Assembly (NCBI RefSeq): GCF_963921235.1
Contig: NW_026948142.1
Location: 1-64,000 of the forward strand
Source: Mobula hypostoma
Taxonomy: Eukaryota
Reading direction: 5' to 3'
DNA length: 64,000 bases
In this document: positions 1 through 64,000 of the stretch, piece after piece
How the letters are laid out: each line of letters starts with the position of its first letter
How positions within the stretch are numbered: position 1 is the stretch's first letter
Position numbers and translations under genes: made by a program
Notes under the pieces: model-generated
The model's database searches: none
What the model was told of the DNA's origin: nothing
Seen by the model: only the letters and a program-made list of their open reading frames with translations

Positions 1-3000
1 CTGCAGGCTGTCCTGTGTTTTCACTGACTTCCTGCAGGCTGTCGTGTGTTTTCACTGAGTTCCTACAGACTGTCCTGTGTTTTCACTGAGTTCCTGCAGA
101 CTATCCTGTGTTTACACTGAGTTCCAGCAGAGTGTCCTGTGTTTACACTGAGTTCCAGCAGAGTGTCCTGTGTTTTCACTGAGTTCCTACAGGCTGTCCT
201 GTGTTTTCACTGCGTTCCTGCAGACTGTCCTCTGTTTTCACTGACTTCCTGCAGACTGTCCTGTGTTTTCACTGAGTTCCTGCAGACTGTACCGTGTTTT
301 CACTAACTTCCTACAGACTGTCCTGTGCTTTCACTGAGTTCCTACAGACTGTAGTATGTTTTCACTGAGTTCCTGCAGACTGTCCCGTGTTTTCACTGAG
401 TTCCTGCAGACTGTCACGTGTTTTCACTGAGTTCCTGCAGACTGTCCTGTGTTTTCACTGAGTTTCTGCAGACTGTCCCGTGTTTTCACTGAGTTCCTGC
501 AGACTGTCCCGTGTTTTCACTGAGTTCCTGCAGACTGTCCCGTGTTATCACTGAGTTCCTGCTGACTGTCCCGTGTTTTCACAGAATTCCTGCAGACTGT
601 CCTGTGTTTTCACTGAGTTCCTGGAGACTCTCCTGTGGTTACACTGAGTTCCTGCAGACTGTCCTGTGTTTTCACTGAGTTTCTGCAGACTGTCCCGTGT
701 TTTCACTGAGTTCCTGCAGACTGTCCCGTGTTTTCACTGAGTTCCTGCAGACTGTCCCGTGTTTTCACTGAGTTCCTGCAGACTGTCCTGTGTTTTCACT
801 GAGTTCCTGCAGACTGTACCGTGTTTTCACTAACTTCCTACAGACTGTCCTGTCTTTTCACAGAGTTCCTACAGACTGTAGTATGTTTTCACTGAGTGTC
901 TGCAGACTGACCCTTGTTTTCTCTGACTTCCTGCTTACTGTCCCGTGTTTTCACAGAGTTCCTGCAGACTGTCCCGTGTTTTCACTGAGTTCCTGCAGAC
1001 TGTAGTATGTTTTCACTGAGTTCCTGCAGACTGTCCCGTGTTTTCACTGAGTTCCTGCAGACTGTCCCGTGTTTTCACTGAGTTCCTGCAGACTGTCACG
1101 TGTTTTCACTGAGTTCCTGCTGACTGTCCTGTGTTTTCACTGAGTTCCTGCAGACTGTCCTCTGTTTTCACTGAGTTCCTGCACACTGTCCTGTGTTTTC
1201 ACTGAGTTCCTGCAGACTGTACCGTGTTTTCACTAACTTTCTACAGACTGTCCTGTCTTTTCACAGAGTTCCTACAGACTGTAGTATGTTTTCACTGAGT
1301 GTCTGCCGACTGACCCTTGTTTTCTCTGACTTCCTGCTGACTGTTCTGTGTTTTCACTGATCCTGCAGATTGTCATGTGTTTACACTGAGTTCCAGCAGA
1401 GTGGCCTGTGTTTACACTGAGTTCCAGCAGAGTGTCCTGTGTTTTCACTGAGTTCCTGCAGACTGTCCTGTGTTTTCACTGACTTCCTGCAGGCTGTCCT
1501 GTGTTTTCACTGACTTCCTGCAGGCTGTCGTGTGTTTTCACTGAGTTCCTACAGACTGTAGTATGTTTTCACTGAGTTCCTGCAGACTGTCCTGTGTTTA
1601 CACTGAGTTCCAGCAGAGTGGCCTGTGTTTACACTGAGTTCCAGCAGAGTGTCCTGTGTTTTCACTGAGTTCCTGCAGACTGTCCTGTGTTTTCACTGAG
1701 TTCCTGCAGACTGTCCTCTGTTTTCACTGACTTCCTGCAGACTGTCCTGTGTTTTCACTGAGTTCCTGCAGACTGTCACGTGTTTTCACTGAGTTCCTGC
1801 AGACTGTCCTGTGTTTTCACTGAGTTCCTGCAGACTGTCCTCTGTTTTCACTGAGTTCCTGCAGACTGTCCTGTGTTTTCACTGAGTTTCTGCAGACTGT
1901 CCCGTGTTTTCACTGAGTTCCCGCAGACTGTCCCGTGTTTTCACTGAGTTCCTGCAGACTGTCACGTGTTTTCACTGAGTTCCTGCTGACTGTCCCGTGT
2001 TTTCACTGAATTCCTGCAGACTGTCCTGTGCATTCACTGAGTTCCTACAGACTGTAGTATGTTTTCACTGAGTTCCTGCAGACTGTCCCGTGTTTTCACT
2101 GAGTTCCTGCAGACTGTCACGTGTTTTCACTGAGTTCCTGCTGACTGTCCCGTGTTTTCACTGAATTCCTGCAGACGGTCCTGTGTTTACACTCAGTTCC
2201 CGGAGACTCTCCTGTGGTTACACTGAGTTCCTGCAGACTGTCCTGTGTTTTCACTGAGTTTCTGCAGACTGTCCCGTGTTTTCACTGAGTTCCTGCAGAC
2301 TGTCCCGTGTTATCACTGAGTTCCTGCTGACTGTCCCGTGTTTTCACTGAGTTCCTGCTGACTGTCCTCTGTTTTCACTGAGTTCCTGCACACTGTCCTG
2401 TGTTTTCACTGAGTTCCTGCAGACTGTACCGTGTTTTCACTAACTTTCTACAGACTGTCCTGTCTTTTCACAGAGTTCCTACAGACTGTAGTATGTTTTC
2501 ACTGAGTGTCTGCCGACTGACCCTTGTTTTCTCTGACTTCCTGCTGACTGTTCTGTGTTTTCACTGATCCTGCAGATTGTCATGTGTTTACACTGAGTTC
2601 CAGCAGAGTGCCTGTGTTTACACTTGTTCCAGCAGAGTGTCCTGTGTTTTCACTGAGTTCCTGCAGACTGTCCTGTGTTTTCACTGACTTCCTGCAGGCT
2701 GTCCTGTGTTTTCACTGACTTCCTGCAGGCTGTCGTGTGTTTTCACTGAGTTCCTACAGACTGTCCCGTGTTTTCACTGAGTTCCTGCAGACTACCCTGT
2801 GTTTACACTGAGTTCCAGCAGAGTGTCCTGTGTTTACACTGAGTTCCAGCAGAGTGTCCTGTGTTTTCACTGAGTTCCTACAGGCTGTCCTGTGTTTTCA
2901 CTGCGTTCCTGCAGACTGTCCTCTGTTTTCACTGACTTCCTGCAGACTGTCCTGTGTTTTCACTGAGTTCCTGCAGACTGTACCGTGTTTTCACTAACTT

Positions 3001-6000
3001 CCTACAGACTGTCCTGTGCTTTCACTGAGTTCCTACAGACTGTAGTATGTTTTCACTGAGTTCCTGCAGACTGTCCCGTGTTTTCACTGAGTTCCTGCAG
3101 ACTGTCACGTGTTTTCACTGAGTTCCTGCAGACTGTCCTGTGTTTTCACTGAGTTGCTGCAGACTGTACCGTGTTTTCACTAACTTCCTACAGACTGTCC
3201 TGTGCTTTCACTGAGTTCCTACAGACTGTAGTATGTTTTCACTGAGTGTCTGCCGACTGACCCTTGTTTTCTCTGACTTCCGGCTGACTGTTCTGTGTTT
3301 TCACTGAGTTCCTGCAGACTGTCCCGTGTTTTCACTGAGTTCCTGCAGACTGTCCTGTGTTTTCACTGAGTTCCTGCAGACTGTCCTGTGTTTTCACTGA
3401 GTTTCTGCAGACTGTCCCGTGTTTTCACTGAGTTCCTGCAGACTGTCCCGTGTTATCACTGAGTTCCTGCTGACTGTCCCGTGTTTTCACTGAGTTCCTG
3501 CAGACTGTCCTGTGTTTTCACTGAGTTCCTGCAGACTGTCCTGTGTTTTCACTGAGTTCCTGCAGACTGTACCGTGTTTTCACTAACTTTCTACAGACTG
3601 TCCTGTCTTTTCACAGAGTTCCTACAGACTGTAGTATGTTTTCACTGAGTGTCTGCCGACTGACCCTTGTTTTCTCTGACTTCCTGCTGACTGTTCTGTG
3701 TTTTCACTGATCCTGCAGATTGTCATGTGTTTACACTGAGTTCCAGCAGAGTGTCCTGTGTTTACACTGAGTTCCAGCAGAGTGTCCTGTGTTTTCACTG
3801 AGTTCCTGCAGACTGTCCTGTGTTTTCACTGACTTCCTGCAGACTGTCCTCTGTTTTTACTGACTTCCTGCAGACTGTCACGTGTTTTCACTGAGTTCCT
3901 ACAGACTGTCCCGTGTTTTCACTGAGTTCCTGCAGACTATCCTGTGTTTACACTGAGTTCCAGCAGAGTGTCCTGTGTTTACACTGAGTTCCAGCAGAGT
4001 GTCCTGTGTTTTCACTGAGTTCCTGCAGACTGTCCTGTGTTTTCACTGAGTTCCTGCAGACTGTCCTGTGTTTTCACTGAGTTCCTGCAGACTGTCCTGT
4101 GTTTTCACTGAGTTCCTGCAGACTGTCCCGTGTTTTCACTGACTTCCTGCAGACTGTCCCGTGTTTTCACTGAGTTCCTGCAGACTGTCACGTGTTTTCA
4201 CTGAGTTCCTGCAGACTGTCCTGTGTTTTCACTGAGTTTCTGCAGACTGTCCCGTGTTTTCACTGAGTTCCTGCAGACTGTCCCGTGTTTTCACTGAGTT
4301 CCTGCAGACTGTCCCGTGTTATCACTGAGTTCCTGCTGACTGTCCCGTGTTTTCACTGAGTTCCTGCTGACTGTCCTCTGTTTTCACTGAGTTACTGCAC
4401 ACTGTCCTGTGTTTACACTGAGTTCCTGCAGACTGTCCTGTGTTTTCACTGAGTTCCTGCAGACTGTCCTGTGTTTTCACTGAGTTCCTGCAGACTGTCC
4501 TGTGTTTTCACTGAGTTCCTGCAGACTGTCGTGTGCATTCACTGAGTTCCTACAGACTGTAGTATGTTTTCACTGAGTTCCTGCAGACTGTCCCGTGTTT
4601 TCACTGAGTTCCTGCAGACTGTCACGTGTTTTCACTGAGTTCCTGCTGACTGTCCCGTGTTTTCACTGAATTCCTGCAGACTGTCCTGTGTTTACACTGA
4701 GTTCCTGCAGACTCTCCTGTGGTTACACTGAGTTCCTGCAGACTGTCCTGTGTTTTCACTGAGTTTCTGCAGACTGTCCCGTGTTTTCACTGAGTTCCTG
4801 CAGACTGTCCCGTGTTATCACTGAGTTCCTGCTGACTGTCCCGTGTTTTCACTGAGTTCCTGCTGACTGTCCTCTGTTTTCACTGAGTTCCTGCACACTG
4901 TCCTGTGTTTTCACTGAGTTCCTGCAGACTGTACCGTGTTTTCACTAACTTTCTACAGACTGTCCTGTCTTTTCACAGAGTTCCTACAGACTGTAGTATG
5001 TTTTCACTGAGTGTCTGCCGACTGACCCTTGTTTTCTCTGACTTCCTGCTGACTGTTCTGTGTTTTCACTGATCCTGCAGATTGTCATGTGTTTACACTG
5101 AGTTCCAGCAGAGTGGCCTGTGTTTACACTGAGTTCCAGCAGAGTGTCCTGTGTTTTCACTGAGTTCCTGCAGACTGTCCTGTGTTTTCACTGACTTCCT
5201 GCAGGCTGTCCTGTGTTTTCACTGACTTCCTGCAGGCTGTCGTGTGTTTTCACTGAGTTCCTACAGACTGTCCCGTGTTTTCACTGAGTTCCTGCAGACT
5301 ATCCTGTGTTTACACTGAGTTCCAGCAGAGTGTCCTGTGTTTACACTGAGTTCCAGCAGAGTGTCCTGTGTTTTCACTGAGTTCCTACAGGCTGTCCTGT
5401 GTTTTCACTGCGTTCCTGCAGACTGTCCTCTGTTTTCACTGACTTCCTGCAGACTGTCCTGTGTTTTCACTGAGTTCCTGCAGACTGTACCGTGTTTTCA
5501 CTAACTTCCTACAGACTGTCCTGTGCTTTCACTGAGTTCCTACAGACTGTAGTATGTTTTCACTGAGTTCCTGCAGACTGTCCCGTGTTTTCACTGAGTT
5601 CCTGCAGACTGTCCCGTGTTTTCACTGAGTTCCTGCAGACTGTCCCGTGTTTTCACTGAGTTCCTGCAGACTGTCCCGTGTTTTCACTGAGTTCCTGCAG
5701 ACTGTCCCGTGTTATCACTGAGTTCCTGCTGACTGTCCCGTGTTTTCACAGAATTCCTGCAGACTGTCCTGTGTTTTCACTGAGTTCCTGGAGACTCTCC
5801 TGTGGTTACACTGAGTTCCTGCAGACTGTCCTGTGTTTTCACTGAGTTCCTGCAGACTGTCCCGTGTTTTCACTGAGTTCCTGCAGACTGTCCTGTGTTT
5901 TCACTGAGTTCCTGCAGACTGTCCTGTGTTTACACTGAGTTCCTGCAGACTGTCCCGTGTTTTCACTGAGTTCCTGCAGACTGTCCCGTGTTTTCACTGA

Positions 6001-9000
6001 GTTACTGGAGACTGTCCTGTGTTTACACTGAGTTCCTGCAGAGTGTCCTGTGTTTTCACTGAGTTCCTGCAGACTGTCCTGTGTTTTCACTGAGTTCCTG
6101 CAGACTATCCTGTGTTTTCACAGAGTTCCTGCAGACTGTCCTGTGTTTTCACTGAGTTCCTGCAGACTGTCCCGTGTTTTCACTGAGTTCCTGCAGACTG
6201 TCCCGTGTTTTCACTGAGTTCCTGCAGACTGTCCCGTGTTTTCACTGAGTTCCTGCTGACTGTCCTCTGTTTTCACTGAGTTCCTGCACACTGTCCTGTG
6301 TTTTCACTGAGTTCCTGCAGACTGTCGTGTGCATTCACTGAGTTCCTACAGACTGTAGTATGTTTTCACTGAGTTCCTGCAGACTGTAGTATGTTTTCAC
6401 TGAGTTCCTGCAGACTGTCCCGTGTTTTCACTGAGTTCCTGCAGACTGTCACGTGTTTTCACTGAGTTCCTGCAGACTGTCCTGTGTTTTCACTGAGTTC
6501 CTGCAGACTGTCCCGTGTTTTCACTGAGTTCCTGCAGACTGTCCCGTGTTATCACTGAGTTCCTGCTGACTGTCCCGTGTTTTCACTGAATTCCTGCAGA
6601 CTGTCCTGTGTTTTCACTGAGTTCCTGGAGACTCTCCTGTGGTTACACTGAGTTCCTGCAGACTGTCCTGTGTTTTCACTGAGTTTCTGCAGACTGTCCC
6701 GTGTTTTCACTGAGTTCCTGCAGACTGTCCCGTGTTTTCACTGAGTTCCTGCAGACTGTCCTGTGTTTTCACTGAGTTCCTGCAGACTGTCCCGTGTTTT
6801 CACTGAGTTCCTGCAGACTGTCCTGTGTTTTCACTGAGTTCCTGCAGACTGTCCTGTGTTTACACTGAGTTCCTTCAGACTGTCCTGTGTTTTCACTGAG
6901 TTCCTGCAGACTGTCCTCTGTTTTCACTGACTTCCTGCAGACTGTCCTGTGTTTTCACTGAGTTCCTGCAGACTGTCCTGTGTTTTCACTGAGTTCCCGC
7001 AGACTGTCCCGTGTTTTCACTGAGTTCCTGCAGACTGTCCCGTGTTTTCACTGAGTTCCTGCAGACTGTCCCGTGTTTTCACTGAGTTCCTGCTGACTGT
7101 CCTGTGTTTTCACTGAGTTCCTGCACACTGTCCTGTGTTTTCACTGAGTTCCTGCAGACTGTCCTGTGTTTTCACTGAGTTCCTGCAGACTGTCCTGTGT
7201 TTTCACTGAGTTCCTGCAGACTGTCCTGTGTTTTCACTGAGTTCCTGCAGACTGTCCTGTGTTTTCACTGAGTTCCTGCAGACTGTCCCGTGTTTTCACT
7301 GAGTTCCTGCAGACTGTCCCGTGTTTTCACTGAGTTCCTGCAGACTGTCCGGTGTTTTCACTGAGTTCCTGCAGACTGTCCTGTGTTTTCACTGAGTTCC
7401 TGCAGACTGTACCGTGTTTTCACTAACTTTCTACAGACTGTCCTGTCTTTTCACAGAGTTCCTACAGACTGTAGTATGTTTTCACTGAGTGTCTGCAGAC
7501 TGACCCTTGTTTTCTCTGACTTCCTGCTGACTGTTCTGTGTTTTCACTGATCCTGCAGATTGTCCTGTGTTTACACTGAGTTCCAGCAGAGTGTCCTGTG
7601 TTTTCACTGAGTTCCTGCAGACTGTCCCGTGTTTTCACTGAGTTCCTACAGACTGTCCTGTGCTTTCACTGAGTTCCAGCAGAGTGTCCTGTGTTTTCAC
7701 TGAGTTCCCGCAGACTGTCCCGTGTTTTCACTGAGTTCCTGCAGACTGTCCCGTGTTTTCACAGAGTTCCTGCAGACTGTCCCGTGTTTTCACAGAGTTC
7801 CTGCAGACTGTCCTGTGTTTTCACTGAGTTCCTGCAGACTGTCCTGTGTTTTCACTGAGTTCCTGCAGACTGTCCTGTGTTTTCACTGAGTTCCTGCAGA
7901 CTGTCCCGTGTTTTCACTGAGTTCCTGCAGACTGTCCTGTGTTTTCACTGAGTTCCTGCAGACTGTCCTGTGTTTTCACTGAGTTCCTGCAGACTGTCCC
8001 GTGTTTTCACTGAGTTCCTGCTGACTGTCCTCTGTTTTCACTGAGTTCCTGCACACTGTCCTGTGTTTACACTGAGTTCCTTCAGACTGTCCTGTGTTTT
8101 CACTGAGTTCCTGCAGACTGTCCTCTGTTTTCACTGAGTTCCTGCAGACTGTCCTGTGTTTTCACTGAGTTCCTGCAGACTGTCCTGTGTTTTCACTGAG
8201 TTCCTGCAGACTGTCACGTGTTTTCACTGAGTTCCTGCAGACTGTCCCGTGTTTTCACTGAGTTCCTGCAGACTGTCCCGTGTTTTCACAGAGTTCCTGC
8301 AGACTGTCCTGTGTTTTCACTGAGTTCCTGCAGCTGTCCTGTGTTTTCACTGAGTTCCTGCAGACTGTCTTGTGTTTTCACTGAGTCCCTGTTGACTGTC
8401 CTGTGGTTACACTGAGTTCCTGCAGACTGTCCTGTGTTTTCACTGAGTTCCTGCAGACTGTCCAGTGTTTTCACTGAGTTCCTGCAGACTGTCCCGTGTT
8501 TTCACTGAGTTCCTGCAGACTGTCCCGTGTTTTCACTGAGTTCCTGCACACTCTCCGGTGTTTTCACTGAGTTCCTGGAGACTGTCCTGTGTTTACACTG
8601 AGTTCCTGCAGACTGTACCGTGTTTTCAGTAACTTTCTACAGACTGTCCTGTGTTTTCACAGAGTTCCTACAGACTGTAGTATGTTTTCTCTGAGTGTCT
8701 GCAGACTGACCCTTGTTTTCTCTGACTTCCTGCTGACTGTTCTGTGTTTTCACTGATCCTGCAGATTGTCCTGTGTTTACACTGAGTTCCAGCAGAGTGT
8801 CCTGTGTTTTCACTGAGTTCCTGCAGGCTGTCCTGTGTTTTCATTGAGTTCCTGCAGACTGTCCTGTGTTTTCACTGAGTTGCTGCAGCTGTCCTGTGTT
8901 TTCACTGAGTTCCTGCAGACTGTCCTGTGTTTTCACTGAGTTCCTGCAGACTGTACCGTGTTTTCACTAACTTTCTACAGACTGTCCTGTCTTTTCACAG

Positions 9001-12000
9001 AGTTCCTACAGACTGTAGTATGCTTTCACTGAGTGTCTGCCGACTGACCCTTGTTTTCTCTGACTTCCTGCTAACTGTTCCGTGTTTTCACAGAGTTCCT
9101 GCAGACTGTCCCGTGTTTTCACTGAGTTCCTTCAGACTGTCCTCTGTTTTCACTGAGTTCCTGCAGACTGTCCTCTGTTTTTACTGACTTCCTGCAGACT
9201 GTCCTGTGTTTTCACTGAGTTCCTGCAGACTGTACCGTGTTTTCACTAACTTCCTACAGACTGTCCTGTGCTTTCACTGAGTTCCTACAGACTGTAGTAT
9301 GTTTTCACTGACTTCCTGCAGGCTGTCCTGTGTTTTCACTGAGTTCCTGCAGACTGTACCGTGTTTTCACTAACTTCCTACAGACTGTCCTGTGCTTTCA
9401 CTGAGTTCCTACAGACTGTAGTATGTTTTCACTGAGTTCCTGCAGACTGTCCCGTGTTTTCACTGAGTTCCTGCAGACTGTCCCGTGTTTTCACAGAGTT
9501 CCTGCAGACTGTCCCGTGTTATCACTGAGTTCCTGCTGACTGTCCCGTATTTTCACTGAATTCCTTCAGATTGTCCTGTGTTTTCACTGAGTTCCTGGAG
9601 ACTCCTGTGGTTACACTGAGTTCCTGTAGACTGTCCTGTGTTTTCACTGAGTTTCTGCAGACTGTCCCGTGTTTTCACTGAGTTGCTGCAGACTGTCCTG
9701 TGTTTACACTGAGTTCCTGCAGACTGTCCTGTGTTTTCACTGAGTTCCTGCAGACTGTCCCGTGTTTTCACTGAGTTCCTGCAGACTGTCCTGTGTTTTC
9801 ACTGAGTTTCTGCAGATTGTCCCGTGTTTTCACTGAGTTCCTGCTGACTGTCCTCTGTTTTCACTGAGTTCCTGCACACTGTCCTGTGTTTTCACTGAGT
9901 TCCTGCAGACTGTACCGTGTTTTCACTAACTTTCTACAGACTGTCCTGTCTTTTCACAGAGTTCCTACAGACTGTAGTATGTTTTCACTGAGTGTCTGCC
10001 GACTGACCCTTGTTTTCTCTGACTTCCTGCTGACTGTTCTGTGTTTTCACTGATCCTGCAGATTGTCCTGTGTTTACACTGAGTTCCTGCAGACTGTCCT
10101 GTGTTTTCACTGAGTTCCTGCAGACTGTCCCGTGTTTTCACTGAGTTCCTGCAGACTGTCACGTGTTTTCACTGAGTTCCTGCTGACTGTCCCGTGTTTT
10201 CACTGAATTCCTGCAGACTGTCCTGTGTTTTCACTGAGTTCCTGCAGACTGTCCTGTGTTTACACTGAGTTCCTGCAGACTGTCCTGTGTTTTCACTGAG
10301 TTCCTGCAGCTGTCCTGTGTTTTCACTGAGTTCCTGCAGACTGTCCTGTGTTTTCACTGAGTTCCTGCAGACTGTCCTGTGCTTTCACTGAGTTCCTACA
10401 GACTGTAGTATGTTTCAACCGAGTTCCTGCAGACTGTCCCGTGTTTTCACTGAGTTCCTGCAGACTGTCACGTGTTTTCACTGAGTTCCTGCTGACTGTC
10501 CCGTGTTTTCACTGAATTCCTGCAGACGGTCCTGTGTTTTCACTGAGTTCCCGGAGACTCTCCTGTGGTTACACTGAGTTCCTGCAGACTGTCCTGTGTT
10601 TTCACTGAGTTTCTGCAGACTGTCCCGTGTTTTCACTGAGTTCCTGCAGACTGTCCCGTGTTATCACTGAGTTCCTGCTGACTGTCCCGTGTTTTCACTG
10701 AGTTCCTGCTGACTGTCCTCTGTTTTCACTGAGTTCCTGCACACTGTCCTGTGTTTTCACTGAGTTCCTGCAGACTGTACCGTGTTTTCACTAACTTTCT
10801 ACAGACTGTCCTGTCTTTTCACAGAGTTCCTACAGACTGTAGTATGTTTTCACTGAGTGTCTGCCGACTGACCCTTGTTTTCTCTGACTTCCTGCTGACT
10901 GTTCTGTGTTTTCACTGACCCTGCAGATTGTCATGTGTTTACACTGAGTTCCAGCAGAGTGGCCTGTGTTTACACTGAGTTCCAGCAGAGTGTCCTGTGT
11001 TTTCACTGAGTTCCTGCAGACTGTCCTGTGTTTTCACTGACTTCCTGCAGGCTGTCCTGTGTTTTCACTGACTTCCTGCAGGCTGTCGTGTGTTTTCACT
11101 GAGTTCCTACAGACTGTAGTATGTTTTCACTGAGTTCCTGCAGACTATCCTGTGTTTACACTGAGTTCCAGCAGAGTGTCCTGTGTTTACACTGAGTTCC
11201 AGCAGAGTGTCCTGTGTTTTCACTGAGTTCCTGCAGGCTGTCCTGTGTTTTCACTGCGTTCCTGCAGACTGTCCTCTGTTTTCACTGACTTCCTGCAGAC
11301 TGTCCTGTGTTTTCACTGAGTTCCTGCAGACTGTACCGTGTTTTCACTAACTTCCTACAGACTGTCCTGTGCTTTCACTGAGTTCCTACAGACTGTAGTA
11401 TGTTTTCACTGAGTTCCTGCAGACTGTCCCGTGTTTTCACTGAGTTCCTGCAGACTGTCACGTGTTTTCACTGAGTTCCTGCAGACTGTCCTGTGTTTTC
11501 ACTGAGTTGCTGCAGACTGTCCCGTGTTTTCACTGAGTTCCTGCAGACTGTCCCGTGTTTTCACTGAGTTCCTGCAGACTGTCCCGTGTTTTCACTGAGT
11601 TCCTGCTGACTGTCCCGTGTTTTCACTGAATTCCTGCAGACTGTCCTGTGTTTTCACTGAGTTCCTGGAGACTGTCCTGTGGTTACACTGAGTTCCTGCA
11701 GACTGTCCTGTGTTTTCACTGAGTTTCTGCAGACTGTCCCGTGTTTTCACTGAGTTCCTGCAGACTGTCCTGTGTTTTCACTGAGTTCCTGCAGACTGTC
11801 CCGTGTTTTCACTGAGTTCCTGCAGACTGTCCTGTGTTTTCACTGAGTTCCTGCAGACTGTACCGTGTTTTCACTAACTTTCTACAGACTGTCCTGTCTT
11901 TTCACAGAGTTCCTACAGACTGTAGTATGTTTTCACTGAGTGTCTGCAGACTGTCCCGTGTTTTCACTGAGTTCCTGCAGACTGTCCCGTGTTTTCACTG

Positions 12001-15000
12001 AGTTCCTGCAGACTGTCCCGTGTTATCACTGAGTTCCTGCTGACTGTAGTATGTTTTCACTGAGTTCCTGCAGACTGTCCCGTGTTTTCACTGAGTTCCT
12101 GCAGACTGTCCCGTGTTTTCACTGAGTTCCTGCAGACTGTCCCGTGTTTTCACTGAGTTCCTGCAGACTGTCCCGTGTTTTCACTGAGTTCCTGCAGACT
12201 GTCCTCTGTTTTCACTGAGTTCCTGCAGACTGTCCTGTGTTTTCACTGAGTTCCTGCAGACTGTACCGTGTTTTCACTAACTTTCTACAGACTGTCCTGT
12301 CTTTTCACAGAGTTCCTACAGACTGTAGTATGTTTTCACTGAGTGTCTGCCGACTGACCCTTGTTTTCTCTGACTTCCTGCTGACTGTTCTGTGTTTTCA
12401 CTGATCCTGCAGATTGTCATGTGTTTACACTGAGTTCCAGCAGAGTGGCCTGTGTTTACACTGAGTTCCAGCAGAGTGTCCTGTGTTTTCACTGAGTTCC
12501 TGCAGACTGTCCTGTGTTTTCACTGACTTCCTGCAGACTGTCCTGTGTTTTCACTGACTTCCTGCAGGCTGTCGTGTGTTTTCACTGAGTTCCTGCAGAC
12601 TGTCCCGTGTTTTCACTGAGTTCCTGCAGACTGTCCTGTGTTTTCACTGAGTTCCTGCAGACTGTCCTGTGTTTACACTGAGTTCCAGCAGACTGTCCTG
12701 TGTTTTCACTGAGTTCCTGCAGACTGTCCTGTGTTTTCACTGAGTTCCTGCAGACTGTCCTGTGTTTTCACTGAGTTCCTGCAGACTGTCCTGTGTTTTC
12801 ACTGAGTTCCTGCAGACTGTCCCGTGTTTTCACTGAGTTCCTGCAGACTGTCCTGTGTTTTCACTGAGTTCCTGCAGACTGTCCCGTGTTTTCACTGAGT
12901 TCCTGCAGACTGTCCTGTGTTTTCACTGAGTTCCCGCAGACTGTCCCGTGTTTTCACTGAGTTCCTGCAGACTGTCCCGTGTTTTCACAGAGTTCCTGCA
13001 GACTGTCCCGTGTTTTCACTGAGTTCCTGCTGACTGTCCCGTGTTTTCACTGAATTCCTGCAGACTGTCCTGTGTTTTCACTGAGTTCCTGCTGACTGTC
13101 CTGTGTTTTCACTGAGTTCCTGCAGACTGTCCTGTGTTTTCACTGAGTTCCTGCAGACTGTCCTGTGTTTTCACTGAGTTCCTGCAGACTGTCCTGTGTT
13201 TTCACTGAGTTCCTGCAGACTGTCCTGTGTTTTCACTGAGTTCCTGCAGACTGTCCTCTGTTTTCACTGACTTCCTGCAGACTGTCCTGTGTTTTCACTG
13301 ACTTCCTGCAGACTGTCACGTGTTTTCACTGAGTTCCTGCTGACTGTCCCGTGTTTTCACTGAATTCCTGCAGACGGTCCTGTGTTTACACTCAGTTCCC
13401 GGAGACTCTCCTGTGGTTACACTGAGTTCCTGCAGAATGTCCTGTGTTTTCACTGAGTTTCTGCAGACTGTCCCGTGTTTTCACTGAGTTCCTGCAGACT
13501 GTCCCGTGTTATCACTGAGTTCCTGCTGACTGTCCCGTGTTTTCACTGAGTTCCTGCTGACTGTCCTCTGTTTTCACTGAGTTACTGCACACTGTCCTGT
13601 GTTTTCACTGAGTTCCTGCAGACTGTACCGTGTTTTCACTAACTTTCTACAGACTGTCCTGTCTTTTCACAGAGTTCCTACAGACTGTAGTATGTTTTCA
13701 CTGAGTGTCTGCCGACTGACCCTTGTTTTCTCTGACTTCCTGCTGACTGTTCTGTGTTTTCACTGATCCTGCAGATTGTCATGTGCTTACACTGAGTTCC
13801 AGCAGAGCGGCCTGTGTTTACACTGAGTTCCAGCAGAGTGTCCTGTGTTTTCACTGAGTTCCTGCAGACTGTCCTGTGTTTTCACTGACTTCCTGCAGGC
13901 TGTCCTGTGTTTTCACTGACTTCCTGCAGGCTGTCGTGTGTTTTCACTGAGTTCCTACAGACTGTAGTATGTTTTCACTGAGTTCCTGCAGACTATCCTG
14001 TGTTTACACTGACTTCCAGCAGAGTGTCCTGTGTTTACACTGAGTTCCAGCAGAGTGTCCTGTGTTTTCACTGAGTTCCTGCAGGCTGTCCTGTGTTTTC
14101 ACTGCGTTCCTGCAGACTGTCCTCTGTTTTCACTGACTTCCTGCAGACTGTCCTGTGTTTTCACTGAGTTCCTGCAGACTGTACCGTGTTTTCACTAACT
14201 TCCTAAAGACTGTCCTGTGCTTTCACTGAGTTCCTACAGACTGTAGTATGTTTTCACTGAGTTCCTGCAGACTGTCCCGTGTTTTCACTGAGTTCCTGCA
14301 GACTGTCACGTGTTTTCACTGAGTTCCTGCAGACTGTCCTGTGTTTTCACTGAGTTTCTGCAGACTCTCCCGTGTTTTCACTGAGTTCCTGCAGACTGTC
14401 CCGTGTTATCACTGAGTTCCTGCAGACTGTCCCGTGTTATCACTGAGTTCCTGCTGACTGTCCCGTGTTTTCACTGAATTCCTGCAGACTGTCCTGTGTT
14501 TTCACTGAGTTCCTGGAGACTCTCCTGTGGTTACACTGAGTTCCTGCAGACTGTCCTGTGTTTTCACTGAGTTCCTGCAGACTGTCCCGTGTTTTCACTG
14601 AATTCCTGCAGACTGTCCTGTGTTTTCACTGAGTTACTGGAGACTCTCCTGTGGTTACACTGAGTTCCTGCAGACTGTCCCGTGTTTTCACTGAGTTTCT
14701 GCAGACTGTCCCCTGTTTTCACTGAGTTACTGGAGACTCTCTGAGTTCCTGCAGAGTGTCCTGTGTTTTCACTGACTTCCTGCAGACTGTACCGTGTTTT
14801 CACTAACTTCCTACAGACTGTCCTGTGTTTTCACTGAGTTCCTGCAGACTGTCCTGTGTTTTCACTGAGTTCCTGCAGACTGTCCTGTGTTTTCACTGAG
14901 TTCCTGCAGACTGTCCTGTGTTTTCACTGAGTTCCTGCAGACTGTCCCGTGTTTTCACTGAGTTCCTGCAGACTGTCCCGTGTTTTCACTGAGTTCCTGC

Positions 15001-18000
15001 AGACTGTCCTGTGTTTTCACTGAGTTCCTGCAGACTGTCCTGTGTTTTCACTGAGTTCCTGCAGACTGTACCGTGTTTTCACTAACTTTCTACAGACTGT
15101 CCTGTGTTTTCACAGAGTTCCTACAGACTGTAGTATGTTTTCTCTGAGTGTCTGCAGACTGACCCTTGTTTTCTCTGACTTCCTGCTGACTGTTCTGTGT
15201 TTTCACTGATCCTGCAGATTGTCCTGTGTTTACACTGAGTTCCAGCAGAGTGTCCTGTGTTTTCACTGAGTTCCTGCAGGCTGTCCTGTGTTTTCACTGA
15301 GTTCCTGCAGACTGTCCTGTGTTTTCACTGAGTTCCTGCAGACTGTCCTGTGTTTTCACTGAGTTCCTGCAGACTGTCCTGTGTTTTCACTGAGTTCCTG
15401 CAGACTGTACCGTGTTTTCACTAACTTTCTACAGACTGTCCTGTCTTTTCACAGAGTTCCTACAGACTGTAGTATGTTTTCACTGAGTGTCTGCCGACTG
15501 ACCCTTGTTTTCTCTGACTTCCTGCTGACTGTTCTGTGTTTTCACTGAGTTCCTGCAGACTGTCCCGTGTTATCACTGAGTTCCTGCAGACTGTCCTGTG
15601 TTTTCACTGAGTTCCTGCAGACTGTCCTCTGTTTTCACTGACTTCCTGCAGACTGTCCTGTGTTTTCACTGAGTTCCTGCAGACTGTACCGTGTTTTCAC
15701 TAACTTCCTACAGACTGTCCTGTGCTTTCACTGAGTTCCTACAGACTGTAGTATGTTTTCACTGAGTTCCTGCAGACTGTCCCGTGTTTTCACTGAGTTC
15801 CTGCAGACTGTCCCGTGTTTTCACAGAGTTCCTGCAGACTGTCCCGTGTTATCACTGAGTTCCTGCTGACTGTCCCGTGTTTTCACTGAATTCCTGCAGA
15901 CTGTCCTGTGTTTTCACTGAGTTCCTGGAGACTCTCCTGTGGTTACACTGAGTTCCTGCAGACTGTCCTGTGTTTTCACTGAGTTTCTGCAGACTGTCCC
16001 GTGTTTTCACTGAGTTCCTGCAGACTGTCCCGTGTTTTCACTGAGTTCCTGCAGACTGTCCCGTGTTTTCACTGAGTTCCTGCAGACTGTCCTGTGTTTT
16101 CACTGAGTTCCTGCAGACTGTACCGTGTTTTCACTAACTTTCTACAGACTGTCCTGTCTTTTCACAGAGTTCCTACAGACTGTAGTATGTTTTCACTGAG
16201 TGTCTGCCGACTGACCCTTGTTTTCTCTGACTTCCTGCTGACTGTTCTGTGTTTTCACTGAGTTCCTGCACACTGTCCTGTGTTTACACTGAGTTCCTTC
16301 AGACTGTCCTGTGTTTTCACTGAGTTCCTGCAGACTGTCCTCTGTTTTCACTGACTTCCTGCAGACTGTCCTGTGTTTTCACTGAGTTCCTGCAGACTGT
16401 ACCGTGTTTTCACTAACTTCCTACAGACTGTCCTGTGCTTTCACTGAGTTCCTACAGACTGTAGTATGTTTTCACTGAGTTCCTGCAGACTGTCCTGTGT
16501 TTTCACTGAGTTCCTGCAGACTGTCCCGTGTTTTCACTGAGTTCCTGCAGACTGTCCCGTGTTTTCACAGAGTTCCTGCAGACTGTCCCGTGTTATCACT
16601 GAGTTCCTGCTGACTGTCCCGTGTTTTCACTGAATTCCTGCAGATTGTCCTGTGTTTTCACTGAGTTCCTGGAGACTCCTGTGGTTACACTGAGTTCCTG
16701 CAGACTGTCCTGTGTTTTCACTGAGTTCCTGCAGACTGTCCCGTGTTTTCACTGAGTTCCTGCAGACTGTCCTGTGTTTTCACTGAGTTCCTGCAGACTG
16801 TCCTGTGTTTTCACTGAGTTCCTGCAGACTGTCCCGTGTTTTCACTGAGTTCCTGCAGACTGTCCTGTGTTTTCACTGAGTTCCTGCAGACTGTCCTGTG
16901 TTTTCACTGAGTTCCTGCAGACTGTCCTGTGTTTTCACTGAGTTCCTGCAGACTGTACCGTGTTTTCACTAACTTCCTACAGACTGTCCTGTGCTTTCAC
17001 TGAGTTCCTACAGACTGTAGTATGTTTTCACTGAGTTCCTGCAGACTGTCCCGTGTTTTCACTGAGTTCCTGCAGACTGTCCCGTGTTTTCACAGAGTTC
17101 CTGCAGACTGTCCCGTGTTATCACTGAGTTCCTGCTGACTGTCCCGTGTTTTCACAGAATTCCTGCAGACTGTCCTGTGTTTTCACTGAGTTCCTGGAGA
17201 CTCTCCTGTGGTTACACTGAGTTCCTGCAGACTGTCCTGTGTTTTCACTGAGTTTCTGCAGACTGTCCCGTGTTTTCACTGAGTTCCTGCAGACTGTCCC
17301 GTGTTTTCACTGAGTTCCTGCAGACTGTCCCGTGTTTTCACTGAGTTCCTGCAGACTGTCCTGTGTTTTCACTGAGTTCCTGCAGACTGTACCGTGTTTT
17401 CACTAACTTTCTACAGACTGTCCTGTCTTTTCACAGAGTTCCTACAGACTGTAGTATGTTTTCACTGAGTGTCTGCCGACTGACCCTTGTTTTCTCTGAC
17501 TTCCTGCTGACTGTTCCGTGTTTTCACTGAGTTCCTGCAGACTGTCCCGTGTTTTCACTGAGTTCCAGCAGAGTGTCCTGTGTTTACACTGAGTTCCAGC
17601 AGAGTGTCCTGTGTTTTCACTGAGTTCCTGCAGACTGTCCTGTGTTTTCACTGAGTTCCTGCAGACTGTCCTCTGTTTTCACTGACTTCCTGCAGACTGT
17701 CCTGTGTTTTCACTGAGTTCCTGCAGACTGTCCTGTGTTTTCACTGAGTTCCTGCAGACTGTCCTGTGTTTTCACTGAGTTCCTGCAGACTGTCCCGTGT
17801 TTTCACTGAGTTCCTGCAGACTGTCCCGTGTTTTCACTGAGTTCCTGCAGACTGTCCCGTGTTTTCACTGAGTTCCTGCTGACTGTCCCGTGTTTTCACT
17901 GAATTCCTGCAGACTGTCCTGTGTTTTCACTGAGTTCCTGCAGACTGTCCCGTGTTTTCACTGAGTTCCCGCAGACTGTCCCGTGTTTTCACTGAGTTCC

Positions 18001-21000
18001 TGCAGCTGTCCTGTGTTTTCACTGAGTTCCTGCAGACTGTCCTGTGTTTTCACTGAGTTCCTGCAGACTGTCCTGTGCTTTCACTGAGTTCCTACAGACT
18101 GTAGTATGTTTCAACCGAGTTCCTGCAGACTGTCCCGTGTTTTCACTGAGTTCCTGCAGACTGTCACGTGTTTTCACTGAGTTCCTGCTGACTGTCCCGT
18201 GTTTTCACTGAATTCCTGCAGACGGTCCTGTGTTTACACTGAGTTCCCGGAGACTCTCCTGTGGTTACACTGAGTTCCTGCAGACTGTCCTGTGTTTTCA
18301 CTGAGTTTCTGCAGACTGTCCCGTGTTTTCACTGAGTTCCTGCAGACTGTCCCGTGTTATCACTGAGTTCCTGCTGACTGTCCCGTGTTTTCACTGAGTT
18401 CCTGCTGACTGTCCTCTGTTTTCACTGAGTTCCTGCACACTGTCCTGTGTTTTCACTGAGTTCCTGCAGACTGTACCGTGTTTTCACTAACTTTCTACAG
18501 ACTGTCCTGTCTTTTCACAGAGTTCCTACAGACTGTAGTATGTTTTCACTGAGTGTCTGCCGACTGACCCTTGTTTTCTCTGACTTCCTGCTGACTGTTC
18601 TGTGTTTTCACTGGCCCTGCAGATTGTCATGTGTTTACACAGAGTTCCAGCAGAGTGTCCTGTGTTTACACTGAGTTCCAGCAGAGTGTCCTGTGTTTTC
18701 ACTGAGTTCCTGCAGACTGTCCTGTGTTTTCACTGACATCCTGCAGGCTGTCCTGTGTTTTCACTGACTTCCTGCAGGCTGTCGTGTGTTTTCACTGAGT
18801 TCCTACAGACTGTCCCGTGTTTTCACTGAGTTCCTGCAGACTATCCTGTGTTTACACTGAGTTCCAGCAGAGTGTCCTGTGTTTACACTGAGTTCCAGCA
18901 GAGTGTCCTGTGTTTTCACTGAGTTCCTGCAGGCTGTCCTGTGTTTTCACTGCGTTCCTGCAGACTGTCCTCTGTTTTCACTGACTTCCTGCAGACTGTC
19001 CTGTGTTTTCACTGAGTTCCTGCAGACTGTACCGTGTTTTCACTAACTTCCTACAGACTGTCCTGTGCTTTCACTGAGTTCCTACAGACTGTAGTATGTT
19101 TTCACTGAGTTCCTGCAGACTGTCCCGTGTTTTCACTGAGTTCCTGCAGACTGTCACGTGTTTTCACTGAGTTCCTGCAGACTGTCCTGTGTTTTCACTG
19201 AGTTCCTGCAGACTGTCCCGTGTTTTCACTGAGTTCCTGCAGACTGTCCCGTGTTTTCACTGAGTTCCTGCAGACTGTCCCGTGTTATCACTGAGTTCCT
19301 GCTGACTGTCCCGTGTTTTCACTGAATTCCTGCAGACTGTCCTGTGTTTTCACTGAGTTCCTGCAGACTGTCCTGTGGTTACACTGAGTTCCTGCAGACT
19401 GTCCTGTGTTTTCACTGAGTTCCTGCAGACTGTCCCGTGTTTTCACTGAGTTCCTGCAGACTGTCCCGTGTTTTCACTGAGTTCCTGCAGACTGTCCTGT
19501 GTTTTCACTGACTTCCTGCAGACAATCCTGTGTTTTCACTGAGTTCCTGCAGACTGTCGTGTGCATTCACTGAGTTCCTACAGACTGTAGTATGTTTTCA
19601 CTGAGTTCCTGCAGACTGTCCCGTGTTTTCACTGAGTTCCTGCAGACTGTCACGTGTTTTCACTGAGTTCCTGCTGACTGTCCCGTGTTTTCACTGAATT
19701 CCTGCAGACTGTCCTGTGTTTTCACTGAGTTCCTGGAGACTCTCCTGTGGTTACACTGAGTTCCTGCAGACTGTCCTGTGTTTTCACTGAGTTTCTGCAG
19801 ACTGTCCCGTGTTTTCACTGAGTTCCTGCAGACTGTCCCGTGTTATCACTGAGTTCCTGCTGACTGTCCCGTGTTTTCACTGAGTTCCTGCTGACTGTCC
19901 TCTGTTTTCACTGAGTTCCTGCACACTGTCCTGTGTTTTCACTGAGTTCCTGCAGACTGTACCGTGTTTTCACTAACTTTCTACAGACTGTCCTGTCTTT
20001 TCACAGAGTTCCTACAGACTGTAGTATGTTTTCACTGAGTGTCTGCCGACTGACCCTTGTTTTCTCTGACTTCCTGCTGACTGTTCTGTGTTTTCACTGA
20101 TCCTGCAGATTGTCATGTGTTTACACTGAGTTCCAGCAGAGTGGCCTGTGTTTACACTGAGTTCCAGCAGAGTGTCCTGTGTTTTCACTGAGTTCCTGCA
20201 GACTGTCCTGTGTTTTCACTGAGTTCCTGCAGACTGTCCTGTGTTTTCACTGACTTCCTGCAGGCTGTCGTGTGTTTTCACTGAGTTCCTACAGACTGTA
20301 GTATGTTTTCACTGAGTTCCTGCAGACTATCCTGTGTTTACACTGAGTTCCAGCAGAGTGTCCTGTGTTTACACTGAGTTCCAGCAGAGTGTCCTGTGTT
20401 TTCACTGAGTTCCTGCAGGCTGTCCTGTGTTTTCACTGAGTTCCTGCAGACTGTCCTCTGTTTTCACTGACTTCCTGCAGACTGTCCTGTGTTTTCACTG
20501 AGTTCCTGCAGACTGTACCGTGTTTTCACTAACTTCCTACAGACTGTCCTGTGCTTTCACTGAGTTCCTACAGACTGTAGTATGTTTTCACTGAGTTCCT
20601 GCAGACTGTCCCGTGTTTTCACTGAGTTCCTGCAGACTGTCACGTGTTTTCACTGAGTTCCTGCAGACTGTCCTGTGTTTTCACTGAGTTTCTGCAGACT
20701 GTCCCGTGTTTTCACTGAGTTCCTGCAGACTGTCCCGTGTTATCACTGAGTTCCTGCAGACTGTCCCGTGTTATCACTGAGTTCCTGCTGACTGTCCCGT
20801 GTTTTCACTGAATTCCTTCAGATTGTCCTGTGTTTTCACTGAGTTCCTGGAGACTCCTGTGGTTACACTGAGTTCCTGTTGACTGTCCTGTGTTTTCACT
20901 GAGTTTCTGCAGACTGTCCCGTGTTTTCACTGAGTTCCTGCAGACTGTCCCGTGTTTTCACTGAGTTCCTGCAGACTGTCCTGTGTTTTCACTGAGTTCC

Positions 21001-24000
21001 TGCAGACTGTCCTGTGTTTTCACTGAGTTCCTGCAGACTGTCCTGTGCTTTCACTGAGTTCCTACCGACTGTAGTATGTTTCAACCGAGTTCCTGCAGAC
21101 TGTCCCGTGTTTTCACTGAGTTCCTGCAGACTGTCACGTGTTTTCACTGTGTTCCTGCTGACTGTCCCGTGTTTTCACTGAATTCCTGCAGACGGTCCTG
21201 TGTTTACACTCAGTTCCCGGAGACTCTCCTGTGGTTACACTGAGTTCCTGCAGACTGTCCTGTGTTTTCACTGAGTTTCTGCAGACTGTCCCGTATTTTC
21301 ACTGAGTTCCTGCAGACTGTCCCGTGTTATCACTGAGTTCCTGCTGACTGTCCCGTGTTTTCACTGAGTTCCTGCTGACTGTCCTCTGTTTTCACTGAGT
21401 TCCTGCACACTGTCCTGTGTTTTCACTGAGTTCCTGCAGACTGTACCGTGTTTTCACTAACTTTCTACAGACTGTCCTGTCTTTTCACAGAGTTCCTACA
21501 GACTGTAGTATGTTTTCACTGAGTGTCTGCCGACTGACCCTTGTTTTCTCTGACTTCCTGCTGACTGTTCTGTGTTTTCACTGACCCTGCAGATTGTCAT
21601 GTGTTTACACTGAGTTCCAGCAGAGTGTCCTGTGTTTACACTGAGTTCCTGCAGAGTGTCCCGTGTTATCACTGAGTTCCTGCTGACTGTCCTGTGTTTT
21701 CACTGACTTCCTGCAGGCTGTCCTGTGTTTTCACTGACTTCCTGCAGGCTGTCGTGTGTTTTCACTGAGTTCCTACAGACTGTAGTATGTTTTCACTGAG
21801 TTCCTGCAGACTATCCTGTGTTTACACTGAGTTCCAGCAGAGTGTCCTGTGTTTACACTGAGTTCCAGCAGAGTGTCCTGTGTTTTCACTGAGTTCCTAC
21901 AGGCTGTCCTGTGTTTTCACTGCGTTCCTGCAGACTGTCCTCTGTTTTCACTGACTTCCTGCAGACTGTCCTGTGTTTTCACTGAGTTCCTGCAGACTGT
22001 ACCGTGTTTTCACTAACTTCCTACAGACTGTCCTGTGCTTTCACTGAGTTCCGACAGACTGTAGTATGTTTTCACTGAGTTCCTGCAGACTGTCCCGTGT
22101 TTTCACTGAGTTCCTGCAGACTGTCACGTGTTTTCACTGAGTTCCTGCAGACTGTCCTGTGTTTTCACTGAGTTTCTGCAGACTGTCCCGTGTTTTCACT
22201 GAGTTCCTGCAGACTGTCCCGTGTTTTCACTGAGTTCCTGCAGACTGTCACGTGTTTTCACTGAGTTCCTGCTGACTGTCCCGTGTTTTCACTGAATTCC
22301 TGCAGACTGTCCTGTGTTTTCACTGAGTTCCTGGAGACTCTCCTGTGGTTACACTGAGTTCCTGCAGACTGTCCTGTGTTTTCACTGAGTTTCTGCAGAC
22401 TGTCCCGTGTTTTCACTGAGTTCCTGCAGACTGTCCTGTGTTTTCACTGAGTTCCTGCAGATTGTCCTGTGTTTTCACTGAGTTCCTGCAGACTGTCCTG
22501 TGTTTTCACTGCGTTCCTGCAGACTGTACCGTGTTTTCACTAACTTTCTACAGACTGTCCTGTCTTTTCACAGAGTTCCTACAGACTGTAGTATGTTTTC
22601 ACTGAGTGTCTGCCGACTGACCCTTGTTTTCTCTGAGTTCCTGCTGACTGTCCTCTGTTTTCACTGAGTTCCTGCACACTGTCCTGTGTTTACACTGAGT
22701 TCCTTCAGACTGTCCTGTGTTTTCACTGAGTTCCTGCAGACTGTCCTCTGTTTTCACTGACTTCCTGCAGACTGTCCTGTGTTTTCACTGAGTTCCTGCA
22801 GACTGTACCGTGTTTTCACTAACTTCCTACAGACTGTCCTGTGCTTTCACTGAGTTCCTACAGACTGTAGTATGTTTTCACTGAGTTCCTGCAGACTGTC
22901 CCGTGTTTTCACTGAGTTCCTGCAGACTGTCCCGTGTTTTCACAGAGTTCCTGCAGACTGTCCCGTGTTATCACTGAGTTCCTGCTGACTGTCCCGTGTT
23001 TTCACTGAATTCCTGCAGACTGTCCTGTGTTTTCACTGAGTTCCTGGAGACTCCTGTGGTTACACTGAGTTCCTGCAGACTGTCCTCTGTTTTCACTGAG
23101 TTCCTGCAGACTGTCCTGTGTTTTCACTGAGTTCCTGCAGACTGTCCTGTGTTTTCACTGAGTTCCTGCAGACTGTCCTGTGTTTTCACTGAGTTCCTGC
23201 AGACTGTCCCGTGTTTTCACTGAATTCCTGCAGACTGTCCTGTGTTTTCACAGAATTCCTGCAGACTGTCCTGTGTTTTCACTGAGTTCCTGCTGACTGT
23301 CCTCTGTTTTCACTGAGTTCCTGCAGACTGTCCTGTGTTTTCACTGAGTTCCTGCAGACTGTACCGTGTTTTCACTAACTTCCTGCAGACTGTCCTGTGC
23401 TTTCACTGAGTTACTACAGACTGTAGTATGTTTTCACTGAGTGTCTGCCGACTGACCCTTGTTTTCTCTGACTTCCTGCTGACTGTTCTGTGTTTTCACT
23501 GATCCTGCAGACTGTCCCGTGTTATCACTGAGTTCCTGCAGACTGTCCCGTGTTTTCACTGAGTTCCTGCAGACTGTCCCGTGTTTTCACTGAATTCCTG
23601 CAGACTGTCCTGTGTTTTCACTGAGTTCCTCCAGACTGTCCTGTGTTTTCACTGAGTTCCTGCAGACTGTCCTGTGTTTTCACTGAGTTCCTGCAGACTG
23701 TCCTCTGTTTTCACTGAGTTCCTGCAGACTGTCCTGTGTTTTCACTGAGTTCCTGCAGACTGTCCTGTGCTTTCACTGAGTTCCTACAGACTGTAGTATG
23801 TTTCAACCGAGTTCCTGCAGACTGTCCCGTGTTTTCACTGAGTTCCTGCAGACTGTCACGTGTTTTCACTGAGTTCCTGCTGACTGTCCCGTGTTTTCAC
23901 TGAATTCCTGCAGACGGTCCTGTGTTTACACTCAGTTCCCGGAGACTCTCCTGTGGTTACACTGAGTTCCTGCAGACTGTCCTGTGTTTTCACTGAGTTT

Positions 24001-27000
24001 CTGCAGACTGTCCCGTGTTTTCACTGAGTTCCTGCAGACTGTCCCGTGTTATCACTGAGTTCCTGCTGACTGTCCCGTGTTTTCACTGAGTTCCTGCTGA
24101 CTGTCCTCTGTTTTCACTGAGTTCCTGCACACTGTCCTGTGTTTTCACTGAGTTCCTGCAGACTGAACCGTGTTTTCACTAACTTTCTACAGACTGTCCT
24201 GTCTTTTCACAGAGTCCTACAGACTGTAGTATGTTTTCACTGAGTGTCTGCCGACTGACCCTTGTTTTCTCTGACTTCCTGCTGACTATTCTGTGTTTTC
24301 ACTGATCCTGCAGATTGTCATGTGTTTACACTGAGTTCCAGCAGAGTGGCCTGTGTTTACACTGAGTTCCAGCAGAGTGTCCTGTGTTTTCACTGAGTTC
24401 CTGCAGACTGTCCTGTGTTTTCACTGACTTCCTGCAGGCTGTCCTGTGTTTTCACTGACTTCCTGCAGGCTGTCGTGTGTTTTCACTGAGTTCCTACAGA
24501 CTGTCCCGTGTTTTCACTGAGTTCCTGCAGACTATCCTGTGTTTACACTGAGTTCCAGCAGAGTGTCCTGTGTTTACACTGAGTTCCAGCAGAGTGTCCT
24601 GTGTTTTCACTGAGTTCCTGCAGACTGTCCTGTGTTTTCACTGAGTTCCTGCAGACTGTCCTCTGTTTTCACTGACTTCCTGCAGACTGTCCTGTGTTTT
24701 CACTGAGTTCCTGCAGACTGTACCGTGTTTTCACTAACTTCCTACAGACTGTCCTGTGCTTTCACTGAGTTCCTACAGACTGTAGTATGTTTTCACTGAG
24801 TTCCTGCAGACTGTCCCGTGTTTTCACTGAGTTCCTGCAGACTGTCCCGTGTTTTCACTGAGTTCCTGCAGACTGTCCCGTGTTATCACTGAGTTCCTGC
24901 TGACTGTCCCGTGTTTTCACTGAGTTCCTGCAGACTGTCCTGTGTTTTCACTGAGTTCCTGCAGACTGTCTCCTGTGGTTACACTGAGTTCCTGTAGACT
25001 GTCCTGTGTTTTCACTGAGTTTCTGCAGACTGTCCCGTGTTTTCACTGAGTTGCTGCAGACTGTCCTGTGGTTACACTGAGTTCCTGCAGACTGTCCTGT
25101 GTTTTCACTGAGTTTCTGCAGACTGTCCCGTGTTTTCACTGAGTTCCTGCAGACTGTCCCGTGTTATCACTGAGTTCCTGCTGACTGTCCCGTGTTTTCA
25201 CTGAGTTCCTGCTGACTGTCCTCTGTTTTCACTGAGTTCCTGCACACTGTCCTGTGTTTTCACTGAGTTCCTGCAGACTGTACCGTGTTTTCACTAACTT
25301 TCTACAGACTGTCCTGTCTTTTCACAGAGTTCCTACAGACTGTAGTATGTTTTCACTGAGTGTCTGCCGACTGACCCTTGTTTTCTCTGACTTCCTGCTG
25401 ACTGTTCTGTGTTTTCACTGATCCTGCAGATTGTCATGTGTTTACACTGAGTTCCAGCAGAGTGGCCTGTGTTTACACTGAGTTCCAGCAGAGTGTCCTG
25501 TGTTTTCACTGAGTTCCTGCAGACTGTCCTCTGTTTTCACTGACTTCCTGCAGACTGTCCTGTGTTTTCACTGAGTTCCTGCAGACTGTCGTGTGTTTTC
25601 ACTGAGTTCCTACAGACTGTAGTATGTTTTCACTGAGTTCCTGCAGACTGTCCTGTGTTTACACTGAGTTCCAGCAGAGTGTCCTGTGTTTACACTGAGT
25701 TCCAGCAGAGTGTCCTGTGTTTTCACTGAGTTCCTGCAGACTGTCCTGTGTTTTCACTGAGTTCCTGCAGACTGTCCTCTGTTTTCACTGACTTCCTGCA
25801 GACTGTCCTGTGTTTTCACTGAGTTCCTGCAGACTGTACCGTGTTTTCACTAACTTCCTACAGACTGTCCTGTGCTTTCACTGAGTTCCTACAGACTGTA
25901 GTATGTTTTCACTGAGTTCCAGCAGAGTGTCCTGTGTTTTCACTGAGTTCCTGCAGACTGTACCGTGTTTTCACTAACTTCCTACAGACTGTCCTGTGCT
26001 TTCACTGAGTTCCTACAGACTGTAGTATGTTTTCACTGAGTTCCTGCAGACTGTCCCGTGTTTTCACTGAGTTCCTGCAGACTGTCCTGTGTTTTCACTG
26101 AGTTCCTGCAGACTGTCCCGTGTTATCACTGAGTTCCTGCTGACTGTCCCGTGTTTTCACAGAATTCCTGCAGACTGTCCTGTGTTTTCACTGAGTTCCT
26201 GGAGACTGTCCTGTGGTTACACTGAGTTCCTGCAGACTGTCCTGTGTTTTCACTGAGTTTCTGCAGACTGTCCCGTGTTTTCACTGAGTTCCTGCAGACT
26301 GTCCTGTGTTTTCACTGAGTTCCTGCAGACTGTCCTGTGTTTTCACTGAGTTCCTGCAGACTGTCCCGTGTTTTCACTGAGTTCCTGCAGACTGTCCTGT
26401 GTTTTCACTGAGTTCCTGCAGACTGTCCCGTGTTTTCACTGAGTTCCTGCAGACTGTCCTGTGTTTTCACTGAGTTCCTGCAGACTGTCCTGTGTTTTCA
26501 CTGAGTTCCTGCAGACTGTACCGTGTTTTCACTAACTTTCTACAGACTGTCCTGTCTTTTCACAGAGTTCCTACAGACTGTAGTATGTTTTCACTGAGTA
26601 TCTGCCGACTGACCCTTGTTTTCTCTGACTTCCTGCTGACTGTTCTGTGTTTTCACTGATCCTGCAGATTGTCCTGTGTTTACACTGAGTTTCTGCAGAC
26701 TGTCCCGTGTTTTCACTGAGTTCCTGCAGACTGTCCCGTGTTATCACTGAGTTCCTGCAGACTGTCCCGTGTTATCACTGAGTTCCTGCTGACTGTCTCG
26801 TTTTTTCACTGAATTCCTGCAGATTGTCCTGTGTTTTCACTGAGTTCCTGCAGACTCCTGTGGTTACACTGAGTTCCTGCAGACTGTCCCGTGTTTTCAC
26901 TGAGTTCCTGCAGCTGTCCTGTGTTTTCACTGAGTTCCTGCAGACTGTCCTGTGTTTTCACTGAGTTCCTGCAGACTGTCCTGTGCTTTCACTGAGTTCC

Positions 27001-30000
27001 TACCGACTGTAGTATGTTTCAACCGAGTTCCTGCAGACTGTCCCGTGTTTTCACTGAGTTCCTGCAGACTGTCACGTGTTTTCACTGTGTTCCTGCTGAC
27101 TGTCCCGTGTTTTCACTGAATTCCTGCAGACGGTCCTGTGTTTACACTCAGTTCCCGGAGACTCTCCTGTGGTTACACTGAGTTCCTGCAGACTGTCCTG
27201 TGTTTTCACTGAGTTTCTGCAGACTGTCCCGTATTTTCACTGAGTTCCTGCAGACTGTCCCGTGTTATCACTGAGTTCCTGCTGACTGTCCCGTGTTTTC
27301 ACTGAGTTCCTGCTGACTGTCCTCTGTTTTCACTGAGTTCCTGCACACTGTCCTGTGTTTTCACTGAGTTCCTGCAGACTGTACCGTGTTTTCACTAACT
27401 TTCTACAGACTGTCCTGTCTTTTCACAGAGTTCCTACAGACTGTAGTATGTTTTCACTGAGTGTCTGCCGACTGACCCTTGTTTTCTCTGACTTCCTGCT
27501 GACTGTTCTGTGTTTTCACTGATCCTGCAGATTGTCATGTGTTTACACTGAGTTCCAGCAGAGTGGCCTGTGTTTACACTAAGTTCCAGCAGAGTGTCCT
27601 GTGTTTTCACTGAGTTCCTGCAGACTGTCCTGTGTTTTCACTGACTTCCTGCAGGCTGTCCTGTGTTTTCACTGACTTCCTGCAGGCTGTCGTGTGTTTT
27701 CACTGAGTTCCTACAGACTGTCCCGTGTTTTCACTGAGTTCCTGCAGACTACCCTGTGTTTACACTGAGTTCCAGCAGAGTGTCCTGTGTTTACACTGAG
27801 TTCCAGCAGAGTGTCCTGTGTTTTCACTGAGTTCCTGCAGGCTGTCCTGTGTTTTCACTGCGTTCCTGCAGACTGTCCTCTGTTTTCACTGACTTCCTGC
27901 AGACTGTCCTGGGTTTTCACTGAGTTCCTGCAGACTGTACCGTGTTTTCACTAACTTCCTACAGACTGTCCTGTGCTTTCACTGAGTTCCTACAGACTGT
28001 AGTATGTTTTCACTGAGTTCCTGCAGACTGTCCCGTGTTTTCACTGAGTTCCTGCAGACTGTCACGTGTTTTCACTGAGTTCCTGCAGACTGTCCTGTGT
28101 TTTCACTGAGTTTCTGCAGACTGTCCCGTGTTTTCACTGAGTTCCTGCAGACTGTCCCGTGTTTTCACTGAGTTCCTGCAGACTGTCCCGTGTTATCACT
28201 GAGTTCCTGCTGACTGTCCCGTGTTTTCACTGAATTCCTGCAGACTGTCCTGTGTTTTCACTGAGTTCCTGGAGACTCTCCTGTGGTTACACTGAGTTCC
28301 TGCAGACTGTCCTGTGTTTTCACTGAGTTTCTGCAGACTGTCCCGTGTTTTCACTGAGTTCCTGCAGACTGTCCCGTGTTTTCACTGAGTTCCTGCAGAC
28401 TGTCCCGTGTTTTCACTGAGTTCCTGCAGACTGTCCTGTGTTTTCACTGAGTTCCTGCAGACTGTACCGTGTTTTCACTAACTTTCTACAGACTGTCCTG
28501 TCTTTTCACAGAGTTCCTACAGACTGTAGTATGCTTTCACTGAGTGTCTGCCGACTGACCCTTCTTTTCTCTGACTTCCTGCTAACTGTTCCGTGTTTTC
28601 ACAGAGTTCCTGCAGACTGTCCCGTGTTATCACTGAGTTCCTGCTGACTGTAGTATGTTTTCACTGAGTTCCTGCAGACTGTCCCGTGTTTTCACTGAGT
28701 TCCTGCAGACTGTCCCGTGTTTTCACAGAGTTCCTGCAGACTGTCCCGTGTTATCACTGAGTTCCTGCTGACTGTCCCGTGTTTTCACTGAGTTCCTGCT
28801 GACTGTCCTCTGTTTTCACTGAGTTCCTGCACACTGTCCTGTGTTTTCACTGAGTTCCTGCAGACTGTACCGTGTTTTCACTAACTTTCTACAGACTGTC
28901 CTGTCTTTTCACAGAGTTCCTACAGACTGTAGTATGTTTTCACTGAGTGTCTGCCGACTGACCCTTGTTTTCTCTGACTTCCTGCTGACTGTTCTGTGTT
29001 TTCACTGATCCTGCAGATTGTCATGTGTTTACACTGAGTTCCAGCAGAGTGTCCTGTGTTTACACTGAGTTCCAGCAGAGTGTCCTGTGTTTTCACTGAG
29101 TTCCTGCAGACTGTCCTGTGTTTTCACTGACTTCCTGCAGGCTGTCCTGTGTTTTCACTGACTTCCTGCAGGCTGTCGTGTGTTTTCACTGAGTTCCTAC
29201 AGACTGTAGTATGTTTTCACTGAGTTCCTGCAGACTGTCCTGTGTTTACACTGAGTTCCAGCAGACTGTCCTGTGTTTACACTGAGTTCCAGCAGAGTGT
29301 CCTGTGTTTTCACTGAGTTCCTGCAGACTGTCCTGTGTTTTCACTGAGTTCCTGCAGACTGTCCTCTGTTTTCACTGACTTCCTGCAGGCTGTCCTGTGT
29401 TTTCACTGAGTTCCTGCAGACTGTCCTCTGTTTTCACTGACTTCCTGCAGACTGTCCTGTGTTTTCACTGAGTTCCTGCAGACTGTCACGTGTTTTCACT
29501 GAGTTCCTGCAGACTGTCCTGTGTTTTCACTGAGTTTCTGCAGACTGTCCCGTGTTTTCACTGAGTTCCTGCAGACTGTCCCGTGTTATCACTGAGTTCC
29601 TGCAGACTGTCCCGTGTTATCACTGAGTTCCTGCTGACTGTCCCGTGTTTTCACTGAATTCCTGCAGACTGTCCTGTGTTTTCACTGAGTTCCTGCAGAC
29701 TCCTGTGGTTACACTGAGTTCCTGCAGACTGTCCCGTGTTTTCACTGAGTTCCTGCAGCTGTCCTGTGTTTTCACTGAGTTCCTGCAGACTGTCCTGTGT
29801 TTTCACTGAGTTCCTGCAGACTGTCCTGTGCTTTCACGGAGTTCCTACCGACTGTAGTATGTTTCAACCGAGTTCCTGCAGACTGTCCCGTGTTTTCACT
29901 GAGTTCCTGCAGACTGTCACGTGTTTTCACTGTGTTCCTGCTGACTGTCCCGTGTTTTCACTGAATTCCTGCAGACGGTCCTGTGTTTACACTGAGTTCC

Positions 30001-33000
30001 CGTAGACTCTCCTGTGGTTACACTGAGTTCCTGCAGACTGTCCTGTGTTTTCACTGAGTTTCTGCAGACTGTCCCGTGTTTTCACTGAGTTCCTGCAGAC
30101 TGTCCCGTGTTATCACTGAGTTCCTGCTGACTGTCCCGTGTTTTCACTGAGTTCCTGCTGACTGTCCTCTGTTTTCACTGAGTTCCTGCACACTGTCCTG
30201 TGTTTTCACTGAGTTCCTGCAGACTGTACCGTGTTTTCACTAACTTTCTACAGACTGTCCTGTCTTTTCACAGAGTTCCTACAGACTGTAGTATGTTTTC
30301 ACTGAGTGTCTGCCGACTGACCCTTGTTTTCTCTGACTTCCTGCTGACTGTTCTGTGTTTTCACTGATCCTGCAGATTGTCATGTGTTTACACTGAGTTC
30401 CAGCAGAGTGGCCTGTGTTTACACTGAGTTCCAGCAGAGTGTCCTGTGTTTTCACTGAGTTCCTGCAGACTGTCCCGTGTTTTCACTGAGTTCCTGCAGA
30501 CTGTCCTCTGTTTTCACTGACTTCCTGCAGACTGTCCTGTGTTTTCACTGAGTTCCTGCAGACTGTACCGTGTTTTCACTAACTTCCTACAGACTGTCCT
30601 GTGCTTTCACTGAGTTCCTACAGACTGTAGTATGTTTTCACTGAGTTCCTGCTGACTGTCCCGTGTTTTCACTGAATTCCTGCAGACTGTCCTGTGTTTT
30701 CACTGAGTTTCTGCAGACTGTCCCGTGTTTTCACTGAGTTCCTGCAGACTGTCCCGTGTTTTCACTGAGTTCCTGCAGACTGTCCCGTGTTATCACTGAG
30801 TTCCTGCTGACTGTCCCGTGTTTTCACTGAATTCCTGCAGATTGTCCTGTGTTTTCACTGAGTTCCTGGAGACTCCTGTGGTTACACTGAGTTCCTGCAG
30901 ACTGTCCTGTGTTTTCACTGAGTTCCTGCAGACTGTCCTGTGTTTTCACTGAGTTCCTGCAGACTGTCCTGTGTTTTCACTGAGTTCCTGCAGACTGTCC
31001 TGTGTTTTCACTGAGTTCCTGCAGACTGTCCCGTGTTTTCACTGAGTTCCTGCAGACTGTCCTCTGTTTTCACTGAGTTCCTGCACACTGTCCTGTGTTT
31101 TCACTGAGTTCCTGCAGACTGTCCTGTGTTTTCACTGAGTTCCTGCAGCTGTCCTGTGTTTTCACTGAGTTCCTGCAGACTATCCTGTGTTTTCACAGAG
31201 TTCCTGCAGACTGTCCTGTGTTTTCACTGAGTTTCTGCAGACTGTCCCGTGTTTTCACTGAGTTCCTGCAGACTGTCCCGTGTTATCACTGATTTCCTGC
31301 TGACTGTCCCATGTTTTCACTGAGTTCCTGCTGACTGTCCTCTGTTTTCACTGAGTTCCTGCACACTGTCCTGTGTTTTCACTGAGTTCCTGCAGACTGT
31401 CTTGTGTTTCACTGAGTTCCTGTTGACTGTCCTGTGGTTACACTGAGTTCTGCAGACTGTCCGTGTTTTCACTGATTTCCTGCAGACTGTCCAGTGTTTT
31501 CACTGAGTTCCTGCAGACTGTCCCGTGTTTTCACTGAGTTCCTGCAGACTGTCCCGTGTTTTCACTGAGTTCCTGCACACTCTCCGGTGTTTTCACTGAG
31601 TTCCTGGAGACTGTCCTGTGTTTACACTGAGTTCCTGCAGACTGTACCGTGTTTTCAGTAACTTTCTACAGACTGTCCTGTGTTTTCACAGAGTTCCTAC
31701 AGACTGTAGTATGTTTTCTCTGAGTGTCTGCAGACTGACCCTTGTTTTCTCTGACTTCCTGCTGACTGTTCTGTGTTTTCACTGATCCTGCAGATTGTCC
31801 TGTGTTTACACTGAGTTCCAGCAGAGTGTCCTGTGTTTTCACTGAGTTCCTGCAGGCTGTCCTGTGTTTTCATTGAGTTCCTGCAGACTGTCCTGTGTTT
31901 TCACTGAGTTGCTGCAGCTGTCCTGTGTTTTCACTGAGTTCCTGCAGACTGTCCTGTGTTTTCACTGAGTTCCTGCAGACTGTACCGTGTTTTCACTAAC
32001 TTTCTACAGACTGTCCTGTCTTTTCACAGAGTTCCTACAGACTGTAGTATGCTTTCACTGAGTGTCTGCCGACTGACCCTTCTTTTCTCTGACTTCCTGC
32101 TAACTGTTCCGTGTTTTCACAGAGTTCCTGCAGACTGTCCCGTGTTTTCACTGAGTTCCTTCAGACTGTCCTCTGTTTTCACTGAGTTCCTGCAGACTGT
32201 CCTCTGTTTTTACTGACTTCCTGCAGACTGTCCTGTGTTTTCACTGAGTTCCTGCAGACTGTACCGTGTTTTCACTAACTTCCTACAGACTGTCCTGTGC
32301 TTTCACTGAGTTCCTACAGACTGTAGTATGTTTTCACTGAGTTCCTGCAGACTGTCCCGTGTTTTCACTGAGTTCCTGCAGACTGTCCCGTGTTTTCACA
32401 GAGTTCCTGCAGACTGTCCCGTGTTATCACTGAGTTCCTGCTGACTGTCCCGTGTTTTCACAGAATTCCTGCAGACTGTCCTGTGTTTTCACTGAGTTCC
32501 TGGAGACTCTCCTGTGGTTACACTGAGTTCCTGCAGACTGTCCTGTGTTTTCACTGAGTTTCTGCAGACTGTCCCGTGTTTTCACTGAGTTCCTGCAGAC
32601 TGTCCCGTGTTATCACTGAGTTCCTGCAGACTGTCCCGTGTTATCACTGAGTTCCTGCTGACTGTCCTGTGTTTTCACTGAGTTCCTGCAGACTGTACCG
32701 TGTTTTCACTAACTTTCTACAGACTGTCCTGTCTTTTCACAGAGTTCCTACAGACTGTAGTATGCTTTCACTGAGTGTCTGCCGACTGACCCTTCTTTTC
32801 TCTGACTTCCTGCTAACTGTTCCGTGTTTTCACAGAGTTCCTGCAGACTGTCCCGTGTTTTCACTGAGTTCCTTCAGACTGTCCTGTGTTTTCACTGAGT
32901 TCCTGCAGACTGTCCTCTGTTTTTACTGACTTCCTGCAGACTGTCCTGTGTTTTCACTGAGTTCCTGCAGACTGTACCGTGTTTTCACTAACTTCCTACA

Positions 33001-36000
33001 GACTGTCCTGTGCTTTCACTGAGTTCCTACAGACTGTAGTATGTTTTCACTGAGTTCCTGCAGACTGTCCCGTGTTTTCACTGAGTTCCTGCAGACTGTC
33101 CCGTGTTTTCACAGAGTTCCTGCAGACTGTCCCGTGTTATCACTGAGTTCCTGCTGACTGTCCCGTGTTTTCACAGAATTCCTGCAGACTGTCCTGTGTT
33201 TTCACTGAGTTCCTGGAGACTCTCCTGTGGTTACACTGAGTTCCTGCAGACTGTCCTGTGTTTTCACTGAGTTTCTGCAGACTGTCCCGTGTTTTCACTG
33301 AGTTCCTGCAGACTGTCCCGTGTTATCACTGAGTTCCTGCAGACTGTCCCGTGTTATCACTGAGTTCCTGCTGACTGTCCCGTGTTTTCACTGAATTCCT
33401 GCAGATTGTCCCGTGTTTTCACTGAGTTCCTGCTGACTCCTGTGGTTACACTGAGTTCCTGCAGACTGTCCCGTGTTTTCACTGAGTTCCTGCAGCTGTC
33501 CTGTGTTTTCACTGAGTTCCTGCAGACTGTCCTGTGTTTTCACTGAGTTCCTGCAGACTGTCCTGTGCTTTCACTGAGTTCCTACAGACTGTAGTATGTT
33601 TCAACCGAGTTCCTGCAGACTGTCCCGTGTTTTCACTGAGTTCCTGCAGACTGTCACGTGTTTTCACTGAGTTCCTGCTGACTGTCCCGTGTTTTCACTG
33701 AATTCCTGCAGACGGTCCTGTGTTTACACTCAGTTCCCGGAGACTCTCCTGTGGTTACACTGAGTTCCTGCAGACTGTCCTGTGTTTTCACTGAGTTTCT
33801 GCAGACTGTCCCGTATTTTCACTGAGTTCCTGCAGACTGTCCCGTGTTATCACTGAGTTCCTGCTGACTGTCCCATGTTTTCACTGAGTTCCTGCTGACT
33901 GTCCTCTGTTTTCACTGAGTTCCTGCACACTGTCCTGTGTTTTCACTGAGTTCCTGCAGACTGTACCGTGTTTTCACTAACTTTCTACAGACTGTCCTGT
34001 CTTTTCACAGAGTTCCTACAGACTGTAGTATGTTTTCACTGAGTGTCTGCCGACTGACCCTTGTTTTCTCTGACTTCCTGCTGACTGTTCTGTGTTTTCA
34101 CTGATCCTGCAGATTGTCATGTGTTTACACTGAGTTCCAGCAGAGTGTTCTGTGTTTACACTGAGTTCCAGCAGAGTGTCCTGTGTTTTCACTGAGTTCC
34201 TGCAGACTGTCCTGTGTTTTCACTGAGTTCCTGCAGACTGTCCTGTGTTTTCACTGAGTTCCTGCAGACTGTCGTGTGTTTTCACTGAGTTCCTACAGAC
34301 TGTAGTATGTTTTCACTGAGTTCCTGCAGACTATCCTGTGTTTACACTGAGTTCCAGCAGAGTGTCCTGTGTTTACACTGAGTTCCTGCAGACTGTCCTG
34401 TGTTTTCACTGAGTTTCTGCAGACTGTCCCGTGTTTTCACTGAGTTCCTGCAGACTGTCCCGTGTTTTCACAGAGTTCCTGCAGACTGTCCCGTGTTATC
34501 ACTGAGTTCCTGCTGACTGTCTCGTGTTTTCACTGACTTCCTGCAGGCTTTCCTGTGTTTTCACTGACTCCTGCAGGATGTCGTGTGGTTACACTGAGTT
34601 CCTGCAGACTGTCCCGTGTTTTCACTGAGTTCCTGCAGCTGTCCTGTGTTTTCACTGAGTTCCTGCAGACTGTCCTGTGTTTTCACTGAGTTCCTGCAGA
34701 CTGTCCTGTGCTTTCACGGAGTTCCTACCGACTGTAGTATGTTTCAACCGAGTTCCTGCAGACTGTCCCGTGTTTTCACTGAGTTCCTGCAGACTGTCAC
34801 GTGTTTTCACTGTGTTCCTGCTGACTGTCCCGTGTTTTCACTGAATTCCTGCAGACGGTCCTGTGTTTACACTCAGTTCCCGGAGACTCTCCTGTGGTTA
34901 CACCGAGTTCCTGCAGACTGTCCTGTGTTTTCACTGAGTTTCTGCAGACTGTCCCGTATTTTCACTGAGTTCCTGCAGACTGTCCCGTGTTATCACTGAG
35001 TTCCTGCTGACTGTCCCGTGTTTTCTCTGAGTTCCTGCTGACTGTCCTCTGTTTTCACTGAGTTCCTGCACACTGTCCTGTGTTTTCACTGAGTTCCTGC
35101 AGACTGTACCGTGTTTTCACTAACTTTCTACAGACTGTCCTGTCTTTTCACAGAGTTCCTACAGACTGTAGTATGTTTTCACTGAGTGTCTGCCGACTGA
35201 CCCTTGTTTTCTCTGACTTCCTGCTGACTGTTCTGTGTTTTCACTGATCCTGCAGATTGTCCTGTGTTTACACTGAGTTCCAGCAGAGTGTCCTGTGTTT
35301 ACACTGAGTTCCAGCAGAGTGTCCCGTGTTTTCACTGAGTTCCTGCAGACTGTCCTGTGTTTTCACTGACTTCCTGCAGGCTGTCCTGTGTTTTCACTGA
35401 CTTCCTGCAGGCTGTCGTGTGTTTTCACTGAGTTCCTACAGACTGTAGTATGTTTTCACTGAGTTCCTGCAGACTATCCTGTGTTTACACTGAGTTCCAG
35501 CAGAGTGTCCTGTGTTTACACTGAGTTCCAGCAGAGTGTCCTGTGTTTTCACTGAGTTCCTACAGGCTGTCCTGTGTTTTCACTGCGTTCCTGCAGACTG
35601 TCCTCTGTTTTCACTGACTTCCTGCAGACTGTCCTGTGTTTTCACTGAGTTCCTGCAGACTGTACCGTGTTTTCACTAACTTCCTACAGACTGTCCTGTG
35701 CTTTCACTGAGTTCCTACAGACTGTAGTATGTTTTCACTGAGTTCCTGCAGACTGTCCCGTGTTTTCACTGAGTTCCTGCAGACTGTCACGTGTTTTCAC
35801 TGAGTTCCTGCAGACTGTCCTGTGTTTTCACTGAGTTTCTGCAGACTGTCCCGTGTTTTCACTGAGTTCCTGCAGACTGTCCCGTGTTTTCACTGAGTTC
35901 CTGCAGACTGTCCCGTGTTATCACTGAGTTCCTGCTGACTGTCCCGTGTTTTCACTGAATTCCTTCAGATTGTCCTGTGTTTTCACTGAGTTCCTGGAGA

Positions 36001-39000
36001 CTCCTGTGGTTACACTGAGTTCCTGTTGACTGTCCTGTGTTTTCACTGAGTTTCTGCAGACTGTCCCGTGTTTTCACTGAATTCCTGCAGACTGTCCTGT
36101 GTTTTCACTGAGTTACTGGAGACTCTCCTGTGGTTACACTGAGTTCCTGCAGACTGTCCCGTGTTTTCACTGAGTTTCTGCAGACTGTCCCCTGTTTTCA
36201 CTGAGTTACTGGAGACTCTCCTGTGGTTACACTGAGTTCCTGCAGAGTGTCCTGTGTTTTCACTGAGTTCCTGCAGACTGTCCTGTGTTTTCACTGAGTT
36301 CCTGCAGACTGTCCTGTGTTTTCACTGAGTTCCTGCAGACTGTCCTGTGTTTTCACTGAGTTCCTGCAGACTGTCCCGTGTTTTCACTGAGTTCCTGCAG
36401 ACTGTCCGGTGTTTTCACTGAGTTCCTGCAGACTGTCCTGTGTTTTCACTGAGTTCCTGCAGACTGTACCGTGTTTTCACTAACTTTCTACAGACTGTCC
36501 TGTGTTTTCACAGAGTTCCTACAGACTGTAGTATGTTTTCTCTGAGTGTCTGCAGACTGACCCTTGTTTTCTCTGACTTCCTGCTGACTGTTCTGTGTTT
36601 TCACTGATCCTGCAGATTGTCCTGTGTTTGCACTGATTTCGAGCAGAGTATGCTGTGTTTACACTGAGTTCCAGCAGAGTGTCCTGTGTTTTCACTGAGT
36701 TCCTGCAGACTGTCCTGTGTTTTCACTGAGTTCCTGCAGACTGTCCTGTGTTTTCACTGACTTCCTGCAGGCTGTCGTGTGTTTTCACTGAGTTCCTACA
36801 GACTGTAGTATGTTTTTCACTGAGTTCCTGCAGACTATCCTGTGTTTACACTGAGTTCCAGCAGAGTGTCCTGTGTTTTCACTGAGTTCCTGCAGACTGT
36901 CCTGTGTTTTCACTGAGTTCCTGCAGACTGTCCTGTGTTTTCACTGACTTCCTGCAGGCAGTCGTGTGTTTAGACTGAGTTCCTGCAGACTGTCCCGTGC
37001 TTTCACTGAGTTCCTGCAGACTGTCCTGTGTTTTCACTGAGTTCCTGCAGACTGTCCTGTGTTTTCACTGAGTTGCTGCAGCTGTCCTGTGTTTTCACTG
37101 AGTTCCTGCAGACTGTCCTGTGTTTTCACTCAGTTCCTGCAGACTGTCCCGTGTTTTCACTGAGTTCCTGCAGACTGTCCCGTGTTTTCACTGAGTTCCT
37201 GCTGACTGTCCTCTGTTTTCACTGAGTTCCTGCACACTGTCCTGTGTTTTCACTGAGTTCCTGCAGACTGTACCGTGTTTTCACTAACTTTCTACAGACT
37301 GTCCTGTCTTTTCACAGAGTTCCTACAGACTGTAGTATGTTTTCTCTGAGTGTCTGCAGACTGACCCTTGTTTTCTCTGACTTCCTGCTGACTGTTCTGT
37401 GTTTTCACTGATCCTGCAGATTGTCCTGTGTTTACACTGAGTTCCAGCAGAGTGTCCTGTGTTTTCACTGAGTTCCTGCAGGCTGTCCTGTGTTTTCACT
37501 GAGTTCCTGCAGACTGTCCTGTGTTTTCACTGAGTTCCTGCAGACTGTCCTGTGTTTTCACTGAGTTCCTGCAGACTGTCCTGTGTTTTCACTGAGTTCC
37601 TGCAGACTGTCCTGTGTTTTCACTGAGTTCCTGCAGACTGTCCCGTGTTTTCACTGAGTTCCTGCAGACTGTCCCGTGTTTTCACTGACTTCCTGCAGAC
37701 TGTCCCGTGTTTTCACTGAGTTCCTGCAGACTGTCCTGTGTTTTCACTGAGTTCCTGCAGACTGTCCTGTGTTTTCACTGAGTTCCTGCAGACTGTCCTG
37801 TGTTTTCACTGACTTCCTGCAGGCTGTCCTGTGTTTTCACTGACTTCCTGCAGGCTGTCGTGTGTTTTCACTGAGTTCCTGCAGACTGTCCTGTGTTTTC
37901 ACTGAGTTCCTGCAGACTGTCCTGTGTTTTCACTGAGTTCCTGCAGACTGTACCGTGTTTTCACTAACTTTCTACAGACTGTCCTGTCTTTTCACAGAGT
38001 TCCTACAGACTGTACTATGTTTTCACTGAGTGTCTGCAGACTGACCCTTGTTTTCTCTGATTTCCTGCTGACTGTTCTGTACTTTCACTGATCGTCAAGA
38101 CTGTCCTGTGTTTTCACTGAGTTCCTGTTGACTGTCCTGTGGTTACACTGAGTTCTGCAGACTGCCCGTGTTTTCACTGATTTCCTGCAGACTGTCCTGT
38201 GTTTTCACTGAGTTCCTGCAGACTGTCCCGTGTTTTCACTGAGTTCCTGCAGACTGTCCCGTGTTTTCACTGAGTTCCTGCACACTCTCCGGTGTTTTCA
38301 CTGAGTTCCTGGAGACTGTCCTGTGTTTACACTGAGTTCCTGCAGACTGTACCGTGTTTTCACTAACTTTCTACAGACTGTCCTGTGTTTTCACAGAGTT
38401 CCTACAGACTGTAGTATGTTTTCACTGAGTGTCTGCAGACTGACCCTTGTTTTCTCTGACTTCCTGCTGACTGTTCTGTGTTTTCACTGATCCTGCAGAT
38501 TGTCCTGTGTTTACACTGAGTTCCAGCAGAGTGTCCTGTGTTTTCACTGAGTTCCTGCAGGCTGTCCTGTGTTTTCACTGAGTTCCTGCAGACTGTCCTG
38601 TGTTTTCACTGAGTTCCTGCAGCTGTCCTGTGTTTTCACTGAGTTCCTGCAGACTGTCCTGTGTTTTCACTGACTTCCTGCAGGCTGTCCTGTGTTTTCA
38701 CTGACTTCCTGCAGGCTGTCGTGTGTTTTCACTGAGTTCCTGCAGACTGTCCTGTGTTTTCACTGAGTTCCTGCAGACTGTACCGTGTTTTCACTAACTT
38801 TCTACAGACTGTCCTGTCTTTTCACAGAGTTCCTACAGACTGTAGTATGTTTTCTCTGAGTGTCTGCAGACTGACCCTTGTTTTCTCTGACTTCCTGCTG
38901 ACTGTTCTGTGTTTTCACTGATCCTGCAGATTGTCCTGTGTTTACACTGAGTTCCTGCAGAGTGTCCTGTGTTTTCACTGAGTTCCTGCAGACTGTCCTC

Positions 39001-39420
39001 TGTTTTCACTGAGTTTCTGCAGACTGTCCTGTGTTTTCACTGAGTTCCTGCAGACTGTCCTGTGTTTTCACTGAGTTCCTGCAGACTGTCCCATGTTTTC
39101 TCTGACTTCCTGCTGACTGTTCTGTGTTTTCCCTGTTCCTGCAGACTGTCCTGTGTTTTCACTGAGTTTCTGCAGACTGTCCTGTGTTTTCACTGAGTTC
39201 CAGCAGACTGTCCTGTGTTTTCACTGAGTTCCTGCAGACTGTCCCATGTTTTCTCTGACTTCCTGCTGACTGTTCTGTGTTTTCCCTGTTCCTGCAGACT
39301 GTCCTGTGTTTTCACTGAGTTTTTGCAGACTGCCCGGTGTTTTCACTGAGTTCCCACAACATCTTTTGTGTTGTTTAATGATTTCCTACAGACTGTTTTG
39401 TGTTTCGTTAGCAGTCTCCT
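1..39420 (+). repeat. 31-bp tandem satellite array, roughly 1,270 monomers in the window, open at the left edge
   Basis: CTGCAG(A/G)CTGT recurs at 1 and 32 and keeps a 31-bp period. Consensus CTGCAGACTGTCC(T/C)GTGTTTTCACTGAGTTC, PstI site in most monomers, single orientation throughout. Monomers degenerate over about 39,320-39,420. Confidence 0.99.
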
Positions 39421-39970
39421 GTCTGATAGTGTGCTGTTTGTCCTTCAGTTACTTTGCCAGGATTTTATGAAGTGTCCTAATTCTTTGTGGAATGTTTCAG
39501 CTTTCCCTGTAGGCCACACTTCAGAAGCTTTTCAGGGTATTTACATCCTACCGCCTTTCCTTTGCATATCCAGAGCTGTGAAATTCTCTGCCTCTCTTTT
39601 TCCTGATGGAAGGATGGGCTGACATGTTCACACCCTGTTCTATTGAATGGAACATCCAATGTCAGAGTGGCAGTTTCTTGGGGGATTTTTAATTTCACTG
39701 CTCTTATGACTTAAGTATTCTTTTTAAGAAAACCTGTAGAGTTCTGTAATAAAAGTTCCCTATCAATGAGTGGCCAGATAACACTGTGTAATATCATGAG
39801 CCAAATAATAGTTACCAGATGCAGTAAACAGTTTAACAGTTCGTTGGACAGAGTCTCACTGGTCTGCTGTGCTTTAAATGACGATCTTGTTGGCAATAGC
39901 CAAGGAAAAGCTATAGGAGCTATCCAAGTCTGAATTCTTGTATCGTTTTAACATTCAAGGAGTTCTGCTT

Positions 39971-40008
39971 CTACCTCTGAATCTGTTCTGCCTTACATGG
40001 GACACTGT
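39971..40008 (-). other. Candidate terminal exon (possible coding part) of an unidentified minus-strand transcript
   Basis: Minus-strand acceptor tttctttttttgttaag| at 40,009-40,010 in unique sequence. Phase-1 reading is (D)SVPCKAEQIQR*. No homology recognised. Confidence 0.25.
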
Positions 40009-40119
40009 CTTAACAAAAAAAGAAACCCATAATGACAGAGTCGCCAAGCTCCATACATGGCACCAGTAGTAGTGAGTGGAGTGATTCTCAACCAGAGATT
40101 GAATGGCCAGCCTGCTCTG

Positions 40120-40257
40120 GGATACCACAGTAGCATAGTGTTTTGTGTTTACAGCCTTACAGTTTTACCGTTTCCATTACAGCTCAGGGTGTTCCAGAGT
40201 TTGGAGTTCAATTCCTCTGCCATATGTAAAGAGTTTCTACATTCTTCCCTTGACTGC
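40120..40257 (+). mobile_element. tRNA-derived V-SINE (HE1-like), 5' half
   Basis: A-box-like TAGCATAGTG and B-box-like GGAGTTCAATTCC, then the start of the V-domain (tacattcttcccttgactgc). Cut off by a CR1 insertion. Confidence 0.7.
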
Positions 40258-42255
40258 AAAGTTAAAGCAAAGGAGAGGGCATACAAGGAAGCGAAAATTA
40301 GTGGGAAGACAGAGGATTGGAAAGTTTTTAAAAGCTAACAAAAGGATACTAAGAAGGTCATTAAGAAGGAAAAGATTAACTATGAAAGGAAGCTGGCAAA
40401 TAATATCAAAGGGGATACTAAAAGCTTTTTCAAGTATATAAAGAGTAAAAGACAGGTGAGAGTAGATATAGGACTGATAGAAAATGATGCTGGAGAAATT
40501 GTAATGGGAGATAAGGAGATGGCGGAGGAACTGAACGAGTATTTTGCATCAGTCTTCACTGAGGAAGACATCAGCAGTATACTGGACACTCAAGGGTGGC
40601 AGGGAAGAGAAGTGTGCACAGTCACAATTACAACAGAGAAAGCACTCAGGAAGCTGAATAGTCTAAAGGTAGATAAATCTCCTGGACCAGATGGAATGCA
40701 CCCGCGTGTTCTGAAGGAAGTAGCTGTGGAGATTGCGGAGGCATTAGCGATGATCTTTCAAAAGTCGATAGATTCTGGCATGGTTCCGGAGGACTGGAAG
40801 ATTGCAAATGTCACTCCGCTATTTAAGAAGCAAGTTGCAAGGAAGCAAAAAGGAAATTATAGACCTGTTAGCTTGACATCGGTGGTTGGGAAGTTGTTGG
40901 AGTCGATTGTCAAGGATGAGGTTACAGAGCACCTGGAGGCATATGACAAGGATAGGCAGAACTCAGCATGGATTCCTTAAAGGAAAATCCTGCTTGACAA
41001 ACCTATTACAATTTTTTGAGGAAGTTACAAGTAGGCTAGACAAGGGAGATGCAGTGGATGTTGTATATTTGGATTTTCAGAAGGCCTTTGACAAGGTGTC
41101 ACACATGAGGCTACTTAACAAGATAAGAGCCCATGGAATTACAGGAAAGTTACATACGTGGATAGAGCGTTGGCTGATTGGCAGGAAACAGAGAGTGGGA
41201 ATAAAGGGATCCTATTCTGGTTGGCTGCCGGTTACCAGTGGTTTTCCACAGGGATCAGTGTTGGGGCTGCTTCTTTTTACATTGTACATCAACGATTTGG
41301 ATTATGGAATAGATGGTTTTGTGGCTAAGTTTGCTGATGATACGAAGATAGGTGGAGGGGCCGGTAGTGCTGAGGAAACAGAGAGTCTGCAGAGAGACTT
41401 GGATAGATTGGAAGAATGGGCAGAGAAGTGGCAAATGAAGTACAATGTTGGAAAGTGTACGGTTATGCACTTTGGCCGAAGAAATAAATGGGCAGACTAT
41501 TATTTAAATGGGGAGAGAATTCAAAGTTCTGAGATGCAACGGGACTTGGGAGTCCTTGTGCAGGACACCCTTAAGGTTGAGTCAGTGGTGAAAAAGGCAA
41601 ATGCAATGTTGGCACTCATTTCTAGAGGAATAGAGTGTAGGAGCAGGGATGTGATGTTGAGGCTCTATAAGGCACTGGTGAGACCTCACTTGGAGTACTG
41701 TGGGCAGCTTTGGGCTCCTTATTTAAGAAAGGATGTGCTGACGTTGGAGAGGGTACAGAGAAGATTCACTAGAATGAATCCGGGAATGAGAGGTTTAACA
41801 TATGAAGAACGTTTGTCCGTTCTTGGACTGTATTCCTTGAAGTTTAAAAGAATGAGGGGAGACCTCATAGAAACATTTTGAATGTTGAAAGGAATGGACA
41901 GGGTGGATGTGGCAAAGTTGTTTCCCATGATGGGGGAGTCTAGTACGAGAGGGCATGACTTAAGGATCGAAGGGCGCCCATTCAGAACAGAGGTGCGAAG
42001 GAATTTTTTTAATCAGAGGGTGGTGAATCTATGGAATTTGTTGCCACGGGCGGCAGTGGAGGCCAAGTCATTGGGTGTATTTAAGGCAGAGATTGACTGG
42101 TATCGGAGTAGCCAGGGCATCAAAGGTTATGGTGAGAAGGTGGGGGAGTGGGACTAAATGGGAGAATGGATCAGCTCATGATAAAATGGCGGTGCAGACT
42201 CAATGGGCCAAATGGCCGACTTCTGCTCTTTGTCTTATGGTCTTATGGTCTTATG
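40258..42255 (+). mobile_element. 5'-truncated CR1 LINE with disrupted ORF2 reverse transcriptase
   Basis: ORFs 40456-40980, 40886-41881 and 41882-42157 give [38 protein letters not shown] and KFADDTK. Frameshift near 40,950 and stop at 41,879. Ends in a (TCTTATGG)3 tail at 42,233-42,255. Confidence 0.96.
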
Positions 42256-42443
42256 ATTTCCTCCAGGTGCTCCAGTTTCTACCCGCAGTCCAAAGATGTA
42301 CCAGTTAATGGTTAATTGGTTACTGTAAAAACAAATTGTCCTGTCATTTGTCTGATGTTAAATCAGTGGGTTGCCGAGTAGAGTGGCTTATTGGGGCTGA
42401 AAGCCCAGTTTCACACTGTACCTCTCAATAAATAAATGAATAA
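42256..42443 (+). mobile_element. V-SINE (HE1-like), 3' half
   Basis: V-domain atttcctccaggtgctccagtttctacccgcagtccaaaga continues directly from 40,257. Ends in an (AATA)n tail. Confidence 0.75.
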
Positions 42444-42468
42444 CACTGCACAGACACCAGAAGCTCAC

Positions 42469-42509
42469 CGCTGGTTTGTTTCCAACCTTGGCAACAAACT
42501 GAAATTTGT
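42469..42509 (-). other. Candidate 41-nt internal exon
   Basis: Minus strand reads ttcttctctaatctgtatacttttaag|ACAAAT...CAGCG|gtgagc, with a branch-like CTAAT and a strong donor. Open in all three frames; phase 2 gives QISVCCQGWKQTS. Confidence 0.35.
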
Positions 42510-42789
42510 CTTAAAAGTATACAGATTAGAGAAGAATCACTTTCTGTGAGACAGAATTGTGTATCATCCTGTCTTGATCTCATGAAAGAAATCAGACAGA
42601 ATACTGAAGAAGATGTCATGGAAGATCAGATGACCATTAGGTCAGCAAACTTTATCATTCAAATCCTGTTTCTAAAGTCTTTTTAACAAGTTCAATTATT
42701 TTAAATTTCCCTTTATCCAATTAAATTTAGTATGAAGAAATGAATCTCCAAGCTATCAAATCATGCACTGTGACATTTACAGGGTTTAC

Positions 42790-42902
42790 TGAAGAACCGG
42801 TCTGACAGTACATGAGGGGCATTTAACAGACTCTCAGATAGGTAATGCCTAGAAAGAAAATGGAGGTCTATGTGGGCCAAGTGGCCTCTACTGTTCTGTA
42901 CC
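42790..42902 (+). mobile_element. Degraded CR1 3'-end remnant
   Basis: gggcatttaacagactctcagatagg and gggccaagtggcct...ctgttctgtac resemble the CR1 ORF2 end and 3' UTR seen elsewhere in the window. Confidence 0.55.
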
Positions 42903-43138
42903 ATTAGTTTAATGAGTAGTTTCAAAGCTAACATTTTACCTTCGAAGACATGTTCCACTACACAAAACCAGCCTTCAGTAAAAAGCTCTTGGGTGAAACA
43001 CTGGGAGGAGAGGGAAAAAGTGGTACTAAATATCTACACCTGGTAGAAAGAAGTAAAAATAAGAGAATCCGAGTCCTTTCCCTGGTGAGAATACCAGATA
43101 CTAAAGGGAATAGCCTTATGGTGAAAGGAGTATTGAGG

Positions 43139-43350
43139 AACAGAGAGACATAGAGAACAACAGCATAGAAAGAGGCCATTTCAACTATCTAGTCCATGCT
43201 TAAAGCATTTAAATTGCCTGTTTCCATCAACCTGCACCAGGACCATAGCCCTCCATGCCCGTACTATCTATGTACCTACGCAAAATTTACTAAATGTTGA
43301 AATCAAGCTCGAATGCACCACCTGTGTCGGCAGCTCACTCCACCCTCTCA
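43139..43350 (-). mobile_element. CR1 3'-end fragment
   Basis: Minus-strand translation RVMRGWSELPTQVV (CR1 ORF2 C-terminus) and a tail-like tctatgtctct. Confidence 0.7.
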
Positions 43351-44922
43351 TGACCCTGGTACTTATTGTACACATTGGTACCAAAAACGTAGGTAGAAAA
43401 GAGGAGGAGTTCCTAAAAAAAGAATTCAAGGAGTTCGGAAGGAAGCTGAGAAGTAGGAACTCAAGGGTAGAAATCCCTGGATTACTGCCTGTCCCACACA
43501 ACAGTGAGGATAGGAATGGAATGAGATGGCAGATAAATGTGTGGCTGAAGAGTTGGAGCAGGGGCCAGGGATTCATGTTTCTCGATAATTGGAACCTCTT
43601 CTGGGGCAGCTGGAACCTGTATAAAAGTGATGGGTTGCACTTGAATCCGAGGAGCCAATATTCTTGCGGGCAGATTTACTAGTGCTGTTGGGAGTAGTTT
43701 AGACTAATATGGCAGGAGGATGGGAACCAGGATGATAGAGCTGAGGATGAGCCAGTAGGTTTACCAGTAGATGATGGGTGTAACGTGAATGTAAAGAAGG
43801 ACAAGCCAATGATTGGTTACAAATGCATACAGAGTAAAGAGTTAAATTGTAACACACAGGCAAAATTCGTAAGGGTGAAGAATACAGGACTGAGGGTGCT
43901 GCATTTAAATGCACATGGCATTCGGAATAAGGTGGATGAACTCGTGGTGCAATTACAGGTTGGTCAGTGTGACCTTGTGGGCGTCTCTGAGTTGTGGCTG
44001 AGAGAGAGCCATGTTGTGAGCTCAAGATCAAAGGATATACTTTGTATGAAAAGGACGAACAGGAAGGCCTAGGCAGTGGTGTGGTCCTGTTGTTAGGAGA
44101 TGGAATTGCATCTTTAGAAAGGGTTGACATAGGGTCAGAGAATGATGAATCTTTATAGGTGGAGTTAAGAAACTGCAACGGTAAAAAAGCCGTTATGGGA
44201 ATCATATATTGACCTCCAATTAGTAGCCAAGATGTGGGGCTAAGATTGCAAAGGGAGCTGGAAAAAGCATGTAATAGGGTCATGTTACAATTGTAATGGG
44301 GATTGGGAAAATCAGGTTGGTATCGAATCGCAAGAGAGAGAATTTGTTGAATGCCTACAAGATGGCTGGTGCTTGATCCTTCTTGGGGAAAGGTTGTCTC
44401 AGATTGGGTGTTGACTAATGACCCAGATCTTATGAGGGAGTTTAACGTAAAGGAACTCTTTGGAGGCAGTGATCATAATATGATTCAATTCCTATTGCAA
44501 TTTGAGAGGAAGAAACACAAGTCACATGTGTCAGTATCACAATGGAATAAAGGGAATTACAAAGTCATGAGAGAGGAGCTTGCCCCAGTGGACTGGTGGA
44601 GGACGACGGCAGAGAAGAAGGGTCTGGCATTTCAGGGAATAGTTTACAAGGCATAGAAGGTAGCAAAAGTGAGTGGGAAGTTTTAAAATCCAACCATAGG
44701 CAACTAAAAAAATTATTAGAGAAAAGATTAATATGACTAGCTAGGACACTGAAAGCTTTTTCAATTATATAAAAAGTAAAAGGGAGGTAAGTCTTCATAT
44801 TGGGCCATTGGAAAATGATGCTGGTCAGGGAGTAATAGAGGACAAAGAAATGGCTAATAGGTACTTTACATCAGACTTCACTGGGGAAGACACTAGCAGT
44901 GTACAAGAGGTCCATGAATGTT

Positions 44923-45240
44923 ATAGAAACATAGAAAACATACAGCACAATACAGGCCCTTCGGCCCACAAAGCTGTGCCAAACATGTCCCTACCTTAGA
45001 ACTACCTAGGCTTTGACCATAGCCCTCTATTCTTCTAAGCCATGTAGCCATTCAGGAGTCTCTTAAAAGACCCTATCGTTTCCGCTTCCATCACCGCTGC
45101 CGGCAGCCCATTGCACGCACTCACCACTCTCTGCGTAAAAAACTTACCCCTGATATCTCCTCTGTACCTACTTCCAAGGACCTTAAAACTGTGCCCTCTC
45201 ATGCTAGCCAATTCAGCCCTGGTGCTAGCCAGTTCAGTCC
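44923..45240 (-). mobile_element. CR1 3'-end fragment inserted antisense in the older CR1
   Basis: Reverse complement has the GGGCCGAAGGGCC stem-loop and a (TTTCTATG)n tail. Host sequence rejoins as catgaatgt/cggagagcagg. Confidence 0.85.
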
Positions 45241-45649
45241 TGTCGGAGAGCAGGAGTGAGTGCCATTGTTATTATGAAGAAAAAAGCACTGGCAAACTGA
45301 AAGGTTTTTAGGTGGATAAGTCACCTGGACCAGATGGAATACATCTCAGAGTCCTGAGAAAGGTTTGAAGGGATAACAAATGCATTGGTCATGATCTTTC
45401 AAGAATCACTGTCATGGTCCCAGAGGACTGGAAGGTTGCAAATGTCACTCCACTCTTTAAGAAAGGAGGATGGTAAATGAAAGGAAATCGTAGGCTAGTT
45501 ACCCTAACCTCAGTGGTTGGGAAAGTGTTGGAGTCTGTTATTAAGGATGAAGTTTTGGGGTACTTAGATTAGATTAGATTATGAGGACACTCAGTCCTCG
45601 TTTATTGTCATTTAGAAATGCATGCATTAAAAATTGATACAACATTCCA

Positions 45650-46591
45650 TTTTGGAATGGGGTGGTAAATTGGATGAGTAAGTATGCAGATGATACTAAG
45701 ATAGGTGGTGTTGTGGATAATGAAGTAGGTTTTCAAAGCTTGCAGAGAGATTTAGGCCAGCTCGAAGAGTGGGCTGAAAGATGGCAGATAGAGTTTAATG
45801 CTGATAAATGTGAGGTGCTACATTTTGGTAGGACTAATCAAAATAGGACATACATGGTAAATGGTAGGGCATTGAAGAATGCAGTAGAACAGAGGGATCT
45901 AGGAATAATGGTGCATAGTTCCCTGAAGGTGGAATCTCATGTGGATAGGGTGGTGAAGAAAGCTTTTGGTATGCTGGCCTTTATAAGTCAGAGCATTGAG
46001 TATAGGAGTTGGGATGTAATGTTGAAATTGTACAAGGCATTGGTAAGGCCAAATTTGGAGCATTGTGTACAGTTCTGGTCACCAAATTATAGGAAAGATC
46101 TCAACAAAATTGAGAGAGTACAGAGAAGATTTACTAGAATGTTACCTGGATTTCATCTCCTAAGTCACAGAGAAAGGTTGAACAAGTTGTGTCTTTATTC
46201 CTTGGAGCGTAGAATGTTGAGGGAGGACTTGATAGAGGTATTTAAAATTATGAGGGGGAGAGATAGAGTTGATATGGATAGGCTTTTTCCATTGAGAGTG
46301 GGGGAGATTCAAACAAGAGGACATGAGTTGAGAGTTAAAGGGCAAAAGTTTAGGTGTAATATGAGAGGGAACTTCTTTACTCAGAGAGTGGTAGCTGTGT
46401 GGAACGAGCTTCCAGCAGAAGCGGTTGAGGCAGGTTCGATGTTGTCATTTAAAGTAAAATTGAATAGCTATATGGACAGGAAAGGAATGGAGGGTTATGG
46501 GCTGAGTGCAGGTCGGTGGGACGCGGTGAGAGTAAGGGTTCGGCGAGATGGCCTGTTTCCGTGCTGTAATTGTTATATGGTTATATATGGT
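45650..46591 (+). mobile_element. 5'-truncated CR1 LINE with an uninterrupted RT C-terminal segment
   Basis: ORF 45662-46657: KYADDTKIGG, FNADKCEVLHFG, LYKALVRPNLE, FFTQRVV. Tail gttatatggttatatatgg. Confidence 0.95.
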
Positions 46592-47140
46592 TCCTCCAGA
46601 AAGATATCACAAAAAAACACAGGACAAACCAAGACTAAAACTGACAAAACTACATAATTATAACATATAGTTACAACAGTGCAAAGCAATACCGTAATTT
46701 GATAAAGAGCAGTCCATGGGCACGGTAAAAAAAAGTCTCAAAGTCCCGAAAGACTCACCATCTCACGCAGGCGGCAGAAGGGAGAAACTCTCCCTGCCAT
46801 GAACCTCCAAGCGCCACCAACTCGCCGATGCAGCACCGTTGGAAGCAGCCGGCCGCAGTGGACTTTGAATCCGTCTGAAAACTTCGAGCCTCCGACCAGT
46901 CCTTCCGACACAGCCTCTCCAAGCACCATCCTCTGCCGAGCGCTTCGACCCCGCCCCAGCCACCGAGCAACAAGCAAAGCTGAGGACTCAGGGCCTTCTC
47001 CTCCGGAGATTCTGGACCACACAGTAGCAGTGGCAGCGAAGCAGGCATTTCAGAAGTTTCACCAGATGTTCCTCCGTGCTCTCACGTCTGTCTCCATCAA
47101 ATCAGGATTGTGCACGGCACCCTACTTGACAAATAATGGA

Positions 47141-47850
47141 TATAAGGGGGTTTCGATTTTTATGTTACTGCGAAGGCTAATTAAAATGGTGTCTTTGTTA
47201 TGTTAATCTGGGGAATGCGGCTTTGTTGTGTTAAACACTGAGAAAGTTTGCGCTAGCAGCTTGTTTTTGCTTTAGAGTCTGTTAAGAGAGTGCTATTAAC
47301 CAATTAGGATAGTTGTTATGGTTTTGGTTTACTTGAAGATACTGTATGCGGGGGGTTTTGGGGGAGAAGGCGGGAGAGCGAAACAGAGGATGGACGAGGT
47401 GCTGTGAGTCGGCTAATGGGGTCGGACCCCGAGCGGGGGAGTCGGACCCCGAGCGGGACGTTCGGCGAGGAGACGGAGATGGACTCGTGTGGAGCGTCTG
47501 GTCGACCACCGTTGTTAGTCCCAGGCGGCCAGTTGAGGTGGTCTGAGGGGTCGCAGGGTGAAGAAGAAGGTCCTTGAGCTCCAACTGTTTGTGCACGAAG
47601 AGATTGGACTTTGATAAGTGTGGTGCCTTTTATTTTCCTTTTATATTTTATTCTCTTTTAATTATATAGTTCCAGTAATATCTATAAACTGTAAATCATT
47701 TAATTGCACCTGGTGTATTGTCTGTTATTTGGGCGGGGTGGGGTACATCACACAGCATCCACACAAACTATTACCCAGTTTGGCGGGGCCGAGGCTGTTT
47801 CTCTAGACGACAGCGAGCCGAGCAACCCTGAGGGTGGCCGGGGGACTACA
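47141..47850 (-). mobile_element. Solo LTR, 710 bp (Gypsy or ERV type)
   Basis: 4-bp TSD TGGA at 47,137-47,140 and 47,851-47,854. Termini TATAAG...CTACA (TG...CA with one substitution). AATAAA motifs on the minus strand near 47,630-47,652. Internal 20-bp tandem duplication at 47,418-47,457. Confidence 0.8.
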
Positions 47851-49039
47851 TGGACATCACCACCAGAGTGGCCGCTTTGAGCTGCGTCATGCCGCCATCT
47901 TCTCCTCCTGCCTGATTATTTCATTACAGGAAAGATACTGGCATGGATAGAGGAATGGCTGACAGGCAGGAGGCAGTGAGTGGGAATAAAGGGAGCCTTT
48001 TCTGGTTTGCTGCCAGTGACTAGTGCTGTTCCTCAGGAGTCAGTTTTGAGATTGCTACTTTTCGCATTGTTTGTTAATGATTTAGATAATGGAATTGAGA
48101 ACGTTCTGGCAAAGTCTCCTGATGATACAAAGTTAGGTGGAGGGGTAGGTAGTGCTGTCGAAGCAAGGTGATTGCAGCAGGACTTAGACAAATTGGAAGA
48201 ATGTGCAAAAAAGACTGACTGATCAAATATAGTGTTGGGAAATGTATGATAATGCATTTTGCTGAAAGGAACAATAGTGCGGACTATTATCTAAATGGAG
48301 AGGAGGTCAAAACATCAGAGGTGCAGAAGGACTTAGGAGTCCTCGTGCAAGACTGGAAGGTTAATTTTTAGACATTTATTTCAAGAGAATTAGGATATAA
48401 AAGCAAGGAGGTAATGCTGAGCCTTTACAAGACACTAGTCAGGTCACACTTGGAGTATTGTCAACAGTTTTGGGCATCATAGCTCAGAAAGGATGTGTTG
48501 TCATTGGAGAGAGTCCAGAGGAGGTTCACGAGGATGATTCTGGGAATGAAGGGGTTAACATATGGCAGATTTGGGCCTGTACTCACTGGAGTTTAGAAGA
48601 ATGTGGGGGGATCTCATTGAAACCATCTGAATGTTGAAAGGACTACACAGGGTGGATGTGGAGAGGATGTTTCCTGCGGTGGGGGTATTTAGAACTATAG
48701 GGCACAGCCTTGAAATTGAGGGGCAACCTTTTAGAATAGAGGTAAGCAGGAATTTCTGAGTGAGGAAGTTTCCCCTCGTATCCTCCTTAAATTTTTAACC
48801 TCTTACCCTTAACCCACGACCTCTGGTTGTTGTGCCACCCAACCTCAGTGGAAAAGTCTGCTTGTATGTACCCTATCTATACACCTCATAATTTTGTATA
48901 GTTCTATCAAATCTCCTTTCAATCTTCTATGTTCTAGAACCTATTCAATCCTTCCATATAACTTAGGTCCATCAAATGCAGCAAGCTTGTAAATTTTCTC
49001 TGTACTTTTTCAACCTTATTTACATCTTTCCTGCAAGTA

Positions 49040-49193
49040 CAGGTCGACCTTCACTAATCTGACTACCTGTAATCCGGTTCCTTCGATAATCTGGCACTGA
49101 TTATGCTTAATGTGATCCTTCTGTAATTTGGCATTTTCACTAATCCGGCACTCCTCAGGTCCCAATGGTGCTGGATTAGTGAAGGTCGACCTG
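49040..49193. mobile_element. 154-bp MITE of Tc1/mariner-pogo (Tigger-like) type
   Basis: Perfect 20-bp TIRs CAGGTCGACCTTCACTAATC / GATTAGTGAAGGTCGACCTG, TA duplicated at 49,038-49,039 and 49,194-49,195, internal TAATCCGG-like repeats. Confidence 0.93.
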
Positions 49194-49851
49194 TAGCTGA
49201 CCAAATCTGCACAGAATTCTCCAAATTAGGCCTCGCCAATGTCTTATACAACTTCAACATAACATTCCATCTTCTGTACTGAGTAATTTCATTTATGAGG
49301 GCCAACGTGCCAAAAGTTTTCTTTATGCCCCTATCTACCTGTGACACCACTTTCAATGATTTGTGGATTTATATTCCCAGATCCCTTTTTCTACCACACT
49401 CCTGAGGGCCCTACCGTTCACTGTGTAAGGCCTACCCTGGTTGGACCTACTGAAGTGCAAAATCTCACACTTGTCTGCATTAAATTCCATCTGCCATTAT
49501 TCAGACCACTGATCCAGCTGATGCAGACCCCTCTGCAAGTTATGATAGCATTCCTCACTGTCCACTACACCTCCAATCCTGATGTCAAAACATAGAATAG
49601 TACAGCACAGTACAGGCCCTTCGGCCCACATTGTTGTGTCGACCCTCAAACCCTGCTCCCATATAACCCCCCCACCTTAAAATCCTCCATATACCTGTCT
49701 AGTAGTATCTTAAATTTCACTAGTGTATCTGCCTCCACCACTGACTCAGGCAGTGTATTCCACGCACCAACCACTCTGAGTAAAAAACCTTCTCTATTAT
49801 CCCCCTTGAACTTCAAGCCCCTTACCTTAAAGCCATGTCCCCTTGTATTGA

Positions 49852-50001
49852 AGCAACACACATCAAGGTTGCTGGTGAACGCAGCAGACTGTATCACTAG
49901 GAAGAGGTACAGTCGATGTTTCAGGTCAAGACCCTTCATCAGGACCAGCAACTTTGATGTGAGTTGCTTGAATTTCCAGCATCTGCAGAATTCCTCGTGT
50001 T
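49852..50001. mobile_element. 150-bp Penelope-like terminal (pLTR-only) insertion with inverted arms
   Basis: 14-bp TSD TCCCCTTGTATTGA at 49,838-49,851 and 50,002-50,015. 25-bp inverted repeat at 49,852-49,876 / 49,944-49,968. Homologous to 59,690-59,785. Confidence 0.88.
49911..49946 (-). ncRNA. Minimal type I hammerhead ribozyme motif, degenerate
   Basis: Minus strand: ggtc CTGATGA a gggtcttgacct GAAA catc gact. The stem III palindrome ACGT is mutated to ACAT. Confidence 0.7.
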
Positions 50002-50904
50002 TCCCCTTGTATTGAGCAGTGGTGCCCTGGGGAAGAGGCACTAGCTGTCCACTCTATCTATTCCTCTTAATATCTTGTATACCTCTATCATGTCTCCTCT
50101 CATCCTCCTCTCCAAAGAGTAAAGCCCTAGCTCCCTTAATCTCTGATCATAATGCATACTCTCTAAACCAGGCAGCATCCTGGTAAATCCCCTCTGTACC
50201 CTTTCCAATGCTTCCACATCCTTCCTATAGTGAGGCAACCAGAACTGGACACAGTACTCCAAGCATGGCCTAACCAGAGTTTTATAGAGCTGCATCATTA
50301 CCTCGCGACTCTTAAGCTCTATCCCCCGACTTACGAAAGGTAACACCCCATAAGCTTTCTTAACTACCCTATCCACCTGTGAGGCAACTTTCAGGGATCT
50401 GTGGACATGTACCCCGAGATCCCTCTGATCCTCCACACTACCAAGTATCCTGCCATTTACTTTGTACTCTGCCTTGGAGTTTGTCCTTCCAAAGTGTACC
50501 ACCTCACACTTCTCCGGGTTGAACTCCATCTGCCACTTCTCAGCTCACTTCATCCACAAATTTGCTGATCCAGTTTACTACATTATCATCCAGATCATTG
50601 ATATAGATGACAAACAACAGACCAGGCAGTAATCCTTGCACATACCACTAGTGACAGGCCTCCAGTCAGAGAGGCAACTATTTACTGCCATTCTCTGACG
50701 CCAAAAAGTCAACATCTAATCTAATTTATTATTTCATCTTGAATACCAATTGACTATACCTTCCTGACCGATCTTCCATGCAGGACCTTGTCAAATTCCT
50801 TGTCCATGTAGACAACATCCACTGTCTTTCCTGGTAACTTCCTCAAAAACCTCTAAAAGATTGGTTGGACATGACCTAAGCTGAAAATCCTTTATCAGTC
50901 CTTA

Positions 50905-50938
50905 TGTATTCAGAATCAGAATCAGGTTTCTTATCACC
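50905..50938 (-). mobile_element. 3' tail of a Rex1/Babar or L2-type LINE
   Basis: Minus strand ggtgataagaaacc followed by (TGATTC)n. Confidence 0.55.
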
Positions 50939-51225
50939 TAAAATAGGAATCGCTAGCCCAAATTGGTTAAGATCAAAAAATTTTCTGAATTGAAACCAAA
51001 TACGTAAGGTATATTTAACTATCAGGTTAGATACCTGTTTGAGGCGTTTCAAATCAAAAGGAAGAGAGGAACCTAAAATAGAGCCAAGTGTATAGCCCTG
51101 AACAGATTGTAATTCCAATGCCACCCATTTAGGAATGGATAGTATATCCTGGTCAAGTAACCAAAATTTCATATGTCGAATATTAATTGCCCAATAATAA
51201 AATCTAAAGTTGGGTAATGCTAATT
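50939..51225 (-). mobile_element. L1-clade ORF2 fragment (post-RT region)
   Basis: Minus ORF 50876-51241: LALPNFRFYYWA...IVKYTLRIWFQFRK, matching the GGL.LP.F..YY.A motif of vertebrate L1 ORF2. Confidence 0.8.
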
Positions 51226-51495
51226 GGAGTAGCCCCTCCATACCAGACAGTGGTGCAGACTGTCAGAATGCTCACACTGTACATCTATAGAAGCTTTTGA
51301 GTGTATTTGATGACGTGCCAAATTTCTTCAAACTCCGTATGAATTATAGTCACTGACTTGCCTTCTTTATAACTGCATCAATGTGTTGAGACCAGGTGAG
51401 ATCCTCAGAGATCTTGACACCCAGAAACTTGAAATGCTCACTCTCTCCACTTCTGATCCCTCTATGAGAATGGGTATGTGTTCCTTCGTCCTTAC
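51226..51495 (-). mobile_element. Rex1/Babar LINE RT fragment (3' part)
   Basis: Manual minus-strand translation (with a frameshift) EVERVS/FKFLGVKISEDLTWSQHIDAVIKKASQ. Continues at 57,334. Confidence 0.8.
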
Positions 51496-52760
51496 AGACA
51501 AGAGTTTAAACTAGAATTACTGGGGGGGTGGGAACGGAACTGTAGAGACGGAGGAAGGAGCGGTTCGCCCACCAATAGAGAAAGCTTGTAAGTATTGTGA
51601 GAGGGAGGATAGGCAGGTGAAAGAGGAGGGATACACTCAGATTGATGGTTTGAGATGTGTCTATTTTAATGCAAGGAGTATCATAAACAAAACGGATGAG
51701 CTTAGAGCGTGGATCAGTACTTGGATCTATGATGTTGTGGCCACTACAGAGGCTTGGATCGCTCAGGGGCAGGAATGGTTATCTTGAGTGCCAGGCTTTA
51801 GATGTTTCAGAAAGGACAGGGAGGAAGGCAAAAGAGGTGAAAACGTGGCACTGTTGATCAGAGATAGAGTCACGGCTGCAGAAAAGGAGTACGTCATGGA
51901 GGGATTGTCCACTGAGTCTCTGTGGGTGGAAATTAGAAATAGGAAGGGGTCAATAACTCTACTGGGTGTTTTTTGTAGACCACCCAATAGTAACAGGGAC
52001 ATCGAAGAGCAGATAGGGAGACAGATTCTGGAAAGGTGCAATAATAACAGGGTTGTCGTGGTGGGAGATTTTAATTTCCCAAATATTGATTGGCATTTCC
52101 CTAGAGCAAGGGGTTTAGATGGGGTGGAGTTTGTTAGGTGTGTTCCGGCAGGTTTCTTGACACAATATATAGATAAGCCTACAAGAAGAGAGGTTATATT
52201 GGATCTGGTATTGGGAAATGAACCTGGTCAGGTGTCAGATCTCTCAATGGGAAAGCATTTTGGAGATAGTAATCACAATTCTATCTCCTTTACCATAGCA
52301 TTGGAGAGGAATAGGAACAGACAAGTTAGGAAAGCATTTAGTTGAAGTAAGGGGAAATATGATGCTATCAGGCAGGAACTTGGAAGCATAACTTAGGAAC
52401 AGATGTTCTCAGGGAAATGTACGGAAGAAACGTGACAAACGTTCAGGGGATATTTGCGTGGTGTTCTGCACAGGTATGTTCCAATGAGACAGGGAAAGGA
52501 TGGTAGGGTACAGGAACCGTGGTGTACAAAGGCTGCTGAAAATCTAGTCAAGAAGAAAAGAAAAGCTTCCGAAAGGCTCAAAAAGCTAGGTAATGATAGA
52601 GATCTAGAAGATTGTAAAACCAGCAGGAAGAAGATTAAGAATGAAATTAGGAGAGCCAGACGGAGACATGAGAAGGCGAGCAGGATTAAAGAAAACCCCA
52701 AGGCATTCTGCAAGTATGTGAAAAGCAAAAGGATCAGATGTCAGAGAATAGGACCAATCA
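51496..52760 (+). mobile_element. CR1 LINE, ORF2 APE endonuclease part (its 3' end lies at 56,933-57,333)
   Basis: VYFNARS, ORF 51788-52345 VVGDFNFPNIDW, ILDLVLGNE, SNHN. CTTAC is duplicated at 51,491-51,495 and 57,334-57,338. Confidence 0.9.
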
Positions 52761-53015
52761 TGCCGTTGATTAGAGAATCAAGATTTGAATAGCTCAGACT
52801 CAGCAGAAAGCAGCTGATTGGGCAGTCGAGGTCAGGTGACCAAACATTTTGAAAAGCTCAAACAGATAAATAGAGGGATAGCTCAAGTGAAGCAGCTAGT
52901 GGAAAGCGGCCAGTGCGTGAGTGGGCCAGTGAAGGAGTGGAGCTTTGAGGCTTTGACTCGAGAGGCTTCAACGAGAAGAGGCGGAGGACAAGCGAGCTCG
53001 CAGTTAGTTTTTACA

Positions 53016-53958
53016 ATGTCTCCTGAGATGGTGATGTGCCTCTCATGTGAGATGTGGCAGTCTTGGGGGAACGCCCCTCTCCCGCAGAGTCACATCTGCC
53101 AGAAGTGCATACGGCTGGGCGATCTGGAAGACCGTGTAAAGAATCTGGAGCAGCAGCTGGGTGACCTTCGACTCATAAAGGAGAATGAGGCAGTCATAGA
53201 TTTGAGCTACAGGGAGGTAGTCACACCTAGGCTGTCGGAAGCAGGTCGTTTGGTGACAGTCAGAGGGGGGAAAGCGAAGGTGAGCAGACAGGTAGTGCAG
53301 AGCACCCCTGTAGCCATTCCCCTGAATAATAAGTTTACCATCCTGGATACTGTTGGTGGGGACGACTGACCAGGTGTGAGCCACGGTGGCAGGGCCTCCG
53401 GCGCTGAGTCTGACCCTGTGGTGCAGAAGGGTGGGATGGAGAAGAGGAGAGCTGTCGTCATTAGAGACTCTATATTCAGGGGAGCAGACAGGAGATTTTG
53501 TGAACGTGAGAAGGACACCCGCATGGTTTGTTGCCTCCCGGGTGCCAGGGTCCGGGATGTCTCTGACCGGGTGCACGACATCCTGGTACGAGAGGGTAAG
53601 CAACCAGAAGTCGTGATACATGTTGGGACCAACGACATAGGCAGGAAGAGGGATGAGGTCCTGAAGTGTGAGTTTCGGGAATTAGGCAGAAGGCTGAAGA
53701 ACAGGACCTCAAGGGTGATGTTCTCAGGATTGCTGCCAGTGCTACGTGACAGTGATGGTAAGAATTGGAGGAGATGGCAGTTGAATTCGTGGCTGAGGAG
53801 TTGGTGCAGGGAGCAGGGTTTTGGATTTTTGGATCATTGGGATCTCTTCTGGGGAAGGTGGGACCTGTACAGATTGGATGGGTTGCACCTGAACTCGAGG
53901 GGGAGAAATTATCATTGCAGGTAGGTTTGCTAGCATGGTTTGGGAGGGTTTAAACTAA
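53016..53958 (+). pseudogene. CR1 ORF1 (zinc finger / coiled coil plus SGNH esterase), disrupted
   Basis: MSPEMVMCLSCEMW...CQKC, LEDRVKNLEQQL, VIRDSIFRG, CLPGARVRDV, IHVGTNDI, DGLHLN. In-frame TGA at 53,367 and a 1-nt insertion near 53,910. Restored end AGRFASMVWEGLN*. Confidence 0.9.
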
Positions 53959-56884
53959 TTTGCGAGAAGGATGGGACCCAGAGTGATAGAGCAGTGAAAG
54001 AAGTGCATGGAGTAAAGCCAGATCTAACATACAGAGAGGCTTTGAGGAAAGAGAAGCAGAATAACCGGTGTAAAGACAGTAAGGTAGGAGGGCTGAAATG
54101 TGCGTACCTCAATGCAAGAAGCATCAGGAACAAAGGTGATGAACTGAGAGCTTGGATACATACATGGAATTATGATGTAGTGGCCATTACAGAGACTTGG
54201 CTGGCACTAGGGCAGGAATGGATTCTCAATATTCCTGGATTTCAGTGCTTTAACAGGGATAGAGAGGGTGGAAAAAGGGGAGGAGTGGTGGCATTACTGG
54301 TCAGGGATACTATTACAGCTACAGAAAGGGTGGGTAATGTAGCAGGATCCTCTTTTGAGTCAATATGGGTGCAAGTCAGGAACAGGAAGGGAGCAGTTAC
54401 TCTACTGGGGGTACTCTATAGGCCCCCTGGTAGCAGCAGAGATACAGAGGAGCAGATTGGGAGGCAGATTTTGGAAAGGTGCAAAAATAACAGGGTTGTT
54501 ATCATGGGTGACTTTAACTTCCCTGATAATGATTGGCACCTGATTAGTTCCAAGGGTTTAGATGGGGCAGAGTTTGTTAACTGTGTCCAGGACGGATTTC
54601 TGTCACAGTATGTGGACAGGCCGACCAGAGAGAATGCCATACTAGATCTAGTACTAGGTAATGAACCGGGTCAGGTCACAGATCTCTCAATGGGTGAGCA
54701 TCTGGGGGACAGTGACAACCGCTCCCTGGCCTTTATAATTATCATGGAAAAGGATAGAATCAAAGAGGACAGGAAAATTTTTAATTGGGGAAAGGCAAAT
54801 TCTGAGGCTATAAGGCTAGAACTTGCGGGTGTGAATTGGGATGATGTTTTTGCAGGGAAATATACCATGGACATGTGGTCGATGTTTAGAGATATTTTGC
54901 GGGATGTAAGGGATAAATTTGTCCCGGTGAGGAAGATAAAGAATGGTAGGGTGAAGGAACCATGGGTGACAAGTGAGGTGGAAAATCTAGTCAGGTGGAA
55001 GAAGGCAGCATACATGAGGTTTAGGAAGCAGGGATCAGATGGGTCTATTGAGGAATATAGGGAAGCAAGAAAGGAACTTAAGAAGGGGCTGAGAAGAGCA
55101 AAAAAGGGGCATGAGAAGGCCTTGGCGAGTAGGGTAAAGGAAAACCCCAAGGCATTCTTCAATTATGTGAAGAAAAAAAGGATGACAGGAGTAAAGGTAG
55201 GATTGATTAGAGATAAAGGTGGGAAGATGTGCCTGGAGGCTGTGGAAGTGAGCAAGGTCCTCAATGAATACTTCTCTTCAGTATTCACCAATGAGAGGGA
55301 ACTTGATGATGGTGAGGACAATATGAGTGAGGTTGATGTTCTGGAGCATGTTGATATTAAGGGGGAGGAGGTGTTGGAGTTGTTAAAATACATTAGGACA
55401 AATAAGTCCCCGGGGCCTGACAGAATATTCCCCAGGCTGCTCCACGAGGTGAGAGAAGAGATTGCTGAGCCTCTGGCTAGGATCTTTATGTCTTCGTTGT
55501 CCACGGGAATGGTACTGGAGGATTGGAGGGAGGCGAATGTTGTTCCCTTGTTCAAAAAAGGTAGTAGGGATAGTCCGGATAATTATAGACCAGTGAGCCT
55601 TACGTCTGTGGTGGGAAAGCTGTTGGAAAAGATTCTTAGAGATAGGATCTATAGGCATTTAGAGAATCATGGTCTGATCAGGGACAGTCAGCATGGCTTT
55701 GTGAAGGGCAGATCGTGTCTAACAAGCCTGATAGAGATCTTTGAGGAGGTGACCAGGCATATAGATGAGGGTAGTGCTGTGGATGTGATTATATGGATTT
55801 TAGTAAGGCATTTGACAAGATTCCACACGGTAGGCTGATTCAGAAGGTTAGAAGGCATGGGATCCAGGGAAGTTTGGCCAGGTGGATTCAGAATTGGCTT
55901 GCCTGCAGAAGGCAGAGGGTGGTGGTGGAGGGAGTACATTCAGATTGGAGGATTGTGACTAGTGGTGTCCCACAAGGATCTGTTCTGGGACCTCAACTTT
56001 TCGTGATTTTTATTAACGACCTGGATGTGGGGGTAGAAGGGTGGGTTGGCAAGTTTGCAGACGACACAAAGGTTGGTGGTGTTGTAGATAGTGTAGAGGA
56101 TTGTCAAAGATTGCAGAGAGACATTGATAGGATGCAGAAGTGGGCTGAGAAGTGACAGATGGAGTTCAACCCGGAGAAGTGTGAGGTGGTACACTTTGGA
56201 AGGACAAACTCCAAGGCAGAGTACAAAGTAAATTGCAGGATACTTGGTAGTGTGGAGGAGCAGAGGGATCTTGGGGTACATGTCCACAGATCCCTGAAAG
56301 TTGCCTCACAGGTGGATAGGGTAGTTAAGAAAGCTTATGGGGTGTTAGCTTTCATAAGTTGAGGGATAGAGTTTAAGAGTCGCGATGTAATGATGCAGCT
56401 CTATAAAACTCTGGTTAGGCCACACTTGGAGTACTGTGTCCAGTTCTGGTCACCTCACTACGGGAAGGACGTGGAAGCATTGGAAAAGGCACAGAGGAGA
56501 TTTACCAGGATGCTGCCTGGTTTAGAAAGTATGCATTATGATCAGAGATTAAGGGAGCTAGGGCTTTACTCTTTGGAGAGAAGGAGGATGAGAGGAGACA
56601 TGATAGAGATGTACAAGATAATAAGAGGAATAGATAGAGTGGATAGCCAGCACCTCTTCCCCAGGGCACCACTGCTCAATACAAGAGGACATGACTTTAA
56701 GGTAAGGGGTGGGAAGTTCCAGGGGGATATTAGAGGAAGGTTTTTTACTCAGAGAGTGGTTGGTGCGTGGAATGCACTGCCTGAGTCAGTGGTGGAGGCA
56801 GATACACTAGTGAAGTTTAAGAGACTACTAGACAGATATATGGAGGAATCTAAGGTGGGGGCTTATATGGGAGGCAGTGTTTGA
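53949..56884 (+). pseudogene. CR1 ORF2 (APE endonuclease plus reverse transcriptase), disrupted
   Basis: [53 protein letters not shown]. Frameshift near 55,790 and stops at 56,153 and 56,360. Confidence 0.95.
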
Positions 56885-56932
56885 GGATCGGCACAGCATT
56901 GTGTACTGTGCTGTACTATTCTATGTTCTATG

Positions 56933-57333
56933 TTTTCTCCTTGCAGCGATGGAGGATGAGGGGTGACCTGATAGAGGTGTATAAGATAATGAGAAGCATT
57001 GATCGTGTGGATAGTCAGACGTTTTTTCCCAGGGCTGAAATGGATAACATGAGAGGGCACAGTTTTAAGGTGCTTGGAAGTAGGTACAGAGGAGATGTTA
57101 GGGGTAAATTTTTTACACAGAGAGTGGTGAGGGCGTGGAATGGGCTAGACGGCGACAGTGGTGGAGGCGGATATGATAGGGTCCTTTAGGAGGCTCTTGG
57201 ATAGGTACCTGGAGCTTAGAAAAATAGAGGGCTATGGATAATCCTAGGTAATTTCTGAATTAAATACATGTTCGGCACAGCATTGTGGGCCGAAGGGCCT
57301 GTACTGTGCTGTAAGTTTTCTATGTTTCTATGT
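56933..57333 (+). mobile_element. CR1 3' end, probably the distal part of the 51,496 element
   Basis: RMRGDLIEVYKIM, FFTQRVV, GGGCCGAAGGGCC and a (TTTCTATG)2 tail. Confidence 0.88.
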
Positions 57334-57482
57334 CTTACCCTTCCTGAAGTCTACAACCAGCTCTTTCGTCTTACTGTCATTGAGTTGAAGGTTGTTGCTG
57401 TGGCCCTCTCGTCACCATCTGAGATTCTACCAACAATGGTTGTATCATTGGCAAATTTATAGATGGTATTTGAGCTATGCCT
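57334..57482 (-). mobile_element. Rex1/Babar RT fragment, continuing 51,226-51,495
   Basis: Manual minus translation IYKFANDTTIVGRISDGDE...SKTKELVVDFRK. Confidence 0.8.
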
Positions 57483-57489
57483 AATACTT

Positions 57490-57770
57490 ATATATCTGGT
57501 CCCTTCAAAAACCTTCCAATAATTTTCTCACAACTGATGTCAGACTCACTGGCCTATAATTTCCTGGAATATGTTTGGAGCTTTTCTTAAACAGTGGAGC
57601 AAGATTGGCTATCTTCCAATCCTCTGGTACCTCATTTGTTGCTAAGGATGATTTAAATATCTCTGCTAAGTCCCCGCAATTTCTGCACATGCCTCCTGCA
57701 GGGTCCGAGGGAACACGTTGTCAGGCCCTGGGGATTTATCCACTCTGAGATGCCTCAGGATAGCAAACAT
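57490..57770 (-). mobile_element. CR1 ORF2 fragment
   Basis: ORF 57505-57690 VPEDWKIANLAPLFKK...NYRPVSLTSVV. Confidence 0.85.
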
Positions 57771-58487
57771 GTTGGAGTACATGTCCAAAGACCCTCGAAA
57801 GTAGTTCATGCAGTGAAGAAGTAAACCGAAGTACTGGACTTCATTACATGGGGGGCACAGGCTACAAGAGGGGAGTTGTGCTCCGACTGATAAACCTCAG
57901 CTGAAAATCTCTGTACAGTTCTGGTCACCACACTATGGGAAGAACGTGATGGTGCTAGACCGGGCACCATGGAGATTTTCCTGGATGTTGCCTGGGATGG
58001 AGCTGTTCAGTTACAAGAAGGGACTTGAGAGGTTGGGTTTGCTCTTCCTGGACAGGGCGAATTCAAGAGAGAAATAACTCATGTATATTAAATAGTACTG
58101 GTTATAGATAGAGGAGGCAACAGGAACCTTTTCCCAATATCAAAATAGATAACTGGAGGTCTCACCCAGAGAGGGGTGAGTTCTGGAAATTTCTAACCCA
58201 GAGAGGGGTGAGTACATGGATGTTTCTCACCCAGAGAGGGCTGAGTATCTGGATGTTTCTCACCTAGAGAGAAGTGAGGACCTGGAATGCACTGTCGGAG
58301 GGACTGGTGGAAGTAGACTCACTAATTGTATTGAAGGACTAGACTGGCACTTGAATTACCCAGATACAGAAGGTGCTGGGTTAAGTGATGGGTGATGGGA
58401 TTAGTGCAAGTGAGTGCTGGCAGTTGGTGTGGACCTTGTGGACTGAATGGCCTGTTTCTTGCTGCGTTACTACGTGGCTCTGTATGT
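57771..58487 (+). mobile_element. Highly diverged CR1 3' part
   Basis: gtacagttctggtcaccacactat (VQFWSPHY), tggaatgcactg and a 3' UTR gactgaatggcctgtttct...ctctgtatg. Confidence 0.7.
58160..58290 (+). repeat. 32-33-bp minisatellite, 4 copies, derived from the CR1 FTQRVV region
   Basis: TCTCACCCAGAGAGGGGTGAG-like units start at 58,160, 58,192, 58,225 and 58,258. Confidence 0.85.
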
Positions 58488-58529
58488 GTCATCCATTGTA
58501 CTATCACCATGCAGGAGGATTTGTGAGTA

Positions 58530-58860
58530 CCGTCGACAACAGGAATCTCAGTGGTCGCTGCGGAATGCAAGTGCTCCATAAAGCCATCGCCCAGTGTGGT
58601 TTCTCCAGCTTGGAGGAAGTCGCATTACAAACACCGAATGCAGCACACTGGACCGGAAGATGTGCAGGTGAGTGCCTGATCTATCAAGATGGAGTTTTGA
58701 CGCTGGGTAGGGATAAAGAGAGTGAATGGGATGTGTTGCCCTGCACATAGTTATCTGGGAAAGTGCCATAAGTTGGGAGGTTGGTGGGGACAGAAGAATC
58801 GACCACAAAAGGGGTGATATCTTTGAAATGCAGAAAGAGTAGGGGAGGGGAGTGTATGCT
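58530..58860 (-). mobile_element. Old degenerate Penelope-like fragment (GIY-YIG region)
   Basis: Minus-strand ET..GDGFMEHLHS...IPVV parallels GET..LADRFVEHLHS...LPVA of the element at 60-61 kb. Confidence 0.55.
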
Positions 58861-58869
58861 TGCTGGTGT

Positions 58870-59689
58870 GTTACTCTGTGGCTAAAGAGATTCCTCCTTA
58901 TCTCTGTTCTAGAGGCATCACTCTATTCTGAGGCTGTGTCCTCTGGCTCTAGACTTCCCCACTATAGGAAACGTATCTCCCTGGGAAAAAGACGGTATGC
59001 ATTCACCATACCTATAGCTCCCTTAAGGTCACTTCTCAATCTCCTACATTCCAAGGAACAAAGTCCTAACTGTCCAACTTTGTACTTACTATGAATGCTC
59101 ACAAGAAATTGAATCTCAGGATAGTATATGTTCTTTGATAAAAAAATTTACTTTGAATGCTCACAGAAATTGAATCTCAGGATGGTGTATGGTTACGTAC
59201 CTGTTCTTTGATAATAAATTTACTTCGAATGCTCACAGCAATTGAATCTCAGGGTAGTATATGGTTACATATCTGTTCTTTGATAATAACTTTACTTTCA
59301 GTGCTCACAGAAATTGAATCTCAGGATAGTATATGGTTACATATCTGTTCTTTGACATTGAATTTTAACTATTCCCTATAACTACCCGAGTCCTGTCGAC
59401 ATCCTCATAGATCTTCTTTGCAATCTTTCCAGCTTAATGATTCCCTTCCTGTAACAGGGTGACCAAAACTGTCCACAATACTCCATGTGGCCTTGCCAAC
59501 ATCATGTTCAAAGTCCCCTTGTAAACCTTGATAACCTTCACTGTCTAAAATACCACCTCTTTTGGTTTCCCCTTATACATTCTCACCCAAACTGATTGTC
59601 GAAATAATGAACAAGGGTTTCAAGACTGATGCCTGAGGCACCCCACTAGTTACATGATTCCAGTGTGAGAAACAACCTTTCACAATCAC
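58870..59689 (-). mobile_element. Diverged CR1 3'/RT fragment; continues at about 59,975-60,020 and 61,631-61,700
   Basis: gaccaaaactgtccacaatactcc (LEYCGQFW on the minus strand) and gcaccccactagttac (VTSGVP). Confidence 0.7.
59093..59366 (+). repeat. About 72-bp tandem repeat, 4 copies, resembling a LINE 3' terminus
   Basis: Units start at 59,093, 59,155, 59,227 and 59,299 (periods 62, 72, 72): TGCTCACAGAAATTGAATCTCAGGATAGTATATGG...TTTGATAATAAATTTACTTT. Confidence 0.85.
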
Positions 59690-59971
59690 CACACATCAAA
59701 GTTGCTGGTGAACGCAGCAGGCCAGGCAGCATCTGTAGGAAGAGGTGCAGTCGACGTTTCAGGCCGAGACCCTTCATCAGGACTAACTGAAGGAAGAGTT
59801 AGTAAGCCATTTGAAAGTGGGAGGGGGAGGGGGAGATCCAAAATGATAGGAGAAGACAGGAGGGGGAGGGATAGAGCCAAGAGCTGGACAGGTGATAGGC
59901 AAAAGGGATACGAGAGGATCATGGGACAGGGGGGATAGGCAAAAGGGATACGAGAGGATCATGGGACAGGA
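59690..59971 (-). mobile_element. Penelope-like 3' UTR/pLTR fragment
   Basis: On the minus strand a pyrimidine-rich tract leads into a hammerhead and then GATGCTGCCTGGCCTGCTGCGTTCACCAGC. A 37-bp duplication (59,894-59,930 / 59,934-59,970) sits at the truncation end. Confidence 0.85.
59749..59784 (-). ncRNA. Minimal type I hammerhead ribozyme motif, intact core, GUC cleavage triplet
   Basis: Minus strand: agtc CTGATGA a gggtctcggcct GAAA cgtc gact. Stem I agtc/gact and palindromic ACGT stem III. Confidence 0.85.
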
Positions 59972-60116
59972 GGTACAAGAGGACTGTTTACTGTTGTTGA
60001 GCTGATTATGAATCCAGTTACACAAAACACTCTGCAGATGCTGGGGTCAAAGCAACACTCACAACATGCTGGAGGAACTCAGCAGGTCAGGCAGCATTTG
60101 TGGAAACGATCAGTCA

Positions 60117-61269
60117 CTCGCATGGGCCCCAGTTATGCCTGCCTCTTCATTGGTTATGTGGAACAGTCTGTGCTCCAAACCTATTCTGGTACTGCTCCCC
60201 AACTTTTCCTTCGGTACATTGACGACTACATTGGTGCTGCTTCCTGCACCCATGCTGAGCTCGTCAATTTCATCGACTTTACTTCAAACTTCCACCCAGC
60301 CCTCAAATTCACTTGGTCTATCTCGGACACATCTCTCCCCTTTCTCGATCTCTCAGTCTCCATCTCTGGAGACAGACTGTCCACTGACATCTTCTATAAG
60401 CCCAATGACTCTCATAACTACCTCAACTATACCTCTTCCCACCCGCCACATGCAAAAATGCCATTCCCTATTCCCAGTTCCTCCGTCTCCGCCGCATCTG
60501 CTCCGAGGATGAGGCTTTCCGTTCCAGGACATCTCAAATGTCCTCTTTCTTTAAGGATCGTGGTTTCTCTTCTGCCGTCATCAATGATGTCCTCACCCAC
60601 ATCTCCTCCATTTCCCGCACTTCGGCTCTCACCCCATCCTCCTGCCACCACAACAGGGACAGAGTTCCCCTTCTCCTCACCTACCACCCCACCAGCCTCC
60701 GGATCCAGCACATTATCCTCCGCAACTTCCGCCACCTTCAACAGGACCCCACCACTAAGCACATCTTTCCCTCTCCACCCCTCTCCGCTTTCCGCAGTGA
60801 TCGGTCTCTTTGCGACTCCCTGGTCCACACGTCCCTCCCCACGGATCTTCCACTTGGCACTTATCCCTGTAAGCATAAGTGCTACACCTGTCCTTACGCC
60901 TCCTCTCTTGCCACCATTCAGAGCCCCAAACAGTACTTCCAGGTGAGGCAACACTTCACTTCTGAGTCTGTTGGGGTCATCTATTGCATCCGGTGCTCCC
61001 GGTGCGGCCTCCTCTACATCGGTGAAACCCAACGCAGATTGGCGGACCGCTTCGTCGAGCACCTCCACTCCGTCCGCCAAAACAGACAGGATCTCCCAGT
61101 AGCCACCCACTTCAACTCTGCTTCACATTCCCATTCGGATATGTCCATACATGGCCTCCTCTACTGCCATGATGAGGCTAAGTTCAGGATGCAGGAGCTA
61201 CACCTCATATACCATCTAGGTAGTCTCCAGCTCCTTGGTATGAACATAGAATTCTCCAACTTCCGGTAA
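60117..61269 (+). pseudogene. PLE reverse transcriptase / GIY-YIG endonuclease, truncated, one frameshift
   Basis: TRMGPSYA, FLRYIDD, LPFLDL, YKP..SH; frameshift near 60,450; then SQFLRLRRICS, a Cys-rich linker YPCKHKCYTCPY, VIYCIRC..CGLLYIGET and a terminal GMN. Confidence 0.93.
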
Positions 61270-61533
61270 TTCTCTCCCTCTCCCTTCCCCTATCACTATG
61301 TCACTCTGCCCCCTCCCCCAGCTGCCTATCACCTCCTTCATGGTTCCGCCTCCTTCTACTACCCATTGTGTTTTTCCCTATTCTTTCTTCACCTTTCCTG
61401 CCTATCACCTCCCTGCCTCCCCTCCCCCAGCCCTTTATCTTTCCACTTACTTGTTCTTCACCTGGAACCTACCAGCCTTCTCCTTCCCACCCTCCCCCCA
61501 CCTTCTTTATAGGGCCTCTGCCCCTTCCCTCTA

Positions 61534-61571
61534 CAGTCCTGACGAAGGGTTCCGGCCCGAAACGTTGACTG
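61534..61571 (+). ncRNA. Minimal type I hammerhead ribozyme motif, GUU cleavage triplet
   Basis: cagtc CTGACGA a GGGttccggCCC GAAA cgtt gactg. 5-bp stem I, 3-bp stem II, ACGT palindrome. Predicted cut after 61,566. Confidence 0.85.
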
Positions 61572-61747
61572 ATCGTTTCCACGGATGCTGCCCGACCTGC
61601 TGAGTTCCTCCAGCGTGGTGTGAGTGTTGCTATGAATCCAGTTAGTCAGCCTGTCCTGGTCCTTCGCCATTGAACCTTACACAATAGCCTTTCATGCTGC
61701 CGTCGCAGATCCTTTTATGAAGTCCTGCGCTGATGATGCTTATTGCC

Positions 61748-62000
61748 ACATAGAACCCAGAACAGTACAGCACAGTACAGACTCTTTGGCCCACAATGTT
61801 GTGCTAAACTAATTAAATGGCCTACTAAATTAATCTCTTCTCCCTACATAATGTCCATACTCCACCATTTACTTCACATTCATGTGCCTGTCTAAACGTC
61901 TCTTAGAAGTCTCTAGTGCTTCTGCCTCTGCCGTCACCCCGGGCAGCACATTCCAGGCACCCACCACTCCATGTAAAAAACTTGCCTTCACATCTCCTTA
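61748..62000 (-). mobile_element. CR1 3'-end fragment
   Basis: catagaacccagaacagtacagcacagtacag tail and cacattccaggcacccaccactc (RVVGAWN on the minus strand). Confidence 0.8.
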
Positions 62001-62727
62001 TCGATTTTCATTTCCACCCAGTTCACAAATATTCTGTCATTATCTCTTGGAGAACCATTTATATTTAGAAATAGAATCATTCGAAACAATTGTTTGTTTA
62101 ATCTTTTGAACATTCTTTGCTGTTTTTTAAATCTCTCCCGGCCCCCAGGCACACTACTCTTGGCAACATGACAAGTAACTTACCACGTGAGTTACTGGAA
62201 TAAACCCCACAAGTTAACTATTGATGGATCACTTTCTCATCGGGTCATTATTTCGCAATGGAACAAAATACACAAAAGATTTATTTTAATTCACTGACAC
62301 AAGAATGGGCTTTTGTCATTTTCCGTCCTCCTCCAGTTCTGCAACTGAAGGGTGAATGGGGTTTAGCCAGTTTACCCCTTGTCCACCCATCGCGCTCTCA
62401 CATTCTCTGCAACTTAAAACTATCTTTATTTTCTTTTCCCAATGAAATGTTCGAATCTACTTTAGTTATGGCAACCTTGAACTGATTCCTAAGTCCAAAT
62501 ATTTAGTCTCTCACTGAAATGTGCCTCTTGCTAGCTATGTGCGAAAGTCTATTGCCTTGGGATGACTTTTCTCTGCAGGGCATTCCACCCTGAGATTACC
62601 AGCTCACCCTGTTGGCTAAACAAGTAACTGGTGACCAGCTGTTATTCACTCTAGAGGAAACATATTCCCCAGGGATCTGTAACCCTAAGGGATAGCTCAC
62701 TCAAACACAGAACCCTATACCTCTTCC

Positions 62728-62880
62728 ACCATAAGACCATAAGATATAGGAGCAGAAATAGCTTATTTGGCCCATCGCATCCGCTCCGCCATTTCATCAT
62801 TACTGATCAAGTTTCCTCAGTCCCAATCTCCTACCTCACCCTGTATCCTTTCATACCCTGACCAATCAAGAATCATCCAG
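62728..62880 (-). mobile_element. CR1 3'-end fragment with (TCTTATGG)n tail
   Basis: accataagaccataagatataggagcagaa is the reverse complement of the tail type at 42,233. Confidence 0.8.
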
Positions 62881-63480
62881 ACCACCCCAGTTCATTCTTC
62901 ACTGTTCAGAATAGGACACTGCAACCCAAGGCTTAATTGATGACACATGCTTCTGTGGTTAGGAAGTCTATTTGAAAGGTCACCCAGTAACAATTTTCAC
63001 AAACAGCCGAGGACATCTTTGAATGAACCTGAAACCATAGCCAGGTTCAAAATTTTTTCCCCCTAAAATTTCTCCGAAATGCCAGAATCCTTATTTTACA
63101 CATCGTTAAGTTCCAAATGTAGAAAATATTAGAATGTTATCATTGTACAGCATTGCTCCGACCTAGGAATATTCAACTTTAAATTTTTATGAAAGTATGA
63201 TAAAAAAAAATGACAGTGTAATTAAAATGAAAAACTAATTTAATGCAATTGACTCTGAAGTACTTTTAAGATCTGCAGTGGTGTGAACTGGACTGCATAA
63301 ATGAGTTTTCAATGACCCAGTGGAGTCTAGGTAGAGCTGCTATGGTTACTTATTAGGGAAATGGAATTTATTTTATATGTCTACCAGCCTTACAGAATAT
63401 AGTCAAATGATGTTAAAATACAATTTGAATTTTGATAAATGTTATTCAATAGTTTGGTCACAATACAAAATAGACTTTAC

Positions 63481-63588
63481 CTATACTGCACAAATGAATT
63501 CTCGTCAGCCTTCTGTGCTTCATGTCCAGATGAAAATCCAAAGTGAAAATGTCTGGCAACCCAGTAGGGATCCCATAGGATTCTTAAA
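63481..63588 (-). other. Candidate 108-nt symmetric exon
   Basis: Minus strand cacctcgcag|TTTAAG...TATAG|gtaaag. Only one frame is open end to end (LRILWDPYWVARHFHFGFSSGHEAQKADENSFVQY). The acceptor pyrimidine tract is weak. Confidence 0.25.
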
Positions 63589-63649
63589 CTGCGAGGTGAT
63601 ATTTTGTTGTAATTGAAGATGTAATGACTTCATAATATTCTCAGAGTTT

Positions 63650-63843
63650 TCTTAGAGCCGTGAGTATGGAGTGCTGTTTGTGAGCTCGGTTTCAACGTTT
63701 AAGAAGTTTAGATAGGTAGCTGGATAGCAGGGCTATGGAGGGGTATGATCCCAGTGCAGGTCAATGGGAGTGAGCAGCTTAAGTGGTTTTGCAATGGACT
63801 AGATGGGCCAACGAGCCTGTTCCTGTGCTGTACTCTTCTATGA
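63650..63843 (+). mobile_element. CR1 3'-end fragment
   Basis: tttaagaagtttagatagg and gatgggccaacgagcctgttcctgtgctgtactcttctatg. Confidence 0.75.
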
Positions 63844-63849
63844 TTCGGT

Positions 63850-64000
63850 AGTTAAGGTGGTGAACATGTGGCCAGTCAGGTGGTAAAGTGGTAACAGTGA
63901 GAAGAGGGCATGTCCTAGGCAATGGGGGTCCTTAATAATGGACACCACCACCTTTCTGAGGTACCGCTCCACGAAGAAGTCTTGCATACTACAGAGGCCA
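63850..64000 (-). mobile_element. Rex1/Babar-like ORF-end fragment
   Basis: Minus strand attattaaggacccccattgcctaggacatgccctcttctcactgttacca reads IIKDPHCLGHALFSLLP. Confidence 0.6.

Follow-up and report, generated by a model that had tools for sequence, protein, structure and literature searches.

The 31-bp satellite that fills positions 1–39,405 of the window, the 64-kb stretch of DNA analysed here, probably arose from the terminal region of a Penelope-like element (PLE), 3′ of its hammerhead. From comparison of the sequences we give this origin, which is unproven, a probability of about 0.6. The array, the PLE, the likeness between the two and the absence of a ribozyme from the array can all be read directly from the window. 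An initial annotation of this DNA had already proposed the same parentage, and it stands as the best-supported source on the strength of profile comparisons and of the drift of the array edge, while simple alignments leave it borderline. With almost the same confidence, we regard the array as an old, ordinary satellite whose unit was taken from the last ~60 bases of the PLE terminal repeat, namely segment B and the optional tail described below.

Structure of the satellite array

Tandem Repeats Finder detects a single tandem array with a 31-bp period in the 64-kb window, and cyclic alignment resolves it into 1,276 units, of which 1,210 are exactly 31 nt long and 178 are distinct. The commonest unit is the monomer of the initial annotation, and the mean identity of the units to it is 92.7%; the profile is flat, with values of 0.91–0.95 in each 4-kb bin along the array. 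The homogenised body (1–39,345, forward strand) extends beyond the left end of the window and contains cassettes of variant units that recur irregularly. A dimeric or fixed higher-order period was rejected, the best lag (48 units) giving 0.884 against a mean of 0.873. No foreign insertion was found in the 39.4 kb. The stretch therefore shows what is expected of satellite DNA: one unit repeated head to tail over a long distance, homogenised units that share variant cassettes, and abundance in the genome together with sharing by relatives, many satellite contigs being present in organisms A, B and C.

The 31-nt unit places a stop in each frame, so that a coding reading of the array was rejected; the frames near the edge reach only 30–90 codons. 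Neither strand of the array gives a structured RNA signal or a stable fold (z of 0.71 and 0.31). The lack of the ribozyme core, as stated in the initial annotation, is borne out by a motif search, which finds no CTGANGA hammerhead core on either strand of the array, and there is no Rfam match in 36,000–64,000 at E up to 1.

Penelope-like elements in the window

The element at 60,021–61,631 (forward strand) is a genuine PLE. It is 5′-truncated and carries an inverted terminal-repeat piece at its 5′ end (60,021–60,116; the inverted arm is 76 nt at 89%), a tail in the 30–40-bp range at one end and a target-site duplication of 12–13 bp (60,008/9–60,020 and 61,632/3–61,644). The frameshifted C-terminal part of its ORF (60,418–61,266, forward strand) contains a GIY-YIG endonuclease domain, with a match to PF01541 at E 2.2e-4 and 21.9 bits, just below the Pfam cut-off of 22.6. 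This ORF has 55 protein relatives, the best being from a shark (58% identical over 97%), and many of the full-length relatives carry the RT domain PF00078. The relatives also indicate that the host is a cartilaginous fish. The RT remnant in the window gave no Pfam match, and the arrangement of an RT followed by a GIY-YIG ORF is seen through these full-length relatives. A minimal hammerhead is predicted by motif search in the 3′ terminal repeat (61,534–61,571, forward strand), with GTT before the expected cut, whereas the copy at 59,780 has GTC; the motif is absent from the satellite. The GIY-YIG domain, terminal-repeat hammerhead, inverted 5′ piece, 30-nt tail and target-site duplication together reproduce the anatomy of Penelope/Poseidon-type PLEs, as far as the available text of the published descriptions goes (PMC4209133, PMC11167929, PMC8557442, PMC3846280). 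Tails of 30–40 bp are described in these elements (PMC8557442, PMC3846280), and in an anole PLE the tail sits between two reverse-transcription start sites (PMC11167929). The accessible parts of these papers cover the parent only and report no satellite of the post-hammerhead segment.

The terminal repeat 3′ of the hammerhead is composed of three pieces of ~30 nt: segment A (34 nt), segment B (32 nt) and an optional tail, or segment C (30 nt). Segment B at 60,051–60,082 (reverse strand) is the best single match to the monomer, with a local score of 30 that none of 300 shuffles equals against this target only. The tail at 60,021–60,050 (reverse strand), which lies inside the target-site duplication, is a second monomer-like region with a score of 22 (6/300 shuffles as good), and the two segments, B and the tail, repeat each other imperfectly (14/19). 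At the 3′ end of the element, segment B (61,600–61,631, forward strand) stands without a tail. Segment A was rejected as a source of the monomer, as 51/300 shuffles were as good. A 5-bp stem-loop within segment B is common to both PLE families in the window. The second family is represented by a short inverted terminal-repeat insertion inside a LINE (49,852–50,001, strand unassigned) with a 14-bp target-site duplication, and by a third locus at 59,687–59,790 (reverse strand) that has a predicted minimal hammerhead by motif search. The tail of the former (~49,968–50,001) scores 24 against the monomer, with 0/300 shuffles as good for this target only, and the latter is at chance level (311/1,000 shuffles). 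The window thus holds five PLE terminal-repeat copies of two families; the PLE comparison was made with these five individual ends. When tested whole, two of the five have ungapped likeness at chance level, and a third exceeds chance only in its tail.

All of the alignment counts in the initial annotation could be reproduced. The monomer matches the reverse complement of 60,052–60,082 at 22/31 positions and 61,600–61,630 at 21/31. The 3′ extension of the PLE terminal repeat matches the satellite consensus at 14/17, an edge unit at 15/17 (this unit begins at 39,386) and the G16 variant at 15/17, the last following from an observed unit variant; the extension at 49,983–50,002 matches at 15/20. 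As a separate observation, when the internal repeat of the tail is collapsed, 12 nt match the A10/G16 variant lineage, which comprises 76 linked units, and 13 nt match in one unit. In a control, a single 6-nt deletion creates a 12-nt match in 14/1,634 flank windows, so the tail-collapse match is suggestive only.

Monomer–PLE likeness compared with chance

The principal competitor to a PLE origin is that the likeness is due to chance and that the satellite has another or a lost source, short CTG-, CAG- and TG-rich sequences aligning at ~70% by composition and the edge being no more than decayed monomers. We consider this a realistic possibility, although a distinctly less probable one than descent from the PLE. 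It is supported by simple alignments. The ungapped match of 22/31 is the best in the 24.6-kb flank when both strands are considered, yet at least 22 matches are also reached somewhere in that flank by 29 of 200 dinucleotide-shuffled monomers. In a gapped alignment of the trimer, 15/200 shuffles are as good, and in a model with one long gap 16/216 are. In the long-gap alignment, bases 1–10 of B are linked across a gap of 37 nt with the end of the tail, which gives 23/26 matches with the monomer; one of these 23 falls in the target-site duplication, and inside the duplication limits the count is 22/25. Across the window, the three simple tests therefore give p values of 0.07–0.15. In a test restricted to the PLE repeat, a target picked after the match had been seen, 3/1,000 and 5/1,000 shuffles are as good. 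Shuffled monomers also tend toward these repeats by composition, their best match falling in PLE repeats in 28/300 and 14/216 cases.

Profile comparison weighs against chance. With a profile of the satellite trimer, the three best matches in the 24.6-kb flank are all PLE terminal repeats in the sense orientation, at 11.6 bits (E 0.0048), 3.5 bits (E 1.6) and 3.3 bits (E 1.9); the best E in the reversed flank is 1.4. Column-shuffled profiles reach 11.6 bits anywhere in the flank in 2/300 cases with dinucleotide and 3/300 with trinucleotide shuffling, a window-wide level of ~1%, and only 1/300 places all of its top three matches in PLE repeats. The shuffled-control check that had been proposed for this origin thus has a divided outcome, the ungapped match failing to rise above shuffles window-wide and the profile match doing so. 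In the reciprocal direction, a profile of the five PLE ends, with the edge left out, gives the consensus array 5.0 bits (1–2/600 shuffles), again with a target picked post hoc, and 13 of the 25 commonest satellite variants gave no match. Several scoring schemes were tried, and the best p value is to be discounted accordingly.

The runner-up in the flank, a non-PLE stretch at 42,409–42,466, matches almost equally well, scoring 33 compared with 35 for the PLE end, and this favours chance. As a positive control, we aligned the 33-bp minisatellite at 58,160 with its LINE source; the score of 45 is reached by 0/100 shuffles, and this case is clearly stronger than that of the satellite and the PLE. 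The minisatellite is also a precedent, within the same window, for a tandem repeat derived from a segment of a retroelement.

The edge of the array

The array ends in units that have diverged from the body. The second-last unit (39,346–39,377, forward strand) scores 21 against the satellite and 22 against PLE segment B. It has CA at unit positions 15–16, as in segment B and in 0/1,272 interior units; as a whole it is no more B-like than the consensus (22 versus 25), and 299/1,272 interior units score as well. The last recognisable unit (39,378–39,407, forward strand) agrees with the consensus at 24/31 positions and is spanned by an orthologous contig of organism C. Its global score is 31 against the satellite, compared with −5 and 5 against two PLE tails, so it is clearly satellite-type and not a PLE tail, a point in favour of chance. 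Past this unit, one or more further decayed units may be present at 39,408–39,453 (forward strand), where the signal is weak and 31/662 flank windows score as well; these weak signs argue against a clean element end.

Taken together, the last two units (39,346–39,407) align end to end with B plus the tail at a score of 41, the best in the flank, which is reached by 0/200 shuffles and by 10/1,272 interior windows. The pair shares 46/63 positions with a satellite dimer and 44/63 with the PLE end. When dimers were decayed at random to the same distance, the observed PLE score was reached in 0–1 of 2,000 simulations. With the edge as read, and with array-derived or C-to-T-biased spectra, 0/1,500 simulations reached it; with an inferred A/C ancestor 1–3/1,500 did so, and with the four listed letters of organism C 9–10/1,500. 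The drift of the edge keeps its direction whichever mutation spectrum is assumed (uniform, transition-biased or array-derived), and the edge keeps no likeness to the non-PLE runner-up (18 versus 33), both of which speak against chance. The pair has drifted from the consensus toward the PLE end but is satellite-like unit by unit, and the most suitable reading of the edge is one of old monomers in which some PLE-like bases persist, not of an intact element end.

Comparison with other species

We compared the region 39,300–39,900 across runs, taking in four of the 24 runs and leaving out the small-share organisms D–K. In run X1, which is possibly from the same source as the window, one contig spans the junction of array and flank without difference. 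Satellite contigs are many in organisms A, B and C, with summed depths over the unit of 47,328, 24,117 and 8,626, respectively, which are not copy numbers; the corresponding flank depths are 6.1, 2.4 and 18.6. The flank differs at 11/426 bases in B and at 28/399 in C (7% diverged). Run X9, which is RNA by guess only, has satellite contigs and one flank piece and carries no weight for or against transcription. Pattern scans for further PLE ends or satellite gave no match in viral contigs with either pattern, and six metagenome loci were dropped as chance, as they had no PLE context on either side of the match. Protein-based locus scans found none in viral contigs, and of 116 pattern matches in prokaryote genomes none was confirmed.

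The orthologous contig of organism C covers 39,358–39,432 with 10 differences, four of which are listed, and continues upstream into a short simple repeat that resembles the LINE tail near 46,570. Organism C has the satellite base at 39,388 and at 39,397, the latter being C and not the T of the window. Part of the 15/17 edge match in the initial annotation is therefore later decay, and the base at 39,397 adds to the case for chance.

Two other contigs bear on the second-last unit. First, a single-depth contig of organism C is, among the records listed, at least 80% identical only on 39,344–39,378 and stops where B ends. Its upstream loose end, compared by eye with segment A, agrees in register at 10/14 positions with each of three copies in the window (binomial 3e-4), where the two loose ends are taken as one contig from depth columns. 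The contig seems to be a PLE end that has decayed and that is at least 80% like the second-last unit. This relic was chosen genome-wide by its likeness and is thus not independent of the 70% match. Second, record 8 of organism A has, among the records listed, satellite bases at unit positions 10–11 and edge bases at 14–17, a reading that rests on the absence of listed differences and on per-run change counts. It may represent an intermediate between the satellite and the edge.

These contigs also bear on a second alternative, in which the satellite has another origin and a decayed PLE end lies next to its edge or has recombined with it through the 9–10 shared bases, only the second-last unit being PLE-derived. 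The B-type bases of that unit, absent from all 1,272 interior units, would be explained in this way, as would the fact that the PLE-like relic of organism C falls exactly on it. However, the profile match of the interior units would be left unexplained, the unit that follows is satellite-type, and in record 8 of organism A these B-type bases occur within satellite sequence. We therefore consider recombination at the edge improbable.

The least probable of the alternatives is that the satellite is PLE-derived and still linked to the element, its transcripts serving as decoys for PLE proteins or as antisense or small-RNA guides, or the array as an endonuclease target: the matching region is the reverse-transcription start, described as needed by the endonuclease in other PLEs in the accessible part of PMC11167929, and antisense 28-mers pair slightly better than shuffles (1–6/60 as good), but only 3 bp (−1.1 kcal/mol) of the 5-bp PLE stem-loop (−5.2 to −6.0 kcal/mol) are left in the satellite, the best duplex with PLE RNA reaches −30.7 kcal/mol, whereas perfect complementarity gives −64.5 and pairing with its own sense strand −57.4, exact matches extend to 14 nt at most, in a single unit, and to 9–11 nt for the other three copies, the satellite strands do not fold stably, and the 39.4 kb hold no PLE insertion, though homogenisation could remove insertions. 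The suggestion in the initial annotation that satellite transcripts might interact with PLE RNA or machinery consequently finds no positive support, given the lost stem-loop, the weak antisense pairing and the lack of a PLE copy in 39 kb.

Origin of the satellite

Descent from the PLE end, the reading that we prefer, may be pictured as follows. Segment B and the tail already form an imperfect repeat, so that in a genome rich in such ends a PLE end would be prone to slip or mis-pair at the ~30-nt spacing of these near-repeats. Either event would then have produced a short tandem of units that resemble B in their 5′ part and the tail in their 3′ part. The recurring variant cassettes suggest that unequal exchange amplified and homogenised this tandem, which would have erased ~30% of the likeness. 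The edge units may have escaped homogenisation and kept older, more PLE-like bases, and amplification and homogenisation would both predate the separation from organism C. At present, the array is most likely inert toward the PLE, as structural or neutral heterochromatic DNA.

A bolder form of this origin is that repeated re-initiation at the two reverse-transcription start sites of the PLE, with their spacing of ~30 nt, generated the 31-bp unit, and that the product became a major satellite across several ray species, possibly a centromeric one. We regard this as a long shot. If true, it would tie the length of a satellite unit to the priming mechanism of a retroelement, and cartilaginous fishes would gain a candidate centromere repeat of retroelement origin.

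Satellites derived from mobile elements are in print, as the parts of three sources available here describe (PMC10702118, PMC12692304, bioRxiv 10.64898/2026.07.22.740005), and we compared the array with two of the closest systems. First, in the squamate SINE-derived satellites (sSats), as presented in the available text of PMC10702118, an internal piece of an abundant retroelement has given rise to long homogenised arrays, as it probably has here, and the terminal unit keeps its likeness to the parent, as the edge here may do. Unlike in the sSats, the parent here is a PLE end, the likeness is ~70% and parentage is probable and not evident; homology of the unit to the parent segment stands at ~1% window-wide by profile and at 7–15% by simple alignment. 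The terminal unit of an sSat array continues into the parent to its end, whereas here no clean run from the terminal unit to the element end is seen: the edge pair is colinear with B plus the tail, yet the last unit is satellite-type. Second, the non-LTR retrozymes, in the accessible text of bioRxiv 10.64898/2026.07.22.740005, are also tandem repeats traced to PLE pseudo-LTRs through local amplification of the terminus, and they show that PLE ends seed tandem arrays. Each retrozyme unit has a type I hammerhead and is 51–972 bp long, in up to 300 repeats in the survey reported there. The satellite unit, in contrast, is 31 bp, has no hammerhead core and occurs in more than 1,270 copies in a row. 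Retrozyme identity was rejected for want of a hammerhead, the array having no CTGANGA core and 36,000–64,000 no Rfam match.

In the portion of PMC12692304 available, Penelope elements are listed among the sources of satellites, the primary cases being known here via this review only. No description of the 31-bp family was found in the accessible literature, while supplementary or database repeat libraries may contain it. The available text of mobulid and other ray genome papers yielded no mention of Penelope and no named satellite.

The mechanism belongs to a known class and nothing points to a function, which makes the finding only modestly surprising. If the PLE origin holds, it would extend the known path from PLE ends to tandem DNA by a unit that is very short and free of a ribozyme. 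It would also represent a much later stage than the retrozymes, with more than 1,270 units in one block and a presence common to at least three species, and the origin would remain legible at the array edges despite homogenisation of the body. The 31-bp family is also usable as a cytogenetic probe, in a group on whose satellites the literature searched says little.

Monomer lineages and the edge of the array

Within the homogenized body of the 31-bp satellite array (1-39,345), two variants, A at unit position 10 and G at position 16, are tightly linked: G16 is present in 76 of the 79 units that carry A10. This linkage marks a separate monomer lineage within the array. A 50-bp period of two copies also occurs inside the array at 14,691-14,788, and it arises because the unit at 14,722 is truncated to 19 nt.

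At the right edge, the array was compared with contigs of two other species, organisms B and C. The orthologous contig of organism C carries, upstream of window position 39,358, a simple repeat resembling a LINE tail in place of the satellite, which suggests that, in the lineage of organism C, a LINE inserted at the edge of the array. The adjoining unique flank (39,430-40,250), in which no gene was identified, is retained in organism B with 2.6% divergence and in organism C with 7%.

Element-derived sequences in the flank

Two features belong to the second Penelope-like element (PLE) family. The first, within a LINE copy, is an insertion of ~150 bp (49,852-50,001) that consists solely of a pair of inverted PLE terminal pieces, of which one has the tail (the optional ~30-nt 3′ extension of the terminal repeat), and is accompanied by a 14-bp target-site duplication. 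The second is a PLE 3′ end on the minus strand (59,687-59,980), ~40 bases away from the first-family insertion (60,021-61,631); it contains a perfect 40-bp duplication (59,894-59,970) and a minimal hammerhead that appears intact. The motif search for CTGANGA…GAAA returned two more matches outside the PLE copies, at 62,820 and 49,158 (minus strand), and these may have occurred by chance.

At least six decayed, putatively CR1-like LINE copies crowd the flank at 40,250-57,330 in both orientations. Two further tandem repeats lie beyond them. One is AT-rich (59,125-59,355), with 3.2 copies of a 72-bp unit that are 86-89% alike. The other, a minisatellite of 3.9 copies of 33 bp (58,160-58,286), derives from a 3′ segment of the common LINE of the window, matching the copies at 57,103 and 41,999. 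This minisatellite, which served as the positive control, is a clear small example of tandem formation from a piece of an element.
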